Assembly: GCA_030390025.1 (NCBI GenBank)
Contig: JASTWF010000034.1
Location: 1,674,001 to 1,738,000, forward strand
Reading direction: 5' to 3'
Length of the DNA stretch: 64,000 bases
Source of the DNA: Squalus acanthias
Lineage: Eukaryota
In this document: positions 1 through 64,000 of the stretch, in pieces
Layout: each line of letters begins with the position of its first letter
How positions within the stretch are numbered: position 1 is the first letter of the stretch
Translations under genes and position numbers: made by a program
The notes under the pieces: generated by a model
The model's database searches: none
What the model was told of the DNA's origin: nothing
What the model saw: the letters and a program-made list of their open reading frames with translations, nothing else

Positions 1-3000
1 CCGGTGCTATACCTGCCCTTGGACTGTTTGATTGGGCAGTGTAAAGGGAGCTTTACTCTGTATCTCTCTATCTCACCCGTGCTATGCCTGCCCTTGGACT
101 GTTTGATTGGGCAGTTTAAAGGGAGCTTTACTCTGTATCTCTCGATCTAACCGGTGCTGTACCTGCCCTTGGACTGTTTAATTGGGCAGTGTAAAGTGAG
201 CTTTACTCTCGATCTAACCCGTGCTGTACCTGCACTTGCACCGTTTGATTGGGCAGTTTAAAGGGAGCTTTACTCTGTATCTCTCGATCTAACCAGTGCT
301 ATACCTGCTCTTGGACTGTCTGACTGGGCAGTGTAAAGGGAGCTTTACTCTGTATCTCTCGATCTAACCGGTGCTGTACATGCCCTTGCACTATTTGATT
401 GGGCAGTGTAAAGGGAGCTTTACTCTGTATCTCTCTATCTTACCTGTGCTATACCTGCCCTTGGACTGTTTGATTGGACAGTGTAAAGGGAGCTAACTCT
501 GTATCTCTCGATCTAACCGGTGCTATACCTGCCCTTGGACTGTTTGATTGGACAGTGTAAAGGGAGCTTTACTCTGTATCTCTCGAACTAACCGGTGCTA
601 TACCTGCCCTTGGACTGTTTGACTGGGCAGTGCAAAGGGAGCTTTACTCTGTATCTCTCGATCTAACCGGTTCTATACCTGCCCTTGGACTCTTTGATTG
701 GGCAGTGTAAAGGGAGCTTTACTCTGTAAATCTCTATCTCACCCGTGCTATACCTGCCCTTGGACTGTTTGATTGGACAGTGTAAAGGGAGCTTTACTCT
801 GTATCTCTCGATCTAACCGGTGCTATACCTGCCCTTCGACTGTTTGATTGGGCAGTGTAATGGGAGCTTTATTCTGTACCTCTCTTTCGAACCGGTGCTA
901 TATCTGCCCTTGGACTGTTTGATTGTGCAGTTTAAAGGGAGCTTTACTCTGTATCTCTCGATCTAACCGGTGCTGTACCTGCCCTTGAACTGTTTAATTG
1001 AGCAGTCTAAAGTGAGCTTTACTCTCGATCTAACCCGTGCTGTACCTGCACTTGGACTGTTTGATTGGGCAGTTTAAAGGGAGCTTTACTCTGTATCTCT
1101 CGATCTAACCAGTGCTATACCTGCCCTTGGACTGTTTGACTGGGCAGTGTAAAGGGAGCACTACTCTGTATCTCTCGATCTAACCGGTGCTGTACCTTCC
1201 CTTGTACTATTTGATTGGGCAGTGTCAAAGGGAGCTTTACTCTGTATCTCTCTGTCTTACCTGTGCTATACCTGCCCTTGGACTGTTTGATTGGACAGTG
1301 TAAAGGGAGCTTTACTCTGTATCTTTCGATCTGACCGGTGCTATACCTGCCCTTGGACTGTTTGATTGGGCAGTGCAAAGGGAGCTTTACTCTGTATCTC
1401 TCTATCTAACCTGTGCTATACCTGCCCTTGCACTGTTTGATTGGGCAGTGTAAAGGGAGCTTTATTGTGTATCTCTCCATCTAACCGGTGCTATACCTGC
1501 CCTTGGATCGTTTGATTGGACAGTGTAAAGAGAGCTTTACACTGTATCTCTCTCTCTCTAACCTGTACTGTACCTGCCCTTGGACTGTTTGATTGGGCAG
1601 TGCAAAGGGAGCTTTACTCTGCATCTCTCGATCTAACCGGTGCTGTACCTGCCCTTGGACTGTTGGATTGGGCAGTGTAAAGGGAGCTTTACTCTGTATC
1701 TCTCGATCTAACCGGTTCTATACCTGCCCTTGGACTGTTTGATTGGGCAGCGTAAATGGAGCTTCACTCTGTATCTCTCTCTCTAACCGGTTCTATACCT
1801 GCCCTTGCCTGTTTGATTGGGCAGTGTAAAGGGAGCTTTACTCTGTATCTCTCTATCTCACCCGTGCTTTACCTGCCCTTGGACTGTTTGATTGGACAGT
1901 GTAAAGGGAGCTTTACTCTGTATCTCTCGATCTAACCGGTGCTATACCTGCCCTTGGACTGTTTGATTGGGCAGTGTAAAGGGAGCTTTACTCTGTATCT
2001 CTCATCTAACCGGTGCTATACCTGCCCTTGGACTGTTTGATTGGGCAGTGTAAAGTGAGCTTTACTCTGTATCTCTCGATCTAACCGGTGCTGTACCTGC
2101 CCTTGGACTGTTTGATTGGGCAGTGTAAAGGGAGCTTTACTCTGTATCTCTCTATCTACCTGTGCTATACCTGCCCTTGGACTGTTTGATTGGACAGTGT
2201 AAAGGGAGCTTACTCTGTATCTCTCGATCTAACCGGTGCTATACCTGCCCTTGGACTGTTTGATTGGACAGTGTAAAGGGAGCTTTACTCTGTATCTCTC
2301 GATCTAACCGGTGCTAGACCTGCCCTTGGACTGTTTGATTGGACAGTGTAAAGGGAGCTTTACTCTGTATCTCTCTATCTAAACCGTGCTGTACCTGCCC
2401 TTGGACTGTTTGATTGGGCAGTGTAAAGGGAGCTTTACTCTGTATCTCTCTATCTAACCGTGCTATACCTGCCCTTGGACTGTTTGATTGGGCAGTGTAA
2501 AGGGAGCTTTACTCTGTATCTCTCTATCTCACCCGTGCTATACCTGCCCTTGGACTGTTTGATTGGACAGTGTAAAGGGAGCTTTACTCTGTATCTCTCG
2601 ATCTAACCGGTTCTATACCTGCCCTTGGACTGTTTGATTGGGCAGTGTAAAGGGAGCTTTACTCTGTATCTCTCTCTCTAACCGGTTCTATACCTGCCCT
2701 TGGACTGTTTGATTGGGCAGTGTAAAGGGAGCTTTACTCTGTATCTCTCTATCTAACCGGTGCTATACCTGCCCTTGGACTGTTTGATTGGGCAGTTTAA
2801 AGGGAGCTTTACTCTGTATCTCTCGATCTAACCGGTGCTGTACCTGCCCTTGGACTGTTTGATTGGGCAGTGTAAAGTGAGCTTTACTCTCGATCTAACC
2901 CGTGCTGTACCTGCACTTGCACTGTTTGATTGGGCAGTTTAAAGGGAGCTTTACTCTGTATCTCTCGATCTAACCAGTGCTATACCTGCTCTTGGACTGT

Positions 3001-6000
3001 CTGACTGGGCAGTGTAAAGGGAGCTTTACTCTGTATCTCTCGATCTAACCGGTGCTGTACATGCCCTTGCACTATTTGATTGGGCAGTGTCAAAGGGAGC
3101 TTTACTCTGTATCTCTCTATCTTACATGTGCTATACCTACCCTTGGACTGTTTGATTGGACAGTGTAAAGGGAGCTAACTCTGTATCTCTCGATCTAACC
3201 GGTGCTATACCTGCCCTTGGGACTGTATGATTGGACAGTGTAAAGGGAGCTTTACTCTGTATCTCTCGAACTAACCGGTGCTATACCTGCCCTTGGACTG
3301 TTTGATTGGGCAGTGCAAAGGGAGCTTTACTCTGTATCTCTCTATCTAACCTGTGCTATACCTGCCCTTGCACTGTTTGATTGGGCAGTGTAAAGGGAGC
3401 TTTACTCTGTATCTCTCTATCTAACCGGTGCTATACCTGCCCTTGGATCGTTTGATTGGACAGTGTAAAGAGAGCTTTACACTGTATCTCTCTCTCTCTA
3501 ACCTGTACTGTACCTGCCCTTGGACTGTTTGATTGGGCAGTGTAAAGGGAGCTTTACTCTGTATCTCTCGATCTAACCGGTGCTGTACCTGCCCTTGGAC
3601 TATTTGATTGGGCAGTGTAAAGGGAGCTTTACTCTGTATCTCTCTATCTAACCGGTGCTATACCTGCCCTTGGACTGTTTGATTGGATAGTGTAAAGGGA
3701 GCTTTACTCTGTATCTCTCTATCTAACCGGTGCTATACCTGCCCTTGGACTGTTTGATTGGACAGTGTAAAGGGAGCTTTACTCTGTATCTCTCGATCTA
3801 ACCGGTTCTATACCTGCCCTTGGACTGTTTGATTGGGCAGTGTAAAGGGAGCTTTACTCTGTATCTCTCTCTCTAACCGGTTCTATACCTGCCCTTGGAC
3901 TGTTTGATTGGGCAGTGTAAAGGGAGCTTTACTCTGTATCTCTCTATCTCACCCGTGCTATACCTGCCCTTGGACTGTTTGATTGGACAGTGTAAAGGGA
4001 GCTTTACTCTGTATCTCTCGATCTAACCGGTGCTATACCTGCCCTTCGACTGTTTGATTGGGCAGTGTAAAGGGAGCTTTATTCTGTATCTCTCTATCTA
4101 ACCGGTGCTATACCTGCCCTTGGACTGTTTGATTGGGCAGTTTAAAGGGAGCTTTACTCTGTATCTCTCGATCTAACCGGTGCTGTACCTGCCCTTGGAC
4201 TGTTTAATTGGGCAGTCTAAAGTGAGCTTTACTCTCGATCTAACCCGTGCTGTACCTGCACTTGGACTGTTTGATTGGGCAGTTTAAAGGGAGCTTTACT
4301 CTGTATCTCTCGATCTAACCAGTGCTATACCTGCCCTTGGACTGTTTGACTGGGCAGTGTAAAGGGAGCTTTACTCTGTATCTCTCGATCTAACCGGTGC
4401 TGTACCTGCCCTTGGACTATTTGATTGGGCAGTGTCAAAGGGAGCTTTACTCTGTATCTCTCTATCTACCTGTGCTATACCTGCCCTTGGACTGTTTGAT
4501 TGGACAGTGTAAAGGGAGCTTTACTCTGTATCTCTCGATCTAACCGGTGCTATACCTGCCCTTGGACTGTTTGATTGGCAGTGTAAAGAGAGCTTTACTC
4601 TGTATCTCTCTCTCTAACCGGTTCTATACCTGCCCTTGGACTGTTTGATTGGGCAGTGTAAAGGGAGCTTTACTCTGTATCTCTCTATCTCACCCGTGCT
4701 ATACCTGCCCTTGGACTGTTTGATTGGACAGTGTAAAGGGAGCTTTACTCTGTATCTCTCGATCTAACCGGTTCTATACCTGCCCTTGGACTGTTTGATT
4801 GGGCAGTGTAAAGGGAGCTTTACTCTGTATCTCTCTCTCTAACCGGTTCTATACCTGCCCTTGGACTGTTTGATTGGGCAGTGTAAAGGGAGCTTTATTC
4901 TGTATCTCTCAATCTAACCGGTGCTATACCTGCCCTTGGACTGTTTGATTGGGCAGTTTAAAGGAGCTTTACTCTGTATCTCTCGATCTAACCGGTGCTG
5001 TACCTGCCCTTGGACTGTTTAATTGGGCAGTGTAAAGTGAGCTTTACTCTCGATCTAACCCGTGCTGTACCTGCCCTTGGACTGTTTGATTGGGCAGTTT
5101 AAAGGGAGCTTTACTCTGTATCTCTCGATCTAACCAGTGCTATACCTGCCCTTGGACTGTTTGACTGGGCAGTGTAAAGGGAGCTTTACTCTGTATCTCT
5201 CGATCTAACCGGTGCTGTACCTGCCCTTGCACTATTTGATTGGGCAGTGTCAAAGGGAGCTTTACTCTGTATCTCTCTATCTTACCTGTGCTATACCTGC
5301 CCTTGGACTGTTTGATTGGACAGTGTAAAGGGAGCTAACTCTGTATCTCTCGATCTAACCGGTGCTATACCTGCCCTTGGACTGTTTGATTGGACAGTGT
5401 AAAGGGAGCTTTACTCTGTATCTCTCGATCTAACCGGTGCTATACCTGCCCTTGGACTGTTTGATTGGGCAGTGTAAAGGGAGCTTTACTCTGTATCTCT
5501 CTATCTAACCTGTGCTATACCTGCCCTTGGACTGTTTGATTGGGCAGTGTAAAGGGAGCTTTACTCTGTATCTCTCTATCTAACCGGTGCTATACCTGCC
5601 CTTGGACTGTTTGATTGGACAGTGTAAAGGGAGCTTTACTCTGTATCTCTCTATCTAACCGGTGCTGTACCTGCCCTTGGACTGTTTGATTGGGCAGTGT
5701 AAAGGGAGCTTTACTCTGTATCTCTCTATCTAACCGTGCTGTACCTGCCCTTGGACTGTTTGATTGGGCAGTGTAAAGGGAGCTTTACTCTGTATCTCTC
5801 TATCTAACCGGTGCTATACCTGCCCTTGGACTGTTTGATTGGACAGTGTAAAGGGAGCTTTACTCTGTATCTCTCTATCTAACCCGTGCTATACCTGCCC
5901 TTGGACTGTTTGATTGGACAGTGTAAAGGGAGCTTTACTCTGTATCTCTCGATCTAACCGGTTCTATACCTGCCCTTGGACTCTTTGATTGGGCAGTGTA

Positions 6001-9000
6001 AAGGGAGCTTTACTCTGTATCTCTCGATCTAACCGGTGCTGTACCTGCCCTTGGACTGTTTAATTGGGCAGTGTAAAGTGAGCTTTACTCTCGATCTAAC
6101 CCGTGCTGTACCTGCACTTGCACTGTTTGATTGGGCAGTTTAAAGGGAGCTTTACTCTGTATCTCTCGATCTAACCAGTGCTATACCTGCTCTTGGACTG
6201 TCTGACTGGGCAGTGTAAAGGGAGCTTTACTCTGTATCTCTCGATCTAACCGGTGCTGTACCTGCCCTTGCACTATTTGATTGGGCAGTGTCAAAGGGAG
6301 CTTTACTCTGTATCTCTCTATCTTACCTGTGCTATACCTACCCTTGGACTGTTTGATTGGACAGTGTAAAGGGAGCTAACTCTGTATCTCTCGATCTAAC
6401 CGGTGCTATACCTGCCCTTGGACTGTTTGATTGGACAGTGTAAAGGGAGCTTTACTCTGTATCTCTCGATCTAACCGGTGCTATACCTGCCCTTGGACTG
6501 TTTGATTGGGCAGTGCAAAGGGAGCTTTACTCTGTATCTCTCTATCTAACCTGTGCTATACCTGCCCTTGCACTGTTTGATTGGGCAGTGTAAAGGGAGC
6601 TTTATTGTGTATCTCTCTATCTAACCGGTGCTATACCTGCCCTTGGATCGTTTGATTGGACAGTGTAAAGAGAGCTTTACACTGTATCTCTCTCTCTCTA
6701 ACCTGTACTGTACCTGCCCTTGGACTGTTTGATTGGGCAGTGTAAAGGGAGCTTTACTCTGTATCTCTCGATCTAACCGGTGCTGTACCTGCCCTTGGAC
6801 TATTTGATTGGGCAGTGTAAAGGGAGCTTTACTCTGTATCTCTCTATCTAACCGGTGCTATACCTGCCCTTGGACTGTTTGATTGGACAGTGTAAAGGGA
6901 GCTTTACTCTGTATCTCTCTATCTCACCCGTGCTATACCTGCCCTTGGACTGTTTGATTGGACAGTGTAAAGGGAGCTTTACTCTGTATCTCTCGATCTA
7001 ACCGGTTCTATACCTGCCCTTGGACTCTTTGATTGGGCAGTGTAAAGGGAGCTTTACTCTGTATCTCTCTCTCTAACCGGTTCTATACCTGCCCTTGGAC
7101 TGTTTGATTGGGCAGTGTAAAGGGAGCTTTACTCTGTATCTCTCTATCTCACCCGTGCTATACCTGCCCTTGGACTGTTTGATTGGACAGTGTAAAGGGA
7201 GCTTTACTCTGTATCTCTCGATCTAACCGGTGCTAGACCTGCCCTTCGACTGTTTGATTGGGCAGTGTAAAGGGAGCTTTATTCTGTATCTCTCTATCTA
7301 ACCGGTGCTATACCTGCCCTTGGACTGTTTGATTGGGCAGTTTAAAGGGAGCTTTACTCTGTATCTCTCGATCTAACCGATGCTGTACCTGCCCTTGGAC
7401 TGTTTAATTGGGCAGTCTAAAGTGAGCTTTACTCTCGATCTAACCCGTGCTGTACCTGCACTTGCACTGTTTGATTGGGCAATTTAAAGGGAGCTTTACT
7501 CTGTATCTCTCGATCTAACCAGTGCTATACCTGCTCTTGGACTGTTTGACTGGGCAGTGTAAAGGGAGCTTTACTCTGTATCTCTCGATCTAACCGGTGC
7601 TGTACCTGCCCTTGTACTATTTGATTGGGCAGTGTCAAAGGGAGCTTTACTCTGTATCTCTCTATCTTACCTGTGCTATACCTGCCCTTGGACTGTTTGA
7701 TTGGACAGTGTAAAGGGAGCTAACTCTGTATCTCTCGATCTAACCTGTGCTATACCTGCCCTTGCACTGTTTGATTGGGCAGTGTAAAGGGAGCTTTATT
7801 GTGTATCTCTCTATCTAACCGGTGCTATACCTGCCCTTGGATCGTTTGATTGGACAGTGTAAAGAGAGCTTTACACTGTATCTCTCTCTCTCTAACCTGT
7901 ACTGTACCTGCCCTTGGACTGTTTGATTGGGCAGTGTAAAGGGAGCTTTACTCTGTATCTCTCGATCTAACCGGTGCTGTACCTGCCCTTGGACTGTTTG
8001 ATTGGGCAGTGTAAAGGGAGCTTTACTCTGTATCTCTCTATCTAACCGGTGCTATACCTGCCCTTGGACTGTTTGATTGGGCAGTGTAAAGGGAGCTTTA
8101 CTCTGTATCTCTCTCTCTAACCGGTTCTATACCTGCCCTTGGACTGTTTGATTGGGCAGTGTAAAGGGAGCTTTACTCTGTATCTCTCGATCTAACCGGT
8201 GCTATACCTGCCCTTCGACTGTTTGATTGGGCAGTGTAAAGGGAGCTTTACTCTGTATCTCTCCATCTAACCGGTGCTATACCTGCCCTTGGACTGTTTG
8301 ATTGGGCAGTTTAAAGGGAGCTTTACTCTGTATCTCTCGATCTAACCGGTTCTATACCTGCCCTTGGACTGTTTGATTGGGCAGTGTAAAGGGAGCTTTA
8401 CTCTGTATCTCTCTCTCTAACCGGTTCTATACCTGCCCTTGGACTGTTTGATTGGGCAGTGTAAAGGGAGCTTTACTCTGTATCTCTCTATCTCACCCGT
8501 GCTATACCTGCCCTTGGACTGTTTGATTGGACAGTGTAAAGGGAGCTTTACTCTGTATCTCTCGATCTAACCGGTGCTAGACCTGCCCTTCGACTGTTTG
8601 ATTGGGCAGTGTCAAGGGAGCTTTATTCTGTATCTCTCTATCTAACCGGTGCTATACCTGCCCTTGGACTGTTTGATTGGGCAGTTTAAAGGGAGCTTTA
8701 CTCTGTATCTCTCGATCTAACCGGTGCTGTACCTGCCCTTGGACTGTTTAATTGGGCAGTGTAAAGTGAGCTTTACTCTCGATCTAACCCGTGCTGTACC
8801 TGCCCTTGGACTGTTTGATTGGGCAGTTTAAAGGGAGCTTTACTCTGTATCTCTCGATCTAACCAGTGCTATACCTGCCCTTGGACTGTTTGACTGGGCA
8901 GTGTAAAGGGAGCTTTACTCTGTATCTCTCGATCTAACCGGTGCTGTACCTGCCCTTGTACTATTTGATTGGGCAGTGTCAAAGGGAGCTTTACTCTGTA

Positions 9001-12000
9001 TCTCTCTATCTTACCTGTGCTATACCTGCCCTTGGACTGTTTGATTGGACAGTGTAAAGGGAGCTAACTCTGTATCTCTCGATCTAACCTGTGCTATACC
9101 TGCCCTTGCACTGTTTGATTGGGCAGTGTAAAGGGAGCTTTATTGTGTATCTCTCTATCTAACCGGTGCTATACCTGCCCTTGGATCGTTTGATTGGACA
9201 GTGTAAAGAGAGCTTTACACTGTATCTCTCTCTCTCTAACCTGTACTGTACCTGCCCTTGGACTGTTTGATTGGGCAGTGCAAAGGGAGCTTTACTCTGC
9301 ATCTCTCGGTCTAACCGGTGCTGTACCTGCCCTTGGACTGTTTGATTGGGCAGTGTAAAGGGAGCTTTTCTCTGTATCTTTCGATCTAACAGGTTCTATA
9401 CCTGCCCTTGCACTGTTTGATTGGGCAGTGTAAAGGGAGCTTTACTCTGTATCTCTCGATCTAACCGGTGCTATACCTGCCCTTGGACTGTTTGATTGGG
9501 CAGTGTAAAGGGAGCTTTATTCTGTATCTCTCTATCTAACCGGTGCTATACCTGCCCTTGGACTGTTTGATTGGGCAGTTTAAAGTGAGCTTTACTCTGT
9601 ATCTCTCGATCTAACCGGTGCTGTACCTGCCCTTGGACTGTTTGATTGGGCAGTGTAAAGTGAGCTTTACTCTCGATCTAACCCGTGCTCTACCTGCCCT
9701 TGGACTGTTTGATTGGGCAGTTTAAAGGGAGCTTTACTCTGTATCTCTCGATCTAACCAGTGCTATACCTGCCCTTGGACTGTTTGATTGGGCAGTGTAA
9801 AGGGAGCTTTACTCTGTATCTCTCGATCTAACCGGTGCTGTACCTGCCCTTGTACTATTTGATTGGGCAGTGTAAAGGGAGCTTTACTCTGTATCTCTCT
9901 ATCTCACCCGTGCTATACCTGCCCTTGGACTGTTTGATTGGGCAGTGTAAAGGGAGCTTTATTCTGTATCTCTCGATCTAACCAGTGCTATACCTGCCCT
10001 TGGACTGTTTGACTGGGCAGTGTAAAGGGAGCTTTACTCTGTATCTCTCGATCTAACCGGTGCTGTACCTGCCCTTGTACTATTTGATTGGGCAGTGTAA
10101 AGGGAGCTTTACTCTGTATCTCTCTATCTAACCTGTGCTGTACCTGCCCTTGGACTGTTTGATTGGACAGTGTAAATGGAGATAACTCTGTATCTCTCGA
10201 TCTAACCGGTGCTATACCTGCCCTTGGACTGTTTGATTGGACAGTGTAAAGGGAGCTTTACTCTGTATCTCTCGATCTAACCGGTGCTAGACCTGCCCTT
10301 GGACTGTTTGATTGGACAGTGTAAAGGGAGCTTTACTCTGTATCTCTCTATCTAAACCGTGCTGTACCTGCCCTTGGACTGTTTGATTTGGCAGTGCAAA
10401 GGGAACTTTACTCTGTATCTCTCTATCTAATCCGTGCTATACCTGCCCTTGGATTGTTTGATTGGGCAGTGTAAAGGGAGCTTTACTCTGTATCTCTCTA
10501 TCTCATCCGTGCATTACCTGCCCTGGGACTGTTTGATTGGGCCGTGTAAAGGGAGCTTTATTCTGTATCTCTCTATCTAACCCGTGCTGTACCTGCCCTT
10601 GGACTATTTGATTGGGCAGTGTAAGGGGAGCTTTACTCTGTATCTCTCTATCTAAACCGTGCTGTACCTGCCCTTGGACTGTTTGATTGGGCAGTGTAAA
10701 GGGAGCTTTACTCTGTATCTCTCTATCTCACCCGTGCATTACCTGCCCTTGGACTGTTTGATTGGGCAGTGTAAAGGGAGCTTTATTCTGTATCTCTCTA
10801 TCTAACCCGTGCTGTACCTGCCCTTGGACTATTTGATTGGGCAGTGTAAAGGGAGCTTTACTCTGTATCTCGCTATCTCACCCGTGCTGTACCTGCCCTT
10901 GGACTGTTTGATTGGACAGTTTAAAGGAAGCTTTATTGTGTATCTCTCTCTCTAAGCCGTACTGTACCTGCCCTTGGACTGTTTGATTGGACAGTTTAAA
11001 GGAAGCTTTATTGTGTATCTCTCTCTCTCTAAGCCGTACTGTACCTGCCCTTGGACTGTTTGATTGGGCAGTGTAAAGGGAGCTTTACTCTGTATCTCTC
11101 TGTCTAACCGGTGCTATACCTGCCCTTGGACTGTTTGATTGGACAGTGTAAAGGGAGCTTTACTCTGTATCTCTCGATCTAACCGCTTCTATACCTGCCC
11201 TTGGACTGTTTGATTGGGCAGTGTAAAGGGAGCTTTACTCTTTATCTCTCTCACTAACCGGTTCTATACCTGCCCTTGTACAATTTAATTGGGCAGTGTA
11301 AAAGGAGCTTTACTCTGTATCTCTCTATCTCACCCGTGCTATACCTGCCCTTGTACTACTTGATTGGGCAGTGTAAAGGGAGCTTTACTCTGTATCTCTC
11401 TATCTTACCTGTGCTATACCTGCCCTTGGACTTTTTGATTTGACAGTGTAAAGCGAGCTAACTCTGTATCTCTCGATCTAACCGGTGCTATACCTGCCCT
11501 TGGACTGTTTGATTGGACAGTGTAAAGGGAGCTTTAGTCTGTATCTCTCGATCTAACCGGTGCTATACCTGCCCTTGGACTGTTTGATTGGGCAGTGTAA
11601 AGGGAGCTTTACTCTGTATCTCTCTTTCTCACCCGTGCATTACCTGCCCTTGGACTGTTTGATTGGGCAGTGTAAAGGGAGCTTTATTCTGTATCTCTCT
11701 ATCTAACCCGTGCTGTACCTGCCCTTGGACTATTTGATTGGGCAATGTAAAGGGAGCTTTACTCTGTATCTCGCTATCTCACCCGTGCTGTACCTGCCCT
11801 TGGACTGTTTGATTGGGCAGTGTAAAAGGAGCTTTACTCTGTATCTCTCTATCTCACCCGTGCTTTTCCTGCCCTTGTACTACTTGATTGGGCAGTGTAA
11901 AGGGAGCTTTACTCTGTATCTCTCTATCTTACCTGTGCTATACCTGCCCTTGGACTGTTTGATTGGGCAGTTTAAAGGGAGCTTTACTCTGTATCTCTCG

Positions 12001-12740
12001 ATCTAAGCAGTGCTATACCTGCCCTTGGACTGAATGACTGGGCAGTGTAAAGGGAGCTTTACTCTGTATCTCTCGATCTAACCGGTGCTGTACCTGCCCT
12101 TGGACTGTTTGATTGGGCAGTGTAAAGGGAGCTTTACTCTGTATCTCTCTTTCTAACCCGTGCATTACCTGCCCTTGGACTGTTTGATTGGGCAGTGCAA
12201 AGGGAGCTTTACTCTGTATCCCTCTATCTCACCCGTGCTGTACCTGCCCTTGGACTGTTTGATTGGACAGTTTAAAGGGAGCTTTATTGCGTATCTCTCT
12301 CTCTAACCCGTACTGTACCTGCCCTTGGACTGTTTGATTGGGCAGTGTAAAGGGAGCTTTACTCTGTATCTCTCTATCTAACCCGTGCTATACCTGCCCT
12401 TGGAGTGTTTGATTGGGCAGTGTAAAGGGAGCTTTACTCTGTATCTCTCTATCTAACCCGTGCTATACCTGCCCTTGGACTATTTGATTGGGCAGTGTAA
12501 AGGGAGCTTTACTCTATCTCTCGATCTAACCGGTGCTATACCTGCACTTGGACTGTTTGATTGGGCAGTGTAAAGGGAGCTTTACTCTGTATCTCTCTAT
12601 CTTACCCGTGCTATACCTGCCCTTGGACTGTTTGATTGGGCAGTGTAAAGGGAGCTTTACTCTGTATCTCTCTAGCTAACCCGTGCTATACCTGCCCTTG
12701 GACTGTTTGATTGGGCAGTGTAAAGGGAGCTTTACTCTGT
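1..12740 (+). repeat. 75-bp tandem satellite array (~170 monomers, open at window start) with higher-order structure
   Basis: Monomer gggagctttactctgtatctctcgatctaaccggtgctatacctgcccttggactgtttgattgggcagtgtaaa repeats with a 75-bp period (e.g. 1, 76, 151). Recurrent 67-bp deletion variants are present. Confidence 0.98.
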
Positions 12741-12850
12741 GTATAACTTATGCTACATGCAGGAAGATTGTGACAAATGGAATTCAATCCGGAGAAGTGT
12801 GAGGTAATGCATTTGGGGAGGGCTAACAAGTCAACGGATCCTACACTGAG
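12741..12850 (+). mobile_element. Short degenerate CR1 ORF2 fragment abutting the satellite
   Basis: caaatggaattcaatccggagaagtgtgaggtaatgcattt encodes QMEFNPEKCEVMHL, the CR1 RT thumb motif. Confidence 0.75.
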
Positions 12851-13890
12851 GAACATAGGAAGAGGAGTCGGCCATTTAGCCCCTCGAGCCTGTTGCCCCA
12901 TTCAATGCGATCATTGACTGATCTGCGATCTAACTCCATAAACCCACCTTTGGCCCATATCCCTTCATACCTTTGGTTAACAAAAAGCAATAAATCTCCG
13001 ATTTAAAATTAACAATTTATCTCGCATCCACTTCCGTTTGTGGAAGAGAGTTCCAAATTTCTCCCACTTTGTGTGTCGAAGTGTTTCCAAATTTCACTCC
13101 TGAAAGGACTGCCTCTAATTCTTAGACTGTGCCTCCAGTCTTAGTATCCCCACCAATAGAATTAGTTTCTCGCTATCTACTCTATCTGTTCCCCTTAATA
13201 TCCTGAAAACTTCGCTCAGATCAGCCCTTAACCTTCTAAATTCTAGGGAATAGAACCCTAATCTCTCCTCGTAACTTAATCCTTGAAGTCTGGGTATCAT
13301 TCTGATATCCCTGTGCTGCACTCCCTCCAAGGCCAATATATCCTTCCTAAGGTGTGGTGCCCAGAACTGCTCACAGTACTCCAGGTGTGGTCTAACCAGG
13401 GTTTTGTATAGCTGCAGAATAACTTCTACCCCCTTGTAATCTAGTCCTTTAGATATAAAGACCAGCTTTCCATTAGCCTTTTTGATTATTTTCTGTACCT
13501 GTCCATGACATTTTAATGATCTATGTACCTGGACCCCCCAAGTCTCTTTGGACATCCACTCTTTTTAGCTTTTCTCCATTTAGAAAGTAACCTGTTCTTT
13601 CCTTTTAGGGTCCAAAGTGATTGACCTCACATTTGCTTACATTGAAATCCATTTGCCATAGTTTTGCCCATTCCCTTAATCTGTCAAAATCCCTTTGTAA
13701 TTTTATGGTTTCACCTACACTGCCTATAATGCTGCCTATCTTTGTGTCATCGGCACATTTGGGTATATGTCTTTCTATGACATCACCGAAGTCATTAATA
13801 AATATTGTGAATAGCTGAGGCCACAAAACACAGCCCTGCCGGACACCAGGAGTCACATCCTGCCAATTTGAGTACCGACCCATCATCCCT
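12851..13890 (-). mobile_element. CR1 LINE 3' fragment (RT C-terminus + 3' UTR), decayed
   Basis: ORFs 13605-13886 (degenerate [17 protein letters not shown]) and 13115-13555 (LYKTLVRPHLEYCEQFWAP). CR1 tail aacataggaagaggagtcggccatt. Confidence 0.93.
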
Positions 13891-13904
13891 ACGCTGTATC
13901 CTGA

Positions 13905-14235
13905 CGCTTTATAAAGGGTTATAAAGGATTATGCAGGGTTATAAATTATTATAAATGAATAGAAAGTATTATAATGATATATAAAGGTTGATAATAGAAT
14001 ATAAAGTGTTATGAATTGTTAAGGAATATAAAGGGTTGTAATGATCGACAAAGGCTTATAAAGTGTTATAATGATTGACAAAGTATTATAAAGTGATTTG
14101 AATGGGGTACAAAGTGATGCAAAATATGATAAAGGGACATGACCCTTTATAAATCATTATAATCCTTAATAACCCGTTATACACCTTTTGTAAATGTTTA
14201 TTAAGGATTCTAATGTTATAAAGAGTTATAAGGCT
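13905..14235. repeat. AT-rich degenerate short-period repeat (ataaagggtt-like)
   Basis: Runs such as ataaagggttataaaggatt, with part of the tract in the opposite orientation. Confidence 0.6.
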
Positions 14236-16061
14236 CCCACTACACTGTCCCATCAAACAGTCCCAGTGCAGGTACAGCATTTGTTAGATACTTAGTAAAG
14301 ATCCCTCTGCACTGTCCCATCAAACACTCGCAGGTTATGTACAGCATGGGTTAGATATAGAGTAAAGCGCACAATACACTGCCCGTTTTTGCACTCCCAG
14401 GGCAGGTACAGCAAGGTTTAGATACAGAGTAAACCTTCCTCTACTCTGTCACAACGCACACTCCCAGGGCAGGTTGAGTACGGGTTAGATACAGAGTAAT
14501 GCTCTCTCCACATTATGCCATCAAACAGTCCCAGGTCATGTGCAGCACGGGTTACATACAGAGTAAAGCTCTCTCTATACTATCCCAACAAGCATTCCCA
14601 GGCAGCTACAGTACGGATTAGATACAGATTAAAGATCCCTCTACACTGTCCCATCAAACATTTCCAGGGCAGGTACAGCACGGGTTAGATACAGATTAAA
14701 GATCCCTCTCCACTGTCCCATCAAACACTCGCAGTTTAGGTACAGCACAGGTAAGATGAAGAGTAAAGCTCCCTCTACACTGTCCCATCGAACACTCCCA
14801 GGGCAGGTGCAGCACAGGTTAGATACAGAGTAAAGCTCCCTCGACACTGTCCCATCAAACACTCCCAGGACATGTACAGCACAGGTAAGATGCAGAGTAA
14901 AGCTCCCTCTACACTGTCCCATCGAGCACTCCCAGGGCAGGTGCAGCACAGGTTAGATACAGAGTAAAGCTCCCTCTTCACTGTCCCATCAAACACTCGC
15001 AGGGCAGGTAGTGCACGGGTTAGATACAGAGTAAAGCTGCCTTTACAAAGACCCATCAAATAATCCCATGCCAGGTACAGCACGGGTTAGATGCAGATTT
15101 AAGCTACCTCTACAGAATCCCATCATACAATCCCAGGGTAGGTACAGCCCGCGTTAGATACCGAATAAAGCTCCCTCTACACTGTCCCATCAAACACTCC
15201 CAGGGCAAGTGCAGCACAGGTTAGATACAGAGTAAAGCTCCCTCTACACTGTCCCATCAAACACTCGCAGGACAAGTACAGCACAGGTTAGATATAGAGT
15301 AAAGCTCCATCTTCACTGTCCCATCTAACACTCGCAAGGCAAGTAGTGCATGGGTAAGGTACAGAGTAAAGCTCCCTTTACACTGTCCTATCAAAAAGTG
15401 CCAGGGCAGTTACAGAACAGTTTAGATGTAGAGTAAAGCTTGCTGGAAACTGACATCAAACATTTGCAGGGCAGGTACAGCCCGGGTTGGATACAGAGTA
15501 AAGCTCCCTATTAAATTGTGCCATAAAACAGCCCCATGGCAGGTACAGCACTTTTTTGAAAGAGTAAAGCTTCCTCATCACTGTCGCATTAAATACTCGC
15601 AGGGCAGGTAGTGCACGGGTTAGGTACAGATTAAAGCTCCCTCTACAAAGACCTATCGAACACTCCCAGGGCAGGTACAGCACAGGGATTGATGCAAAGT
15701 AAAGCTTCCTCTACAATGTCCCTTCAAATATTCCCAGGAAGATACAGCCCGGGTTAGATACAGAGTAAAGCTCCCTCTACAAAGACCCATCAAACACTCC
15801 TAGGACAGATACAGCACGGGTTAGATACAGAGTAAAGCTCCCTCTACACTGTCCCATCAAACACTCCCAGGGCAGGTACAGCCCGGGTTAGGTACAGAGT
15901 AAAGCTCCCTCTACAAATACCCATCAAACACTCCCAGGGCAGATACAGCACGGGTTAGATACAGAGTAAAGCTCCCTCTACAAATACCCATCAAACACTC
16001 CCAGGGCAGATACAGCACGGTTTAGATACAGAGTAAAGCTCCCTCTACCCTGTTCCATCAA
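14236..16061 (-). repeat. 67-bp satellite array, reverse orientation
   Basis: Repeats of tacactgtcccatcaaacactcccagggcaggtacagcacgggttagatacagagtaaagctccctc, the reverse complement of the 67-bp monomer. Confidence 0.95.
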
Positions 16062-19000
16062 ATTAGAGAGATGAATGCGTAACACAAAGACTGGTATGGG
16101 AGAAATTGGTTTCGCTTCCTGGGGCACTAGCACCAGTACTGGGGAAAGTGGGATCTGTACCGTTGGGTTGGTCTTCACCTGAACCGTGCTGGGACCAGAG
16201 TTCTGGCGAGTCATATAACTAGGGCGGTAGAGAGAGCTTTCAACTAAATATTGGGGGCCAGGGATCAAATCTGGGAAGATGTGGTAATTCAAAGAGTAGA
16301 AACAAGACAAGAGAGAAAGGTATTAATATGGGAAATGATAAACAGACCGTGACGGGAAGGGATAGAGAGTACAAATCTAAGAGTAAATCAACAGATAAGG
16401 CTAAAGGTTACAAAAATAATAAAAGGACAAAACTAAAGGCTCGGTATCTGAATGCACGTAGCATTCGAAACAAAACAGATGAACTGATGGCGCAAATAGA
16501 ATTAAATAAGTACAATCTGATAGCCATTACAGAGACATGGCTGCAGGATGACAAACATTGGGACCTGAATATTGAAGGGTACATGATATTTAGGAAAAAG
16601 TGGAGGGGTGGCTCTGTAAATTAATAATGGTATTAGCGCAATAGAGGGATGACTTAAGTTCAGGAAACCAGGATGTAGAAGCGGTTTGGGTAGAGATGAG
16701 AAATGATGAAGGCAAGATGTCACTTGTGGAAGTGGTGTACAGGCCCCCTAACAGTAACCACATGCTAGGATGGAGTATAAAGGAAGAAATAATGGGAGCT
16801 TGTCAGAAAGGTACGGCAATAATCATGGGGGATTTTAATCTACATATAGATGGAAAAATCAGATGGGCAAAGGTAGCCTAGATGAGGATTTCATAGAATG
16901 TTTTTGGGACAGTTTCTTAGAACAGCACGTTCTGGAGCCAACCAGAGAGCAGGCTATAGTGGACCTGGTATTGTGAAACAAGATAAGATTAATTAATGAC
17001 CACATAGTGAAGGTGCCCCTAGGTCGCAGCGATCAGAATATGATTGAATTTTACATTCAGTTTGAGGGAGAGAAGATTTGGTCCAAGACTAGTTTTTTTC
17101 TAACTTAAATAAGGGCAATTATGAGGGCATGATAGCAGAGCTAGCTAAAGTGAACTGGCAAACTAGAGTAAGCGATAGGTCAATAGAGCTGCAGTGGCAG
17201 ACATTTAATGGGATATTTCAGAATACACAGAATAGATCCATTCCAACGAGAAAGAAAAATTCCAAGGGGAGGACCCACCATCCGTGGTTAACTAAAAAAG
17301 TTAAAGATAGTATCGAACGTAAAAAAAAAAGCATATAATGGTGAAAAGATGGGTGGCAGGTCAGAAGATTGGACAGAATATAAACAAACAGCAAAGAATT
17401 ACTAAAAGATTAATAAGGAGAGAAAAATTAGAGTACGAGAGAAAGCTAGCTAGAAATATAAAAACAGATAGTAAGAGTTTCTATAGATATTCTAAAAAGA
17501 AAAGAGTTAACAAAGGGAGCGTTGGTCCTATAAAAAGTGAGTCTGGGGAATTAATAATGGAAAATAAGGAGATGGCAGTTGAATTGAACAGGTATTTTGC
17601 ATCGGTCTTCACTATAGAGGATACAAGTAACATCCCAGAAACAGCTGTAAATCAGGAAATGGAAGGGAGGGAGGAAGTCAAGAAAATTACAATCACCAGG
17701 GAAGTAGTACTGAGGAAATTGTTGGAGCTGCGGGCTGACAAGTCCCCGGGTCCTGATGGACTTCATCCTCGGGTCTTAAAAGAAGTAGCTAGTGAGATAG
17801 TTGAGGCGTTGGTTTTAATTTTCCAAAATTCCCTAGATTCGGGGAAGGTTCCATTAGATTAGAAAATAGCGATTGTAACTCCTTTATTCAAAAAGGGAGG
17901 GAGACAGAAAGCAGGAAACTACAGGCCAGTTAGCTTAACGCCTATCTTAGGGAAGGTGCTAGAAACTATTATTAAAGACGTTATAGCAGGGCACTTGTAA
18001 AAGTTCAAGGTAATCAGGCAGAGTCAGCATGGCTTTGAGAAACCAATTTATTGGAGTTCTTTGAGGAAGTAACATATGCTGTGGATAAAGGGGAAGCTTG
18101 GATGTACTGTACTTAGATTTCCAGAAGGCATTTGATAAGGTGCCACATCAAAGGTTATTTCGGAAAATCAAAGCTCATGGTGTAGGGGGTAACATATTGG
18201 CATGGATAGAAGATTGGCTAGCTAACCGGAAACAGAGTGTAGGCATAAATGGGTCATTTTCTGCTTAGCAAATGTAACGTGTAGTGTGCCACAGGGATAA
18301 TGCTGGGGCCTCAACATTTTACAATTTATATAAATGACTTGGATGAAGGGACCGAAGGTATGGTTGCTAAATTTGCTGATGACAAAAAGATAGGTAGGAA
18401 AGTAATTGTGAAGAGGACATATGGAGGCTACAAAGGTATATAAATAGGTTAAGTGAGTGGGCAAAGATCTGGCAAATAGAGTATAATGTGTGAAAATGTG
18501 CAATTGTGCATTTTGGCAGAAAAAATAAAAAATAAGCATATTATCTAAATGGTGAGAGATTGCAGAGCTTTGAGATGCAGCGGGTTCTGGGTGTCCTAGT
18601 GCATGAATCGCAAAAGGTTAGTATGCAGGTACTGCGAGTAATTAGGACAGCTAATAGAATGTTAACGTTTATTGCGATGGGAATTGAATCGAAAGTAGGG
18701 AGTTTATGCTTCAGTTATAGAGGGCATTGGTGAGACCACATCTGGAGTACTGAGTACAGTATTAGTCTCCTTATTTAAGGAAGGATGTAAATGCGTTGGA
18801 AGCAGTTCAGAGAAGGTTTACTAGACTAATACCTGGAATGGGCGGGTTGTCTTATGAGGAAAGGTTGGACAGGCTAGGCTTGTATCCACTGGAGTTTAGA
18901 AGAGTAAGAGGTGACTTGATTGAAACCTATAAGATCCTGAGGGGTCTTGACAGGGTGGATGCGGAGAGGATGTTTCCTCTTGTGGGAGAATCTAGAACTA

Positions 19001-19296
19001 GGGGTCACTGTTTAAAAATAATGGAGCGCCCATTTTAGACAGAGATGAGGAGAATGTTTTTTCTCAGAGGGTCGTGAGTCTTTGGAACTCTTTTCCTCAG
19101 AGGGCGGTGGAAGCAGAGTCTTTGAATATTTTTAAGGCTGACGGAGATAGATTCTTGATAAGCAAGGAGTTGAAAGGTTATCGGGGGTTGGATGGGAATG
19201 TGGAGTAATCAGATCAGCCATGATCTTATTGAATGGCGGAACAGGCTTGAGGGGCCGAATGGCCGACTCCTGCTCCTAATTCGTATGTTCGTTATG
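16062..19296 (+). mobile_element. 5'-truncated CR1 LINE (end of esterase ORF1, disrupted EN-RT ORF2, 3' tail)
   Basis: YLNARSIRNK..AITETWL (APE endonuclease), IIMGDFN, DKSPGPDGLHPRVLKE and C-terminal RRFTRLIPG. Multiple stops and frameshifts. Tail cctgctcctaattcgtatgttcg. Confidence 0.96.
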
Positions 19297-19299
19297 TAC

Positions 19300-19472
19300 C
19301 TGCCCCGGGGGGATTGGGAGGGGCTTGGCCACTTTAACATTTTTCCAGGCTGCTCTTTGATTGGATCCCTGCTCCTGTGTGATGTCACTTGGAAACAGGG
19401 CCCCGCCCCTGGTTACGGCCCATCAGTGGGATGTCAGTGTGGGAGGAGCTGGAGTGTCCGCTGACACTGGGA
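19300..19472 (+). promoter_or_regulatory. Module copy A: promoter-like segment and short exon 1
   Basis: Two inverted CCAAT (attgg), CRE-like tgatgtca and GC box ccccgcccc, followed by donor GA|GTGAGT at 19473. The core is shared with 3 other copies. Confidence 0.55.
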
Positions 19473-19657
19473 GTGAGTTTAGTCCCAATAAACAGGGCAA
19501 AGGGCTGAAAGGAACAATTGAATAGTAATGTAAGTAATTCAAATACACATTAATTGCAAATATAATGAAATTAGATACAATCCCAGTCACAAAAACAGCC
19601 CCACTGTATTCCAGGTACAGGATCTGGGATTAATATGAATCATTTTTCTATTGACAG

Positions 19658-19828
19658 TCTCTGGGAGAGAGCAATATCTCAGGAAGGTGGAGAGAGAGAA
19701 GTCGAATCATCGCCTCACTGACTGGGACTGGAGAAATGTCGCTGGTTTCACAGAGCAGATCTGGTGGGACCGAGACCTCCCGTGTCGGAGACGGGATAAA
19801 ACGGGAAGCTTCAACAATGATTGGAAAG
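19658..19828 (+). other. Module copy A: 171-bp exon 2 of an unidentified multicopy gene (possible start MSLVSQSRSGG...STMIGK)
   Basis: Acceptor ttttctattgacag, donor AAG|GTGAGG. Same length in three paralogues. Confidence 0.6.
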
Positions 19829-19959
19829 GTGAGGAACTTTACTGAGAATTGCACCAGTCCAGGATTCTGCCGAGGTGAGAGTCTAACCAGATACTGGGAG
19901 CTGTTCAACATCTGCCGTCAGGCTCGGCCTTTGATGTGGCAAGTTGAGCGGAGCTTAAC

Positions 19960-21080
19960 TCGGAGATAAACCTTGCCCGTACCTCACCCGGGAGTGTTTG
20001 ACACTTGCATGTAGTGAAATCTTTATTCTGTATTGACCCCATGCTGTACCCGAGCTGGTTGTGCTTCATTGGGTAGTGTCAAGGGAACTGTACGCTGCAT
20101 TGAACATATGATGTATCAGAGTTGGTTGTGTTGATGAACCAAATTGGAGGAGCTTTACTCTGGATCGAACCCGTGCTGTACCTGCCCTGGGAGTGTTTGA
20201 TGGGACAGTGCAGAGGGAGCTAACTCTGTATCTAACCCGTGCTGTCCCTGCCCTGGGAATGTTTGGTGGGGCAGTGTAGAGGGAGCTTTACTCTGTATCT
20301 AACCCGTGCTGTACCTGCCCTGTGAGAGTTTTCTGGACAGTGTAGAGGGAGCTTTACTATGTATCTAACCCGTGCTGCACCTGCCCTGGGAGTCTTTGAT
20401 GGGACAGTGTAGAGGGAGCTTTACTCTGTATCTAACCCGTGCTGTAACTGCCCTGGGAGTGTTTGATGGGACAGTGTAGAGGGAGTTTACTTTTTATCTA
20501 ACCCGTGCTGTACCTGCCTTGGGACTGTTTCGTGGGCAGTGTAGAGGGAGCTTTACTTTGAATTTAACCTGTGCTGTACCTGCCGTGGGAGTGTTTGATG
20601 GGACAGTGTAGAGGGAGCTTTACTTTGTATCCAACCCACTGTACCTGTCCTGGGAGTGTTTGATGGGACAGTGTAGAGGGAGCTTTACTTTGTATCTAAC
20701 CCGTGGTGTACCTGCCCTGGGAGTGTTTGATGGGACAGTGTAGAGGGAGCTTTACTTTGTATCTAACCCATGCTGTTCCTGCCCTGGGAGTGTTTGGTGG
20801 GGCAGTGTAGAGGGAGCTTTACTCTGTATCTAATCCGTGCTGTACCTGCCCTGGGAGTGTTTGGTGGGGCAGTGTAGTGGGAGCTTTACTTTTTATCTAA
20901 CCCGTGCTGTACCTGCCCTGGGAATGTTAGGTGGGCAGTGTAGAGGGAGCTTTACTCTGTATCTAATCCGTGGTGTACCTGCCCTGGGACTGTTTGGTGG
21001 GGCAGCGTAGATCAGCTGAACTGTGTATCTAACCCACTGTACCTGCTCTGGAGGTATTTGATGAGAGCTTTACTCTGTAA
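19960..21080 (+). repeat. 67-bp satellite array
   Basis: gggagctttactctgtatctaacccgtgctgtacctgccctgggagtgtttgatgggacagtgtaga, period 67 (20347 to 20414). Confidence 0.95.
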
Positions 21081-21084
21081 CAGG

Positions 21085-22122
21085 GGATTACATGGGGTAT
21101 ACAGCACAGAACCAGGCCATTCGACCCAAACAGTCCATGCCAGCGTTTATGCTCCACTCGAGCCTCCTCCCGTCTTACCTCATCTAATTGTATCAGCGTA
21201 ACCGTCAATTCCCTTCTCCCACATATGCTTATCTAACTGCCCCTTAAATGTATCAATACTATTCGCTTCAACCACTCCCTGTGGTAGGGAGTTCCACATT
21301 CTCACCACTCTCTGGGTAAAGAGGTTTCTTCTGAATTCCCTTATTGATTTATTGGTGATACCTTATATTGATGGCCTCTAATTTTGCTCTTCCCCACAAG
21401 TGGAAACATTCTGTCTGTATCCACTCCATCAAAACCTTTCCTCATTTTAAAGAGCTTTATCAGGTCACCCCTCAGCCTTCAAGAGAAAGGAGACCCAACG
21501 TTTTCATCCGTTCCTGATATGTATTTTGTTTTATTCGTTTAAGGGATCTGGGCGCCGCTGGCAAGGCCAGCATTTATTGCCCATTCCGAGTTGCCCTTGA
21601 GAAGGTGGTGGTGAGCCGCCTTCTTGAACCGCTGCAGTCCGTGTGGTGATGGTACTCCCACAGTGCTGTTAGGTAGGGAGTTCCAGGATTTTAACCCAGC
21701 GACGATGAAGGATCGGCGACATACTTCGAAGTCACCCTAGTTTTTCTGGTATTATCCATGTAAATCTTCTCTGCACCCTCTCCAGTGCCTCTATCCTTTT
21801 TAGAATACAGCGACCAGAACTGTACACAGTTTTCCAAGTGTGGTCCAACCAAGGTTCATTACAAGTTTAGCATAAATTCACTACTTTTCAATTCTACCTT
21901 TCCAGATATAAACCCGAGTGATTGGTTTGCTTTTTATGGCCTTATTAACCTGTGTCGCTACTTTCAGTGATTTGTGTATTTGCACTCCGAGATTCCTTTG
22001 CTCCTCTATCCCATTTAGATTCTTATTTTCCAAGTAATATGTGACCTCTCTACTTTTCTTACCAAAATGTAACTCCTCAGGTTCATCTGTGTTAAATTTC
22101 ATTTGCCAATTATATGGCCATT
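21085..22122 (-). mobile_element. CR1 3' fragment with a nested 3' tail of a second LINE family (21525-21735)
   Basis: Minus-strand MKFNTD..LHFGKK..LGVQIHKSLK. The inserted ttattcgt..gggatctgggcgccgctggcaaggccagcatttattgccc tail is also seen at 35690 and 42200. Confidence 0.85.
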
Positions 22123-22381
22123 AAAGAGCTATTAGAAATAGATAATAAATAATATCAATCAGTAATGCAAATCTATGACTTTAATTATAATATTTACGCC
22201 TCTGGTGCCTCTCTCTCTCAATCCCTCTCCCTCAGAATTATAAAATGTCTCTTTGACGATAACAGGCCATTCGGCCCAACCAGTCCATGCCATATTCCAG
22301 GTCACCAAGCCACTGGGATCTGCCTGAGAGGACAAAGATGGTTATTGTGTCAGCCTGTAGTCCAGGCTCCATTCAGCAGGC

Positions 22382-22625
22382 GAGAATCAGGCTAACTCAG
22401 CACAGGCCGGGGATGGAGCCTGGGCCTTTCCTGCTCTGTGTGTGGGGGTCACAGTCCCTCACCGGGTGAGAATCAGGCTAACTCAGCACAGGCCGGGGAT
22501 GGAGCCTGGGCCTTTCCTGCTCTTTGTGTGGGGGTCACAGTCCCTCACCGGGGGAGATCAGGCTAACTCAGCACAGGCCGGGGATGGAGCCTGGGTCTTT
22601 CCTGCTCTGTGTGTGGGGGATCTCA
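22382..22625 (-). repeat. ~86-bp tandem repeat x3 in the PEX5 pseudogene intron, resembling a tRNA-SINE head
   Basis: atcaggctaactcagcacaggccggggatggagcctggg at 22386, 22472 and 22557. The reverse complement has a B-box-like cccaggctccatcccc. Confidence 0.75.
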
Positions 22626-23060
22626 GAAACCACTCCGGGAGGGGACATTTCAGGGGTGGTCACCCATCATTGTGTGGGTCTAATTGCCACCTCACTCTCT
22701 TGCAGTTAGTCTCGGAGTTCGTGACTGAGCAGAATGGCCCGCTGCTGCCCCGCGCACCCCACACGTTCAAGATGGACGACCTGCTGGCGGAGATGCAGGA
22801 GGTTGAGAACTGAAGGCTTTGACATGCTTAGCAGCGAGGTAAGATCACCCCATGGAGCAGAGGGTCAAATCAGCACAGGCTGGTGATGGAGACTGGGTGT
22901 TTCCTGCCCAGATTCGGGCCCTGTTTTCACACCCCAAGCCCCCGTTGTGGCAGACCTGGCGATGTCGGGGACCTGGGTCGAGTTACTGGCCACCGAGCCG
23001 ACGGCAGACACATCGCAGGCCGACAGTGAAGCCGATTGGTCAATGGAGTTCATCGCGGGC

Positions 23061-24750
23061 CACTCAGCATTGTGGGTACTGCGTCACTGAGCCCGGGCAT
23101 TGTGGGCACAGGATCATTGACACTGAGCATTGTGGGTACAGTGCCACTGACCCCGGGCATTGTAGGTACAGAGTCACTGACACTGGGCATTGTGTGGACA
23201 GAGTCACTGATCCCGGGCATTTTGGGTACAGAGTCACTGACACTGGGCATTGTGGGTACAGAGTCACTGACACTGAGCATTGTGGGTACAGAGTCACTGA
23301 GCCCGGGCATTGTGGGCACAGGATCATTGACACTGGGCATTGTGGGTACAGGGCCACTGACCCCGGGAATTGTGGGCACCGGATCATTGACACTGGGCAT
23401 TGTGGGTACAGAGTCAATGTCAGTGGGCATTGTTGGTACAGGGTCACTGACACTGGGCATTGTGGGTACAGCGTCACTGACCCCGGGAATTGTGGGTACA
23501 GAGTCACTGACACTGGGCATTGTGGGTACAGGGCCACTGACACTGGGCATTGTGGGTACAGTGCCACTGACACTGGGCATTCTGGGTACAGGGCCACTGA
23601 CACTGGGCATTGTGGATACAGGGCCACTGACCCCGGGCATTGTGGGTACAGAATCACTGACACTGGGCATTGTGGGTACAGGATCACTGACACTTGGCAT
23701 TGTGGGTACAGAGTCACTGACCCTGGGCATTGTGGGTACAGTCACTGACCCTGGGCATTGTGGGTACAGGATCACTGACACTGGGCATTGTGGGTACAGG
23801 GCCACTTACACTGGGCATTGTGGACACAGGGTCATTGACACTGGGCATTGTGGGTACAGAGTCACTGACACTGGGCATTGTGGGTACAGGGCCACTTACA
23901 CTGGGCATTGTGAGTACAGTCACTGAACCTGGGCATTGTGGGTACAGGGCCACTGACAGTGGGCATTGTGGGTACAGAGTCACTGACCCCGGGCATTATG
24001 GACACAGGGCCACTGACCCTGGGCATTGTGGGTACAGAGTCACTGAACCTGGGCATTGTGGGTACAGGGTCACTGACCCCGGGCATTATGGACACAGGGC
24101 CACTGACCCTGGGCATTGTGGGTACAGGGTCACTGATCCTGGGCATTGTGGGTACAGAGTCACTGACCCCGGGCATTATGGACACAGGGCCACTGACCCT
24201 GGGCATTGTGGGTACAGAGTCACTGAACCTGGGCATTGTGGGTACAGGGTCACTGACCCCGGGCATTATGGACACAGGGCCACTGACCCTGGGCATTGTG
24301 GGTACAGGGTCACTGACCCTGGGCATTGTGGGTATAGGGTCACTAACCCCGGGCATTATAGACACAGGGCCACTGACCCTGGGCATTGTGGGTACAGGGC
24401 CACTGACCCCGGGCATTGTGGGTACAGGTTCATTGACCCTGGGCATTGTGGGTACAGGGCCACTGACCCTGGGCATTGTGGGTACAGGGCCACTGACCCT
24501 GGGCAATGTGGGTACAGAGTCACTGAGACTGGGCATTGTGGGTATAGGGTCACTGACACTGGACATTGTGGGTACAGGGTCACTGCCCCTGGGCATTATG
24601 GGTACAGGGTCACTGCCCCTGGGCATTGTGAGTACAGAGTCACTGACCTCGGGCATTGTGGGTACAGGGACACTGACACTGGGCATTGTGCGTACAGTGT
24701 CACTGACACTGGGCATTGTAGGTACAGGGCCACTGACCCCGGGCATTATT
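23061..24750 (+). repeat. 30-bp minisatellite (~56 copies)
   Basis: cactgacactgggcattgtgggtacagagt with a 30-bp period; explains the long repetitive ORFs in all frames. Confidence 0.97.
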
Positions 24751-24904
24751 GAATCTTCCTCTACTCCTCGAACCCGCTGTGACCTGTCCAGCAAAGTGGA
24801 CCCTGGACTACCTGGAACAAACGGCAGAGGAACTGTGGCTGGGGAACCCGAGCTGGAGCAGAGTCAGTGCAGAAATCGTATGGAGCGGGAGGGAGTAACA
24901 GTGG

Positions 24905-25365
24905 TAATGTCAGGGTAATGTACAGGGAGCTCTGTATTATACCTGCTCAGGGTGTGCACGATGCTGACACTGGGTATAAAGTGGGGGTACACTGTCAGGG
25001 TAATGTAGAGGGAGCTCTGTACTGTACCTGCCCTGGGAGTGCACGTGGCTGACACTGGGTATAAAGTGGGGGTACACTTTCGGAGTAATGTTCAGGGAGC
25101 TCTGTATTGTACCTGCCCTGGGAGTGCTGGATGCTAACACTGGGTATAAAGTGGGGGTACACTCACCGGGTAATGTAGAGGGAGCTCTGTATTGTACCTG
25201 CCCTGGGAGTGCACGATGCTGACACTGGGTATAAAGTGGGGGTACACTCTCAGGGTAATGTAGAGGGAGCTCTGTATTGTATCTGCCCTGGGAGCACTCG
25301 ATGCTGACAATGGGTATAAAGTGGGGGTACATTTTCGGAGTAATGTCGAGGGAGCTCTGTATTCT
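24905..25365 (+). repeat. 85-bp tandem repeat (~5-6 copies), related to the 67-bp satellite
   Basis: gggagctctgtattgtacctgccctgggagtg... at 25095, 25180 and 25265. Confidence 0.9.
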
Positions 25366-25374
25366 AGAGTGGGA

Positions 25375-26672
25375 GAAGCATAGAAGATAGGAGCAGGAGT
25401 AGGCCATTCGGCCCCTCGAGTCTGCTCCGCCATTTATTGCGATCATGGCTGATCATCCAAATTCAGAACCCTGTCCCTGCTTTCTCCACATATCCCTTGA
25501 TCCCTTTAGCCTTAAGAAATACATCCAACTCTTTCTTGAATATATTTAATGAATTGGCCTCTACTGCCTTCTGTGGTAGAGAATTCTACAGGTTCACCAC
25601 TCTCTGGGTGAAGAAATTCCTCCTCATTTCTGTCCTAAATGTCTTACCCCTTATCCTTAGACTGTGACCCCTGGTTCTGGACTCCCCGACCATCGGGAAC
25701 ATCCTTCCTGCATCTAGTCTGTCCAGTCCTGTCAGAATTTTATAAGTTTCAATGAGATCCCCTCTCATTCTTCTAAACTCCAGCGAGTATAATCCAAATC
25801 GAACCAATCTCTCCTCATACGTCATTCCTGCCATCCCAGGTATCCGCGTGGTGAATCTTCGCTGAACTCCTTCCATGGCAAGAACCTCCTTCCTCAGATA
25901 AGGCAACCAAAACTGCTCACAATACTCAAGATGTGGTCTCACCAAGGCCCTGTACAACTGCAGCAAGACATCCTTGTTCCTGCACTCAAACCCTCTCGCT
26001 CCGAAGGCCAACATCCATTTGCCTTCTTAACCGCCTGCTGCACCTGCATGCTTACCTGCAGCGACTGGTGCACAAGGACACCCAGTTCTCGTTGCACTTC
26101 CCCTTCTCCCAATCTATTGCCATTCAGATAATAATCTGCCTTCCTGTTTTTGACACCAAAGTGGATAACCTCGCATTTATCCACGTTATATTGCATCTGC
26201 CATGCTTCTGCCCAATCATCCAACCTGTCCAAATCATCCTGGAGTTTCTCTGCATCCTCCTCACAGCACACACGCCCACCCAGCTTTGTGTCGTCTGCAA
26301 ACTTGGAATATTACATCTAGGTCCCTTGTCTAGATCATTTAATATATATTGTGAATAGCTGGGGTCCAAGGACCGATCCCTGCGGTACCCCACTAGTCAC
26401 TGCCTGCCACTCGGAAATAGACCCATTAATTCTTACTCTCTGCTTTCTGTCTGCCAACCAGTTCTCTATCCAAGTCAATACCTTGCCCCCCAATCCCATG
26501 TGCCTTAACTTTACACGCTAATCTCTTATGCGGGACCTTATCAAAAGCCTTTTGAAAGTCCAAATACACCACATCCACTGGTTCTCCCTTATCTATTTTA
26601 CCAGTTGCATCCTCAAAACATTCCAGTAGATTAGTCAAACACGATTTACCTTTTGTAAATCCATGTTGACTT
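25375..26672 (-). mobile_element. CR1 LINE 3' part (RT), decayed
   Basis: VDVVYLDFQKAFDKVPH, WQMQYNVDKCEVIHFG, LYRALVRPHLEYC. Tail ataggagcaggagtaggccattcggcccctcg. Confidence 0.95.
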
Positions 26673-27205
26673 TGGAGGGGCTATGGCCGCTTTGTGTCAT
26701 TATTCCCGGCTGCTGTGTGATTGGCTCCCGGTTCCTTTGTGATGTCACCTGGAGTCAGGTTTTCGACCCTGGTTACGGCCCATCAGTGGGATGTCGGTGT
26801 GGGAGGAGCTGGAGTGACAGCTGACACTGGCGGTGAGTTGAGTCAAATTAAATATAATCAGTCACAAAAACAGTCCCACTGTATTCCATTTACAGATTCT
26901 GGGATTAATATGAATGATTTTTCTATTGACAGTCTCTGGGAGTGAGCAATATCTCAGGAAGGTGGAGAGAGAGAAGTCGAATCATCGCCTCACTGACTGG
27001 GAATGGAGAAATGTCGTTGGGTTCACAGAGCAGATCCGGCGGGACCGAGATCCCCATTTTCGGAAAAGGGTTAAAACAGGAAGCTTCAACAATGATTGGA
27101 AAGGTGAGGAACTTTACTGAGAATCCCATCAGTCCAGGATTTTTCCAATGTGAGAGTCTAACCAGATACTGGGAGCTGGTCAACATCTCGCATCATGCTC
27201 GGCTG
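26673..27205 (+). other. Module copy B (promoter, exon 1 donor 26833, 100-bp intron, exon 2 26933-27103)
   Basis: Paralogous to 19330-19925; splice sites retained. Confidence 0.65.
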
Positions 27206-27594
27206 AACCAAATTAGTGGGAGCTTTACTCTGTCCGCCACCCATTCCGTGTCTGCCCAGAGAGTGTTTTGGGTGTCCATTGCAGAGGAAGCTTTATTTTG
27301 CATCTCTCTATCTTACCCGTGCTTTACCTGACCTTTGACTGTCTGATTGGGCAGTCTAATGGGAGCTTTAGTCTGTGTATAACGCATGATATATGCAGGA
27401 AGAAATCACTGGACTGGTCAGTTGTGCAGAAAAGGGGCAAATGGAATTCAATCTGGAGAATTGTGAGGTTATGCGTTTCGGAAGTGCTGACAAGGCAAGG
27501 GATCCCACAGTATCAGAGATTGTCAGATACAGAATGAATCGCAAACTCATACACCGCACCAGAGACTGCCAGAAACAGAATGAATCGCAAACTC

Positions 27595-28175
27595 ACACAG
27601 AGGGTGTCACAGAGTGGGTCTATACTTAGGGACTCCACAGAGGGTGTCACAGAGTGGGTCTATACTTAGGGACTCCACAGATGGAGTCACAGAGTGGGTC
27701 TGTACTTAGGGACTCCACAGATGGAGTCACAGAGTGGGTCTATATTTAGTGACTCCACAGGGTGAGTCACAGAGTGGGTCTATACTTAGGGACTCCACAG
27801 AGGGTGTCCCAGAGTGGGTCTATACTTAGGGACTCCACAGATGGAGTCACAGAGTGGGTCTATACTTAGGGACTCCACAGATGGAGTCACAGAGTGGGTC
27901 TATACTTAGGGACTCCACAGATGGGGTCACAGAGTGGGTCTGTACTTAGTGACTCCACAGATGGAGTCACAGAGTGGGTCTATACTTAGGGACTCCACAG
28001 GGGGAGTCACAGAGTGGGTCTATACTTAGGGACTCCACAGAGGGTGTCACAGAGTGGGTCTATACTTAGGGACTCCACAGATGGTGTCACAGAGTGGGTC
28101 TATACTTAGGGACTCCACAGATGGTGTCACAGAGTGGGTATATACTTAGGGACTCCACAGATGGATACACAGAGT
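27595..28175 (+). repeat. 40-bp minisatellite (~14 copies)
   Basis: cacagagtgggtctatacttagggactccacagatggagt with a 40-bp period. Confidence 0.96.
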
Positions 28176-28347
28176 CTTCTTAGGCAGTCCCTCGGAAACG
28201 AGGATGACTTGCTTCCACACTAAAAATGAGTTCTCAGGTGACTGATGAGTCCAATGTGGGACCTACAGTCTCTGTCACAGGTGGGGCAGACGGTCGTTGA
28301 AGGGACGGGTGTGTGGGGTGCTTGGGTTGACGTGCGCTCCTTACGTG
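28176..28347 (-). mobile_element. RTE-clade LINE 3' end
   Basis: The minus strand encodes a terminal zinc-finger-like CPTCDRDCRSHIGLISHLRTHF*, followed by tail gtggaagcaagtcatcctcgtttccgagggactgcctaagaa. Confidence 0.7.
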
Positions 28348-29975
28348 TCTGCACCGGCCATCAAGCCCTGTCTATTCCAAGACCATTTTCCAGCACTTGG
28401 TCCGTAGCCTTGTATGCTATGGCGTTTCAAGTGCTCATCTAAATGCTTCTTGAATGTTGTGGGCGTTCCTGCCTATACCACACTTTAAGGGAGTGAACTC
28501 CAGATTTCAACCACCCTCTGGGTGAAAAAGTTTTGCCTCAAATCCCCTCTAAACCTCCTGCCTCTTACCTTGACACTGTGCCCCCTGGTTATTGACCCCT
28601 CTACGAAGGGAAGAATTTCCTTTTTATCCACCCTAGCTATGCCCCTCATAATTTTGTACACCTCAATCAGTTCCCCCCTCAGCCTTCTCTGCTCTAAGGA
28701 AAACAACCCAATCCTGTCCAGTCTCTCTCCACTGCTGAAACGCTCCAGCCCAGGTAACATCCTGGTGAATCTCCTCTGCACCCTCTCCAATGCAATCACA
28801 TCCCTCCTATAGTGTGGTGACCAGAACTGCACACAGTATTCCAGCTGTGGCCTAACCAACGTTTTATACAGCTGCATCATAACCTCCCTGCTCTTATCTT
28901 CTATGACTCGGCTAATGAAGGCAAGTATCCAATATGCATTTTTAACCACCTTATCTACCTGTCCTGCTGCCTTCAGGGATCTATGTACATGCACGCCAAG
29001 GTCCCTCTGATCCTCTGTCCTTCCTAGGATCCTACCATTGTGTATTCCCTTGCCTTGTTTGTCCTCCCAAAATGCATCACCTCACACTTTTCTGGGTTAA
29101 ATTCCATTTGCCACTGTTCTGCCCATCTAACCATCCCGTCTATATCGTCCTGTAGTCTGAGGCTTCCCTCCTCGCTATTTACCGCTCCACCAATTTTCGT
29201 GTCATCTGCAAACTTACATTCTTATCTAAATCATTAATGTACACTACAAACAGCAAAGGACCCAGCACCGATCCCTGCGGTACACCACTGGACACTGGCT
29301 TCCAGTCACAAAAACAACCTTCGACCATCACCATCTGCCTCATGCCACTAAGCCAATTTTGAATCCAATGTGCCAAATTGCCCTGGATCCCATGGCCTCT
29401 TACCTTCTTGACCAGACTCCCATGTGGGACTTTATCAAAAGCCTTACTGAAGACCATGTAGACGACATCAACTGCACTATCGTCATCCACACACCTAGTC
29501 ACCACCTCAAAAAATTCAATCAAATTGGTTCGATATGATCTCCCCCTGACAAAGCCATGCTGACTATCACTGATTAATCCTTGCCTCTCCAAGTGGAGAC
29601 TAATTCTGTCCCTCAGAATTTTTCCAATAATTTCCCTATCACTGATGTTAGGCTCACTGGCCTGTAATTCTACTACCTTCTTGAACAATGGTACTACGTT
29701 AGCTGTTCTCCAGTCCTCTGGCACCTCCCCTGTGGTCAGAGAGGTTCTGAAAATTTGTGTCAGAGCCCCGGCAATCTCCTCCCTTGCCTCACACAGCAGC
29801 CTGGGATACATCCCGTCAGGGCCTGGGGATTTATCCACTTTTAAGTCCGCAAAAACCGCTAGTACCTCCTCCCTCTCAATACTAATTTGTTCAAGTATAT
29901 CACAATACCCCTGCCTGATTTCTATGCCAACATCGTCCTTCTCCACAGTGAACACAGATGCAAAATATTCATTTC
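28348..29975 (-). mobile_element. CR1 LINE ORF2 fragment
   Basis: ORFs 29179-29955 ([32 protein letters not shown]) and 28485-28994. Confidence 0.95.
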
Positions 29976-32013
29976 AGAGCTTTACTCTGTACCAAACATT
30001 GACTGAACCTGCCCTGGGATTTTTTGATGGGACAGTGTAGAGAGTTTTTCTCTGTATCTAACCCGTGCTGTACCTGCCCTGAGAGTGTTTGATGTTACAT
30101 TGTAGAGGGAGGTTCACTCTGTATCTACCCTGTGCTTTACCTGCCCTGGGAGAGTTTGATGGGACAGTGTAAACGGATCTTTAATCTGTATCTAATCCAT
30201 GCTGCACCTGCTTTGGGAGTGTTTGATGGGCCAGTGTTGATGCAACTTTACTTTGTGTCTAACTCGTGTTGTGCCTGTCTTGGAAGGGTTTGATGGGACA
30301 CTGTAGAGGCAGCTTTAGTCTGTATCTAACACATGCTGTACCTGCTCTGGGAGAGTTTGATGGGATAGTGTCGAGGGAGTTTTAATCTGTCTTACTGGTG
30401 TTCTGCATGTCCTGGATGGCTTTAATGGGACAGTGTCGAGAGAGCTTTACTCTATCAAACGTGGTCTGAACCTGCCCTGGGAGTGTTTTTCTGGGACAGT
30501 TCAGAGGGAGATTTACTCTATCTGACCTGTTCTGAACCTGCCCAGGCAGTGTTTGATGGAACAGTGTAGAGGGGTCTTTACTCTGTATCAAACGTGGACT
30601 GAACCTGCCATGGGAGTGTTTGATGGGACAGTGTAGAGGGAGCTTTACTCTGTATCTAACCGGTGCTGTCCCTCCCCTGGGGTTGTTTGATGGGACAGTG
30701 TAGAGGCAGCGTTACTCTGTATCTAACCCGTGCTGTACATGCCCTGGGAGTGTTTGATGGGACAGTGTAGAGGCAGCTTTACTCTGTATCTAACCCATGC
30801 TGTACATGCCCTGGGGGTGTTTGATGGGACAGTGTAGAGGAAGCTTTACTCTGTATCTAACCCGTGCTGTACCTGCCCTGACAGTGTTAAATTGGACAGT
30901 GTTGATGCAGCTTTACTCTGTGTCTAACTCGTGTTCTACCTGTCCTGGACGGGTTTGATGGGACAATGTAAAGGAAGTTTTACTCTGTATCTTAACCGTG
31001 TTGTACCTGCCATGGGGGAGTTTGATGGGACAGTATCGAGGGAGCTTTACTCTGTTGCTAACCACTGCTGTACATGACCTTTAAATGTTTGATGGGACAT
31101 TGTAGAGGGAGCTTTACTCTGTATCTAACCCATGCTGCCCATGCTGTTCCTGCCCTGGGATAGTTTGATGAGACAGTTTAGAGGGAGCTTTACTCTGTAT
31201 CTAACCCATGCTGCCCATGCTGTTCCTGCCCTGGGATAGTTTGATGAGACAGTTTAGAGGGAGCTTTACTCTGTATCTAACACATGCTGTACCTGCCCTG
31301 GGATTGTTTGATGTGACAGTGTAGTGAGACTTTTACTATTTACCAATCATTGTTTGAACCTGCCCTGGGAGTGTTGGATGGGACAATGCACAGGGAGATT
31401 TAGTCTGTATCTAACCAGTGCTGTATCCAAACAGTGCTGTACCTGCCCTGGCCGGGTTTGATGGGACAGTGTAGAGGGAGCTCTAAACTATATCAAACAT
31501 GGTCTGAACCTGCCAGGGGAGTATTTGATGGGACAATGCAGAGATGAACTTTGCTCCTTATCTAACCTGTGCTGTACCTGCCCTGTGAGAGTTTAATGGG
31601 ACAGTGTAGAGGGAACTTTACTCTGTGTCAAACGTATTCTTAACCTCCTGTGGTTGTGTTTGATGAGACAGTGTAGAGTGAGATTTACTCTGTTTCTAAC
31701 CTGTGTGAAAATGCCCTGGGTGGGTGGGTTTGATGGGACATTGAAGAGGGCACTTAACTCTGTAGGTAAATCGTGTTGTGCCTGTCCTGGGAGAGTTTGA
31801 GGGAAAAGTCTAGAGTCAGCTTTACCACTATCAAACATGGTCTCAACCTGTCCTGGGAGTGTTTCATGGGGCAGTGAAGAGGGAACTTTACTCTGCATCT
31901 AACCCGTGTTATACGTGTCCTGGGAGCGATTTGATTGAATAGTGTAGAGGGAGCTTTACTCTCTATCTAAACCGTGCTGTATCTGCACTTGGAGTGTTTG
32001 ATGGGACAGTGTA

Positions 32014-32317
32014 TCACAGAATCCCCACAGTGCAGATAGAGGCCATTTCGGCCCATCGAGACTGCACCGACACATATCCCACCCTATCCCCGTAACCCCA
32101 CATATTTAATCCCCCTAACACTAAGGGTCAATTTATCATAGCCAAATCAACCTAACCCGCACATCTTTGGACTGTGGGAGGAAACCGGAGCACCCGGAGG
32201 AAACCCACGCAGACACGGGGAGAATGTGCAAACTCCACACAGACAGTCACCCGAGGCCGGATTCGAACCCACTCCCTGGCGCTGTGAGGCAACAGTGCTA
32301 ACCACTATGCCACCGTG
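32014..32317 (-). mobile_element. V-SINE (HE1-type) with tRNA-derived head and CR1-like tail
   Basis: Minus strand cacggtggcatagtggttagcactg (A box), gggttcgaatcc (B box) and V domain ctgtgtggagtttgcacattctccccgtgtctgcgtgggtttcctccgggtgctccggtttcctccc. gtgta occurs at both junctions. Confidence 0.93.
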
Positions 32318-32478
32318 TAGAGGGATCTTTGCTCTGTATCTAACCTATGTTGTGCCTGTCCTGGACAGGTTTGATGGAACAGTGTAGAGGAAGCTTTACT
32401 CTGTATCTAACCCGTGTTGTGCCTGTCCTGGACAGGTTTGATGGAACAGTGTAGAGGAAGCTTTACTCTGTATCAAAC

Positions 32479-33118
32479 GGTATGTTGGCGTTCATTGCAA
32501 GAGGATTTGAGTACAGGAGCAAGAATGTCTTACTACAGTTATACAGGGCCTTGGTGGAACCACACCTGGTGTACTGTGTGCTGTTTTGGTCTCCCTACCT
32601 AAGAAAGGATATACTTGCCATAGATGGAGTGCAGCGAAGGTTCACCAGACTGTTTCCTGGGATGACAGGACTGTCGTTTTAGGAGAGGTTGGGTCGACTA
32701 GGCCTGTATTCACTAGAGATTAGAAGAAGGAGTGGGCATCTGATTGAAAGGTATAACATTCTGACAGTGCCAGACAGAGTGGATGCAGGGAGGATGTTTC
32801 CCCTGGCTGGGGTGTCTAGAACGAGGGGTCACAGTCTCAGGATACGGGGTAGGTCATTTAGGACTGAGATGAGGAGAAATATCTTGACTCAGAGGGTGGT
32901 GAACCTGTGGAATTCTCTACCACAGAGGCTGTGGTGTCCAAATCACTGAATATATTTAAGCAGGAGGTAGATAGGTTTCTAGACACAAAAGGCATCAAGG
33001 GGTATGGGGAGAGACCGGGAATTTGGTACTGAGATAGAGGAGCAGCCATGATCATGTTGAATGGCGGAGCAGGCTCGAAAGGCCGAATGGCCTACTCCTG
33101 CTCCTATTTTTCTATGTT
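32479..33118 (+). mobile_element. 5'-truncated CR1 inserted in satellite, TSD tcaaac
   Basis: LLQLYRALVEPHL..; tail cctgctcctatttttctatgtttc; tcaaac at 32473 and 33119. Confidence 0.92.
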
Positions 33119-34060
33119 TCAAACATGGACTGAACCTGACCTGAGGTCCTTTTATGGGACAGTGTAGAGGGAGCTTTACTCTGTATCTAACCCGTGCTGC
33201 ACCTGCCCTGGGAGTGTATCGTGGGACAGTTTAGAGGGAACTTTACTCTCTGTCAAACATGTTCTGAACATGCCCTGGGAGTGTTTGTTGGGACAGTGTA
33301 GAGGGGGCATTACTTTGTATCTAACCTGTGCTGAAAGTGCCCTGGGTGTGTTTGATGGGACATGGTAGAGGGAGCTTTATTCTGATTCTAATCCTTGATG
33401 TACTTGCCCTGGGAGTGTTTGATGGGATACTGTAGGGGGCGCTTTACTCTGTATCTTACCCATGCTGTACCTGCCCTGGGAGTGTTTGATGGGACAGTGC
33501 AGGGAGCGCTTTACTCTGTCTCTAACCAGTGTTGTACCTGCCCTGGGTGTGTTTGATGGGACAGTGTTGATGCAGCTTTATTCTGTGTCTAACTCGTGAT
33601 CAGCCTGTCCTGGACGGGTTTTGAAGGGACAGTGCAGGGGGAGCTCTACCCTGTATCAAACATGGTCTGAACTAGCCATGGGAGTGTTTGATGGGACCGT
33701 GCAGAGATGAGCTTTACTCTGTATCTAACCCGTGCTGTACCTGCCCTGTGAGAGTTTGCTGGGACAGTGTAGAGGGACCTTTACTCTGTATCTAACCTGT
33801 GCTGTACCTGCCCTGAGAGTGTTTGATGGGTCAGTGTAGAGGGACCTTTACTCTGTATCTAACCTGTGCTGTACCTGCCCTGTGAGAGTTTGTTGGGCCA
33901 GTGTAGAGGGACCTTTACTCTGTATCTAACCTTTGCTGAAACTGCCCTGGGAGTGTTTGATGGGACAGTGCTGAGGGAGGTTTACACTGTGTCTAAGTCG
34001 TGTTGTGCCTGTCCTGGGAGAGTTTGATGGGGCAGTGTTGGGGTAGATTTACTCTGCCTC

Positions 34061-35105
34061 TGACCTATTCTGCCCAATTGGTTTGTGCCGGTGTTTATTC
34101 CCCACACAAGCCTCCTCTCACCCCTCTTCATCTAATTCTATTAGCATAACCTTATATTCCTTTCTCCCTCATGTGTTTATCTAGCTTCTCCTTAAATGCA
34201 TCTGTGCTATCCGCCTCCACTACTCCCTGTGGTAGTGAGTTCCACATTCTCAACTCTCTTTGGGTGAAGAATTTATCCTGAATTCTCCATTGGATTTATT
34301 AGTGACTATCTTCTATTGATGATCTCCAGTTTTGGACTCCCACAAGTGGAAACATTTTCTCCACGACCACCTTTATAACCTTCTCATAATCTTAAAGACC
34401 TCTATCCGGTCATCCATCAGCATTCTCTTTCTTCAAGAGAAAAGAGACCCAGCCTGTTCAGCCTTTCCTGATAAGTATATCCTCTCAGTTCTAGGATCAT
34501 CCTTACAAATCTCCTTCTCCAGTGCCTCTATATTAAGAACATAAGAAATAAGAGCAGGAGTAGGCCATTGGGCCCCTCGTAATAATATGGAGACCAGAGC
34601 TTTTCACAGTACTCCAAGTATGATCTAACCCAGGGTCAGTGCAAGTTTAACATAACCTCCCTGCTTTGCAATTCTATCCCTCTGGAAATGAACTCCGGTG
34701 CTTTTTGTTTTGTATGGCCCTATTAACCTCCATTGGTACTTTTAGTGTTCTGTGTATCTGTACCCCGAAATCGCATTGCCCCTCTACCCCATTTATACTC
34801 TTATTTTCAAAGCAGTATCTGACCTCCTTATTCTTCCTACCAAAAGGCGCCACCTCACACTTATCTATATTGGAAATTCATTCGCCATTTACACTTCCAT
34901 TCTGCAAGTTTATTAATGTCTTCTTGCATTATGTCACAGTCTTCATCAGTAGTAACTGTACCTCCCAATTTGGTATCATTGACAAATTTTGAAATTGTAC
35001 TTCAAATTCCCGAGTAGAAATTGTTTATGTAAATTGTGAACAGCAGCGGTCCCAGCATCGATTCCTGTGGAACACCACTTTCAACCTTTTGCCAGTCTGG
35101 AAAGC
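34061..35105 (-). mobile_element. Degenerate CR1 3' fragment
   Basis: Minus-strand WQKVESGVPQESMLGPLLFTIYIN plus CR1 3' UTR sequence. Confidence 0.85.
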
Positions 35106-35687
35106 TGCTCTCTGTTTTGTGGAATTCAATGGCGGTGTGTTTACCCACGATCCCCCGCGCGGCAGAAAGTGCCCAATCAATGACTACAGGAGTCCAGTGC
35201 GCAGGCGTGAGACCGGGGAGTGCTCCGAGCATGCGCAGTACGAGTCGTGCAGACGAGGCAATGGCGGCAGCAGGAACATAGCGGGCAGAGAAACGTTAAC
35301 AACGTTTCTGGACGCTAACTTCGTCAGAGCATTTCCTGTTGTACTAATGGCCTAACAAACGATTCCAGAGCCGGCAGGAGATTCTGGGGGCCGGGGAGGA
35401 ACAGGCGGCGCGTGGTCTGGGAAGCTTCACAAACACCCGGCCTAGGCCTCAGGCCCCGAATAAAACCCCGCGGGGCCTCGTGTTTGCGCCGCAGCGCCAG
35501 GCCCGGCCGCGCGGGGCGACTCTCCGCCAACTTGCTGAAGGCTTTCTCCCCGCCGACAGGCCCGGGTTACCCCGGCAACCGGCCGCCATCTTTGTGAAGG
35601 AAGGCGGGACTTTTCCCCGCGCCGCCATGTTGGACAGGGCGGGGTCAGGGCGCATACGCGGCCCTCAGTGCAACTGCAGCAGAAGCA
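35106..35687. promoter_or_regulatory. CpG-rich promoter-like island
   Basis: Dense CpG; CCAAT 35173; NRF1-like tgcgcaggcg / gcatgcgcag; YY1-like atggcggc (35261) and gccgccatctt / gccgccatgtt (35582, 35621); GC box 35637. Confidence 0.55.
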
Positions 35688-36150
35688 CTTTTTTATTATT
35701 CGTTTATGGGATGTGAGGGTCGCTGGCAAGGCCAGCATTTATTGCCTATCCCTAACTGCCCTTGAGAAGGTGGTGGTGAGCTGCCTTCTTGAACCGCTGC
35801 AGACGATTGGTAGGGAGTTCCAGGATTTTCAAGCAGCAACGAGGAAGGATAGGCGATATACTTCCAAGTCAGGATGGTGTGTGACTTCGAGGGGAACCTG
35901 GAGGTGGTGGGGTTCCCATGCGTCTGCTGCCCTTGTCCTTCTAGGTGGAAGAGATTGCGGGTTTGGGTGGTGCTGGCGAAGATGTCTTGGCGAGTTGCTG
36001 CAGTGCATCTTGTAGATGGTACACACTGCAGCCACGGTACGCCAGTGGTGGAGGGAGTGAATGTGTAAGGTGATGGATAGGTTGTCAATCAAGCGGGCTG
36101 CTTTGTCCTGGATGGTGTCGAGCTTCTTGAGAGTTGTTGGAGCAGTACGC
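35688..36150 (-). mobile_element. 3' end of a second CR1-group LINE family
   Basis: TTLKKLDTIQDKAARLI..HSLHHWRTVAAVCTIYKMHCSN; same tail as 21525 and 42200. Confidence 0.85.
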
Positions 36151-36169
36151 ATCATATGAGGGGAGCGGG

Positions 36170-36558
36170 GTCGGAGACGAGTATGATTGTACACCCTGTG
36201 TACATGCCCAGTGAGAAAGCACACCAGGAGCAGAGCCTGGTCAATGTGACCCTGTGACCCTCGAGTGGGAGGGGCTCCGGCCGCTTTGTGACATTGCTCC
36301 TTGCTGCTGTGTGATGACACCTGGAGACACTGCCCCGCCCCTGGTTACGGCCCATCAGTGGGATGTCAGTGTGGGAGGAGCTGGAGTGACAGCTGACACT
36401 GGGAGTGAGTTTTCACAATAAACAGGGCAATGGACAGAATAGAACAATACAATAATAAAGTTAGTAATTCAAACATTCATTAATTGCAAAAATAGTCACA
36501 TTGAATATAAATTTGGTCACAAAAATGCACCCCCCCCCCCCTGTATTCTGGGATTAAT
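36170..36558 (+). other. Module copy D (promoter + exon 1, donor 36405; truncated in intron 1)
   Basis: Near-identical to 37065-37445; ends at an L2 fragment before exon 2. Confidence 0.65.
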
Positions 36559-36825
36559 GGCTTCGGTCTTCCCAATATTTACTTGGAGAAACTTTTGCTC
36601 ATGTCAGTCAAGCAGTCTGACAATTTAGACACCGTGGAGGGGTCGAGAGAAGAGGTAGTGAGGTAGAGCTGGGTGTCGTCAGCGTACATGTGGAAACTGA
36701 CTGTGTTTCTGGATGATGTCACCAAGGGGCAACATGTAGATGAGAAATAGGAGGGGAGGCAAGGAGAGATCCTTGGGGGACACCAGAGGTAACGATGTGG
36801 GAGCGGGAAGAGAGACTGACTGATA
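36559..36825 (-). mobile_element. L2 LINE RT fragment
   Basis: FHMYADDTQLYLTTSSLDPSTVSKLSDCL on the minus strand. Confidence 0.85.
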
Positions 36826-37064
36826 TTCTGGTCTTTTCCGCACAGTATGATCCCAGCCCCAGACGGATCCCTCACTGTGGAGAGAGAGAGAGCGACAGAG
36901 ACAGTGAGGGAGCAGATACGTAGAGAAGAAAATAAATACTGGGGTAGAGTTTGACGTTTAGTAGGTGCTATAGTACAAACCGGGTAATTGTGAATCAGCC
37001 ACCCATTTTGCACCGATGAAATAAAACTCGGTAGAGATGCAGGGCAGGATCCCGGTTCAATCCC

Positions 37065-37920
37065 GGAGACGGGGCTGATTGTACACCCTGTGTTCATGCC
37101 CAGTGAGACTGCACACCAGGAGCAGAGCCTGGTCAATGTGACCCTGTGTCACCACGAGTGGGAGGGGCACCGGCCGCTTTGTGACATCGTTCCTAGCTGC
37201 TGTGTGATGTCACCTGGAGACAGGGCCCCGCCCCTAGTTACAGCCCATCAGTGGGATGTCGGTGTGGGAGGAGCTGGAGTGACAGGTGACACAGGGAGTG
37301 AGTTTAGTCCCAATAAACAGGGCAATGGACAGAAAAGAACTATTCAATATTAAAGTAAGTAATTCAAACACACTGATTAATTGCAAAAATAATCAAATTG
37401 AATATATTTGTGGTCACAAAAATGCTCCCCCTGTATTCTGGAATTAATATTTATCATTTTTCTATTGACAGTCTCTGGGAGTGAGCAATATCTCAGGAAG
37501 GTGGAGAGAGAGAAGTCGAATCATCGCCTCCCTGACTGGGACTGCAGAAATGTCGCTGGGTTCACAGAGCAGATCTGGTGGGATCGAGAACCCCAGTGTC
37601 GGAGACGGGATAAAACGGGAAGATTCAACAATGATTGGAAAGGTGAGGAACTGTACTGAGAATCCCATCAGTCCAGGATTTTGCTGAGGTCAGAGTCTAA
37701 CCAGATACTGGGAGCTGTTCAACATCTGCCGTCAGGCTCGGCCTTTGATGTGGCAAGTTGAGCGGAGCTTAACTCGGAGATAAATCTTGCCCGTACCTCA
37801 CCCGGGAGTGTTTGACACTTGCATGTACTGAGATCTTTATTCTGTATTCATCCCATGCTGTACCCGAGCTTGTTGTGCTTCATTGGCTCGTGTCAAGGGA
37901 GCTGTACGCTGCACATGCTG
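37065..37920 (+). other. Module copy C (promoter, exon 1 donor 37298, exon 2 37472-37642, start of intron 2)
   Basis: Paralogous to 19330-20100, including the sequence downstream of exon 2. Confidence 0.68.
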
Positions 37921-38056
37921 TATTAGAGGGAGCTTTGCATGTCACCCGCGCTGTACCTGCTCTGCGAGTGTTTGAGTGGACAGTGCAGAGGAAGGTTTAG
38001 TCTGTATCTCTCGATCTAACCCGTGCTGTACCTGCCCTTGGACTGTTTGATTGGGC

Positions 38057-38398
38057 CCCATTCAATGCGATCATTGACTGATCTGCGATCTGACTGCATA
38101 AACCCACCTTTGGCCCATATCCCTTCATAACTTTGGTTAACAAAAAGCAATAAATCTCCGATTTAAAATTAACAATTTATCTAGCATCAATTGCCGTTTG
38201 TGGAAGAGAGTTCCAAATTTCTCTCACTTTGTGTCGAAGTGTTTCCTAATTTTACTCCTGAAAGGACTGCCTCTAATTCTTAGACTGTGCCTCCAGTCCT
38301 AGTATCCCCACCAATGGAAATAGTTTCTCGCTATCTACTCTATCTGTTCCCCTTAATATCCTGAAAACTTCGCTCAGATCAGCCCTTAACCTTCTACA
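38057..38398 (-). mobile_element. CR1 3' UTR fragment, duplicate of 12896-13240
   Basis: Near-identical text ccattcaatgcgatcattgactgatctgcgatc...cccttaaccttcta. Confidence 0.88.
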
Positions 38399-39425
38399 TT
38401 GTTAAATTGGGTGTGATAATAAATACACAGGCTAGAACAGTCACAGTTAATTGTTAAATTTGGAATGATAACCAATACACAGGGTAAAACTTTCAGTTAA
38501 TTGTTAAATTGGGTATGATAACCATACCCAGGGTAAAACTGTCAGTTAATTCTTAAATTTGGTGTGATAACCATACACAGGTTAAAACTGTCAGCTAGTG
38601 TTAAATTGGATGTGATAACCAATACACAGGGTAAAGCTTTCAGTTAATTGTTAAATTGGGTATGATAACCAGTACACAGGGTTAAACTGTCAGCTAATTG
38701 TTAAATTTAGTGTGATAACCAATACACAGGGTAAAACTGTCAGTTAATTGTTAAATTGGGTATGATAACCAATACAGAGGGTAAAACTGTCAGCTAATTG
38801 TTAAATTGGGTATGATAACCAATAGACAGGGTAAAACTGTCACAGTTAATTGTTAAATTGGGTATGATAACAAATACACAGGGTAAAACTGTCAGTTAAT
38901 TGTTAATTTGGGTAAGATAGCCGACAGTTTTACCCTGTGTATTGGTTATCATATCCAATTTAACAATTAACTAATACACATGGTTTAACTGTCAGTTAAT
39001 TGTTAAATTGGGTATGATAACCAAATCATAGTGTAATACTCTTACAGTTAATTGTTAAATTGGGTATGATAACCAATACGCAGGGTAAAACTGTCACAGT
39101 GAATTGCTAAATTGGGTATGATAACCAATACACATTGTAAAATTGTCACAGTTAATTGTTAAATTGAGTATTATAACTAATACACAGGGTAAAGCTGTCA
39201 CAGTTAATTGTTAAATTGTGTATGATAACCAATACACAGTGTGAAACAGTTAGTAAATTATTATATTGGGTATGATAACCAATACACAGAGTAAAACAGT
39301 TAGTTAATTGTTAAATTGGGTATGATAACCACTACACTGAGTAAAACTGCCGCAGTTAATTGTTAAATTGGGTATGATCGCCAATAAACAAGGGAGAAAG
39401 TTAATTGTTAATTCTTAAATTGGTA
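38399..39425 (+). repeat. ~50-52-bp AT-rich minisatellite (~20 copies) with one inverted monomer
   Basis: gttaattgttaaattgggtatgataaccaatacacagggtaaaactgtca. Confidence 0.95.
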
Positions 39426-39435
39426 ATAAGCGAAA

Positions 39436-39710
39436 CAAAACAACAACAACTTATATTTATGTAGCCCCTTTAACGTAGTAAAACGTCCCAAGGCGCTTCA
39501 CAGGAGAGCTATCAAACAACATTTGACATCGAGCCACATAAGGAGATATTTGGGCAGATAACCAAAAGCTTGGTCAAAGAGGTAATTTTTAAGGAGCGTC
39601 TTGATGGAGGAGAGAGCGGCAGAGAGGTTTACGGACAGAATTCCAGAGCTTCGGGCCCAGGCAGCTGAAGGCATGGCAACCAATGGTGGAGTGATTAAAA
39701 TCAGGGATAC
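39436..39710 (-). mobile_element. L2 LINE 3' end
   Basis: KTLLKNYLFDQAFG C-terminus and tail aagcgccttgggacgttttactacgttaaagg..(gtt)n. Confidence 0.85.
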
Positions 39711-39954
39711 TTTGAGAGGGACATCGAGAGAGACATTGACTGAAACATAGAGCGAGACATTGGGAGGTTCATTCAGCGGGCCATAGAGAGAGTCAGACAG
39801 ACACAAAGAGAGAAATAGAAACAAAGAGAGTGGGCAGATTGAGAGATAAAAATAGAGAGACAGAAAGTCAGGGGGAGAACCACAGACAGCCAGAGAGAGA
39901 CAGTCAGGCTGAGAGAGGCAGAGGGAAGAGAAAGACAGGGATAGATATTGAGAG

Positions 39955-42190
39955 TTAGAAAATAGGAACATATGAAATAGGAGCAGGAGTAGGCCATTTG
40001 GCTCATCGATCCTGCTCCGCCATTCAATATGGTCAGGGCTGATCTTCTACCTCAACTCCACTTTCCTGAATTATCCCCATATCCCTTGATTCCTTTAACA
40101 TTCAAAAATCTTTCAATCTCTGTCTAGAATATACTCAACGACTGAGCCTTCACAGCCCTCTGGGGTAGAGAATTGCAAAGATTCCCCACCCTCTGAGTGA
40201 AGGATTTTCTCCTCATCTCGGACCTAACTGGCCGACGTCTTTTGCTGAGACTGTGACCCCTTGTTCTAGACTCCCCAGCCTGGGGAAACATCCTCCCTGC
40301 ATCTACCCTGTTAAGCCCTCTAAGAATTTTATATAGTTCCATGAGATTACATCTCATTCTTCTAAACTCCAGAGAACATAGGCCTAGTCTAGTCAAGCTG
40401 TTCTCATAGGACAATCCCCCCATCCCAGGAACCAGTCTGGTGAACCTTCGTTGCACTCCCTCTTTGGCAATTATATCCTTCCTTATGTAAGGAGATCAAA
40501 ACTGTACACAGTACTCCTGGTGTGGTCTCACCAGGGCCCTATATAATTGCAGTAAGACGTCTTTACTCTTATATTCAAATTCCCCTTGTAATAAAGGCCA
40601 ACACACCATTTGCTTTCCTAATTATTTGCTGTACCTGCATGTTACCTTTCAGTGATTCATGTACAAGGACACCCAGGTCCCTCTGAACACCAACATTTCC
40701 CAATCTCTCAACATTTAAAAAATACCTTGCTTTACTATTTTTCCTAACTGCACATTTCTCCACATTATATTCCATTTGCCATGTTCTTGCCCATTCACTT
40801 AGCCTTTCTGTATCCCCTTGAAGCCTCCTTGTATCCTCCTCACAACTTACATTCCCACACAGCTTTTTATCATCAGCAAACTTGGATATATTGCATTTGA
40901 TCCCCTCATCCAAATCATTGATATATATCGTAAATAGCTGTGGCCCAAACACTGATTCTTGCGGTATCCCACTAGTTACAGCCTGCCAAACCGAAAATGA
41001 CTCGTTTATTGCTATTCTCTGTTTTCTGTCCGTTAACCAATCCTCAACCCATGCTAGAATATTACCCCCAATCCCATTTTGTTTAATTACCTCTTGTGCG
41101 GCCCCTTATAGAATGTCTTCTGAAAATCCAAATCCACCACATCTACTGTCGCCCCCTTATCTGTTCTGCTAGTTACAACCTCAAAAAACAAATTTGTCAA
41201 ACACGATTTCCCTTTCATAAATCCGTGTTGACTCTGCCCAATCCCATTTTAATTTTCTAAGTGCCCTGTTACTACGTCCTTAATGGGCCGAAAATTGATC
41301 CCGGGACGCGAGAGTACGCACTGCATACTCTCGCGTATTCCCACTGCAATTGCCGGTTTTCTGCATGCCCTGCGCATGCGCTGAAAACCGGCAATTGCTC
41401 TTCTGAAAAGGGGGCGGGGCCTGGGTGCATCGCATGCGCGCTACAGGCTGCGCGCACGCTGTGCACTTCATGCTTTGGACGCGCAGGTAAGTAGGGAAGA
41501 TTTTGGAAATGTAAAAAGGAGGAGTAAGACCCGCTTTTAAGAAGGTAAGTAGTGAATTAAGTATTTTTTTGAATTTTTTTTTACAGGTATATCTTTTTTA
41601 TAGACTTTAAAGACAGGTAAGTTTATTTTTATAACTTTTTAAAAGATTTTAAATTTTTTCAAAAATTTAATTTTTTATTTAAAATGGTTAATTTAATTAA
41701 CTATACTTATTTTATTAATGTGATGGGTTTTTTTTTAAATTTAATTGAGGTTTAGCTGTTATTTTGGGGGTGTGTAAGATTCATAAGTCTCACAGCCATG
41801 CTGTGAGACTTATGAATGGAAGATGGTGTGCTGCCATTGGCTCTAACTGAGTCACGTGATCCCACAGCTCGCACGAATTCACTACGCCGCTGGGATACGC
41901 AAGCCCAGCACAGCTGATGTCTGGAACATCAAGTTCGTGCGAGCTGGATCTGAAAAAGCATAAGCGAGGTGAGACATCGCGGGGAAGGCTTACCCCCGCG
42001 GGAACAGAGCGAGATCAATTTCTGGGCCAATATATTTTAGCATTTTCCCTACTACTGATGTCAGGAAAAGAGGTCTGTAGTTCCCCGTTTTCTCTCTCCC
42101 TCCTTTCTTAAATATTGGGGTTACATTTGCTACATTCCAATCCGCGGGAAACGTTCTAAAATCTATGCAATTTATGGAATTTCATCTGCC
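39955..42190 (-). mobile_element. CR1 3' part interrupted by a DNA-element insertion at 41285-42028
   Basis: [34 protein letters not shown]1 sequence resumes at 42029 (tagcattttccctactactgatgtcagg). Confidence 0.92.
41285..42028. mobile_element. Putative non-autonomous DNA transposon (MITE-like)
   Basis: Imperfect TIRs gggccgaaaattgatc / gatcaatttctgggcc, 3-bp TSD aat, cleanly splits a CR1, internal hairpins. Confidence 0.75.
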
Positions 42191-42194
42191 ATCT

Positions 42195-43875
42195 ATTTTG
42201 TTCTTTTTTATTCATTCATGGGCTGTGGTCATCGCTGGCAGGCCTTGCATTTATTGCCCATCCCTAGTTGCACTTGAGAAGGTGATGGTGAACCGCTGCA
42301 GTCGGTGATGGAAAGGCGCTCCCACAGTGCTGTTATGGAGGGAGTTGCAGGATTTTGACCCAGCGACAATGAAGGAATGGTAATATACTTCCAAGTCAGG
42401 ATGGTGTGTGACTTGGTGGAGAAGTTACAGGTGATGGTGCTCCCATGCTCCTGCTGCCCTTGTCCTTCTAGGTGGTAGAGGCTGCATGTTTGGGAGGTAC
42501 TGGCGAAGAAACCTTGGTAAGTTGCTGCAGTGCATCTTGTAGATGGTACAAACTGCAGCCACGGTGCGCCGCTGGTGGAGGGAGTGAATGTTTAAGAACA
42601 TAACATAAGAAATAGGAGCAGGAGCAGGCCTCCTTTGTTCCAAGGAAAACTATCCCAGCTTATCCCAGTTAATATTGGGGTAGTTCAAAACTCCTACTAT
42701 TACTGCCCTATAGTTTTTGCACTTCTCAGAAATGTGTCGACATATTTGCTCTTCTATCTCCCTCTCACTGTTTGGGGGTCGAGAGTACACTCCCAGCAGT
42801 GTGGTCGCCCCTTTTTTGTTTTTCCATTCGAGCCATATGGACTCGTTTGATGATCGCTCCAACATATCATCACTCCTCACAGCTGTAATAGTTTCTTTAA
42901 TCAATACCGCGACCCCCTCCCTTTTTACCACCCTCTCTACCCCTTTATGGTGATGGATGGGTACCAATCAAGTCGGCTGCTTTGTCCTGGATGATGTCGA
43001 GCTTCTTGAGTGTTGTTGGAGCTGCACTCATCCAGACAAGTGGAGAGTATTCCATCACACTCCTGACTTGTGCCTTGTAGATGGTGGAAAGGATTTGGGG
43101 AGTCAGGAGGTGAGACACTCGCCGCAGAATTCTCAGCCTTGACCTGCTCTGTTAGACACAGTATTTATGTGGCTGGTCCAGCTAAGGTTCTGGTCAATGG
43201 AAACCCCCAGGATACTGATGGTGACGGATTTGGCGATGGTAATTCCATTGAATGTTAAGGGGATGTGGCTCTTGTTGGAGATTGTCATTGCCTGGCACTT
43301 GTTTCGTGTGATTATTACTTGCCACTTATCAACCCAAGGCTGAATGTCATCCAGGTCTTGCTGCATGAGGGCATGGACTGCTTCATTATCTGAGGAGTTG
43401 TGAATAGAATTGAATACTGAGCAATCATCAGCGAACATCCCCACTTCTGACCATAGGATGGAGGGAAGGTCATTGATGAAATAGCTGAAGGTGGTTGGGC
43501 CGAGGACACTTCCCTGATGTACTGCTGCAGCGATGTCCTGGGGCTGTGATGATTGACCTCCAAAAACCACAACCATCTTCCTTTGTGCCGGGTATGACTT
43601 GAGACAGTGGAGAGTTTTCCCCCTGCTTCCCATTGACAGAATTTTACTCGGGCTCCTTGATGCCGCACTCAATCCAATGCTGCCTTGATGTCAAGGGAAG
43701 TCACTCTCTCCTCACCTCTGGAATTCAGCTCCTTTGTCCATGTTTGGACCAAGGCTGTAATGAGGTCTGGAGCCGAGTGGTCCTGGCGGAACTCAAACTG
43801 GGCATCGGTGAGAAGATTATTAGTGAGTAAGTGTCACATAAAAGCACTTTCGACGGCACATTTCATCACTTTGCT
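42195..43875 (-). mobile_element. Second-family CR1-group LINE (RT + 3' end) with nested CR1 piece 42595-42945
   Basis: QGSVLGPTTFSYFINDLP..MFADDC. The nested piece joins a CR1 tail to an EN fragment (GVYSRPPNS). Confidence 0.85.
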
Positions 43876-44550
43876 CATTTCACCAGTCTGTCTATGTCCT
43901 CCTGAAGCCTACTACTATCCCGCTCTGTGTGTATATAAAAGTCTATATCATTAATATATATCAAAAAGAGCAGTGGTCCGAATAACGACCCCTGGGGGTT
44001 ACCACTGTACACTTCCCTCCAGTCTGAACAACAACCGTTCACCACTACTCCCGGTTTTCTGTCCCTTAGCCAATGTCAGATCCCCACTGCCACTGTCCCT
44101 TTGGTCCTATCAAGTCTATTCAATTGTACTTCATCAAATGCATTTTGAATGTCCATATACACAACATCAACCGCACTACCCTCATCAACCAGTTCCGTTA
44201 CTTCATCAAAAAAAACAAAGTTTGTCAGACACACTTTGCCGTTAACATATCCGTGCTGGTTGTCATTTATTAATCCATGTTTTTTCCAAAGACATAAACT
44301 TTTCTCTGTGAATATGGCCTCTAGAGTTTTCCCCACCACTGACGTTAGGCTGACTGGCCTGCAGTTACAGGGATAATCCCTCTCTCCTTTTTTAAACAGT
44401 GTGTAACATTTTCAACCCTCCTGTCCTATGGCACCATTCCCATATCCGAGGAGGATTAAAATATTCTGGCCAGAGCCTGCGCTATTTCCACCATTCCTTC
44501 CCTCAGCAATCCTCATACTTCCCATCCGGACCAGATAAATGTTCTACTTT
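43876..44550 (-). mobile_element. Degenerate CR1 RT fragment
   Basis: QHGYV..CLTNF..VDVVYMDIQNAFD. Confidence 0.8.
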
Positions 44551-44855
44551 ACTGTGGTATAAAAAGTGTTGGATTGAAAGGGGTTAACTGAAGATGTTTG
44601 TTCAGTGACTGTAATTAATGTCAGTCTCCACGGGTAACTGAAGTTGTTTGTTTAGTGACTGAAATTAATGTCAGTCTATATGGACTCTAATTGTATCAGT
44701 GCAGGGTTTCCCTCTTCTATTAATAAGGGACTCCTTTCAATGTGTTATCCCATAGTGTCAGTGAGAGCATCACCTCCGGCACTAACAGGGATCAGCGCGC
44801 TGCTCCACAGAGAGGGAGTCGGAATCTGAGAACAGTAGATTGGAATGTTACAACA

Positions 44856-45036
44856 ATGGATCAGAATCTGAGAACAGTAGATTGGAATGTTGCAACAATG
44901 GGCAGGAGTTTCAGCTCGGATATTGACCATCTTTCAGAATATTATGATAGAATGTCATTAGACAGGCGGATACAGTTGGCACTTTGGATTATCCAATACA
45001 TTTACTATCCCCTCCTTGCTGCTGTTGGTGTTCCTG
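44856..45036 (+). CDS. GPR139-like: First coding exon of a GPR139-like class A GPCR (N-terminus + start of TM1); exon 2 not seen in window
   Basis: acaATGg start; MDQNLRTVDWNVATMG...IQYIYYPLLAAVGVP, then phase-1 donor G|GTAAGT at 45037. The YYPxLAxVGVP exon end matches my recollection of the expanded chondrichthyan GPR139-like family. Confidence 0.72.
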
Positions 45037-45289
45037 GTAAGTCTCTCTATCCAGCTATTCTGTTAACCATGTTTTACTGTATTACTGTTCGTGTCATTTA
45101 CTCTCCCCTCCTTGCTGCGGTTGTTGTTCTGGCAAGTCTCTCTGTCCAGCTGTTAACCCTGCAAACCTTTGCTAACTGTATTACTATTCTTCATTCTTTG
45201 CTGCTGTTGGTGTCCTTGGTAAGTCTCTCTATATCCAGAAATTAGATCTGTAAACCACGTTTCACTGTATTACTGTTTTTGTCATTTAA

Positions 45290-45776
45290 ATCTTGGGAAG
45301 AGCGAAGCCATTGTCTTCATTCCTCGTCACAAACTCCATTCTCTATCTACCGATTCAGTCCCCCTCCCTGGTCAATGTCTGAGGCTGAACCAGGCTGTTT
45401 GCAACCTCTGCGATCTGTTTGTCTCTGAGCTGAGTTCTGAACTCATATCTTCTGAATCACCATTCCTGCCGACTGCCACCCCCAAAATTTCACCCATCTC
45501 CGCTCCACCTGAGCCCTTCCGCTGCATAAACCCTCATCCGTACCTTTGTTAAATCCAGTCTCGAATATTCCAATGCTCCCCCGGCCGGTCTCCCAATAAC
45601 AAGCCTCCGTAAACGAGAGCTCATCCAAAACTCTGCTGCCCCTATCCTAACACACATCATGTCCCGTTCACCCATCACCCCTGTGATCACTGACCAACAT
45701 TGGCTGCCGATCCGGCAACAACTCGGTTTAAATATTCTCCTCCTCATGTTCAAATCCCACCATGGCCTCACCCCTG
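45290..45776 (+). mobile_element. L2 LINE ORF2 fragment
   Basis: gaagccattgtcttc..., ccaaaactctgctgccc..cccatcacccctgtg..cattggct (QNSAA..PITP..HWL motif). Confidence 0.8.
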
Positions 45777-46319
45777 AAATTAGTCCCATTCCCTTGCTCT
45801 TTTCCCATAGTCCTGCAAATTGATCCCCTTCAGGTATTTATCCAATTTCCCTTTTAAAGTTAACTACTTTCCCTCTGTACCTCTCCCTGTCTTTCAGTCT
45901 CTATTTTTATTTCTCTCTCTCCCCCTCTTCTCTCTCTCTCTGTCTCTTGCTCATAGAATCATAGAACGGTACATCAGAGACGGAGGGCATTCGGCCCATC
46001 GTGTCCATGCCATCTCTTTGAAAGAGTTATCAATTCAGTCAAACTCTTTAATCAGAGCCCCATAGAACATTCCCCTCATCTAATTACCCCATTTCCTTTC
46101 GAAATTTACTATTGAATCTGCTTCCACCACGTTCTCAGTCACTGCATTCTAGATCTCATCTCACTGTGTAAAGAAAATTCTCATCTCTCCTCTGGTTCTT
46201 TTGACAATTACTTTAAATTTGTTTCCTCTGGTTACCCACCATACTGCCTCTGGAAACCGACTTACTTACTCTTTCAAAACCCATTACAATCTGGAATATC
46301 TACACTAAATCTCCCCTAA

Positions 46320-49090
46320 TGGAAAAGGACAAAGAAAGTCCAGGTTTAAAAGTTTTCAATTGGGGAAAGGCCAAATTTACTGAGCTGAGATGTGATTTAG
46401 GAAAAATGGACTGCAAACAGCTTCTTAATTGGAAATCAGTGCAGAGCCGTGGGAAGCATGCAACGAGAAGATAGTGAGGGCTCAGAGCAAATATATTCCC
46501 AAAAAGATAAAGGAAGAGACTTCCAAATCTAGAGTTCCCTGGATGTCAAGGGGAATACAGGGTAGGATAAGGGAACAAAAAGGCAAGATTTTGTCAGATA
46601 CCGAGAGCTCAATACTACAGAAAGCCTAGAGGGGTATAGAAAGTGCAGGGGTGAAATTAAAAATTAAATTAGGAAAGCAAAGAGATGGCATGAAAAAATA
46701 TTGGCACGTAAAATCAAGGAAAACCCAAATATATTTTATGCATACATCAAGAGCAAGAGGATAACTAAGGAAAGAGTTTGGCCTATTACAGACCAAAAAG
46801 TTAACCTGTGTGTAGAGGCGGAAGACGTGGATATGGTTCTCAATAAATACTTTGGGTCTGTCTTCACAGAAGAGTGAGACGATGCAGACATTGTAGTTAA
46901 GGAGGAGTTGTGTGGAATATTAGATGAGACAAAGATAGTGAGAGAAGAAACATTAAGGGGTTCAGCATCTTTGAAAGTAGATAAATCACGAGGCTCGGAT
47001 GAAATGTATCTCAGTCTTTTAAGGGAGGAAATAGCGGAGGCTCAGACCATCATTTTCCAATCCTCTCTGGCTACAGGCGTGTTGCCAGAGGACTGGAGGA
47101 CTGCTAACGTTGTACCATTGCTTAAAAAAGGGAGAAAGGGATAGACCGAGTCATTACTGGGCAGTTAGTCTAACCTTGGTGGTGGAAAAAATATAGGAAA
47201 ATTCTGAGGGGCAGTATAAATCGGCATTTAGAAAGGCACAGATTAATCAAGGACAGTCAGCATGGTTATGTTAAGAAAGTTCGTGTCTGACTAAATGGAT
47301 TGAATTTTTTGAGGAGGTAATGAGGAGGGTCGATGAGGGGAGTGCATTTGATGTAGTCCACGTAGATATTAGTAAGGACTTTGACAAGGTCCCACATGAC
47401 AGGTTGGTCATTAGATCCAAGGGAAAGTGGCAAGTTGGATCCAAAATTGGATCAGTGGCAGGAAGCAAATGTCGTAATGGTCAACGGGTGTTCTTTGTGA
47501 CTGGAAGGTTGTTTCCAGTGGGGTTCCACAGGGCTCAGTACTAGGTCCCCTGCTATTTGTGGTACATATCAATGATTTAGACTTCAGTGTTGGGGCCATG
47601 ATGAAGAAGTTTGCACATGATACAAAAATTGGCCGTGTGGTTGATAGTGAGGAAGAAAGCTGTAGACTGCAAAAAGATATCAATGGACTGGTCAGGTGGG
47701 CATAACAATGGCAAATGGACTTCATTTCGGAGAAGTGTGAGCTAATGCATTTGTGGCGCGCTAAATAAAAGGAATACACAATAAATGGTAGGATACTGAG
47801 AGGTGCAGTGGAACAGAGGGAACTTGGAGTACATTTCCACATATCTCTAAAACTATCAGGAAATGTAGATAGGGTAGTTAAAAAGGCATGTGGGATAAGA
47901 ACATAAGAACATAAGAAATAGGAGCAGGAGCAGGAGTAGGCCAATCGTCCCCTCGAGCCTGCTCCGCCATTCAATAAGATCATGGCTGATCTGATCCTAA
48001 CCTCAATTCTAAAGAACACAAGAATTAGGAGCAGGACCCGGCCACTCAGCCCCTGGGCCCGCTCCACCACCAACAGGGCCTTGACCGATCCGAACTCAGC
48101 CTCATGTTCAATTTCCTGCCCGCTCCCCGTAACCCCTAATTCCCTTTACTTCTAGGAAACTGTCTATTTCTGTTTTAAATTTATTTAATGATGTAGCTTC
48201 CACAGCTTCCTGAAGCAGTAAATTCCACAGACCTACTACCCTCTGAGTGAAGAAGTTTCTCCTCATCTCAGTTTTGAAACAGCAGCCCCTTATTCTAAGA
48301 TTATGCCCCTAGTTCTAGTTTCACCCATCCTTGGGAACATCCTTAACGCATCCACCCGATCAAGCCCCTTCACAATCTTATATGTTTCAATAAGATCGCC
48401 TCTCATTCTTCTGAACTCCAATGAGTACAGTCCCAATCTGCTCAACCTCTCCTCATATTTCCACCCTTGTCCACCAATACGTTGCTTTATTAGCTGAAGC
48501 ATAGGATATAAAAGCAGGGAGTTTATGCTAGAACTGTATAAAACACCAATTCGGCCACAGCTGGAATACTGCGTACAATTTTGTTCAAAACATTACAGGA
48601 AAGATGCGATTGCATTTGAGACATTATAGAGGAGATTTACGTGGATGCTGCCAAGACTGGAGAATAGTCTGGGGTTCTTTACATTGGAACAGAGGAGGCT
48701 GAGGGGAGATTAAGTTGAGGTGTATAAAATTATGAGGGGCCTAGATAGAGTGGTTTGCAAGCACCTATTTCCCCTGACAGAGACGTCAATAACCAAGGGG
48801 AATAGATTTAAAGTAATTGGTAGAAGGATTAGACGGGAGATGAGGAGAATTTTTTTCACCCAGAGGTCGGTGCGGGTCTGAAACTCAAGGCCTGAAAGGG
48901 TTGGTAGAGGCAGAAACCCTCATCATATTTAAAACGTTCTTGGATATGCACTTGAAGTGCCATAACCTACAGGGCTACGGACCAAGAGCTGGAAAGTGGG
49001 ATTAAGCTGATAGTTCTATTTCGACCGGCGCAGACACAATGGGCCAAATGGCCTCCTTCTGTGCCGTAAATTTCTATGATTCTACAATTC
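46320..49090 (+). mobile_element. CR1 ORF2 + 3' tail, decayed, with an antisense CR1 3' piece nested at 47897-48470
   Basis: LPEDWRTANVVPL, AFDVVHVDISKDFDKVPH; tail ttctatgattcta. Confidence 0.92.
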
Positions 49091-49652
49091 TGTGATTCTT
49101 AACCTTCGCTGCTCTAAAAAGAGCAATCCCAGCTTCTCCTGACTCTCCACGTAATTGAAGTCCCAGATCCCTGGTACCATTCCGGTAAATCTCCTCTGCA
49201 CCTTCTCTAATCCTTGACATGCTTGCCAAAGGGTGGTGCTCAGAATTGGACACAATACTCCAGCTGGGGTCTAACCAATGCTTTTTAATAGGTTAACATT
49301 TCTACCTGGATTTTGTTACTCTGTGTCTCTGTTTGTAAAGCCAAGGACTCCGTATGCTTTATTAATAGCCATCGCTACTTGTCCTGCCACCTTCAAAGAT
49401 TTGTGTAAGTACACACCAGATCTCTCTGATCGTGCACACGCTTTGAAATTGTACCGTTTAGTTTATATTACCTCTGCTCATGCTTCCTACCAACATGGAT
49501 CACTTCACCCTTCTCTGTGTTAAATTGTATCTGCCATGTGGCTGCCCATTTCACCAGACTGTCTGCGTCCTCCTGAAGTCTGTTACTATCATTCTCACTG
49601 TTTATTTACATTTCCGAGTTTTGTCATTTTCAAACTTTGAAATCATGCGCTG
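49091..49652 (-). mobile_element. Degenerate CR1 fragment
   Basis: cagaattggacacaatactccagctgggg is the reverse complement of PQLEYCVQF. Confidence 0.75.
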
Positions 49653-49653
49653 T

Positions 49654-52600
49654 CATAGAGTCATCGATAGTCATAATTATACAGCACAGAAAGAGGCCCT
49701 TCGGCCCATTGTGTCCGCGCCGGCCATCAAGCCCTATATATTCTATGCCCATTTTCCCGCACTTGGTCCGTAGCCTTGTATGCTATGGCGTTTCTAGTGC
49801 TCATCTCAATGCTTCTTGAATGTTGTGAGGGTTCCTGCCTCTACCACCATTTCAGGCAGTGAGTTCCAGATTCCAACCACACTCTGGGTGAAAAAGATTT
49901 TCCTCAAATCCCCTCTAAACCTCCTGCCCCTTACCTTGAAACTATGCCCCCTGGTTATTGACCCCTCTACTAAGGGGAAAATTCCTTTCTATCTACCCTA
50001 TCTATGCCCCTCATTATTTTGTATACAAAAATCAGGTCCCCCCTCAGCCTTTTCTGCTCTAAGGAAAACAACCCCAGCCTGAAGCGCTCCAGCCCAGGTA
50101 ACATCCTGGTCAATCTCCTCTGCACCCTCTCCAATGCAATCACATCCTTCCTAAAGTGTGGTGACCAGAACTGCACACAGTATTCTAGCTGTGGCCGAAC
50201 TAGCATTTTGTACATTTCCATCATAACCTCCCTGCTCTTATATTCTTTGCCTCGGCTAATGAAGGCACGTATCCCTAATGCCTTTTTAACCACCTTATCT
50301 ACCTGTCCAGCTGACTTCAGGGCTGTATGTACCTGCACATAAAGGTCCCTCTGATCCTCTGTCCTTCCTAGGGTCCGACCATTGATTGTCTATTCCCTTG
50401 CCTTGTTAGTCCTCCCAAAATGCATCACTTCACACTTTTCAAGGTTAAATTCCATTTGCCACTCTTCTGCCCATCAAACCAACCCGTCTATATCGTCCTG
50501 TAGTCTGAGGCTTCCCTCCTCGCTATTTACCAGCCCACCAATTTTCGTGTCATCTGCGAAATTACTGATCATACCTTCTACATTCATATCTAAATCATTA
50601 ATGTACAATAAAAACAGCAAAGGACCCAGCACCGATCCCTGCGGTACACCACTGAACACAGGCTTCAAGTCACAAAAACAACCTTCGACCATCACCCTCT
50701 GCCTCCTGCCACGAAACCAATTTTGGATCCAATGTGCCAAATTGCCCTGGATCCCATGGTCTCTTACCTTCTTGACCAGTCTCCCATGTGGGATGTTGTC
50801 AAAAGCCTTACTGAAGTCCATGTAGACTGCATCAACTGCACTACCCTCATCCACAAACCTAGTCAACCCCTCGAAAAATTCAAACAATTTTGTTAGAAAT
50901 GATTTCTCCCTTAAAAAGCCATGCTGACTATTCTTGATTAATCCGTGCCCTTCCAAGTGTAGACTAATTCTGTCCCTCAGAATTTTTGCAAATAATTTCC
51001 CGACCACTGATGTTAAGCTCACTGGCCTGTAATTCCCTGGTTTATCCCTAGTACCCTTCTTGAATAATGGTACTCCGTTAGCTGTTCTCCAGTCCTCTGG
51101 CACCTCCCCTATGACCAGAGAGGCTCAGAAAATTTGTGTCAAAGCTCCTGTAATCTCCTCCCTTGCCTCACACTGCAGCCTGGGATACATCTCGTCTGGG
51201 CCTGGGGATTTATCTACTTTTTAGGCCGCTAAAACCGCTAGTACCTCCTCCTTCTCAATGCTAATTTGTTCAAGTATATCACAATCGCCCTGCCTGATTT
51301 CTATGTCAACATCGTCCTTCTCAATAGTGAACACAGAGGCAAAATATTCATTTAAAACCTCACCCACATCTTCCGGCTCAACACACAGATTACCACTTTG
51401 GCCCCTAATACATAAGAACATAAGAAGTAGGAGCAGGAGTAGGCCATATGGCCCTTCGGGCCTGCTCCATCATTCAATGGGATCATGGCTGATCCGAACC
51501 TAGACTTACGTCCACCTCCCTGCCCGATCCCCATAACCCTTAATTCCCTTATCAGCTAGTACCTTGTATAGCTGAAGCAAGACTTCCCTGCTTTTATACT
51601 CCATCCCCCTTGCAATAAAAGCCAAGATTCCATTGGCCTTCCTGATCGACCGCTGTACCTGCATACTAACCTTCTGTGTTTCATGCACCAGGACCCCCAG
51701 ATCCCTTTGTACTGTAGCACTTTGCAGTTTCTTTCCATTTAGATAATAACTTGCTCTTTGATTTTTTTCTGCCAAAGTGCATAACCTCAGACTTTCCAAC
51801 ATTATATTCCAGCTGCCAAATTTCCGCACACTCACTTAGCCTGTCTATGTCCTTTTTACAGGATTTTTATGTCCTCCTCACTCACTGATTTCCCTCCCAT
51901 CTTTGTATCGTCGGCAAACTTGGATACGTTGCACTCGGTCCCCTCCTCCAAATCGTTAATATAGATTGTAAAAAGTTGGGGTCCCAGCACTGACCCCTGC
52001 GGAACACCACTAGTTACTGATTGCCAACCTTAGAATGAACCATTTATCTCAACTCTCTGCCTTCCGTTAGATAGCCGTTCTTCCACCCTTGCCAGTATAT
52101 TACCCCCAATCCCGTGATTCTTTATCTTGTGCAGTAATCTTTTGTGTGGCACCTTATCAAATGCCTTTTGGAAGTCCAAATATACCACATCCACTGGATC
52201 CCCTTTATCCACCCTATTTGTTACGTCCTCAAAGAATTCGAGCAAATTTGTCAAGCATGATTTCCCCTTCATAAAACCATGCTGACTCTGTCCAATTAAA
52301 TTATGCTTATCCAAATGTCCTGTTACTGCTTCCTTAATAATGGACTCCAACATTTTACCAACCACAGATGTTAGGCTAACTGGACTATAGTTTCCAGCCT
52401 TTTGACTACCTCCCTTTTTAAATAAGGGCGTTAAATTAGCAGTTTTCCACTCTGCCGGGACCTTTCCCGAATCCAGGGAGTTTTGGAAAATTACCACGAA
52501 TGCATCCGCAATCCCTACCGCTGCTTCTGTCAAGACCCTAGGATGTAAGCCATCAGGTCCAGGGGATTTATCCGCCTTCAGTCCCATTATCTTACCGAGT

Positions 52601-55600
52601 ACCATATCCTTAGTGATTTTAATCGTGTTTAGCTCCTCCCCCCTATAGCCGCTCGTTTGTCCAGTGTTGGGATATTTTTAGTATCCTCGACTGTAAAGAC
52701 TGATACAAAATATTTGTTGAGCGTATTTGCCATCTCCGTGTTCCCCACTACTAATTTCCCGGTCTCGTCCTCTAAGGGACCAACATTCACTTTAGCCACC
52801 CTTTTTCTTTTTATATAACTGTAGAAACTCTTGCTCTCTGTTTTTATATTTTTTGCTAGTTTACTTTCATAATCTATCTTCCCCTTCTTAATTAATCTTT
52901 TAGTTATTCTTTGCTGGCTTTTAAATGCTTCCCAATCTTCTATCCTACCACTAGATTTGGCTACTTTATATGCTCTTGTTTTCAGTCGGATACAAACTTT
53001 ATTACTTTACTTAGCCACGGATGGCTGTCTTTTCTTTTACGCCCCTCTTTCCTAAGTGGAATATATTTTTCTTGATATTTGTGAAATACCTCCTTGAATG
53101 TACACCACTGCTCCTGTACCGTCTTACACCTTAATCTATTTTTCCAGTCCACTTTAGTCAACTCTGCTCTCATACCTTCATAATCTCCTTTATTTATGCT
53201 TAGTACGCTGGTTTGAGAACCAACTCCCTCACCCTCCAACTGAATTTGGAATTCAACCATGTTATGGTCACTCATTCCAAGGGAATCCTTTACGAGGACA
53301 TTTTGTATTAATCCTGTCTCATTGCACAGGACCAGATCTAAGATTGCCTGCCCCCTGGTTGATTCAGTAATATACTGCTCAAGGAACCCGTCCCTAATGC
53401 ACACTATGAACTCTTCCTCAAGGCTGCCCTGCCCAATTTGATTTGTCCAGTCAATATGAAAGTTAAAATCTCCCATGATTATAGCTGTTCCCTTATTACA
53501 AGCCCCAACTATTTCCTGATTTATACTCCGACCAACAGAGTTACAAATATTAGGAGGCCTATAGACTACGCCCATTAGTGACTTTTTCCCCTTATTATTC
53601 CTTATCGCCACCCAAACTGTTTCACTATCCTGATCCTTTGACCCAATATCATTTCTCACTATTCCAGTGATTCCATCCTTTATTAACATAGCCAAACACG
53701 TCCCTTTCCTTCCTGTCTGTCCTTCCTAATAGTCAAATACCCCTGGATGTTTAGTTCCCAGTCATGGTCACCTCGCAGCCATGTTTCCGTAATGGCCACC
53801 AGATCATACCCATGTGTAGTTATTTTGTACCGTCAACTCGTCTATTTTGTTACGAATGATGCGTGCATTCAGATAAAGAATTTTTAAACATGTTTTGTGA
53901 CAATTTATTCCTGCTTTTACCCCCTTTACTACTTTACATTTATCTTTTTTATTCCGTCCCTTCCTGACACGCTCTGGTTTTTAATTTACCCACTGCTAAT
54001 TTGCTCTATTGCCTAGAAACTTCCGCTGACATTTTTATTCTTCGCCCTTTTGAAACCTCCTCCCCACTAATTAGTTTAAAACCCTCTCTACAGCCCTAGT
54101 TATTCGATTCGCCAGGATTCTAGTCCCAACACTGGCCAAGTGAAGTCCCTCCCAACGGGAGAGCTCTCTCCCGTCCCAGTACTGGTGCCAGTGTCCCAAG
54201 AAGCAAAACCCATTTATCCCACACCAGTCTTTGAGCCACGCATTTAACTCTCTGATTTTATTTACCCTAGCCAAATTTGCTCGTGGCTCAGGTAGTAATC
54301 CAGAGATTATTACCATTGTGGTTCTGCTATTTAATTTGGCCCCTAGCTGCTCATACTCCCTCAGCAGAACCTCTTTCCTTGTCCTATCTATGTCGTTGGT
54401 ACCAACATGGACCACGACAACTGGATCCTCTTCCTCCCACTCCAAGTTTCTCTCCAGCCCAGAGGAGATGTCCTTAAACCTGGCACCGGGCAGGCAACAC
54501 AACCTTCGGGACTCTTGCTCTCGGCTACAAAGAACCCTATCTATCCCCCTTATGATACTATCCCCTACCACTACAACATTTCTTTTTACTTCCCCCACTT
54601 GAATGGTCCCCCGTTCCACGGTGCTGTGGCCAGGTTGCTCATCCTCCCTGCAGTCCCTGCTCCCGTCCTCTCAGGGAGTAAGAGCCTCGAACCTGTTGGA
54701 AAAGAGCAACGGGTGTGGCTCATCCAACACTACCTCCTGGATCCCCGTACCTGCCTCACTCATAGTCACACCCTCCTGTCCCTGGCCCCGGACGACATAT
54801 GAATTAGTTAATCTAATTGGTGTGACTACTTGCTGGAACACAGAGTCCAGGTAACTCTCCCCCTCCCTGATGTGTCGCAGTGTTTGAAGCTCGGACTCCA
54901 GCTCATCAACACAGAGCCGGAGTTCGTCGAGCAGCCAACACTTACTGCAAATGTGATCACCGTGAGCATCAATGGTGTCCACCAGCTCCCACATATTGCA
55001 GCAGTAACACATCACCTGTTCTCCCATTCTATGTAATTAATTAAATTTATTAATATTTTTTAAATACCCTCTGCCCCGCCTGATGAATATCACACCTTAG
55101 AAACTATAAACCACAGAGTTTAAGTTTAAAAAGAGAGAAATACTCACCAACCAATTACGTACCTGCTTTCTGGTGACGTCACACCTCGATTATTTTTTAC
55201 CTCTCTCCCTCCCTCCCTCCGAGTTCGGAGACTGGTCCCGCCTTACCTGGTCTCTGGAGCCTTTTAAACCCTCTACCGCCACCTCGCCTCATGCAGGTCC
55301 GCCGCCGCACCAGGAAGCTGACAAAGATTGAAAAAGTGAGGAACACCTCCCTCCCCTCACTCACCAAACTCGCAGCTTAACACTCTGTTCCAATCTGCAC
55401 TCTAGTCTCCCTTATTTATACTGCTGAGATTTAAATAAGTGAGCTCTCTGGCAGTTACAGAACCAGATTAGACCAGTTAATTAATTAATTACTCTCACCT
55501 GCTCTACAGCACAGAGCTTGCTTAGCCCTGCCCAAGCCTGGAAGAAACTTAAAACTTGATACAGTAAATTTAAATGCTAATTGCAAGCACACAAGACTAG

Positions 55601-58165
55601 AATTTATAAAAATAAGAGATTAATCTTTAAGATTTACTCCCTCACTCACCAAACTCGCAGCTTAACACTCTGTTCCAATCTGCACTCCGTGACAAACTGC
55701 AATCTAGTAATAGGCCCTATTCGTTCCCTCGTTATCCTCTTGCCCTTAATATACTTATAAAACAGCTTGGGATTTTCCTTTCTTTTACCTGCCAGTTTTT
55801 TTTTTCATACCCCCTCTTCACTTTCCTAATTTCTTTTTAAGTACCCCCGTGCACTTCCTATACTCCACTCGGGCTTCCACTGTTTTTACTCCATGTTATC
55901 TGCCAAAAACCTCTCTTTTTTCCGAATCCATTTTTATATATCACTTGACATCCAGGGTTGCCTGGGCTTGTTGGTCCCACCCTTGACCTTTACGGGAACA
56001 TGTTGGCGTTATACTCTCTCTGTTTACTTTGTGAAAGACTCCCACTGCTCTGATGTGGATTTTCCTACAAGTAGCTGATCCCAGTCCACTTTGGCCGGAA
56101 CCTGCCTTATCATATTAAAATCGGCCTTCCCCCAATTTAGAACCTTTACTTCCGGTCCATTTTTGTCCTTTTCCATGACTACCTTGAATCTCAACGAATT
56201 ATGGTCACTGTCACCAAAATGCTCTCCTTATGACACTTCCACCAGTTGCCCAGCTACATTCCCTAGAATTAGGTTCAGAACCGACCCCTGTCTGGTAGGA
56301 CATTCTACATGCTGGCTCAAAAAGCTCTCCTGGATCCACATTAAGAATTAAGCATCCTCTAAGCTTTTCACACTCTGACTATCTCATTTAATATTGGGCA
56401 AGATGAAATCCCCTGCTATTATTACACTATTATTTCGACACTTCTGTGAGATTTGCTGACATATCTGTTCCTCTATCTCCCACTGACTGTTTGCGGCCCA
56501 ACAGTACACTCCCAGCAAAGAGCTTGCCCACTTTTTGTTTTTAAGTTCTACCGATATGGCATCCTTAGAGCATCCTGCTAAGATATCATCCCTCGTTAAA
56601 GCAGTAATTGTCTCCTTGATTAATATTGCGACACCCCCTCCGCTTTTACACCCACCTCTGCCTCGCCTGAAGAATCTATATCCCGGAATATTGAGCTGCC
56701 AGTCCTGCCGCTCCCTCAACCATGTCTCTGTGATAGCAACAATATCATACTCCCATGTTTTCATCAACACCTTCAATTCATCTGCCTTACTCGCAAGACT
56801 CCTTGAATTAAAATAAATGCCACCAGCCATGCCATACAGCCTTGTGCCGTTACATATTTGCTCTGACTTCCAGGCTGAATTGTTTTTTCCTCTATATTCA
56901 GCTGTGCATCACCCCCTACGACAGCTCCACTCTGTATCCCATCCCTCTGCCAAGTTAGATTACCCCCGCCCCCCCGCCCACTCAACAGTACTAGCAAATC
57001 TCCCCGCAAGGATGTTGGTCCCGTTCCGGTTCAGGTGCATCCCGTCCGACTTGTACAGGTCCCACCTTCCCCAGAAGCAGACCCAGTGATCCAAGAAACT
57101 AAAGCCCTCCCTGCTGCACCAATTCTTTAGCCACGCATTCATATGCTCTAGCCTCCTATTCCTGTACTCACCAGCAAGTGGCACCGGGAGTAATACAGAG
57201 ATTACAACCTTTGAGGTCCTGCTTTTTAATCTGCTACCTAGCTCCCTAAATTCTTGTTGCAGGACCTCATCACTCTTTCTACCCATGTCGTTGGTACCAA
57301 TGTGGATTACGACCTCTGACAGTTCGCCCTCCCCCTTCAGAATACCCTGCAGCCGTTCAGTGAGCTCCTTGACCCTGGCACCAGGGAGGCAACATACCAT
57401 CCTGGAGTCACGTCTGAGGCCACAGAAACATTTATCTGTTCCCCTTACGATAGAATACCCTATCACTATTGCTCTCCCACTCTTTACACCCCCCCTCCTG
57501 TACAGCTGAGCCATTCGTAGTGCCATGGACTTGGCTCTTGCTGCATTCCCCTGAGAAACCATCTCCCCCATCAGTATCCAAAACGAAAAATCTGTTGGAG
57601 AGGGAGATGGACCCAGGGGACTCCTGCACTGCCTTCCTTGTTCTATTACACTGTCTGTGGGTCATCTATTTCCTGTCTGCCTGTGCACTCTTTACCTGCG
57701 GTGTGACCACCTCGTTAAATGTTCTATCCACGAAGATCTCAGCTTCGCGGATGCTCCACAGTGACTCCAGTCGCAGCTCCAGCTCCGAAACGCGGATTTC
57801 GCGTAGCTGCAGCTGGAGACACTTCCTTCACATGTGTCCACCCTGGACACCTAAAGTGTCCCTGACTTACAACATAGCACAGGAGGAGCACTCCACGCTG
57901 CCGAGCTGCCCTGTCATGTCCTACCAATAATTTACTCCCTTTAAATTAAAGAATATTAAATACACTAGGGACCTTACTTCCCTTTAAGCACTACTTGCTC
58001 TAAACTCGAGACCTTACTTTTAGTTTAACGACTGGACTGTAGAAATATTCACCAGGTCTTGGAAGCTGACAAAGACAGAAAAAGAAAGGAACACATTCCT
58101 CACACACCAAACTCGCAGCTTAACACTAGGTTCCAAACTGCACTCCATGACAAACTGCACTCAAG
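49654..58165 (-). mobile_element. Near full-length CR1 (outer), split by a younger CR1 at 51411-55707
   Basis: ORF1 pieces 57927-56960 (esterase-like IVIGYSIVRG, IHIGTND), EN 56830-56384, RT 51103-49970. The reading frame RERIGPI|RGQSGNLCVE is continuous across the insertion. Confidence 0.9.
51411..55707 (-). mobile_element. Near full-length CR1 (inner), TSD taata, internal 3' deletion
   Basis: ORF1 55027-54071 (Cys-rich N-terminus, coiled coil, VVGDSIIRG / HVGTND SGNH esterase), EN 53695-52982, RT 52605-52030. taata at 51406 and 55708. Confidence 0.93.
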
Positions 58166-58166
58166 C

Positions 58167-58682
58167 CAGTACTGAGGGAGTGCTGCATTGTTGGAGGTGT
58201 AGTACTGAGGGAGCGCATCACTGTCAGAGGGGCAGTACTGAGGGAGTGCATCTCTGTCAGCGGGGCAGTACTGAGGGAGCGCATCACTGTCAGAGGGGCA
58301 GTACTGAGGGAGCGTATCACTGTCAGAGGGGCAGTACTGAGGGAGCGCATCACTGTGAGCGGTGCCATGTCTCAGATGAGACGTTAAACCTGTCTGTTCT
58401 ATAAGTTGGACGTAAAAGATCCCATGGAATTATATTGAAGATGAGCAGCAGGGTTAACCCCGGTGTTCTGGCTAATATTTATCTCAATCAACATCATTAA
58501 AGCAGATTATCTGGTCATTATCACATTGCTGTTTGTGGGAGCTTGCTGTGCTCAAACTGGCTGCCACGTTTCCGACAGTACAACAGTGACTTCACTTCAA
58601 AAGGAAGGACGTCATTGGCTTGAAAGCACATCCCAGGATTGTGAAAAGCGCCGTATCAATTCAATTCTTTCTTCCTTTCTTA
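58167..58682 (+). mobile_element. DeuSINE (SacSINE1-type) with internal 33-bp tandem expansion
   Basis: cagatgagacgttaaacc, gtaaaagatcccatgg and gattatctggtcattatcacattgctgtttgtgggagcttgctgtg (Deu domain); 6 copies of cagtactgagggagcgcatcactgtcagagggg. Confidence 0.85.
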
Positions 58683-58829
58683 ACTGTAATTTCCAAAAGG
58701 TAATTGGATGCAAACTTGAAAAGGATAAATTTTCAGGGCTCTGGGGAAACGGCTCAATTGTTCATCACCATTCACAACAGGATATGAAAGCTTTGAAATA
58801 ATTTGATGTGTTGGGATCGCTTGGCTCTG

Positions 58830-59450
58830 TCTAATTTAATTCCATTGATCACCATGGTAGATGCACATGATATGATGGAGGGTGTCCTCAGGGTGAAGGC
58901 GAGACTTATTCTCCACACACATTGAGCGGTGGTCAGTCCTACCAAGATCGTCATGGACAGATGCATATGCGATAGATAGATTGGTGAGGACGAGGTCAAG
59001 CAGGCTATTCTCTCATCTTGGGTCGCCCACGAGCTGCCGCAATCCCAGTCTGGCAGCTATGTTCTTCAGGGCTCGGTGAATGATGGTACTTCCCAGGCAC
59101 GATTGGTGATGAACATTGAAGTTTCCCCCTCCCGAACCAGTGTATAATTTGCGCCCTTTCTGCTCTCGGTGCTCCCATCAACTGGTGTTCAGCATGAAGA
59201 TGTGTCGATTCAACAGCTGAGGGAGGGCGGTAGGTGGTAATCAGCAGGAAGTTACCTTGCCCATGTCTGACTGGAAGCCATCAGACTTCATCATATCCTC
59301 AGGCAATGTTGAGGACTCATTGTTTCTCCCTCCGGATTGTATACCCCTGTGTCCCCACCTCTGGTGGGTCTGTGCAGACCCTGGAATGGTGATGGAGTGT
59401 TTGAGAATGTTGACTGACAGGTATGGTTCTGTGAGTATGATTATGCGAGA
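58830..59450 (-). mobile_element. Highly decayed LINE endonuclease fragment
   Basis: Minus strand acagacccaccagaggtgggg (DRPTRGG-like) and gggggaaacttcaatgttcatcacc (GDFNVHH-like). Confidence 0.6.
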
Positions 59451-59622
59451 ATTTAACATTTCCAGAGAGTTTCCTGGAGTGTTGAGCTGCTTACAGCGTA
59501 TTTATCTCATTGGTTAATATTTTAAGTGTTTTCCTTTGAGCCCTCCGTTTTAATCCTTTGCACCTGTTAATTATTCTTCCACTCGGTCAAACACGATGTC
59601 ATGTTTGTCTGGGTAAGGTTAC

Positions 59623-59650
59623 TCTTCTTCTTCTTCTTCTTCTTCTTCTT
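59623..59650 (+). repeat. (TTC)n microsatellite
   Basis: About 9 TTC units. Confidence 0.95.
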
Positions 59651-59682
59651 GTTCTATTTTCAGGCAATAGAGAAATGAACTG

Positions 59683-60082
59683 TGAATGAAATTCCTGGAC
59701 TGAGGCGGGAGCAGTGTCATCTCGGCAGCCCTGGGAATGAAATTCCTGGATTGAGGCGGGAGCAGTGTAATCTAGGCGGCCCTGGGAATGAAATTCCTGG
59801 ACTGAGGCGGGAGCAGTGTAATCTAGGCAGCCCTGGGAATGAAATTCCTGGATTGAGGCAGGAGCAGTGTAATCTAGGCGGCCCTGGGAATGAAATTCCT
59901 GGACTGAGGTGGGAGCAGTGTAATCTAGGCAGCACTGGGAATGAAAGTCTTGGACTGAGGTGGGAGCAACGTAATCCAGGCAGTCCTGGGAATGAAATTC
60001 CTGGATTGAGGTGGAGCAATGTAATCTAGGCAGCCCTGGGAATGAAAGTCTTGGACTGAGGTGGGAGCAGTGTATTCTAGTC
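59683..60082 (+). repeat. 51-bp minisatellite (~8 copies)
   Basis: gggaatgaaattcctggattgaggcgggagcagtgtaatctaggcagccct at 59733, 59784 and onward. Confidence 0.95.
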
Positions 60083-60219
60083 GAGTCCCATCGTTCCATC
60101 ACTGGGATATTCTCTCAGATCCCGCCATTTAAGACCATTTATTTGTTATTTCTTTAATCCTGATGGCCTGGTATGGAATAAATCAAAGATCTAGTGTGGG
60201 GAAATCCATTTTGTCAGTG

Positions 60220-61470
60220 GTCTAAACAGAGTGCTAAGGTTGTGAATTTGGAACGCTTGGGAATTCGGAGCAGAGGGGAAGGAGGAGAGAACGAGAGGAG
60301 CGGCCGGAGATAAAGGTAGGCCAGAGAACCCGGAGCTGGGAGCGAGTGTAAGGGAGTTCGGTAAGTGACATCAGCACAAGGGAAGACGCTGCAAAGAAAA
60401 AATAACATGTTGATTGTGAATTTTTGAAGTCTTGAGTTTAATTCCGTTAAGTTAGTTGGTAGTCTATTAAATAGAGGCATGGCAGGGCACCTCAGTGCCG
60501 TGGAATGCACACCTTGTGTCATGTGGGAACTCCAGGACACTTCCCACGGGTTTCGGAGCTTGAGCAGCAGCTGGCGTCACTGCGGTGCATCCGTGTAGCT
60601 GAGAGCTCCGTGGATAGCACGTTTCAGGAGGTGGTCACCAGAAGCATAAGAGTGTGCAGGCAGAGAGGGAATGTGTGACCGTCAGACAGACAAGGAGAAC
60701 CATGCATTTAGTGCAGGAGCCCCATGAGTGCATCTCACTCTCGAACCAGTATTCGATGGGTCCGCTGGGGATTACAGCCAGAGCCAAGTCCATGGCAACA
60801 CTGGTGGCTGAGTTGTAAGGGGGTGGCAGGAAGGTCGAGAAAGCAATAGTGATAGGAGATTCGATAGTTAAAGGAACAGACAGGTGTTTCTCCAGCCACA
60901 GACGTGACTCCAGGATGATATGTTGCCTCCCTGGTGCCAAGGTCGAGGATATCACTGAGTGGCTGCAGGACATTCTGAGGGGTGATGGTGAACAGACTGA
61001 GGTCGTGATCCATATTGGCATCATCGACATAGGTAGAGAGAGGGATGTGATCCTGTAGGCAGATAATAGGGAGCTAGGAAAGAGATTATAAAGCAGGACC
61101 TCGAAGGTAGTAATCTCCAGATTACTCCTGGTGCCACAAGCTAGTGAATATGGAAATAGGAGGATAGAGCAATTAAATGTGTGGCTGGAGATATGGTGCA
61201 GGAGGGAGGGCTTTAGATTCCTGGGACATTGGGGTCGGTTCTGGGGGAGGTGGGACCTGAAAAGGCCGGTCGGGTTGCACCTCAACAGAGCCGAACCAAT
61301 ATACTCCCGAGATGCGGGCGGGGCTGTTTGCTAGTGCTGTTGGGGAGCGTTTAAACTAATCTGCCAGGGGGATGGGCACCAGGATGTGGCATTAGAAAGG
61401 AAAAATAAGGTGCACAAAAGATAGGGAGAGACAGATAGCAGTAGAGCATGAAATAGTACGGTATTATGTG
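60220..61470 (+). mobile_element. CR1 5' part (5' UTR + decayed esterase ORF1)
   Basis: IGDSIVKGTDR..CCLPGAKV..IHIG; WGRFWGRWDL..GLHLN. Confidence 0.85.
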
Positions 61471-61474
61471 GGTT

Positions 61475-64000
61475 ATGTGAGCAGCAGCGGGAGCAGCGGC
61501 GGACGCGGACCTGTTGAGTGCTTTTATAGTGCGGGACGCAGTGGTTGCTGGGTAGGTGATTAATTTTTACCTATATATAAGTTGGGCGGTTCCTAAACCC
61601 GAGACACTACACTTGTAGTGTCCCCCACCCTTCCACCTCCTCTAACCTAAAGGGGGTGAGTGAATATCCGGTAAGCTCTTTCTTGTTCTAGTTTAATCCG
61701 CAAGTTAGCTGGAGGGGATGGCAGGGGAGGCAGTGAAATGTTCCTCCTGCAGAATGTTTGAGGTAAGGGACGCCGTCGGTATCCCTGCTGATTACACCTG
61801 TGGGAAGTGCACCCATCTCCAGCTCCTCGAAAACCGTGTTAGGGAACTGGAGCTGGAGCTGGATGAACTTCGGATCATTCCGGAGGCAGAGGAGGTCATA
61901 GATAGAAGCTTCAGGGATGTAATTACTCCAAAGAATGAAGATAGATGGGTGACGGTGAGAGGGGCTAGGAGGAAGCAGTCAGTGCAGGGATCCTCTGTGG
62001 TCGTTCCCCTCAGTAACAGGTATACCGCTTTGGATACTGTTGAGGGGGACGACCTACCAGTGGTAAGCCACGGTGACCGGATCTCCGGCGCTGGGTCCGT
62101 CCCTGTGGCTCAGAAGGGAAGGGGGGAGAGCAGGAGAGCAATAGTTATTGGGGACTCAATAGTCAGAGGGACAGATAGGAGGTTCTTTGGCAGCAAAAGA
62201 GATGCACGGATGGTATGTTGCCTCCTGGTTTGCCAGGGTCCGTGACGTCTCGGACCGTGTTTTCAGAATCCTCAAGGGGGAGGGGGAACAATCACAAGTC
62301 GTGGTACACATCGGTACCAATGACATAGGTAGGAGAAGGGACGGGGATTTAAAACAGGAATTTAGGGAGCTAGGTTGGAAGCTGAGAGCCAGTACAAACC
62401 ATGTTGTAATTTCTGGTTTGTTGCCGGTGCCACGTGCTAGCGAGTTGAGGAACAGGGAGAGAGTGCAGATAAATACGTGGCTGCAGGGATGGTGTAGCGG
62501 GGAGGGTTTCAGTTATGTGGATAATTGGAGCACATTCTGGGGAAGGTGGGACCTGTACAAACAGGACGGTTTGCACCTGAACCAGAGGGGCACCAATATC
62601 CTGGGAGGGAAATTTGCGACGGCTCTTCGGGGGGGTTTAAACTAATTTGTCAGGGGGATGGGAAAAAGGGCTGTAGTCCAGGAGCCAGTGGTGAGTGTAG
62701 GGAGGTACTGAGGAGGGTATCAAGGTCGCAGGAATGTACCGGCAGACAGGAAGATGGCTTGAAGTGTGTCTACTTCAATGCAAGGAGCATCCGGAATAAG
62801 GTAGGAGAACTTGGAGCGTGGATTGGTACTTGGGACTACGATGTGGTGGCCATTACGGAGACATGGTTAGAACACGGACAGGAATGGTTGTTGGAAGTTC
62901 CGGGGTATAGATGTTTCAGTAAGCGTAGGGAAGGTGATCAGAAAGGTGGAGGAGTAGCATTGTTAATCAAGGATAGTTTAACAGCGGCAGAAAGGCAGTT
63001 CGAGGGTATCTGCCGTCTGAGGTAATATGGGCTGAAGTTAGAAATAGGAAAGGAGGGGTCACGTTGTTAGGAGTTTTCTACAGGCCCCCAAATAGTAATA
63101 GAGATGTGGAGGAAGAAATTGCAAAGCAGATTATGAATAGGTGTGGAGGTGACAGAGTAGTTGTCATGGGTGACTTCAACTTTCCAAATATTGATTGGAA
63201 CCTTTATAGGTCAAACAGTTCGGATGGGATAGTTTTTGCACAGTGTGTGCAGGAGGGTTTCCTGACACAATATGTGGATAGGCCGACAAGAGGTAGGGCC
63301 ACATTGGATTTGGTACTGGGTAATGAACCGGGCCAAGTGTTTGATTTGTTTGTGGGAGAGCACTTTGGAGATAGCGACCACAATTCGGTGACTTTCACTA
63401 TTGCAATGGAGAGGGATAGGGCCATAAGGCAGGGCAGGGTTTATAATTGGGGGAGGGGTAATTATGATGCGATTAGGCAAGAATTAGGGAGCATAAGATG
63501 GGAACAGAAACTATCAGGGAAAGGCACAAACGAAAAGTGGAGCTTTTTCATGGAGCAATTACTGCGTGTCCTTGATAGGTATGTCCCTGTCAGGCAGGGA
63601 GGAAATGGCCGAGTGAGAGAACCATGGTTCACAAAAGAGGTTGAATGTCTAGTCAAGAGGAAAAAGGAAGCGTATGTAAGGATGAGAAAACAAGGTTCAG
63701 TTGGGTCGATTGAGGGGTACAAGGTAGCAAGAAATGAGCTAAAGAAAGAGCTTAGGAGAGCTAGGAGGGGGGCATGAGAAGTCCTTGGCGGGTCGGATCA
63801 ACAAAAACCCCAAGGCCTTTTACTCTTATGTGAAAAATAAAAGAATGACCAGGGTGAGGGTAGGGCCGGTCAAGGACAATAGTGGGAACTTGTGCATGGA
63901 GTCAGAAGAGATAGGAGAGGTGATGAATGAATACTTTTCGTCAGTGTTCACCGAGGAGAGGGGCCATGTTTTTGAGGATGAGAGTGTGATAAAGGTGGAT
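61475..64000 (+). mobile_element. CR1 LINE (5' UTR, ORF1 61718-62645 frameshifted, ORF2 endonuclease onward; runs off window)
   Basis: MAGEAVKCSSC..CGKC zinc finger, coiled coil, IGDSIVRG / HIGTND / DGLHLN esterase. YFNARSIRNK, AITETWL, MGDFNFP and SDHN endonuclease motifs. Frameshifts near 62230, 63010 and 63770. Confidence 0.96.

Follow-up and report, generated by a model that had tools for sequence, protein, structure and literature searches.

A 75-bp tandem array in a putative shark gene-head intron and its one-unit and truncated counterparts

Modules and repeats in the window

The window is a 64,000-nucleotide stretch of Squalus acanthias DNA. A tandem-repeat scan identified one array with a 75-bp period (170.8 copies at 1-12740) and five more whose 67-bp unit is related to it. 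Read on the plus strand, the 75-bp array tiles into 170 full units across 1-12741; its left end lies beyond the window, and it comprises a diverged right edge (about 10.3-12.7 kb) and an interior of recently duplicated blocks. The right junction (12742-12847, plus strand) fuses a decayed unit remnant to a short ORF2 fragment, and a second fragment follows on the minus strand, 3′ end first (12848-13870), with ORFs within or near it at 13115-13564 and 13605-13928. We take the repeat-element fragments across 12742-13870 to be CR1.

Self-comparison with the arrays masked revealed four plus-strand copies of a module: A (19.3-20.1 kb), B (26.7-27.5 kb), C′ (36.2-36.6 kb) and C (37.1-38.1 kb). Module A (19302-20148) carries a promoter-like stretch, a putative short exon ending at about 19472, a 171-bp exon (19658-19828) and an intron start with decayed 67-type units. 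The head of B (26661-27285) contains its 171-bp exon at 26933-27103 and one decayed 67-type unit; that of C (37064-37990) has the exon at 37472-37642, decayed units and one decayed 67-type unit. C′ (36172-36578) consists of the promoter-like stretch and first exon only, without the 171-bp exon. In A, B and C the 171-bp stretch is preceded by a pyrimidine-rich AG and followed by a GT donor. We interpret the module as a putative promoter and two putative 5′ exons, one short and the other (171 bp) mostly untranslated, with the repeat tract in the second intron. Two frames are open in all three copies of the 171-bp exon, so an open frame here is uninformative. B differs from A and C by 9-16% in the promoter, exon and intron start, and the head of C lies 5-7% from A (exon 2 and intron start) and 9-11% from B. 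The C head is thus nearer to A than to B, yet A lacks the 75-type unit, which implies that at least one module is recombinant.

Single differences in the module are carried by tens of distinct contigs of related species (77 at 37623 in run X2; 55 at 37286 in run X1), indicating a many-copy family; contig depth in these runs yields no copy number. This run comparison covered module C alone (36950-38395) in 4 of 22 runs, from related organisms with a best word share of 0.48; module C was partly present in 20 of the 22 sequencing runs listed (9 studies), none of them holding half of its words. No RNA run holding module C was among those 22, and no joint of exon 1 to exon 2 was among the 15 joints listed for module C, a further 28 lying beyond the listing. 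Higher depth over the 171-bp exon in X12, guessed to be an RNA run, was discounted because contig depth cannot rank gene parts. Aligned to longer proteins, the exon matched 0 of 1213 candidates at E ≤ 1; a Pfam search of it gave nothing above cut-off, and an ESM Atlas search (best 0.79) gave no credible protein match. Two matches from a profile search of the exon were rejected as repeat-inflated and unrelated. The 5′ end of a shark NLR gene is a candidate identity for the module; no CARD-like or NACHT ORF was recognised downstream among the 116 ORFs listed for the window. DNA patterns had 0 matches in metagenome contigs and 0 in viral contigs, and Rfam returned 0 matches in 12000-64000.

The 75-bp unit and the sites that carry it

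An 8-bp internal duplication, together with a few substitutions, sets the 75-bp unit apart from the window's 67-bp minisatellite unit. The long array thus descends from a parent unit, which itself forms the five short arrays. The motif created by the insertion occurs at 123 places in the array and elsewhere in the window only at 38003 (in C) and, as a variant, at 27301 (in B). The commonest loose ends beside the unit in related-species runs are of the 67-type in all four runs (for example, 1249 contigs at 38051 in X1). As to a transposon origin, the unit adjoins CR1 fragments without aligning to any of them, and its host is a module with putative splice sites. Elsewhere in the window, a 76-bp variant with a 9-bp duplication (31087-31289, 2.7 copies, 96% alike) offers a parallel early case.

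About three decayed units are kept at the intron site in A and C and deleted in B, where, on the plus strand, position 27203 joins the counterparts of A 19928 and A 20135. At the site where B and C carry a 75-type unit, A continues into 13.8 copies of the 67-bp unit (20149-21063, plus strand). The site was therefore already a variable repeat, an old tract, and the array was not born in unique DNA. Module B presents one full 75-type unit (27287-27361) and a partial second start after its decayed 67-type unit, about 1.2 units of the 75-type, and then the same right junction as the array (unit and junction together, 27287-27511, plus strand); both flanks are kept and the second CR1 fragment is absent. 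Module C carries a truncated 75-type unit (37991-38056, plus strand), followed by a minus-strand CR1 piece (38055-38400) that corresponds to 12895-13242 of the second CR1 fragment and stops where a 50-bp array starts.

The right junction of the array (12663-12845) matches 27299-27509 behind B with an E value of 1e-37. Over 12726-12847, 104 of 122 ungapped columns are alike, the 18 differences amounting to 14.8% (CI 9-22%), and the array copy has two deletions relative to B (18 and 10 bp). The point of entry into the CR1 ORF2 fragment is identical in the two junctions, and both carry GGATCC where 3 of 3 other CR1 copies reaching the site have GGAAT. The CR1 pieces of C and the array are identical at 332 of 348 positions (E = 1e-161), with 14 substitutions in 346 columns (4.0%, CI 2.2-6.7%), and both contain TTGACTG, a one-base-longer variant that none of the six further CR1 3′ ends in the alignment has. 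At three of seven CR1 positions among the 40 differences listed (178 more exist), C and the array copy have a common base that makes up at most 7-11% of depth in X1; at the other four, only C differs. Such rare common bases look inherited. Ordinary CR1 similarity was excluded as the source of these matches by the shared junction and variants, the comparison CR1s being copies from the window and from related-species contigs. The shared derived junctions and bases, characteristic of segmental duplicates, support descent of the array site, B and C from one ancestral locus. An earlier note on this DNA had read the three sites as paralogues and had described the junction as recurring behind B after about one 75-type monomer, and both readings hold. 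It had also asked whether the shared CR1 variants might be ordinary consensus bases; at three of the seven listed positions they are not the majority in the closest related-species copies. Its description of C stands for the CR1 piece with its shared bases and needs correcting for the monomer, of which C has only 66 of 75 bases, cut off at a deletion junction.

In B the sequence runs uninterrupted from the head through the 75-type unit into the right junction, and B and C have A in common at unit column 2. On these grounds we predict, with good confidence, a module head upstream of the array. Weighing against the prediction, this site does exchange flanks: the right flank of A is a different one, and C unites an A-like head with a 75-type unit. 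The same observations, together with the five separate 67-type arrays in the window, suit a history of ectopic recombination among 67-type tracts, in which the DNA to the left of the array would be unrelated and C would combine an A-like left side with a piece of the array locus on its right. That history seems quite improbable given the unbroken chain in B and the column-2 base, by which the link from head to 75-type unit would be ancestral. Three heads with the 171-bp exon lie in the window, each followed by different DNA, and it is conceivable, as a tentative idea, that a shark gene family of very large size uses its intron-2 repeat tract as a hub of recombination, which swaps and strands promoter-plus-5′-exon heads and repeatedly spawns new unit lengths. 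Were this so, the paralogues would record seed, grown and deleted states of a single satellite, and birth and loss rates could be counted within one genome.

Diversity and age of the array

The 170 full units of the array include 110 distinct ones, at a mean distance of 4.8% to the consensus. Mean pairwise diversity is about 7.7% (CI 5.1-10.8%), rising to 9.3% at the right edge (last 2.5 kb), and nearest-neighbour units are 1.7 bases apart at that edge versus 0.3-0.4 in mid-array. A 67-bp deletion variant recurs nine times and marks duplicated blocks; the longest block duplication covers 23 units that, at lag 43, differ by 1.0%, and further runs occur at lags 12-107. The array is an old edge with a young interior, and it behaves as a satellite does, in being a long head-to-tail run of one unit family (12.7 kb visible) and in having spread variants by multi-unit duplication, as in the 23-unit run. 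Sequencing error was excluded as a source of the diversity, private changes numbering only 39 in 12,750 cells.

The unit in C breaks off at 38056, 66 bases in, where CR1 takes over from the base matching 12896; GC is present on either side of the join as a 2-base microhomology. At least 180 bp are gone, including the junction common to B and the array, a stretch that those two copies share in part. This deletion could have removed any number of units, and a unit ending at a deletion junction does not display a pre-amplification state. One related-species contig (record 14) follows the C head and 75-type unit for 167 letters with four differences, and its match ends at 38056; as we read the record's coordinates, its unmatched letters lie past that position.

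Diversity within the array exceeds the C-array flank divergence of 4.0% (bootstrap P = 0.017 for all units and 0.002 for the right edge); with CpG columns removed, the values are 0.054, which is marginal, and 0.007. Of the 170 units, 84 have T and 82 have G at column 23, and T is present in 26 of 32 right-edge units; B has T and C has G, and the structure of the duplication makes T ancestral. Because the diversity exceeds the flank divergence and C shares the derived G with about half of the units, the split of C probably came after amplification was under way, and it is quite likely that the ancestor of C had at least two 75-type units. If B and C instead both represented an ancestral single unit, amplified about 170-fold after the C split, column 23 would require reversion or parallel change, and C, as a deletion product, is no guide to how many units its ancestor had. 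With equal rates, growth from a single unit following that split gave a diversity of 7.7% or more in no more than 1 of the 700 runs of each growth model. We consider late amplification improbable on this evidence, against which stand features of the C unit itself: over the shared columns from 13 on, it has no differences from two deletion-variant units and one from several others, and it retains ancestral 67-type bases at columns 32 and 38.

When diversity and polymorphism pattern were simulated jointly under one simple growth model with equal rates, 33 of 600 runs reproduced them when the array was older than C, and 0 of 600 did so when it was born after C. Letting the array mutate two, three or four times faster gave 8, 8 and 3 of 600 for birth after C, so that late amplification does fit with a two- to threefold rate, and 16, 2 and 1 for an older array. 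Best case against best case (33 versus 8 of 600), the ratio is about 4:1 for the older array. Variation 1.1- to 4.1-fold higher near human centromeric arrays is reported by Logsdon et al. 2024 (PMC11062924), so this timing is favoured rather than proven. The earlier note had gone further, proposing that a single monomer was copied about 170-fold and that C keeps the state before amplification. The 110 distinct units and the block duplications contradict simple copying, the decayed 67-bp tract and the 13.8-copy array in A speak against birth from a lone monomer, and C is a deletion product that probably split off once amplification had begun.

For module B, the question is whether it preserves a seed or the remains of a contraction. 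B is the deepest branch, it has both flanks, and its junction divergence (14.8%) exceeds the diversity of the array (7.7%), as would be expected of a copy that branched before the array grew; a birth between paralogues calls for such a copy, and B fits a seed-like state. Its unit, flanked by two unit starts, would be the substrate that unequal exchange needs. We accordingly rate the seed state as the better-supported reading of B, with reservations, since recombination between first and last units would leave the same picture. In that case the 75-bp array would predate all three copies, B having contracted and C having been cut by deletion, with no birth to be seen. Pointing in this direction, 7 of 11 non-ancestral differences in B recur in at least two array units, versus about 25-28% expected (P = 0.007-0.016), although this falls to 4 of 7 (P = 0.09) without columns 1-16, present in duplicate in a seed, and a common mutational bias could add to the sharing. 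The full-length array unit nearest to B is the penultimate one (10 differences in 75), and both B and C have other deletions in this intron. Turnover within a tandem array also makes its diversity appear younger than its age. The depth of the B branch, as a seed would have it, also speaks against contraction, and we regard a history of loss only as unlikely.

Proposed history and known systems

We lean, by a little, towards the following history as a whole. A many-copy gene head would have held an old tract of a dispersed 67-bp minisatellite in its second intron. One unit, next to a CR1 fragment, became the 75-bp type by duplicating 8 bp internally, a step still legible in the sequence. B would then have branched first, with about 1.2 units and both flanks, most likely in the seed state. 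In the other lineage, probably in this order, the unit would have been multiplied by unequal exchange between repeated unit starts, and a second CR1 would have landed behind the array. A later duplication may have given rise to C, whose visible end-joining loss runs from the first 75-type unit to inside the second CR1 and probably took further units with it. The array, as its block duplications show, went on growing from inside as stretches of up to about 40 units were duplicated, so that the older layer now forms the edge. The process was most likely neutral.

A search of non-subscription literature found no paper with the 67-bp motif or on this repeat, and none combining 'elasmobranch' and 'satellitome'. 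Main-text passages of two shark genome papers (PMC11406177 and PMC13100897) contain no description of the repeat; units of shark satellites may be given in the supplements. Satellite formation is rarely caught at its first steps with flanks intact. Here a new unit type can be connected with the unit it came from, with a long array, and with two further copies, one a likely seed and one cut by deletion. The site also exposes a trap, in that a one-unit paralogue can be a deletion relic rather than an ancestor. A family-wide survey could show how fast arrays grow and are lost in a group of vertebrates that evolves slowly.

The locus is a fresh example of a known process, the clear but ordinary coming and going of repeat DNA. 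The human Y minisatellite MSY1 is a long array with a short paralogue, DYF155S2, of about one unit; here too one copy of a duplicated locus has a long array and another about one unit, in a different unit and organism. Alpha-satellite arrays expand in layers, with older diverged units at the edge and young multi-unit blocks inside, as in this array, which is far smaller and has irregular blocks in place of a fixed higher-order period. The beta-satellite and KRAB zinc-finger cassettes of human 19p12 likewise pass on a tandem repeat with a multiplying gene cassette, whereas the repeat described here is intronic and differs in unit length between paralogues. Local amplification of dispersed short arrays, in which one array grows long and length variants form a superfamily, is described by Ruiz-Ruano et al. 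2016 (PMC4935994); our locus resembles that account in its one long array among many short ones and its related length variants, and differs from what is set out there in that a variant, a likely seed and a deleted copy are tied to one ancestral site by shared flanks. In Lathyrus sativus, satellites arose from short arrays inside LTR retrotransposons, according to Vondrak et al. (PMC7004042). Both cases feature short arrays in a many-copy host that expanded only occasionally, but the shark host resembles a spliced gene head rather than an LTR element, and its array, 12.7 kb in the window, has its left end outside it.

Length variants and a shared variant start

Among the relatives of the 67-bp minisatellite unit in the window, 2.7 copies of a 76-bp variant, 96% alike, lie at 31087-31289 and differ from the 67-bp unit by a 9-bp internal duplication. 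This variant is an earlier, independent stage of the same process as the 75-bp array (1-12741), whose unit carries an internal duplication of 8 bp. At 24910-25363 a further length variant forms an array of 5.3 copies, and its 85-bp unit includes the core sequence of the 67-bp one.

Seven units of the 75-bp array have the variant start GAGCTAACTCTG, which occurs elsewhere in the window only at 20217, in the second unit of the 67-bp array of module A, one of the duplicated putative gene heads (with B and C). In modules B and C, the place that corresponds to this second unit is taken by the 75-type unit. The presence of GAGCTAACTCTG in both the array and module A may reflect an old shared variant, conversion or recurrence.

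Tandem repeats behind the modules

Close behind each module stands a different tandem repeat, of 67 bp (A, 20149), 40 bp (B, 27591) or 50 bp (C, 38398), and the module copies lose homology at or near these repeats. The 50-bp array holds a 60-bp inverted piece (38913-38972). A separate 30-bp array (23067-24747, 56 copies) has long open frames on both strands, probably a by-product of its unit length.

Exon-like stretches and CR1-type fragments

Two exon-like stretches (22703-22845 and 22908-23070), the first with in-frame stops, may resemble PEX5, a likeness that Pfam, PDB, protein and Atlas searches did not confirm. The exon-like ORF at 44860-45045, ending at a GT donor, may correspond to exon 1 of the GPR139-like receptor genes of sharks; a Pfam search returned no match. 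No gene was recognised after a GC-rich and CpG-rich promoter-like stretch (35100-35680).

Self-comparison of the window showed that CR1-type fragments at 28345-29974 and 49711-51353 are 87% alike across 1.66 kb, closer than any other CR1 pair there except that behind module C and the 75-bp array (38055-38400 and 12895-13242).

Follow-up and report, generated by a model that had tools for sequence, protein, structure and literature searches.

A stretch of 64,000 nucleotides of the Squalus acanthias genome (contig JASTWF010000034.1, positions 1,674,001 to 1,738,000), hereafter the window, holds four copies of a unit with upstream motifs, a candidate first exon and, in three of them, an exon of 171 nt. 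The question was whether these are the starts of ordinary genes, since a sequence-only reading had taken them for the 5' end of a large tandem multigene family copied as a transcription-competent cassette. The copies and their exons are as follows:

19314..20099, + strand: copy A, with upstream motifs, candidate exon 1, intron 1, the 171-nt exon and the start of intron 2; 89.5% identical to copy C over 731 bp
19418..19472, + strand: candidate exon 1 of copy A; its 3' end is a predicted GTGAGT donor and its 5' start is approximate
19658..19828, + strand: 171-nt exon of copy A, with an alternative donor 46 nt further on (19874)
26671..27203, + strand: copy B, with the 5' end cut by an antisense LINE and intron 1 shortened
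26933..27103, + strand: 171-nt exon of copy B, flanked by the common acceptor and donor
36172..36558, + strand: copy D, limited to the upstream part and candidate exon 1 and stopping within intron 1; 88% identical to copy C over 392 bp
37064..37913, + strand: copy C, the reference stretch for the alignment of RNA contigs
37472..37642, + strand: 171-nt exon of copy C, with head-to-tail joints 37642 to 37472 and 37688 to 37472

The claim of four paralogous copies was correct, with pairwise identities of 82-90% among A, B, C and D (E down to 0) and all four on the + strand. The intact copies A, B and C are spaced 7.3 and 10.5 kb apart, all inside 18 kb. The 171-nt exon, its splice sites and the lengths of intron 1 (185 nt in A, 100 nt in B, 174 nt in C) were also as described; the window contains the acceptor TTTTCTATTGACAG exactly three times, and likewise the donor AAG|GTGAGG, and the exon-1 donors are located at 19472 (A), 26832 (B), 36404 (D) and 37297 (C). 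The reported CRE-like site was found in all four copies and the GC box in A, C and D only, 10-20 nt behind the CRE-like site. These motifs are not evidence for a promoter, because the copies have them in common by descent and a loose CRE-like pattern occurs 14 times in the window when both strands are counted. A CpG island lies at 35150-35680. Candidate exon 1 and exon nucleotides 1-75 have 11 variable columns out of 130, against 35 of 187 in the introns (Fisher p 0.014, from three related copies), which fits a constrained 5' region. Within the 171-nt exon itself, 4 of the 75 columns before an ATG at position 76 are variable, compared with 15 of 96 after it (p 0.048). The exon of copy A folds no more strongly than its shuffles (z -0.48), and a search of Rfam gave no match within the window.

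Tandem repeats make up 57% of the first 40 kb of the window, and the repeats and flanks bearing on the extent of the unit are:

1..13238, + strand: array of 171 copies of a 75-bp unit, with the flank on its 3' side
20149..21063, + strand: 67-bp satellite array in intron 2 of copy A, 13.8 copies, with an inverted partner at 14229-16062 (83% over 913 bp)
27204..27520, + strand: flank of copy B, about two satellite monomers, then homology to the end of the 75-bp array and to the stretch after 12740
37944..38396, + strand: flank of copy C, satellite monomers followed by a 344-bp stretch that is 95.6% identical to 12895-13238

The statement that each complete copy runs into satellite holds for the long array behind A, whereas B and C are followed by about two degenerate monomers and then by LINE-type sequence. 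Homology to 12500-13238 is found in the flanks of both B and C, and the satellite belongs to the duplicated unit and is not a chance encounter of each copy. The array at 1..13238 probably derives from a fifth copy, as its intron 2 in expanded form, and this copy would start upstream of the window. Because the satellite and LINE-type sequence were duplicated along with it, the unit is not a bounded cassette.

Transcription was assessed with RNA contigs aligned to copy C alone. The contigs came from four of ten matching runs (X1, X2, X5 and X8); the other six, with shares of 0.05-0.20, were left out. X8 is on record as RNA from a random-primed library and X1, X2 and X5 were taken to be RNA by guess; the species of a run may differ from that of the window, and the contigs give neither strand nor ends nor a reliable level. 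The 171-nt exon was covered in all four runs, with many sequence variants: contigs at least 99% like copy C numbered 11 of 64, 19 of 80, 13 of 122 and 0 of 5 aligned, by run, and the common allele at one exon position was carried by 8, 10 and 20 contigs. Because the exon is covered by so many variants, the family is transcribed and is larger than this window shows, in agreement with the proposed multi-copy family. The predicted splicing at the exon's own sites was likewise observed, at the level of the family rather than of each named copy. The main joint listed links the donor of the 171-nt exon to its own acceptor, on GT/AG sites with a 2-nt overlap (X1, X2 and X5, from two studies). In X8, from a third study, a head-to-tail joint starts from the donor at +46 (37688 to 37472 in copy C coordinates). 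In X1 the upstream exon end of the joint is a diverged variant (three contigs, agreement 0.76), compatible with a linear or a circular reading, and no single contig spans two different named copies. Other loose ends enter or exit at the same splice sites with partners outside the window, and three loose ends had no match in the window. Three further joints, skipping 73, 71 and 87 nt, were set aside as noise, each being from one contig and lacking GT..AG ends. A genomic 171-bp tandem repeat is an unlikely source of the main joint, given the use of a second donor, a junction to a PEX5 exon and run sizes of 80-137 million letters.

The PEX5 fragment reported downstream of copy A was found and consists of these remnants:

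22301..22336, + strand: PEX5-like mini-exon, interrupted by an in-frame stop and lacking a GT where the donor is expected; visual comparison with P0004, missed by tblastn
22706..22838, + strand: PEX5 pseudo-exon containing LVSEF, with three in-frame stops from 22811; its acceptor is joined to the 171-nt exon in RNA
22939..23057, + strand: next PEX5 pseudo-exon, 81% over 42 aa to P0004
24770..24844, + strand: further PEX5 pseudo-exon remnant, 72% over 25 aa (E 2e-7)

The source of these exons (22301-24844) is PEX5, as judged from 72-86% amino-acid identity to the proteins of Heptranchias perlo (XP_067837825.1) and Scyliorhinus torazame (GCB80702.1). In contrast to PEX5 itself, the window has remnants of four exons that retain introns but contain stops and have lost splice sites, and lacks the first coding exon and the TPR part; a PDB search with two PEX5 pieces gave no match. 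The predicted splice from the donor of the 171-nt exon into the PEX5 exon at 22706 is present in one contig of one run (X8 record 29, 272 nt, depth 6.9), which supplies the fusion transcript expected of a duplication core. The exon part of this contig is the final 31 nt, which match copy A throughout and differ from copy C at a single nucleotide, and its loose end matches 22706-22735 at 29 of 30 nt (one mismatch). At a position that is leucine in both shark PEX5 proteins, the contig has a codon for valine, as does the pseudogene. The forecast of splicing partners was thus right as to the PEX5 exon, but the commonest upstream partner, the exon's own donor, was unforeseen.

Because the exon in RNA joins itself and a PEX5 copy, the unit looks like a duplication that makes repeat and fusion RNAs, not like four ordinary gene starts. 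The best explanation, to which we give about an even chance, is a transcribed segmental-duplication core with an exon that splices to whichever acceptor comes next, in another copy or in a captured pseudogene exon. Its parts would be the 171-nt exon with strong splice sites, a short upstream intron, the candidate first exon and a downstream intron bearing satellite. It was duplicated together with its introns and flanks and lies in a mosaic with other gene fragments; the DNA shows that it was spread by duplication at the DNA level and then fragmented by LINE insertions. Transcripts crossing such a region contain the exon and join its donor to whichever usable acceptor follows, as seen in the contigs for the family as a whole. 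With the original downstream exons absent from this region, the acceptor would mostly belong to another copy of the exon, which would give linear RNAs of several tandem 171-nt units; the junction is observed and the linear form is presumed. In the one fusion contig the acceptor is instead that of a captured pseudogene exon, in the PEX5 fragment that follows copy A. Most probably the RNAs are non-coding, either by-products or akin to lncRNAs, and the lower 5' variation together with two open reading frames through the exon is a hint of constraint beyond what a mere by-product needs.

The same head-to-tail joint would arise if each copy were back-spliced into a single-exon circle of 171 nt (217 nt from the alternative donor), a reaction favoured by satellite or LINE sequences paired in inverted orientation in the flanks. 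We regard this, the main rival, as possible but doubtful as the main source. Back-splicing would join a donor to an acceptor lying upstream of it, at canonical sites, as seen in four runs, with the X8 library random-primed, and inverted repeats lie within 6 kb of all three exons (A, 83% over 913 bp; B and C, 78% over about 635 bp), although inverted pairs as strong as that of B and C also turn up at 40% of 52 control positions across the window. Circles of this size do occur in a shark, since the three most abundant listed for bamboo shark liver measure 177, 177 and 170 nt (PMC7759564). These resemble the putative circle of the 171-nt exon in size, GT-AG junctions and shark host; two primers from that paper had no match in the window. 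The three intact same-strand copies provide a co-linear reading of the joint, and circle candidates with such an explanation are routinely set aside (PMC4132752). Linear tandem-exon RNA and a circle explain the joint equally well, and the contigs cannot separate them.

The length of 171 nt is a multiple of three, and frames 0 and 2 are free of stops in A, B and C, both head to tail and in the order A-B-C; two open frames occur in 13 of 5000 shuffles, in a test chosen after the pattern was seen. Tandem-spliced exons, or a circle read repeatedly, could accordingly encode a protein of 57-residue repeats, and rolling-circle translation is on record (PMC9242994). This is very unlikely: pN/pS among A, B and C is 0.5-2.7 over the three frames, with 9-15 differences per pair, a purifying signal is absent from all frames, and expressed variants carry single-base deletions at 37589 and 37584 and a 2-nt insertion at 37503. 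Nor did protein searches find such a repeat protein. Frame 0 of copy C gave 43 candidates among proteins of 101-2000 aa, none at E 10 or better, and a frame 2 alignment search gave 17, none accepted (short proteins being outside its scope). In the ESM Atlas the best score was 0.79 for frame 0, with nothing for frame 2; Pfam returned nothing under E 0.09 for seven exon peptides. A 24-mer motif scan of metagenome and viral contigs yielded no occurrence, and a 20-mer scan yielded 10 loci, with likeness limited to the motif at every one. A frame 0 profile run against 1.84 billion representatives gave two metagenome hits, a 70-residue repeat protein and a beta-propeller-like protein, both judged to be chance. 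The collection searched with frame 0 does include shark proteins.

The gene-head interpretation holds that the promoter, a non-coding exon 1 and a start-codon exon 2 belong to a large coding family, such as shark NLRs, with orphan heads here and intact members elsewhere. It agrees with the lower variation of exon 1 and of the exon before its ATG and the higher variation behind it, with the 31 codons that this ATG opens up to a phase-0 donor, with contig depth in X5 that climbs over exon 1 and drops past its donor, and with the expanded NLRP-related family of sharks (PMC8455134). Against it, the predicted exon 1 to exon 2 junction (e.g. 19472-19658) is absent from the five joints listed (19 of 58 loose ends being listed), and no listed downstream loose end was identified as a gene body. 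Searches of 130 of the 131 ORFs of at least 80 aa in the window, which miss exons under 80 codons, gave no NACHT, CARD, LRR or zinc-finger match, and frame 0 has no true relative among the representatives or the 101-2000 aa proteins searched, although the collection includes proteins of sharks. The guess of an NLR or other gene body therefore found nothing in the window and no protein relative; the exon peptide had no hit to an NLR N-terminus in the protein searches, though a diverged 31-residue N-terminus could escape them. We consider a gene head unlikely as the present state of the unit, yet it can be its origin even with a duplication core as its present behaviour. A solo LTR or a non-autonomous element with internal splice sites is suggested by the copy number, promoter-like motifs and an AATAAA shortly behind the exon-1 donor. 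The copy ends, read by eye, differ and have no shared termini or target-site duplications, homology continues into the satellite and LINE flanks, and the only element domains in the window are those of LINEs. LTR features were not found in the window, and a transposable element is extremely improbable.

The transcribed duplication core would matter because an expressed repeat-exon family escapes protein-based annotation and is a clean test case of circular RNA versus tandem-exon splicing; its importance is modest if the RNA products are by-products only. A bolder view, which we think decidedly unlikely, is that sharks carry an abundant undescribed RNA family of a self-joining 171-nt exon, which as a concatemer or a circle has an ATG with a stop-free frame and could be translated into 57-residue repeats, and which serves as a portable start codon plus donor framing captured fragments such as PEX5 and so as a standing source of chimeric genes. 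The listings from a literature search included no description of the 171-nt exon family.

Among known systems, the lncRNA FIRRE (PMC4820808, PMC5910558) resembles the unit in having a locally repeated exon (RRD in FIRRE), probably non-coding RNA and non-co-linear junctions, a likeness of organisation that implies no relation in sequence. FIRRE is one locus with a shown function and circles tested with RNase R, whereas the 171-nt exon also fuses to pseudogene exons, and its self-junction in the contigs may reflect several exon copies in one linear transcript. Compared with the primate core duplicons LCR16a/NPIP (PMC7419210) and HYDIN2 (PMC5345166), the shark unit is only about 1 kb, has no protein identified and has its own copy as the main partner seen. 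The protein and positive selection known for LCR16a have as their counterpart no relative found and a pN/pS that, on few differences, is close to 1 or higher, while transcriptional activity was found for the family. Common to both are a transcribed duplicated unit beside partial gene duplications, and fusion transcripts in which the reading frame is seldom kept. The locus is thus a concrete, testable case from a cartilaginous fish of duplication-driven fusion transcription, otherwise known mostly from primates.

Four paralogous copies of the duplicated unit, 82-90% identical to one another, were located at the positions reported in the sequence-only reading, which had described them as promoter-exon 1-exon 2 gene heads of a multigene family:

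Copy A: 19314-20099, plus strand, with 171-nt exon
Copy B: 26671-27203, plus strand, with 171-nt exon
Copy D: 36172-36558, plus strand, partial
Copy C: 37064-37913, plus strand, with 171-nt exon

The exon length given in that reading was confirmed in A, B, and C, its stated acceptor and donor each occurring exactly three times in the window, as were the intron 1 lengths of 185, 100, and 174 nt, respectively. All four copies carry the CRE-like site, and the GC box is confined to A, C, and D; because these motifs came along with the duplicated unit and a loose CRE-like pattern turns up 14 times within the window, they are not evidence for a promoter. The upstream regions of all four copies were CpG-poor (observed/expected 0.25-0.56). 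The window's sole CpG island (~35150-35680, observed/expected 0.85-0.97), which lies 500 bp upstream of copy D and carries one NRF1-like and two YY1-like motifs, could act as the promoter of read-through into C or of a minus-strand gene. At 36852-36940, just upstream of C, AATAAA signals come after an acceptor-like site; contig cover there is low in three runs, and the stretch is possibly the last exon of another transcript.

Satellite had been described behind each complete copy; a long array does lie behind A, whereas B and C have about two monomers each, of the 75-bp variant. This variant of the 67-bp satellite also fills 1-12740 (171 copies, 90% match). Behind their monomers, the flanks of B and C were homologous to the end of this 12.7-kb array and its non-repetitive flank (38055-38396 behind C was 95.6% identical to 12895-13238; the B flank aligned to 12560-12856), so the duplicated unit includes intron 2 with satellite of variable length, the satellite being part of the unit. 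We infer that a fifth copy probably starts upstream of the window and has this large array as its intron 2. Arrays of the 67-bp satellite at 14229-16062 and 20149-21063 flank copy A in opposite orientation and are 83% identical over 913 bp, and LINE fragments at 28345-29974 and 49711-51353 are 87% identical over 1665 bp. An ATG-started, exon-like frame of 46 codons at 44898-45040 ends at a GTAAG donor and is partially repeated at 45195-45288; we took it to resemble the first exon of expanded shark GPR139-like receptors, an identity for which Pfam gave no support. High tandem-repeat content is described for parts of shark genomes (PMC10620051).

Part of copy C was present in ten runs from three studies (shares 0.05-0.26), three of the ten being on record as RNA. 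Four runs, X1, X2, X5, and X8 (the last on record as RNA), were aligned to 36790-37930 at 82% likeness using assembled contigs only (64, 80, 122, and 5, respectively). Over the exon, summed contig depth greatly exceeded that of its surroundings (X1: 305-1028 over the exon versus 0-17 upstream and 56-146 downstream), which is a hint only, as depth of this kind cannot rank parts of a gene. Some contigs, such as one of 416 nt in X1 with 17 differences, cross intron 1 unspliced and show that precursor RNA or DNA is also present. Contigs at least 99% alike to C numbered 11, 19, 13, and 0, and the common allele at one position was carried by up to 20 contigs; many variants are therefore expressed. 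Two of the five joints listed were at splice sites. One runs head-to-tail, back 171 nt from the exon donor to its own acceptor, and was found in X1, X2, and X5 (two studies) at depths of 247.5, 75.3, and 40.2; the other, found in X8, starts at a second donor that lies 46 nt inside intron 2 and spans 217 nt backwards. The predicted junction of exon 1 to the 171-nt exon was not among these five, the listing taking in 19 of 58 loose ends and stopping short of a further 251 pieces. Further loose ends at the exon's splice sites have, among the matches listed, partners outside the window. In one X1 contig the loose end just upstream of the exon agrees at all but two positions with the LINE end 36039-36068; about four extra letters stand at the join, a tentative junction. 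A donor-like site lies in the antisense LINE end at 36039-36075. At the family level, the 171-nt exon is transcribed, its acceptor and two donors are used, and a head-to-tail junction is formed.

Downstream of A, four PEX5 exon remnants with their introns span 22301-24844. The exon at 22706 is 86% identical to shark PEX5 (E 2e-10), with in-frame stops from 22811; its best two matches were shark proteins (86%), and the remaining 28 matched at 77-82%, the named ones being from reptiles and birds, which points to a shark as the host. Two other remnants showed 72-81% identity. The PEX5-like mini-exon at 22301, compared with the PEX5 protein P0004, has one stop and no GT at the expected donor, which would explain RNA skipping straight to 22706. 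The predicted splice from the 171-nt exon to the PEX5 exon at 22706 was recovered in one X8 contig, in which the 171-nt exon's final 31 nt, in copy-A form, are followed by a match to 22706-22735 (29/30 nt). The contig retains the pseudogene's valine codon, which is leucine in both shark PEX5 proteins, and therefore derives from this PEX5 copy, from an allele of it, or from a sister duplicate; the functional gene is not its source. The exon ATG stays in frame across the junction, with 66 codons predicted to the first stop.

We consider it an even chance that long transcripts would cross the duplicated region and include the 171-nt exon, whose donor would splice to the next acceptor, either another copy of the exon or a captured pseudogene exon. 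The main rival, that the head-to-tail joint marks a 171-nt circle, is a weaker but serious contender: the most abundant circles listed for bamboo shark liver measure 170-177 nt (PMC7759564), although non-co-linear junctions with a co-linear duplication explanation are normally rejected as circle candidates (PMC4132752), and the inverted repeats around the exons were equalled at 40% of 52 control positions. Linear copy-to-copy splicing and circles are compatible, and both may occur.

That the copies are orphan heads of a coding family seems rather improbable, and that the exon is a translated repeat much more so. Neither frame 0 nor frame 2 has a stop in A, B, or C, both stay open when the copies are joined end-to-start or in the order A-B-C, and two open frames arose in 13 of 5000 shuffles, a test chosen after the pattern was seen. 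Against coding, pN/pS was 0.5-2.7, no frame lying clearly under 1 (9-15 differences per pair among A, B, and C), frameshifting variants occur among expressed contigs, and protein searches found no relative. Variable columns were fewer in exon 1 plus exon nt 1-75 (11/130) than in introns (35/187; p 0.014, among related copies), which was counted as some constraint on the 5' region and would agree with an origin in the 5' end of a real gene family; the evidence neither favours nor contradicts the guess that this was an NLR family. Least probable of all is a transposon. The copies have no shared termini or target-site duplications and their ends, read by eye, differ, and, apart from one weak and unrelated match, Pfam comparison of 130 of the 131 ORFs of at least 80 aa outside the arrays returned only LINE domains (reverse transcriptase, endonuclease, esterase); on this evidence the unit spread by DNA-level duplication with its flanks, not as a bounded mobile cassette.

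The 171-nt exon family is thus real, expressed, and duplicated, with an unforeseen self-junction and one pseudogene fusion. No account of it was found in the published literature by a search that reached few subscription papers and no bamboo shark circRNA list; the shark instance appears undescribed, the kind of system already known. The repeated exon recalls FIRRE (PMC4820808, PMC5910558). Primate core duplicons (PMC7419210, PMC5345166) are transcribed, lie beside other partial duplications, and yield fusion RNAs seldom in frame; the shark unit is likewise an expressed duplicated unit adjoining a partial duplication and forming a fusion RNA, and would count as a core duplicon if over-represented genome-wide, the property by which core duplicons are defined.
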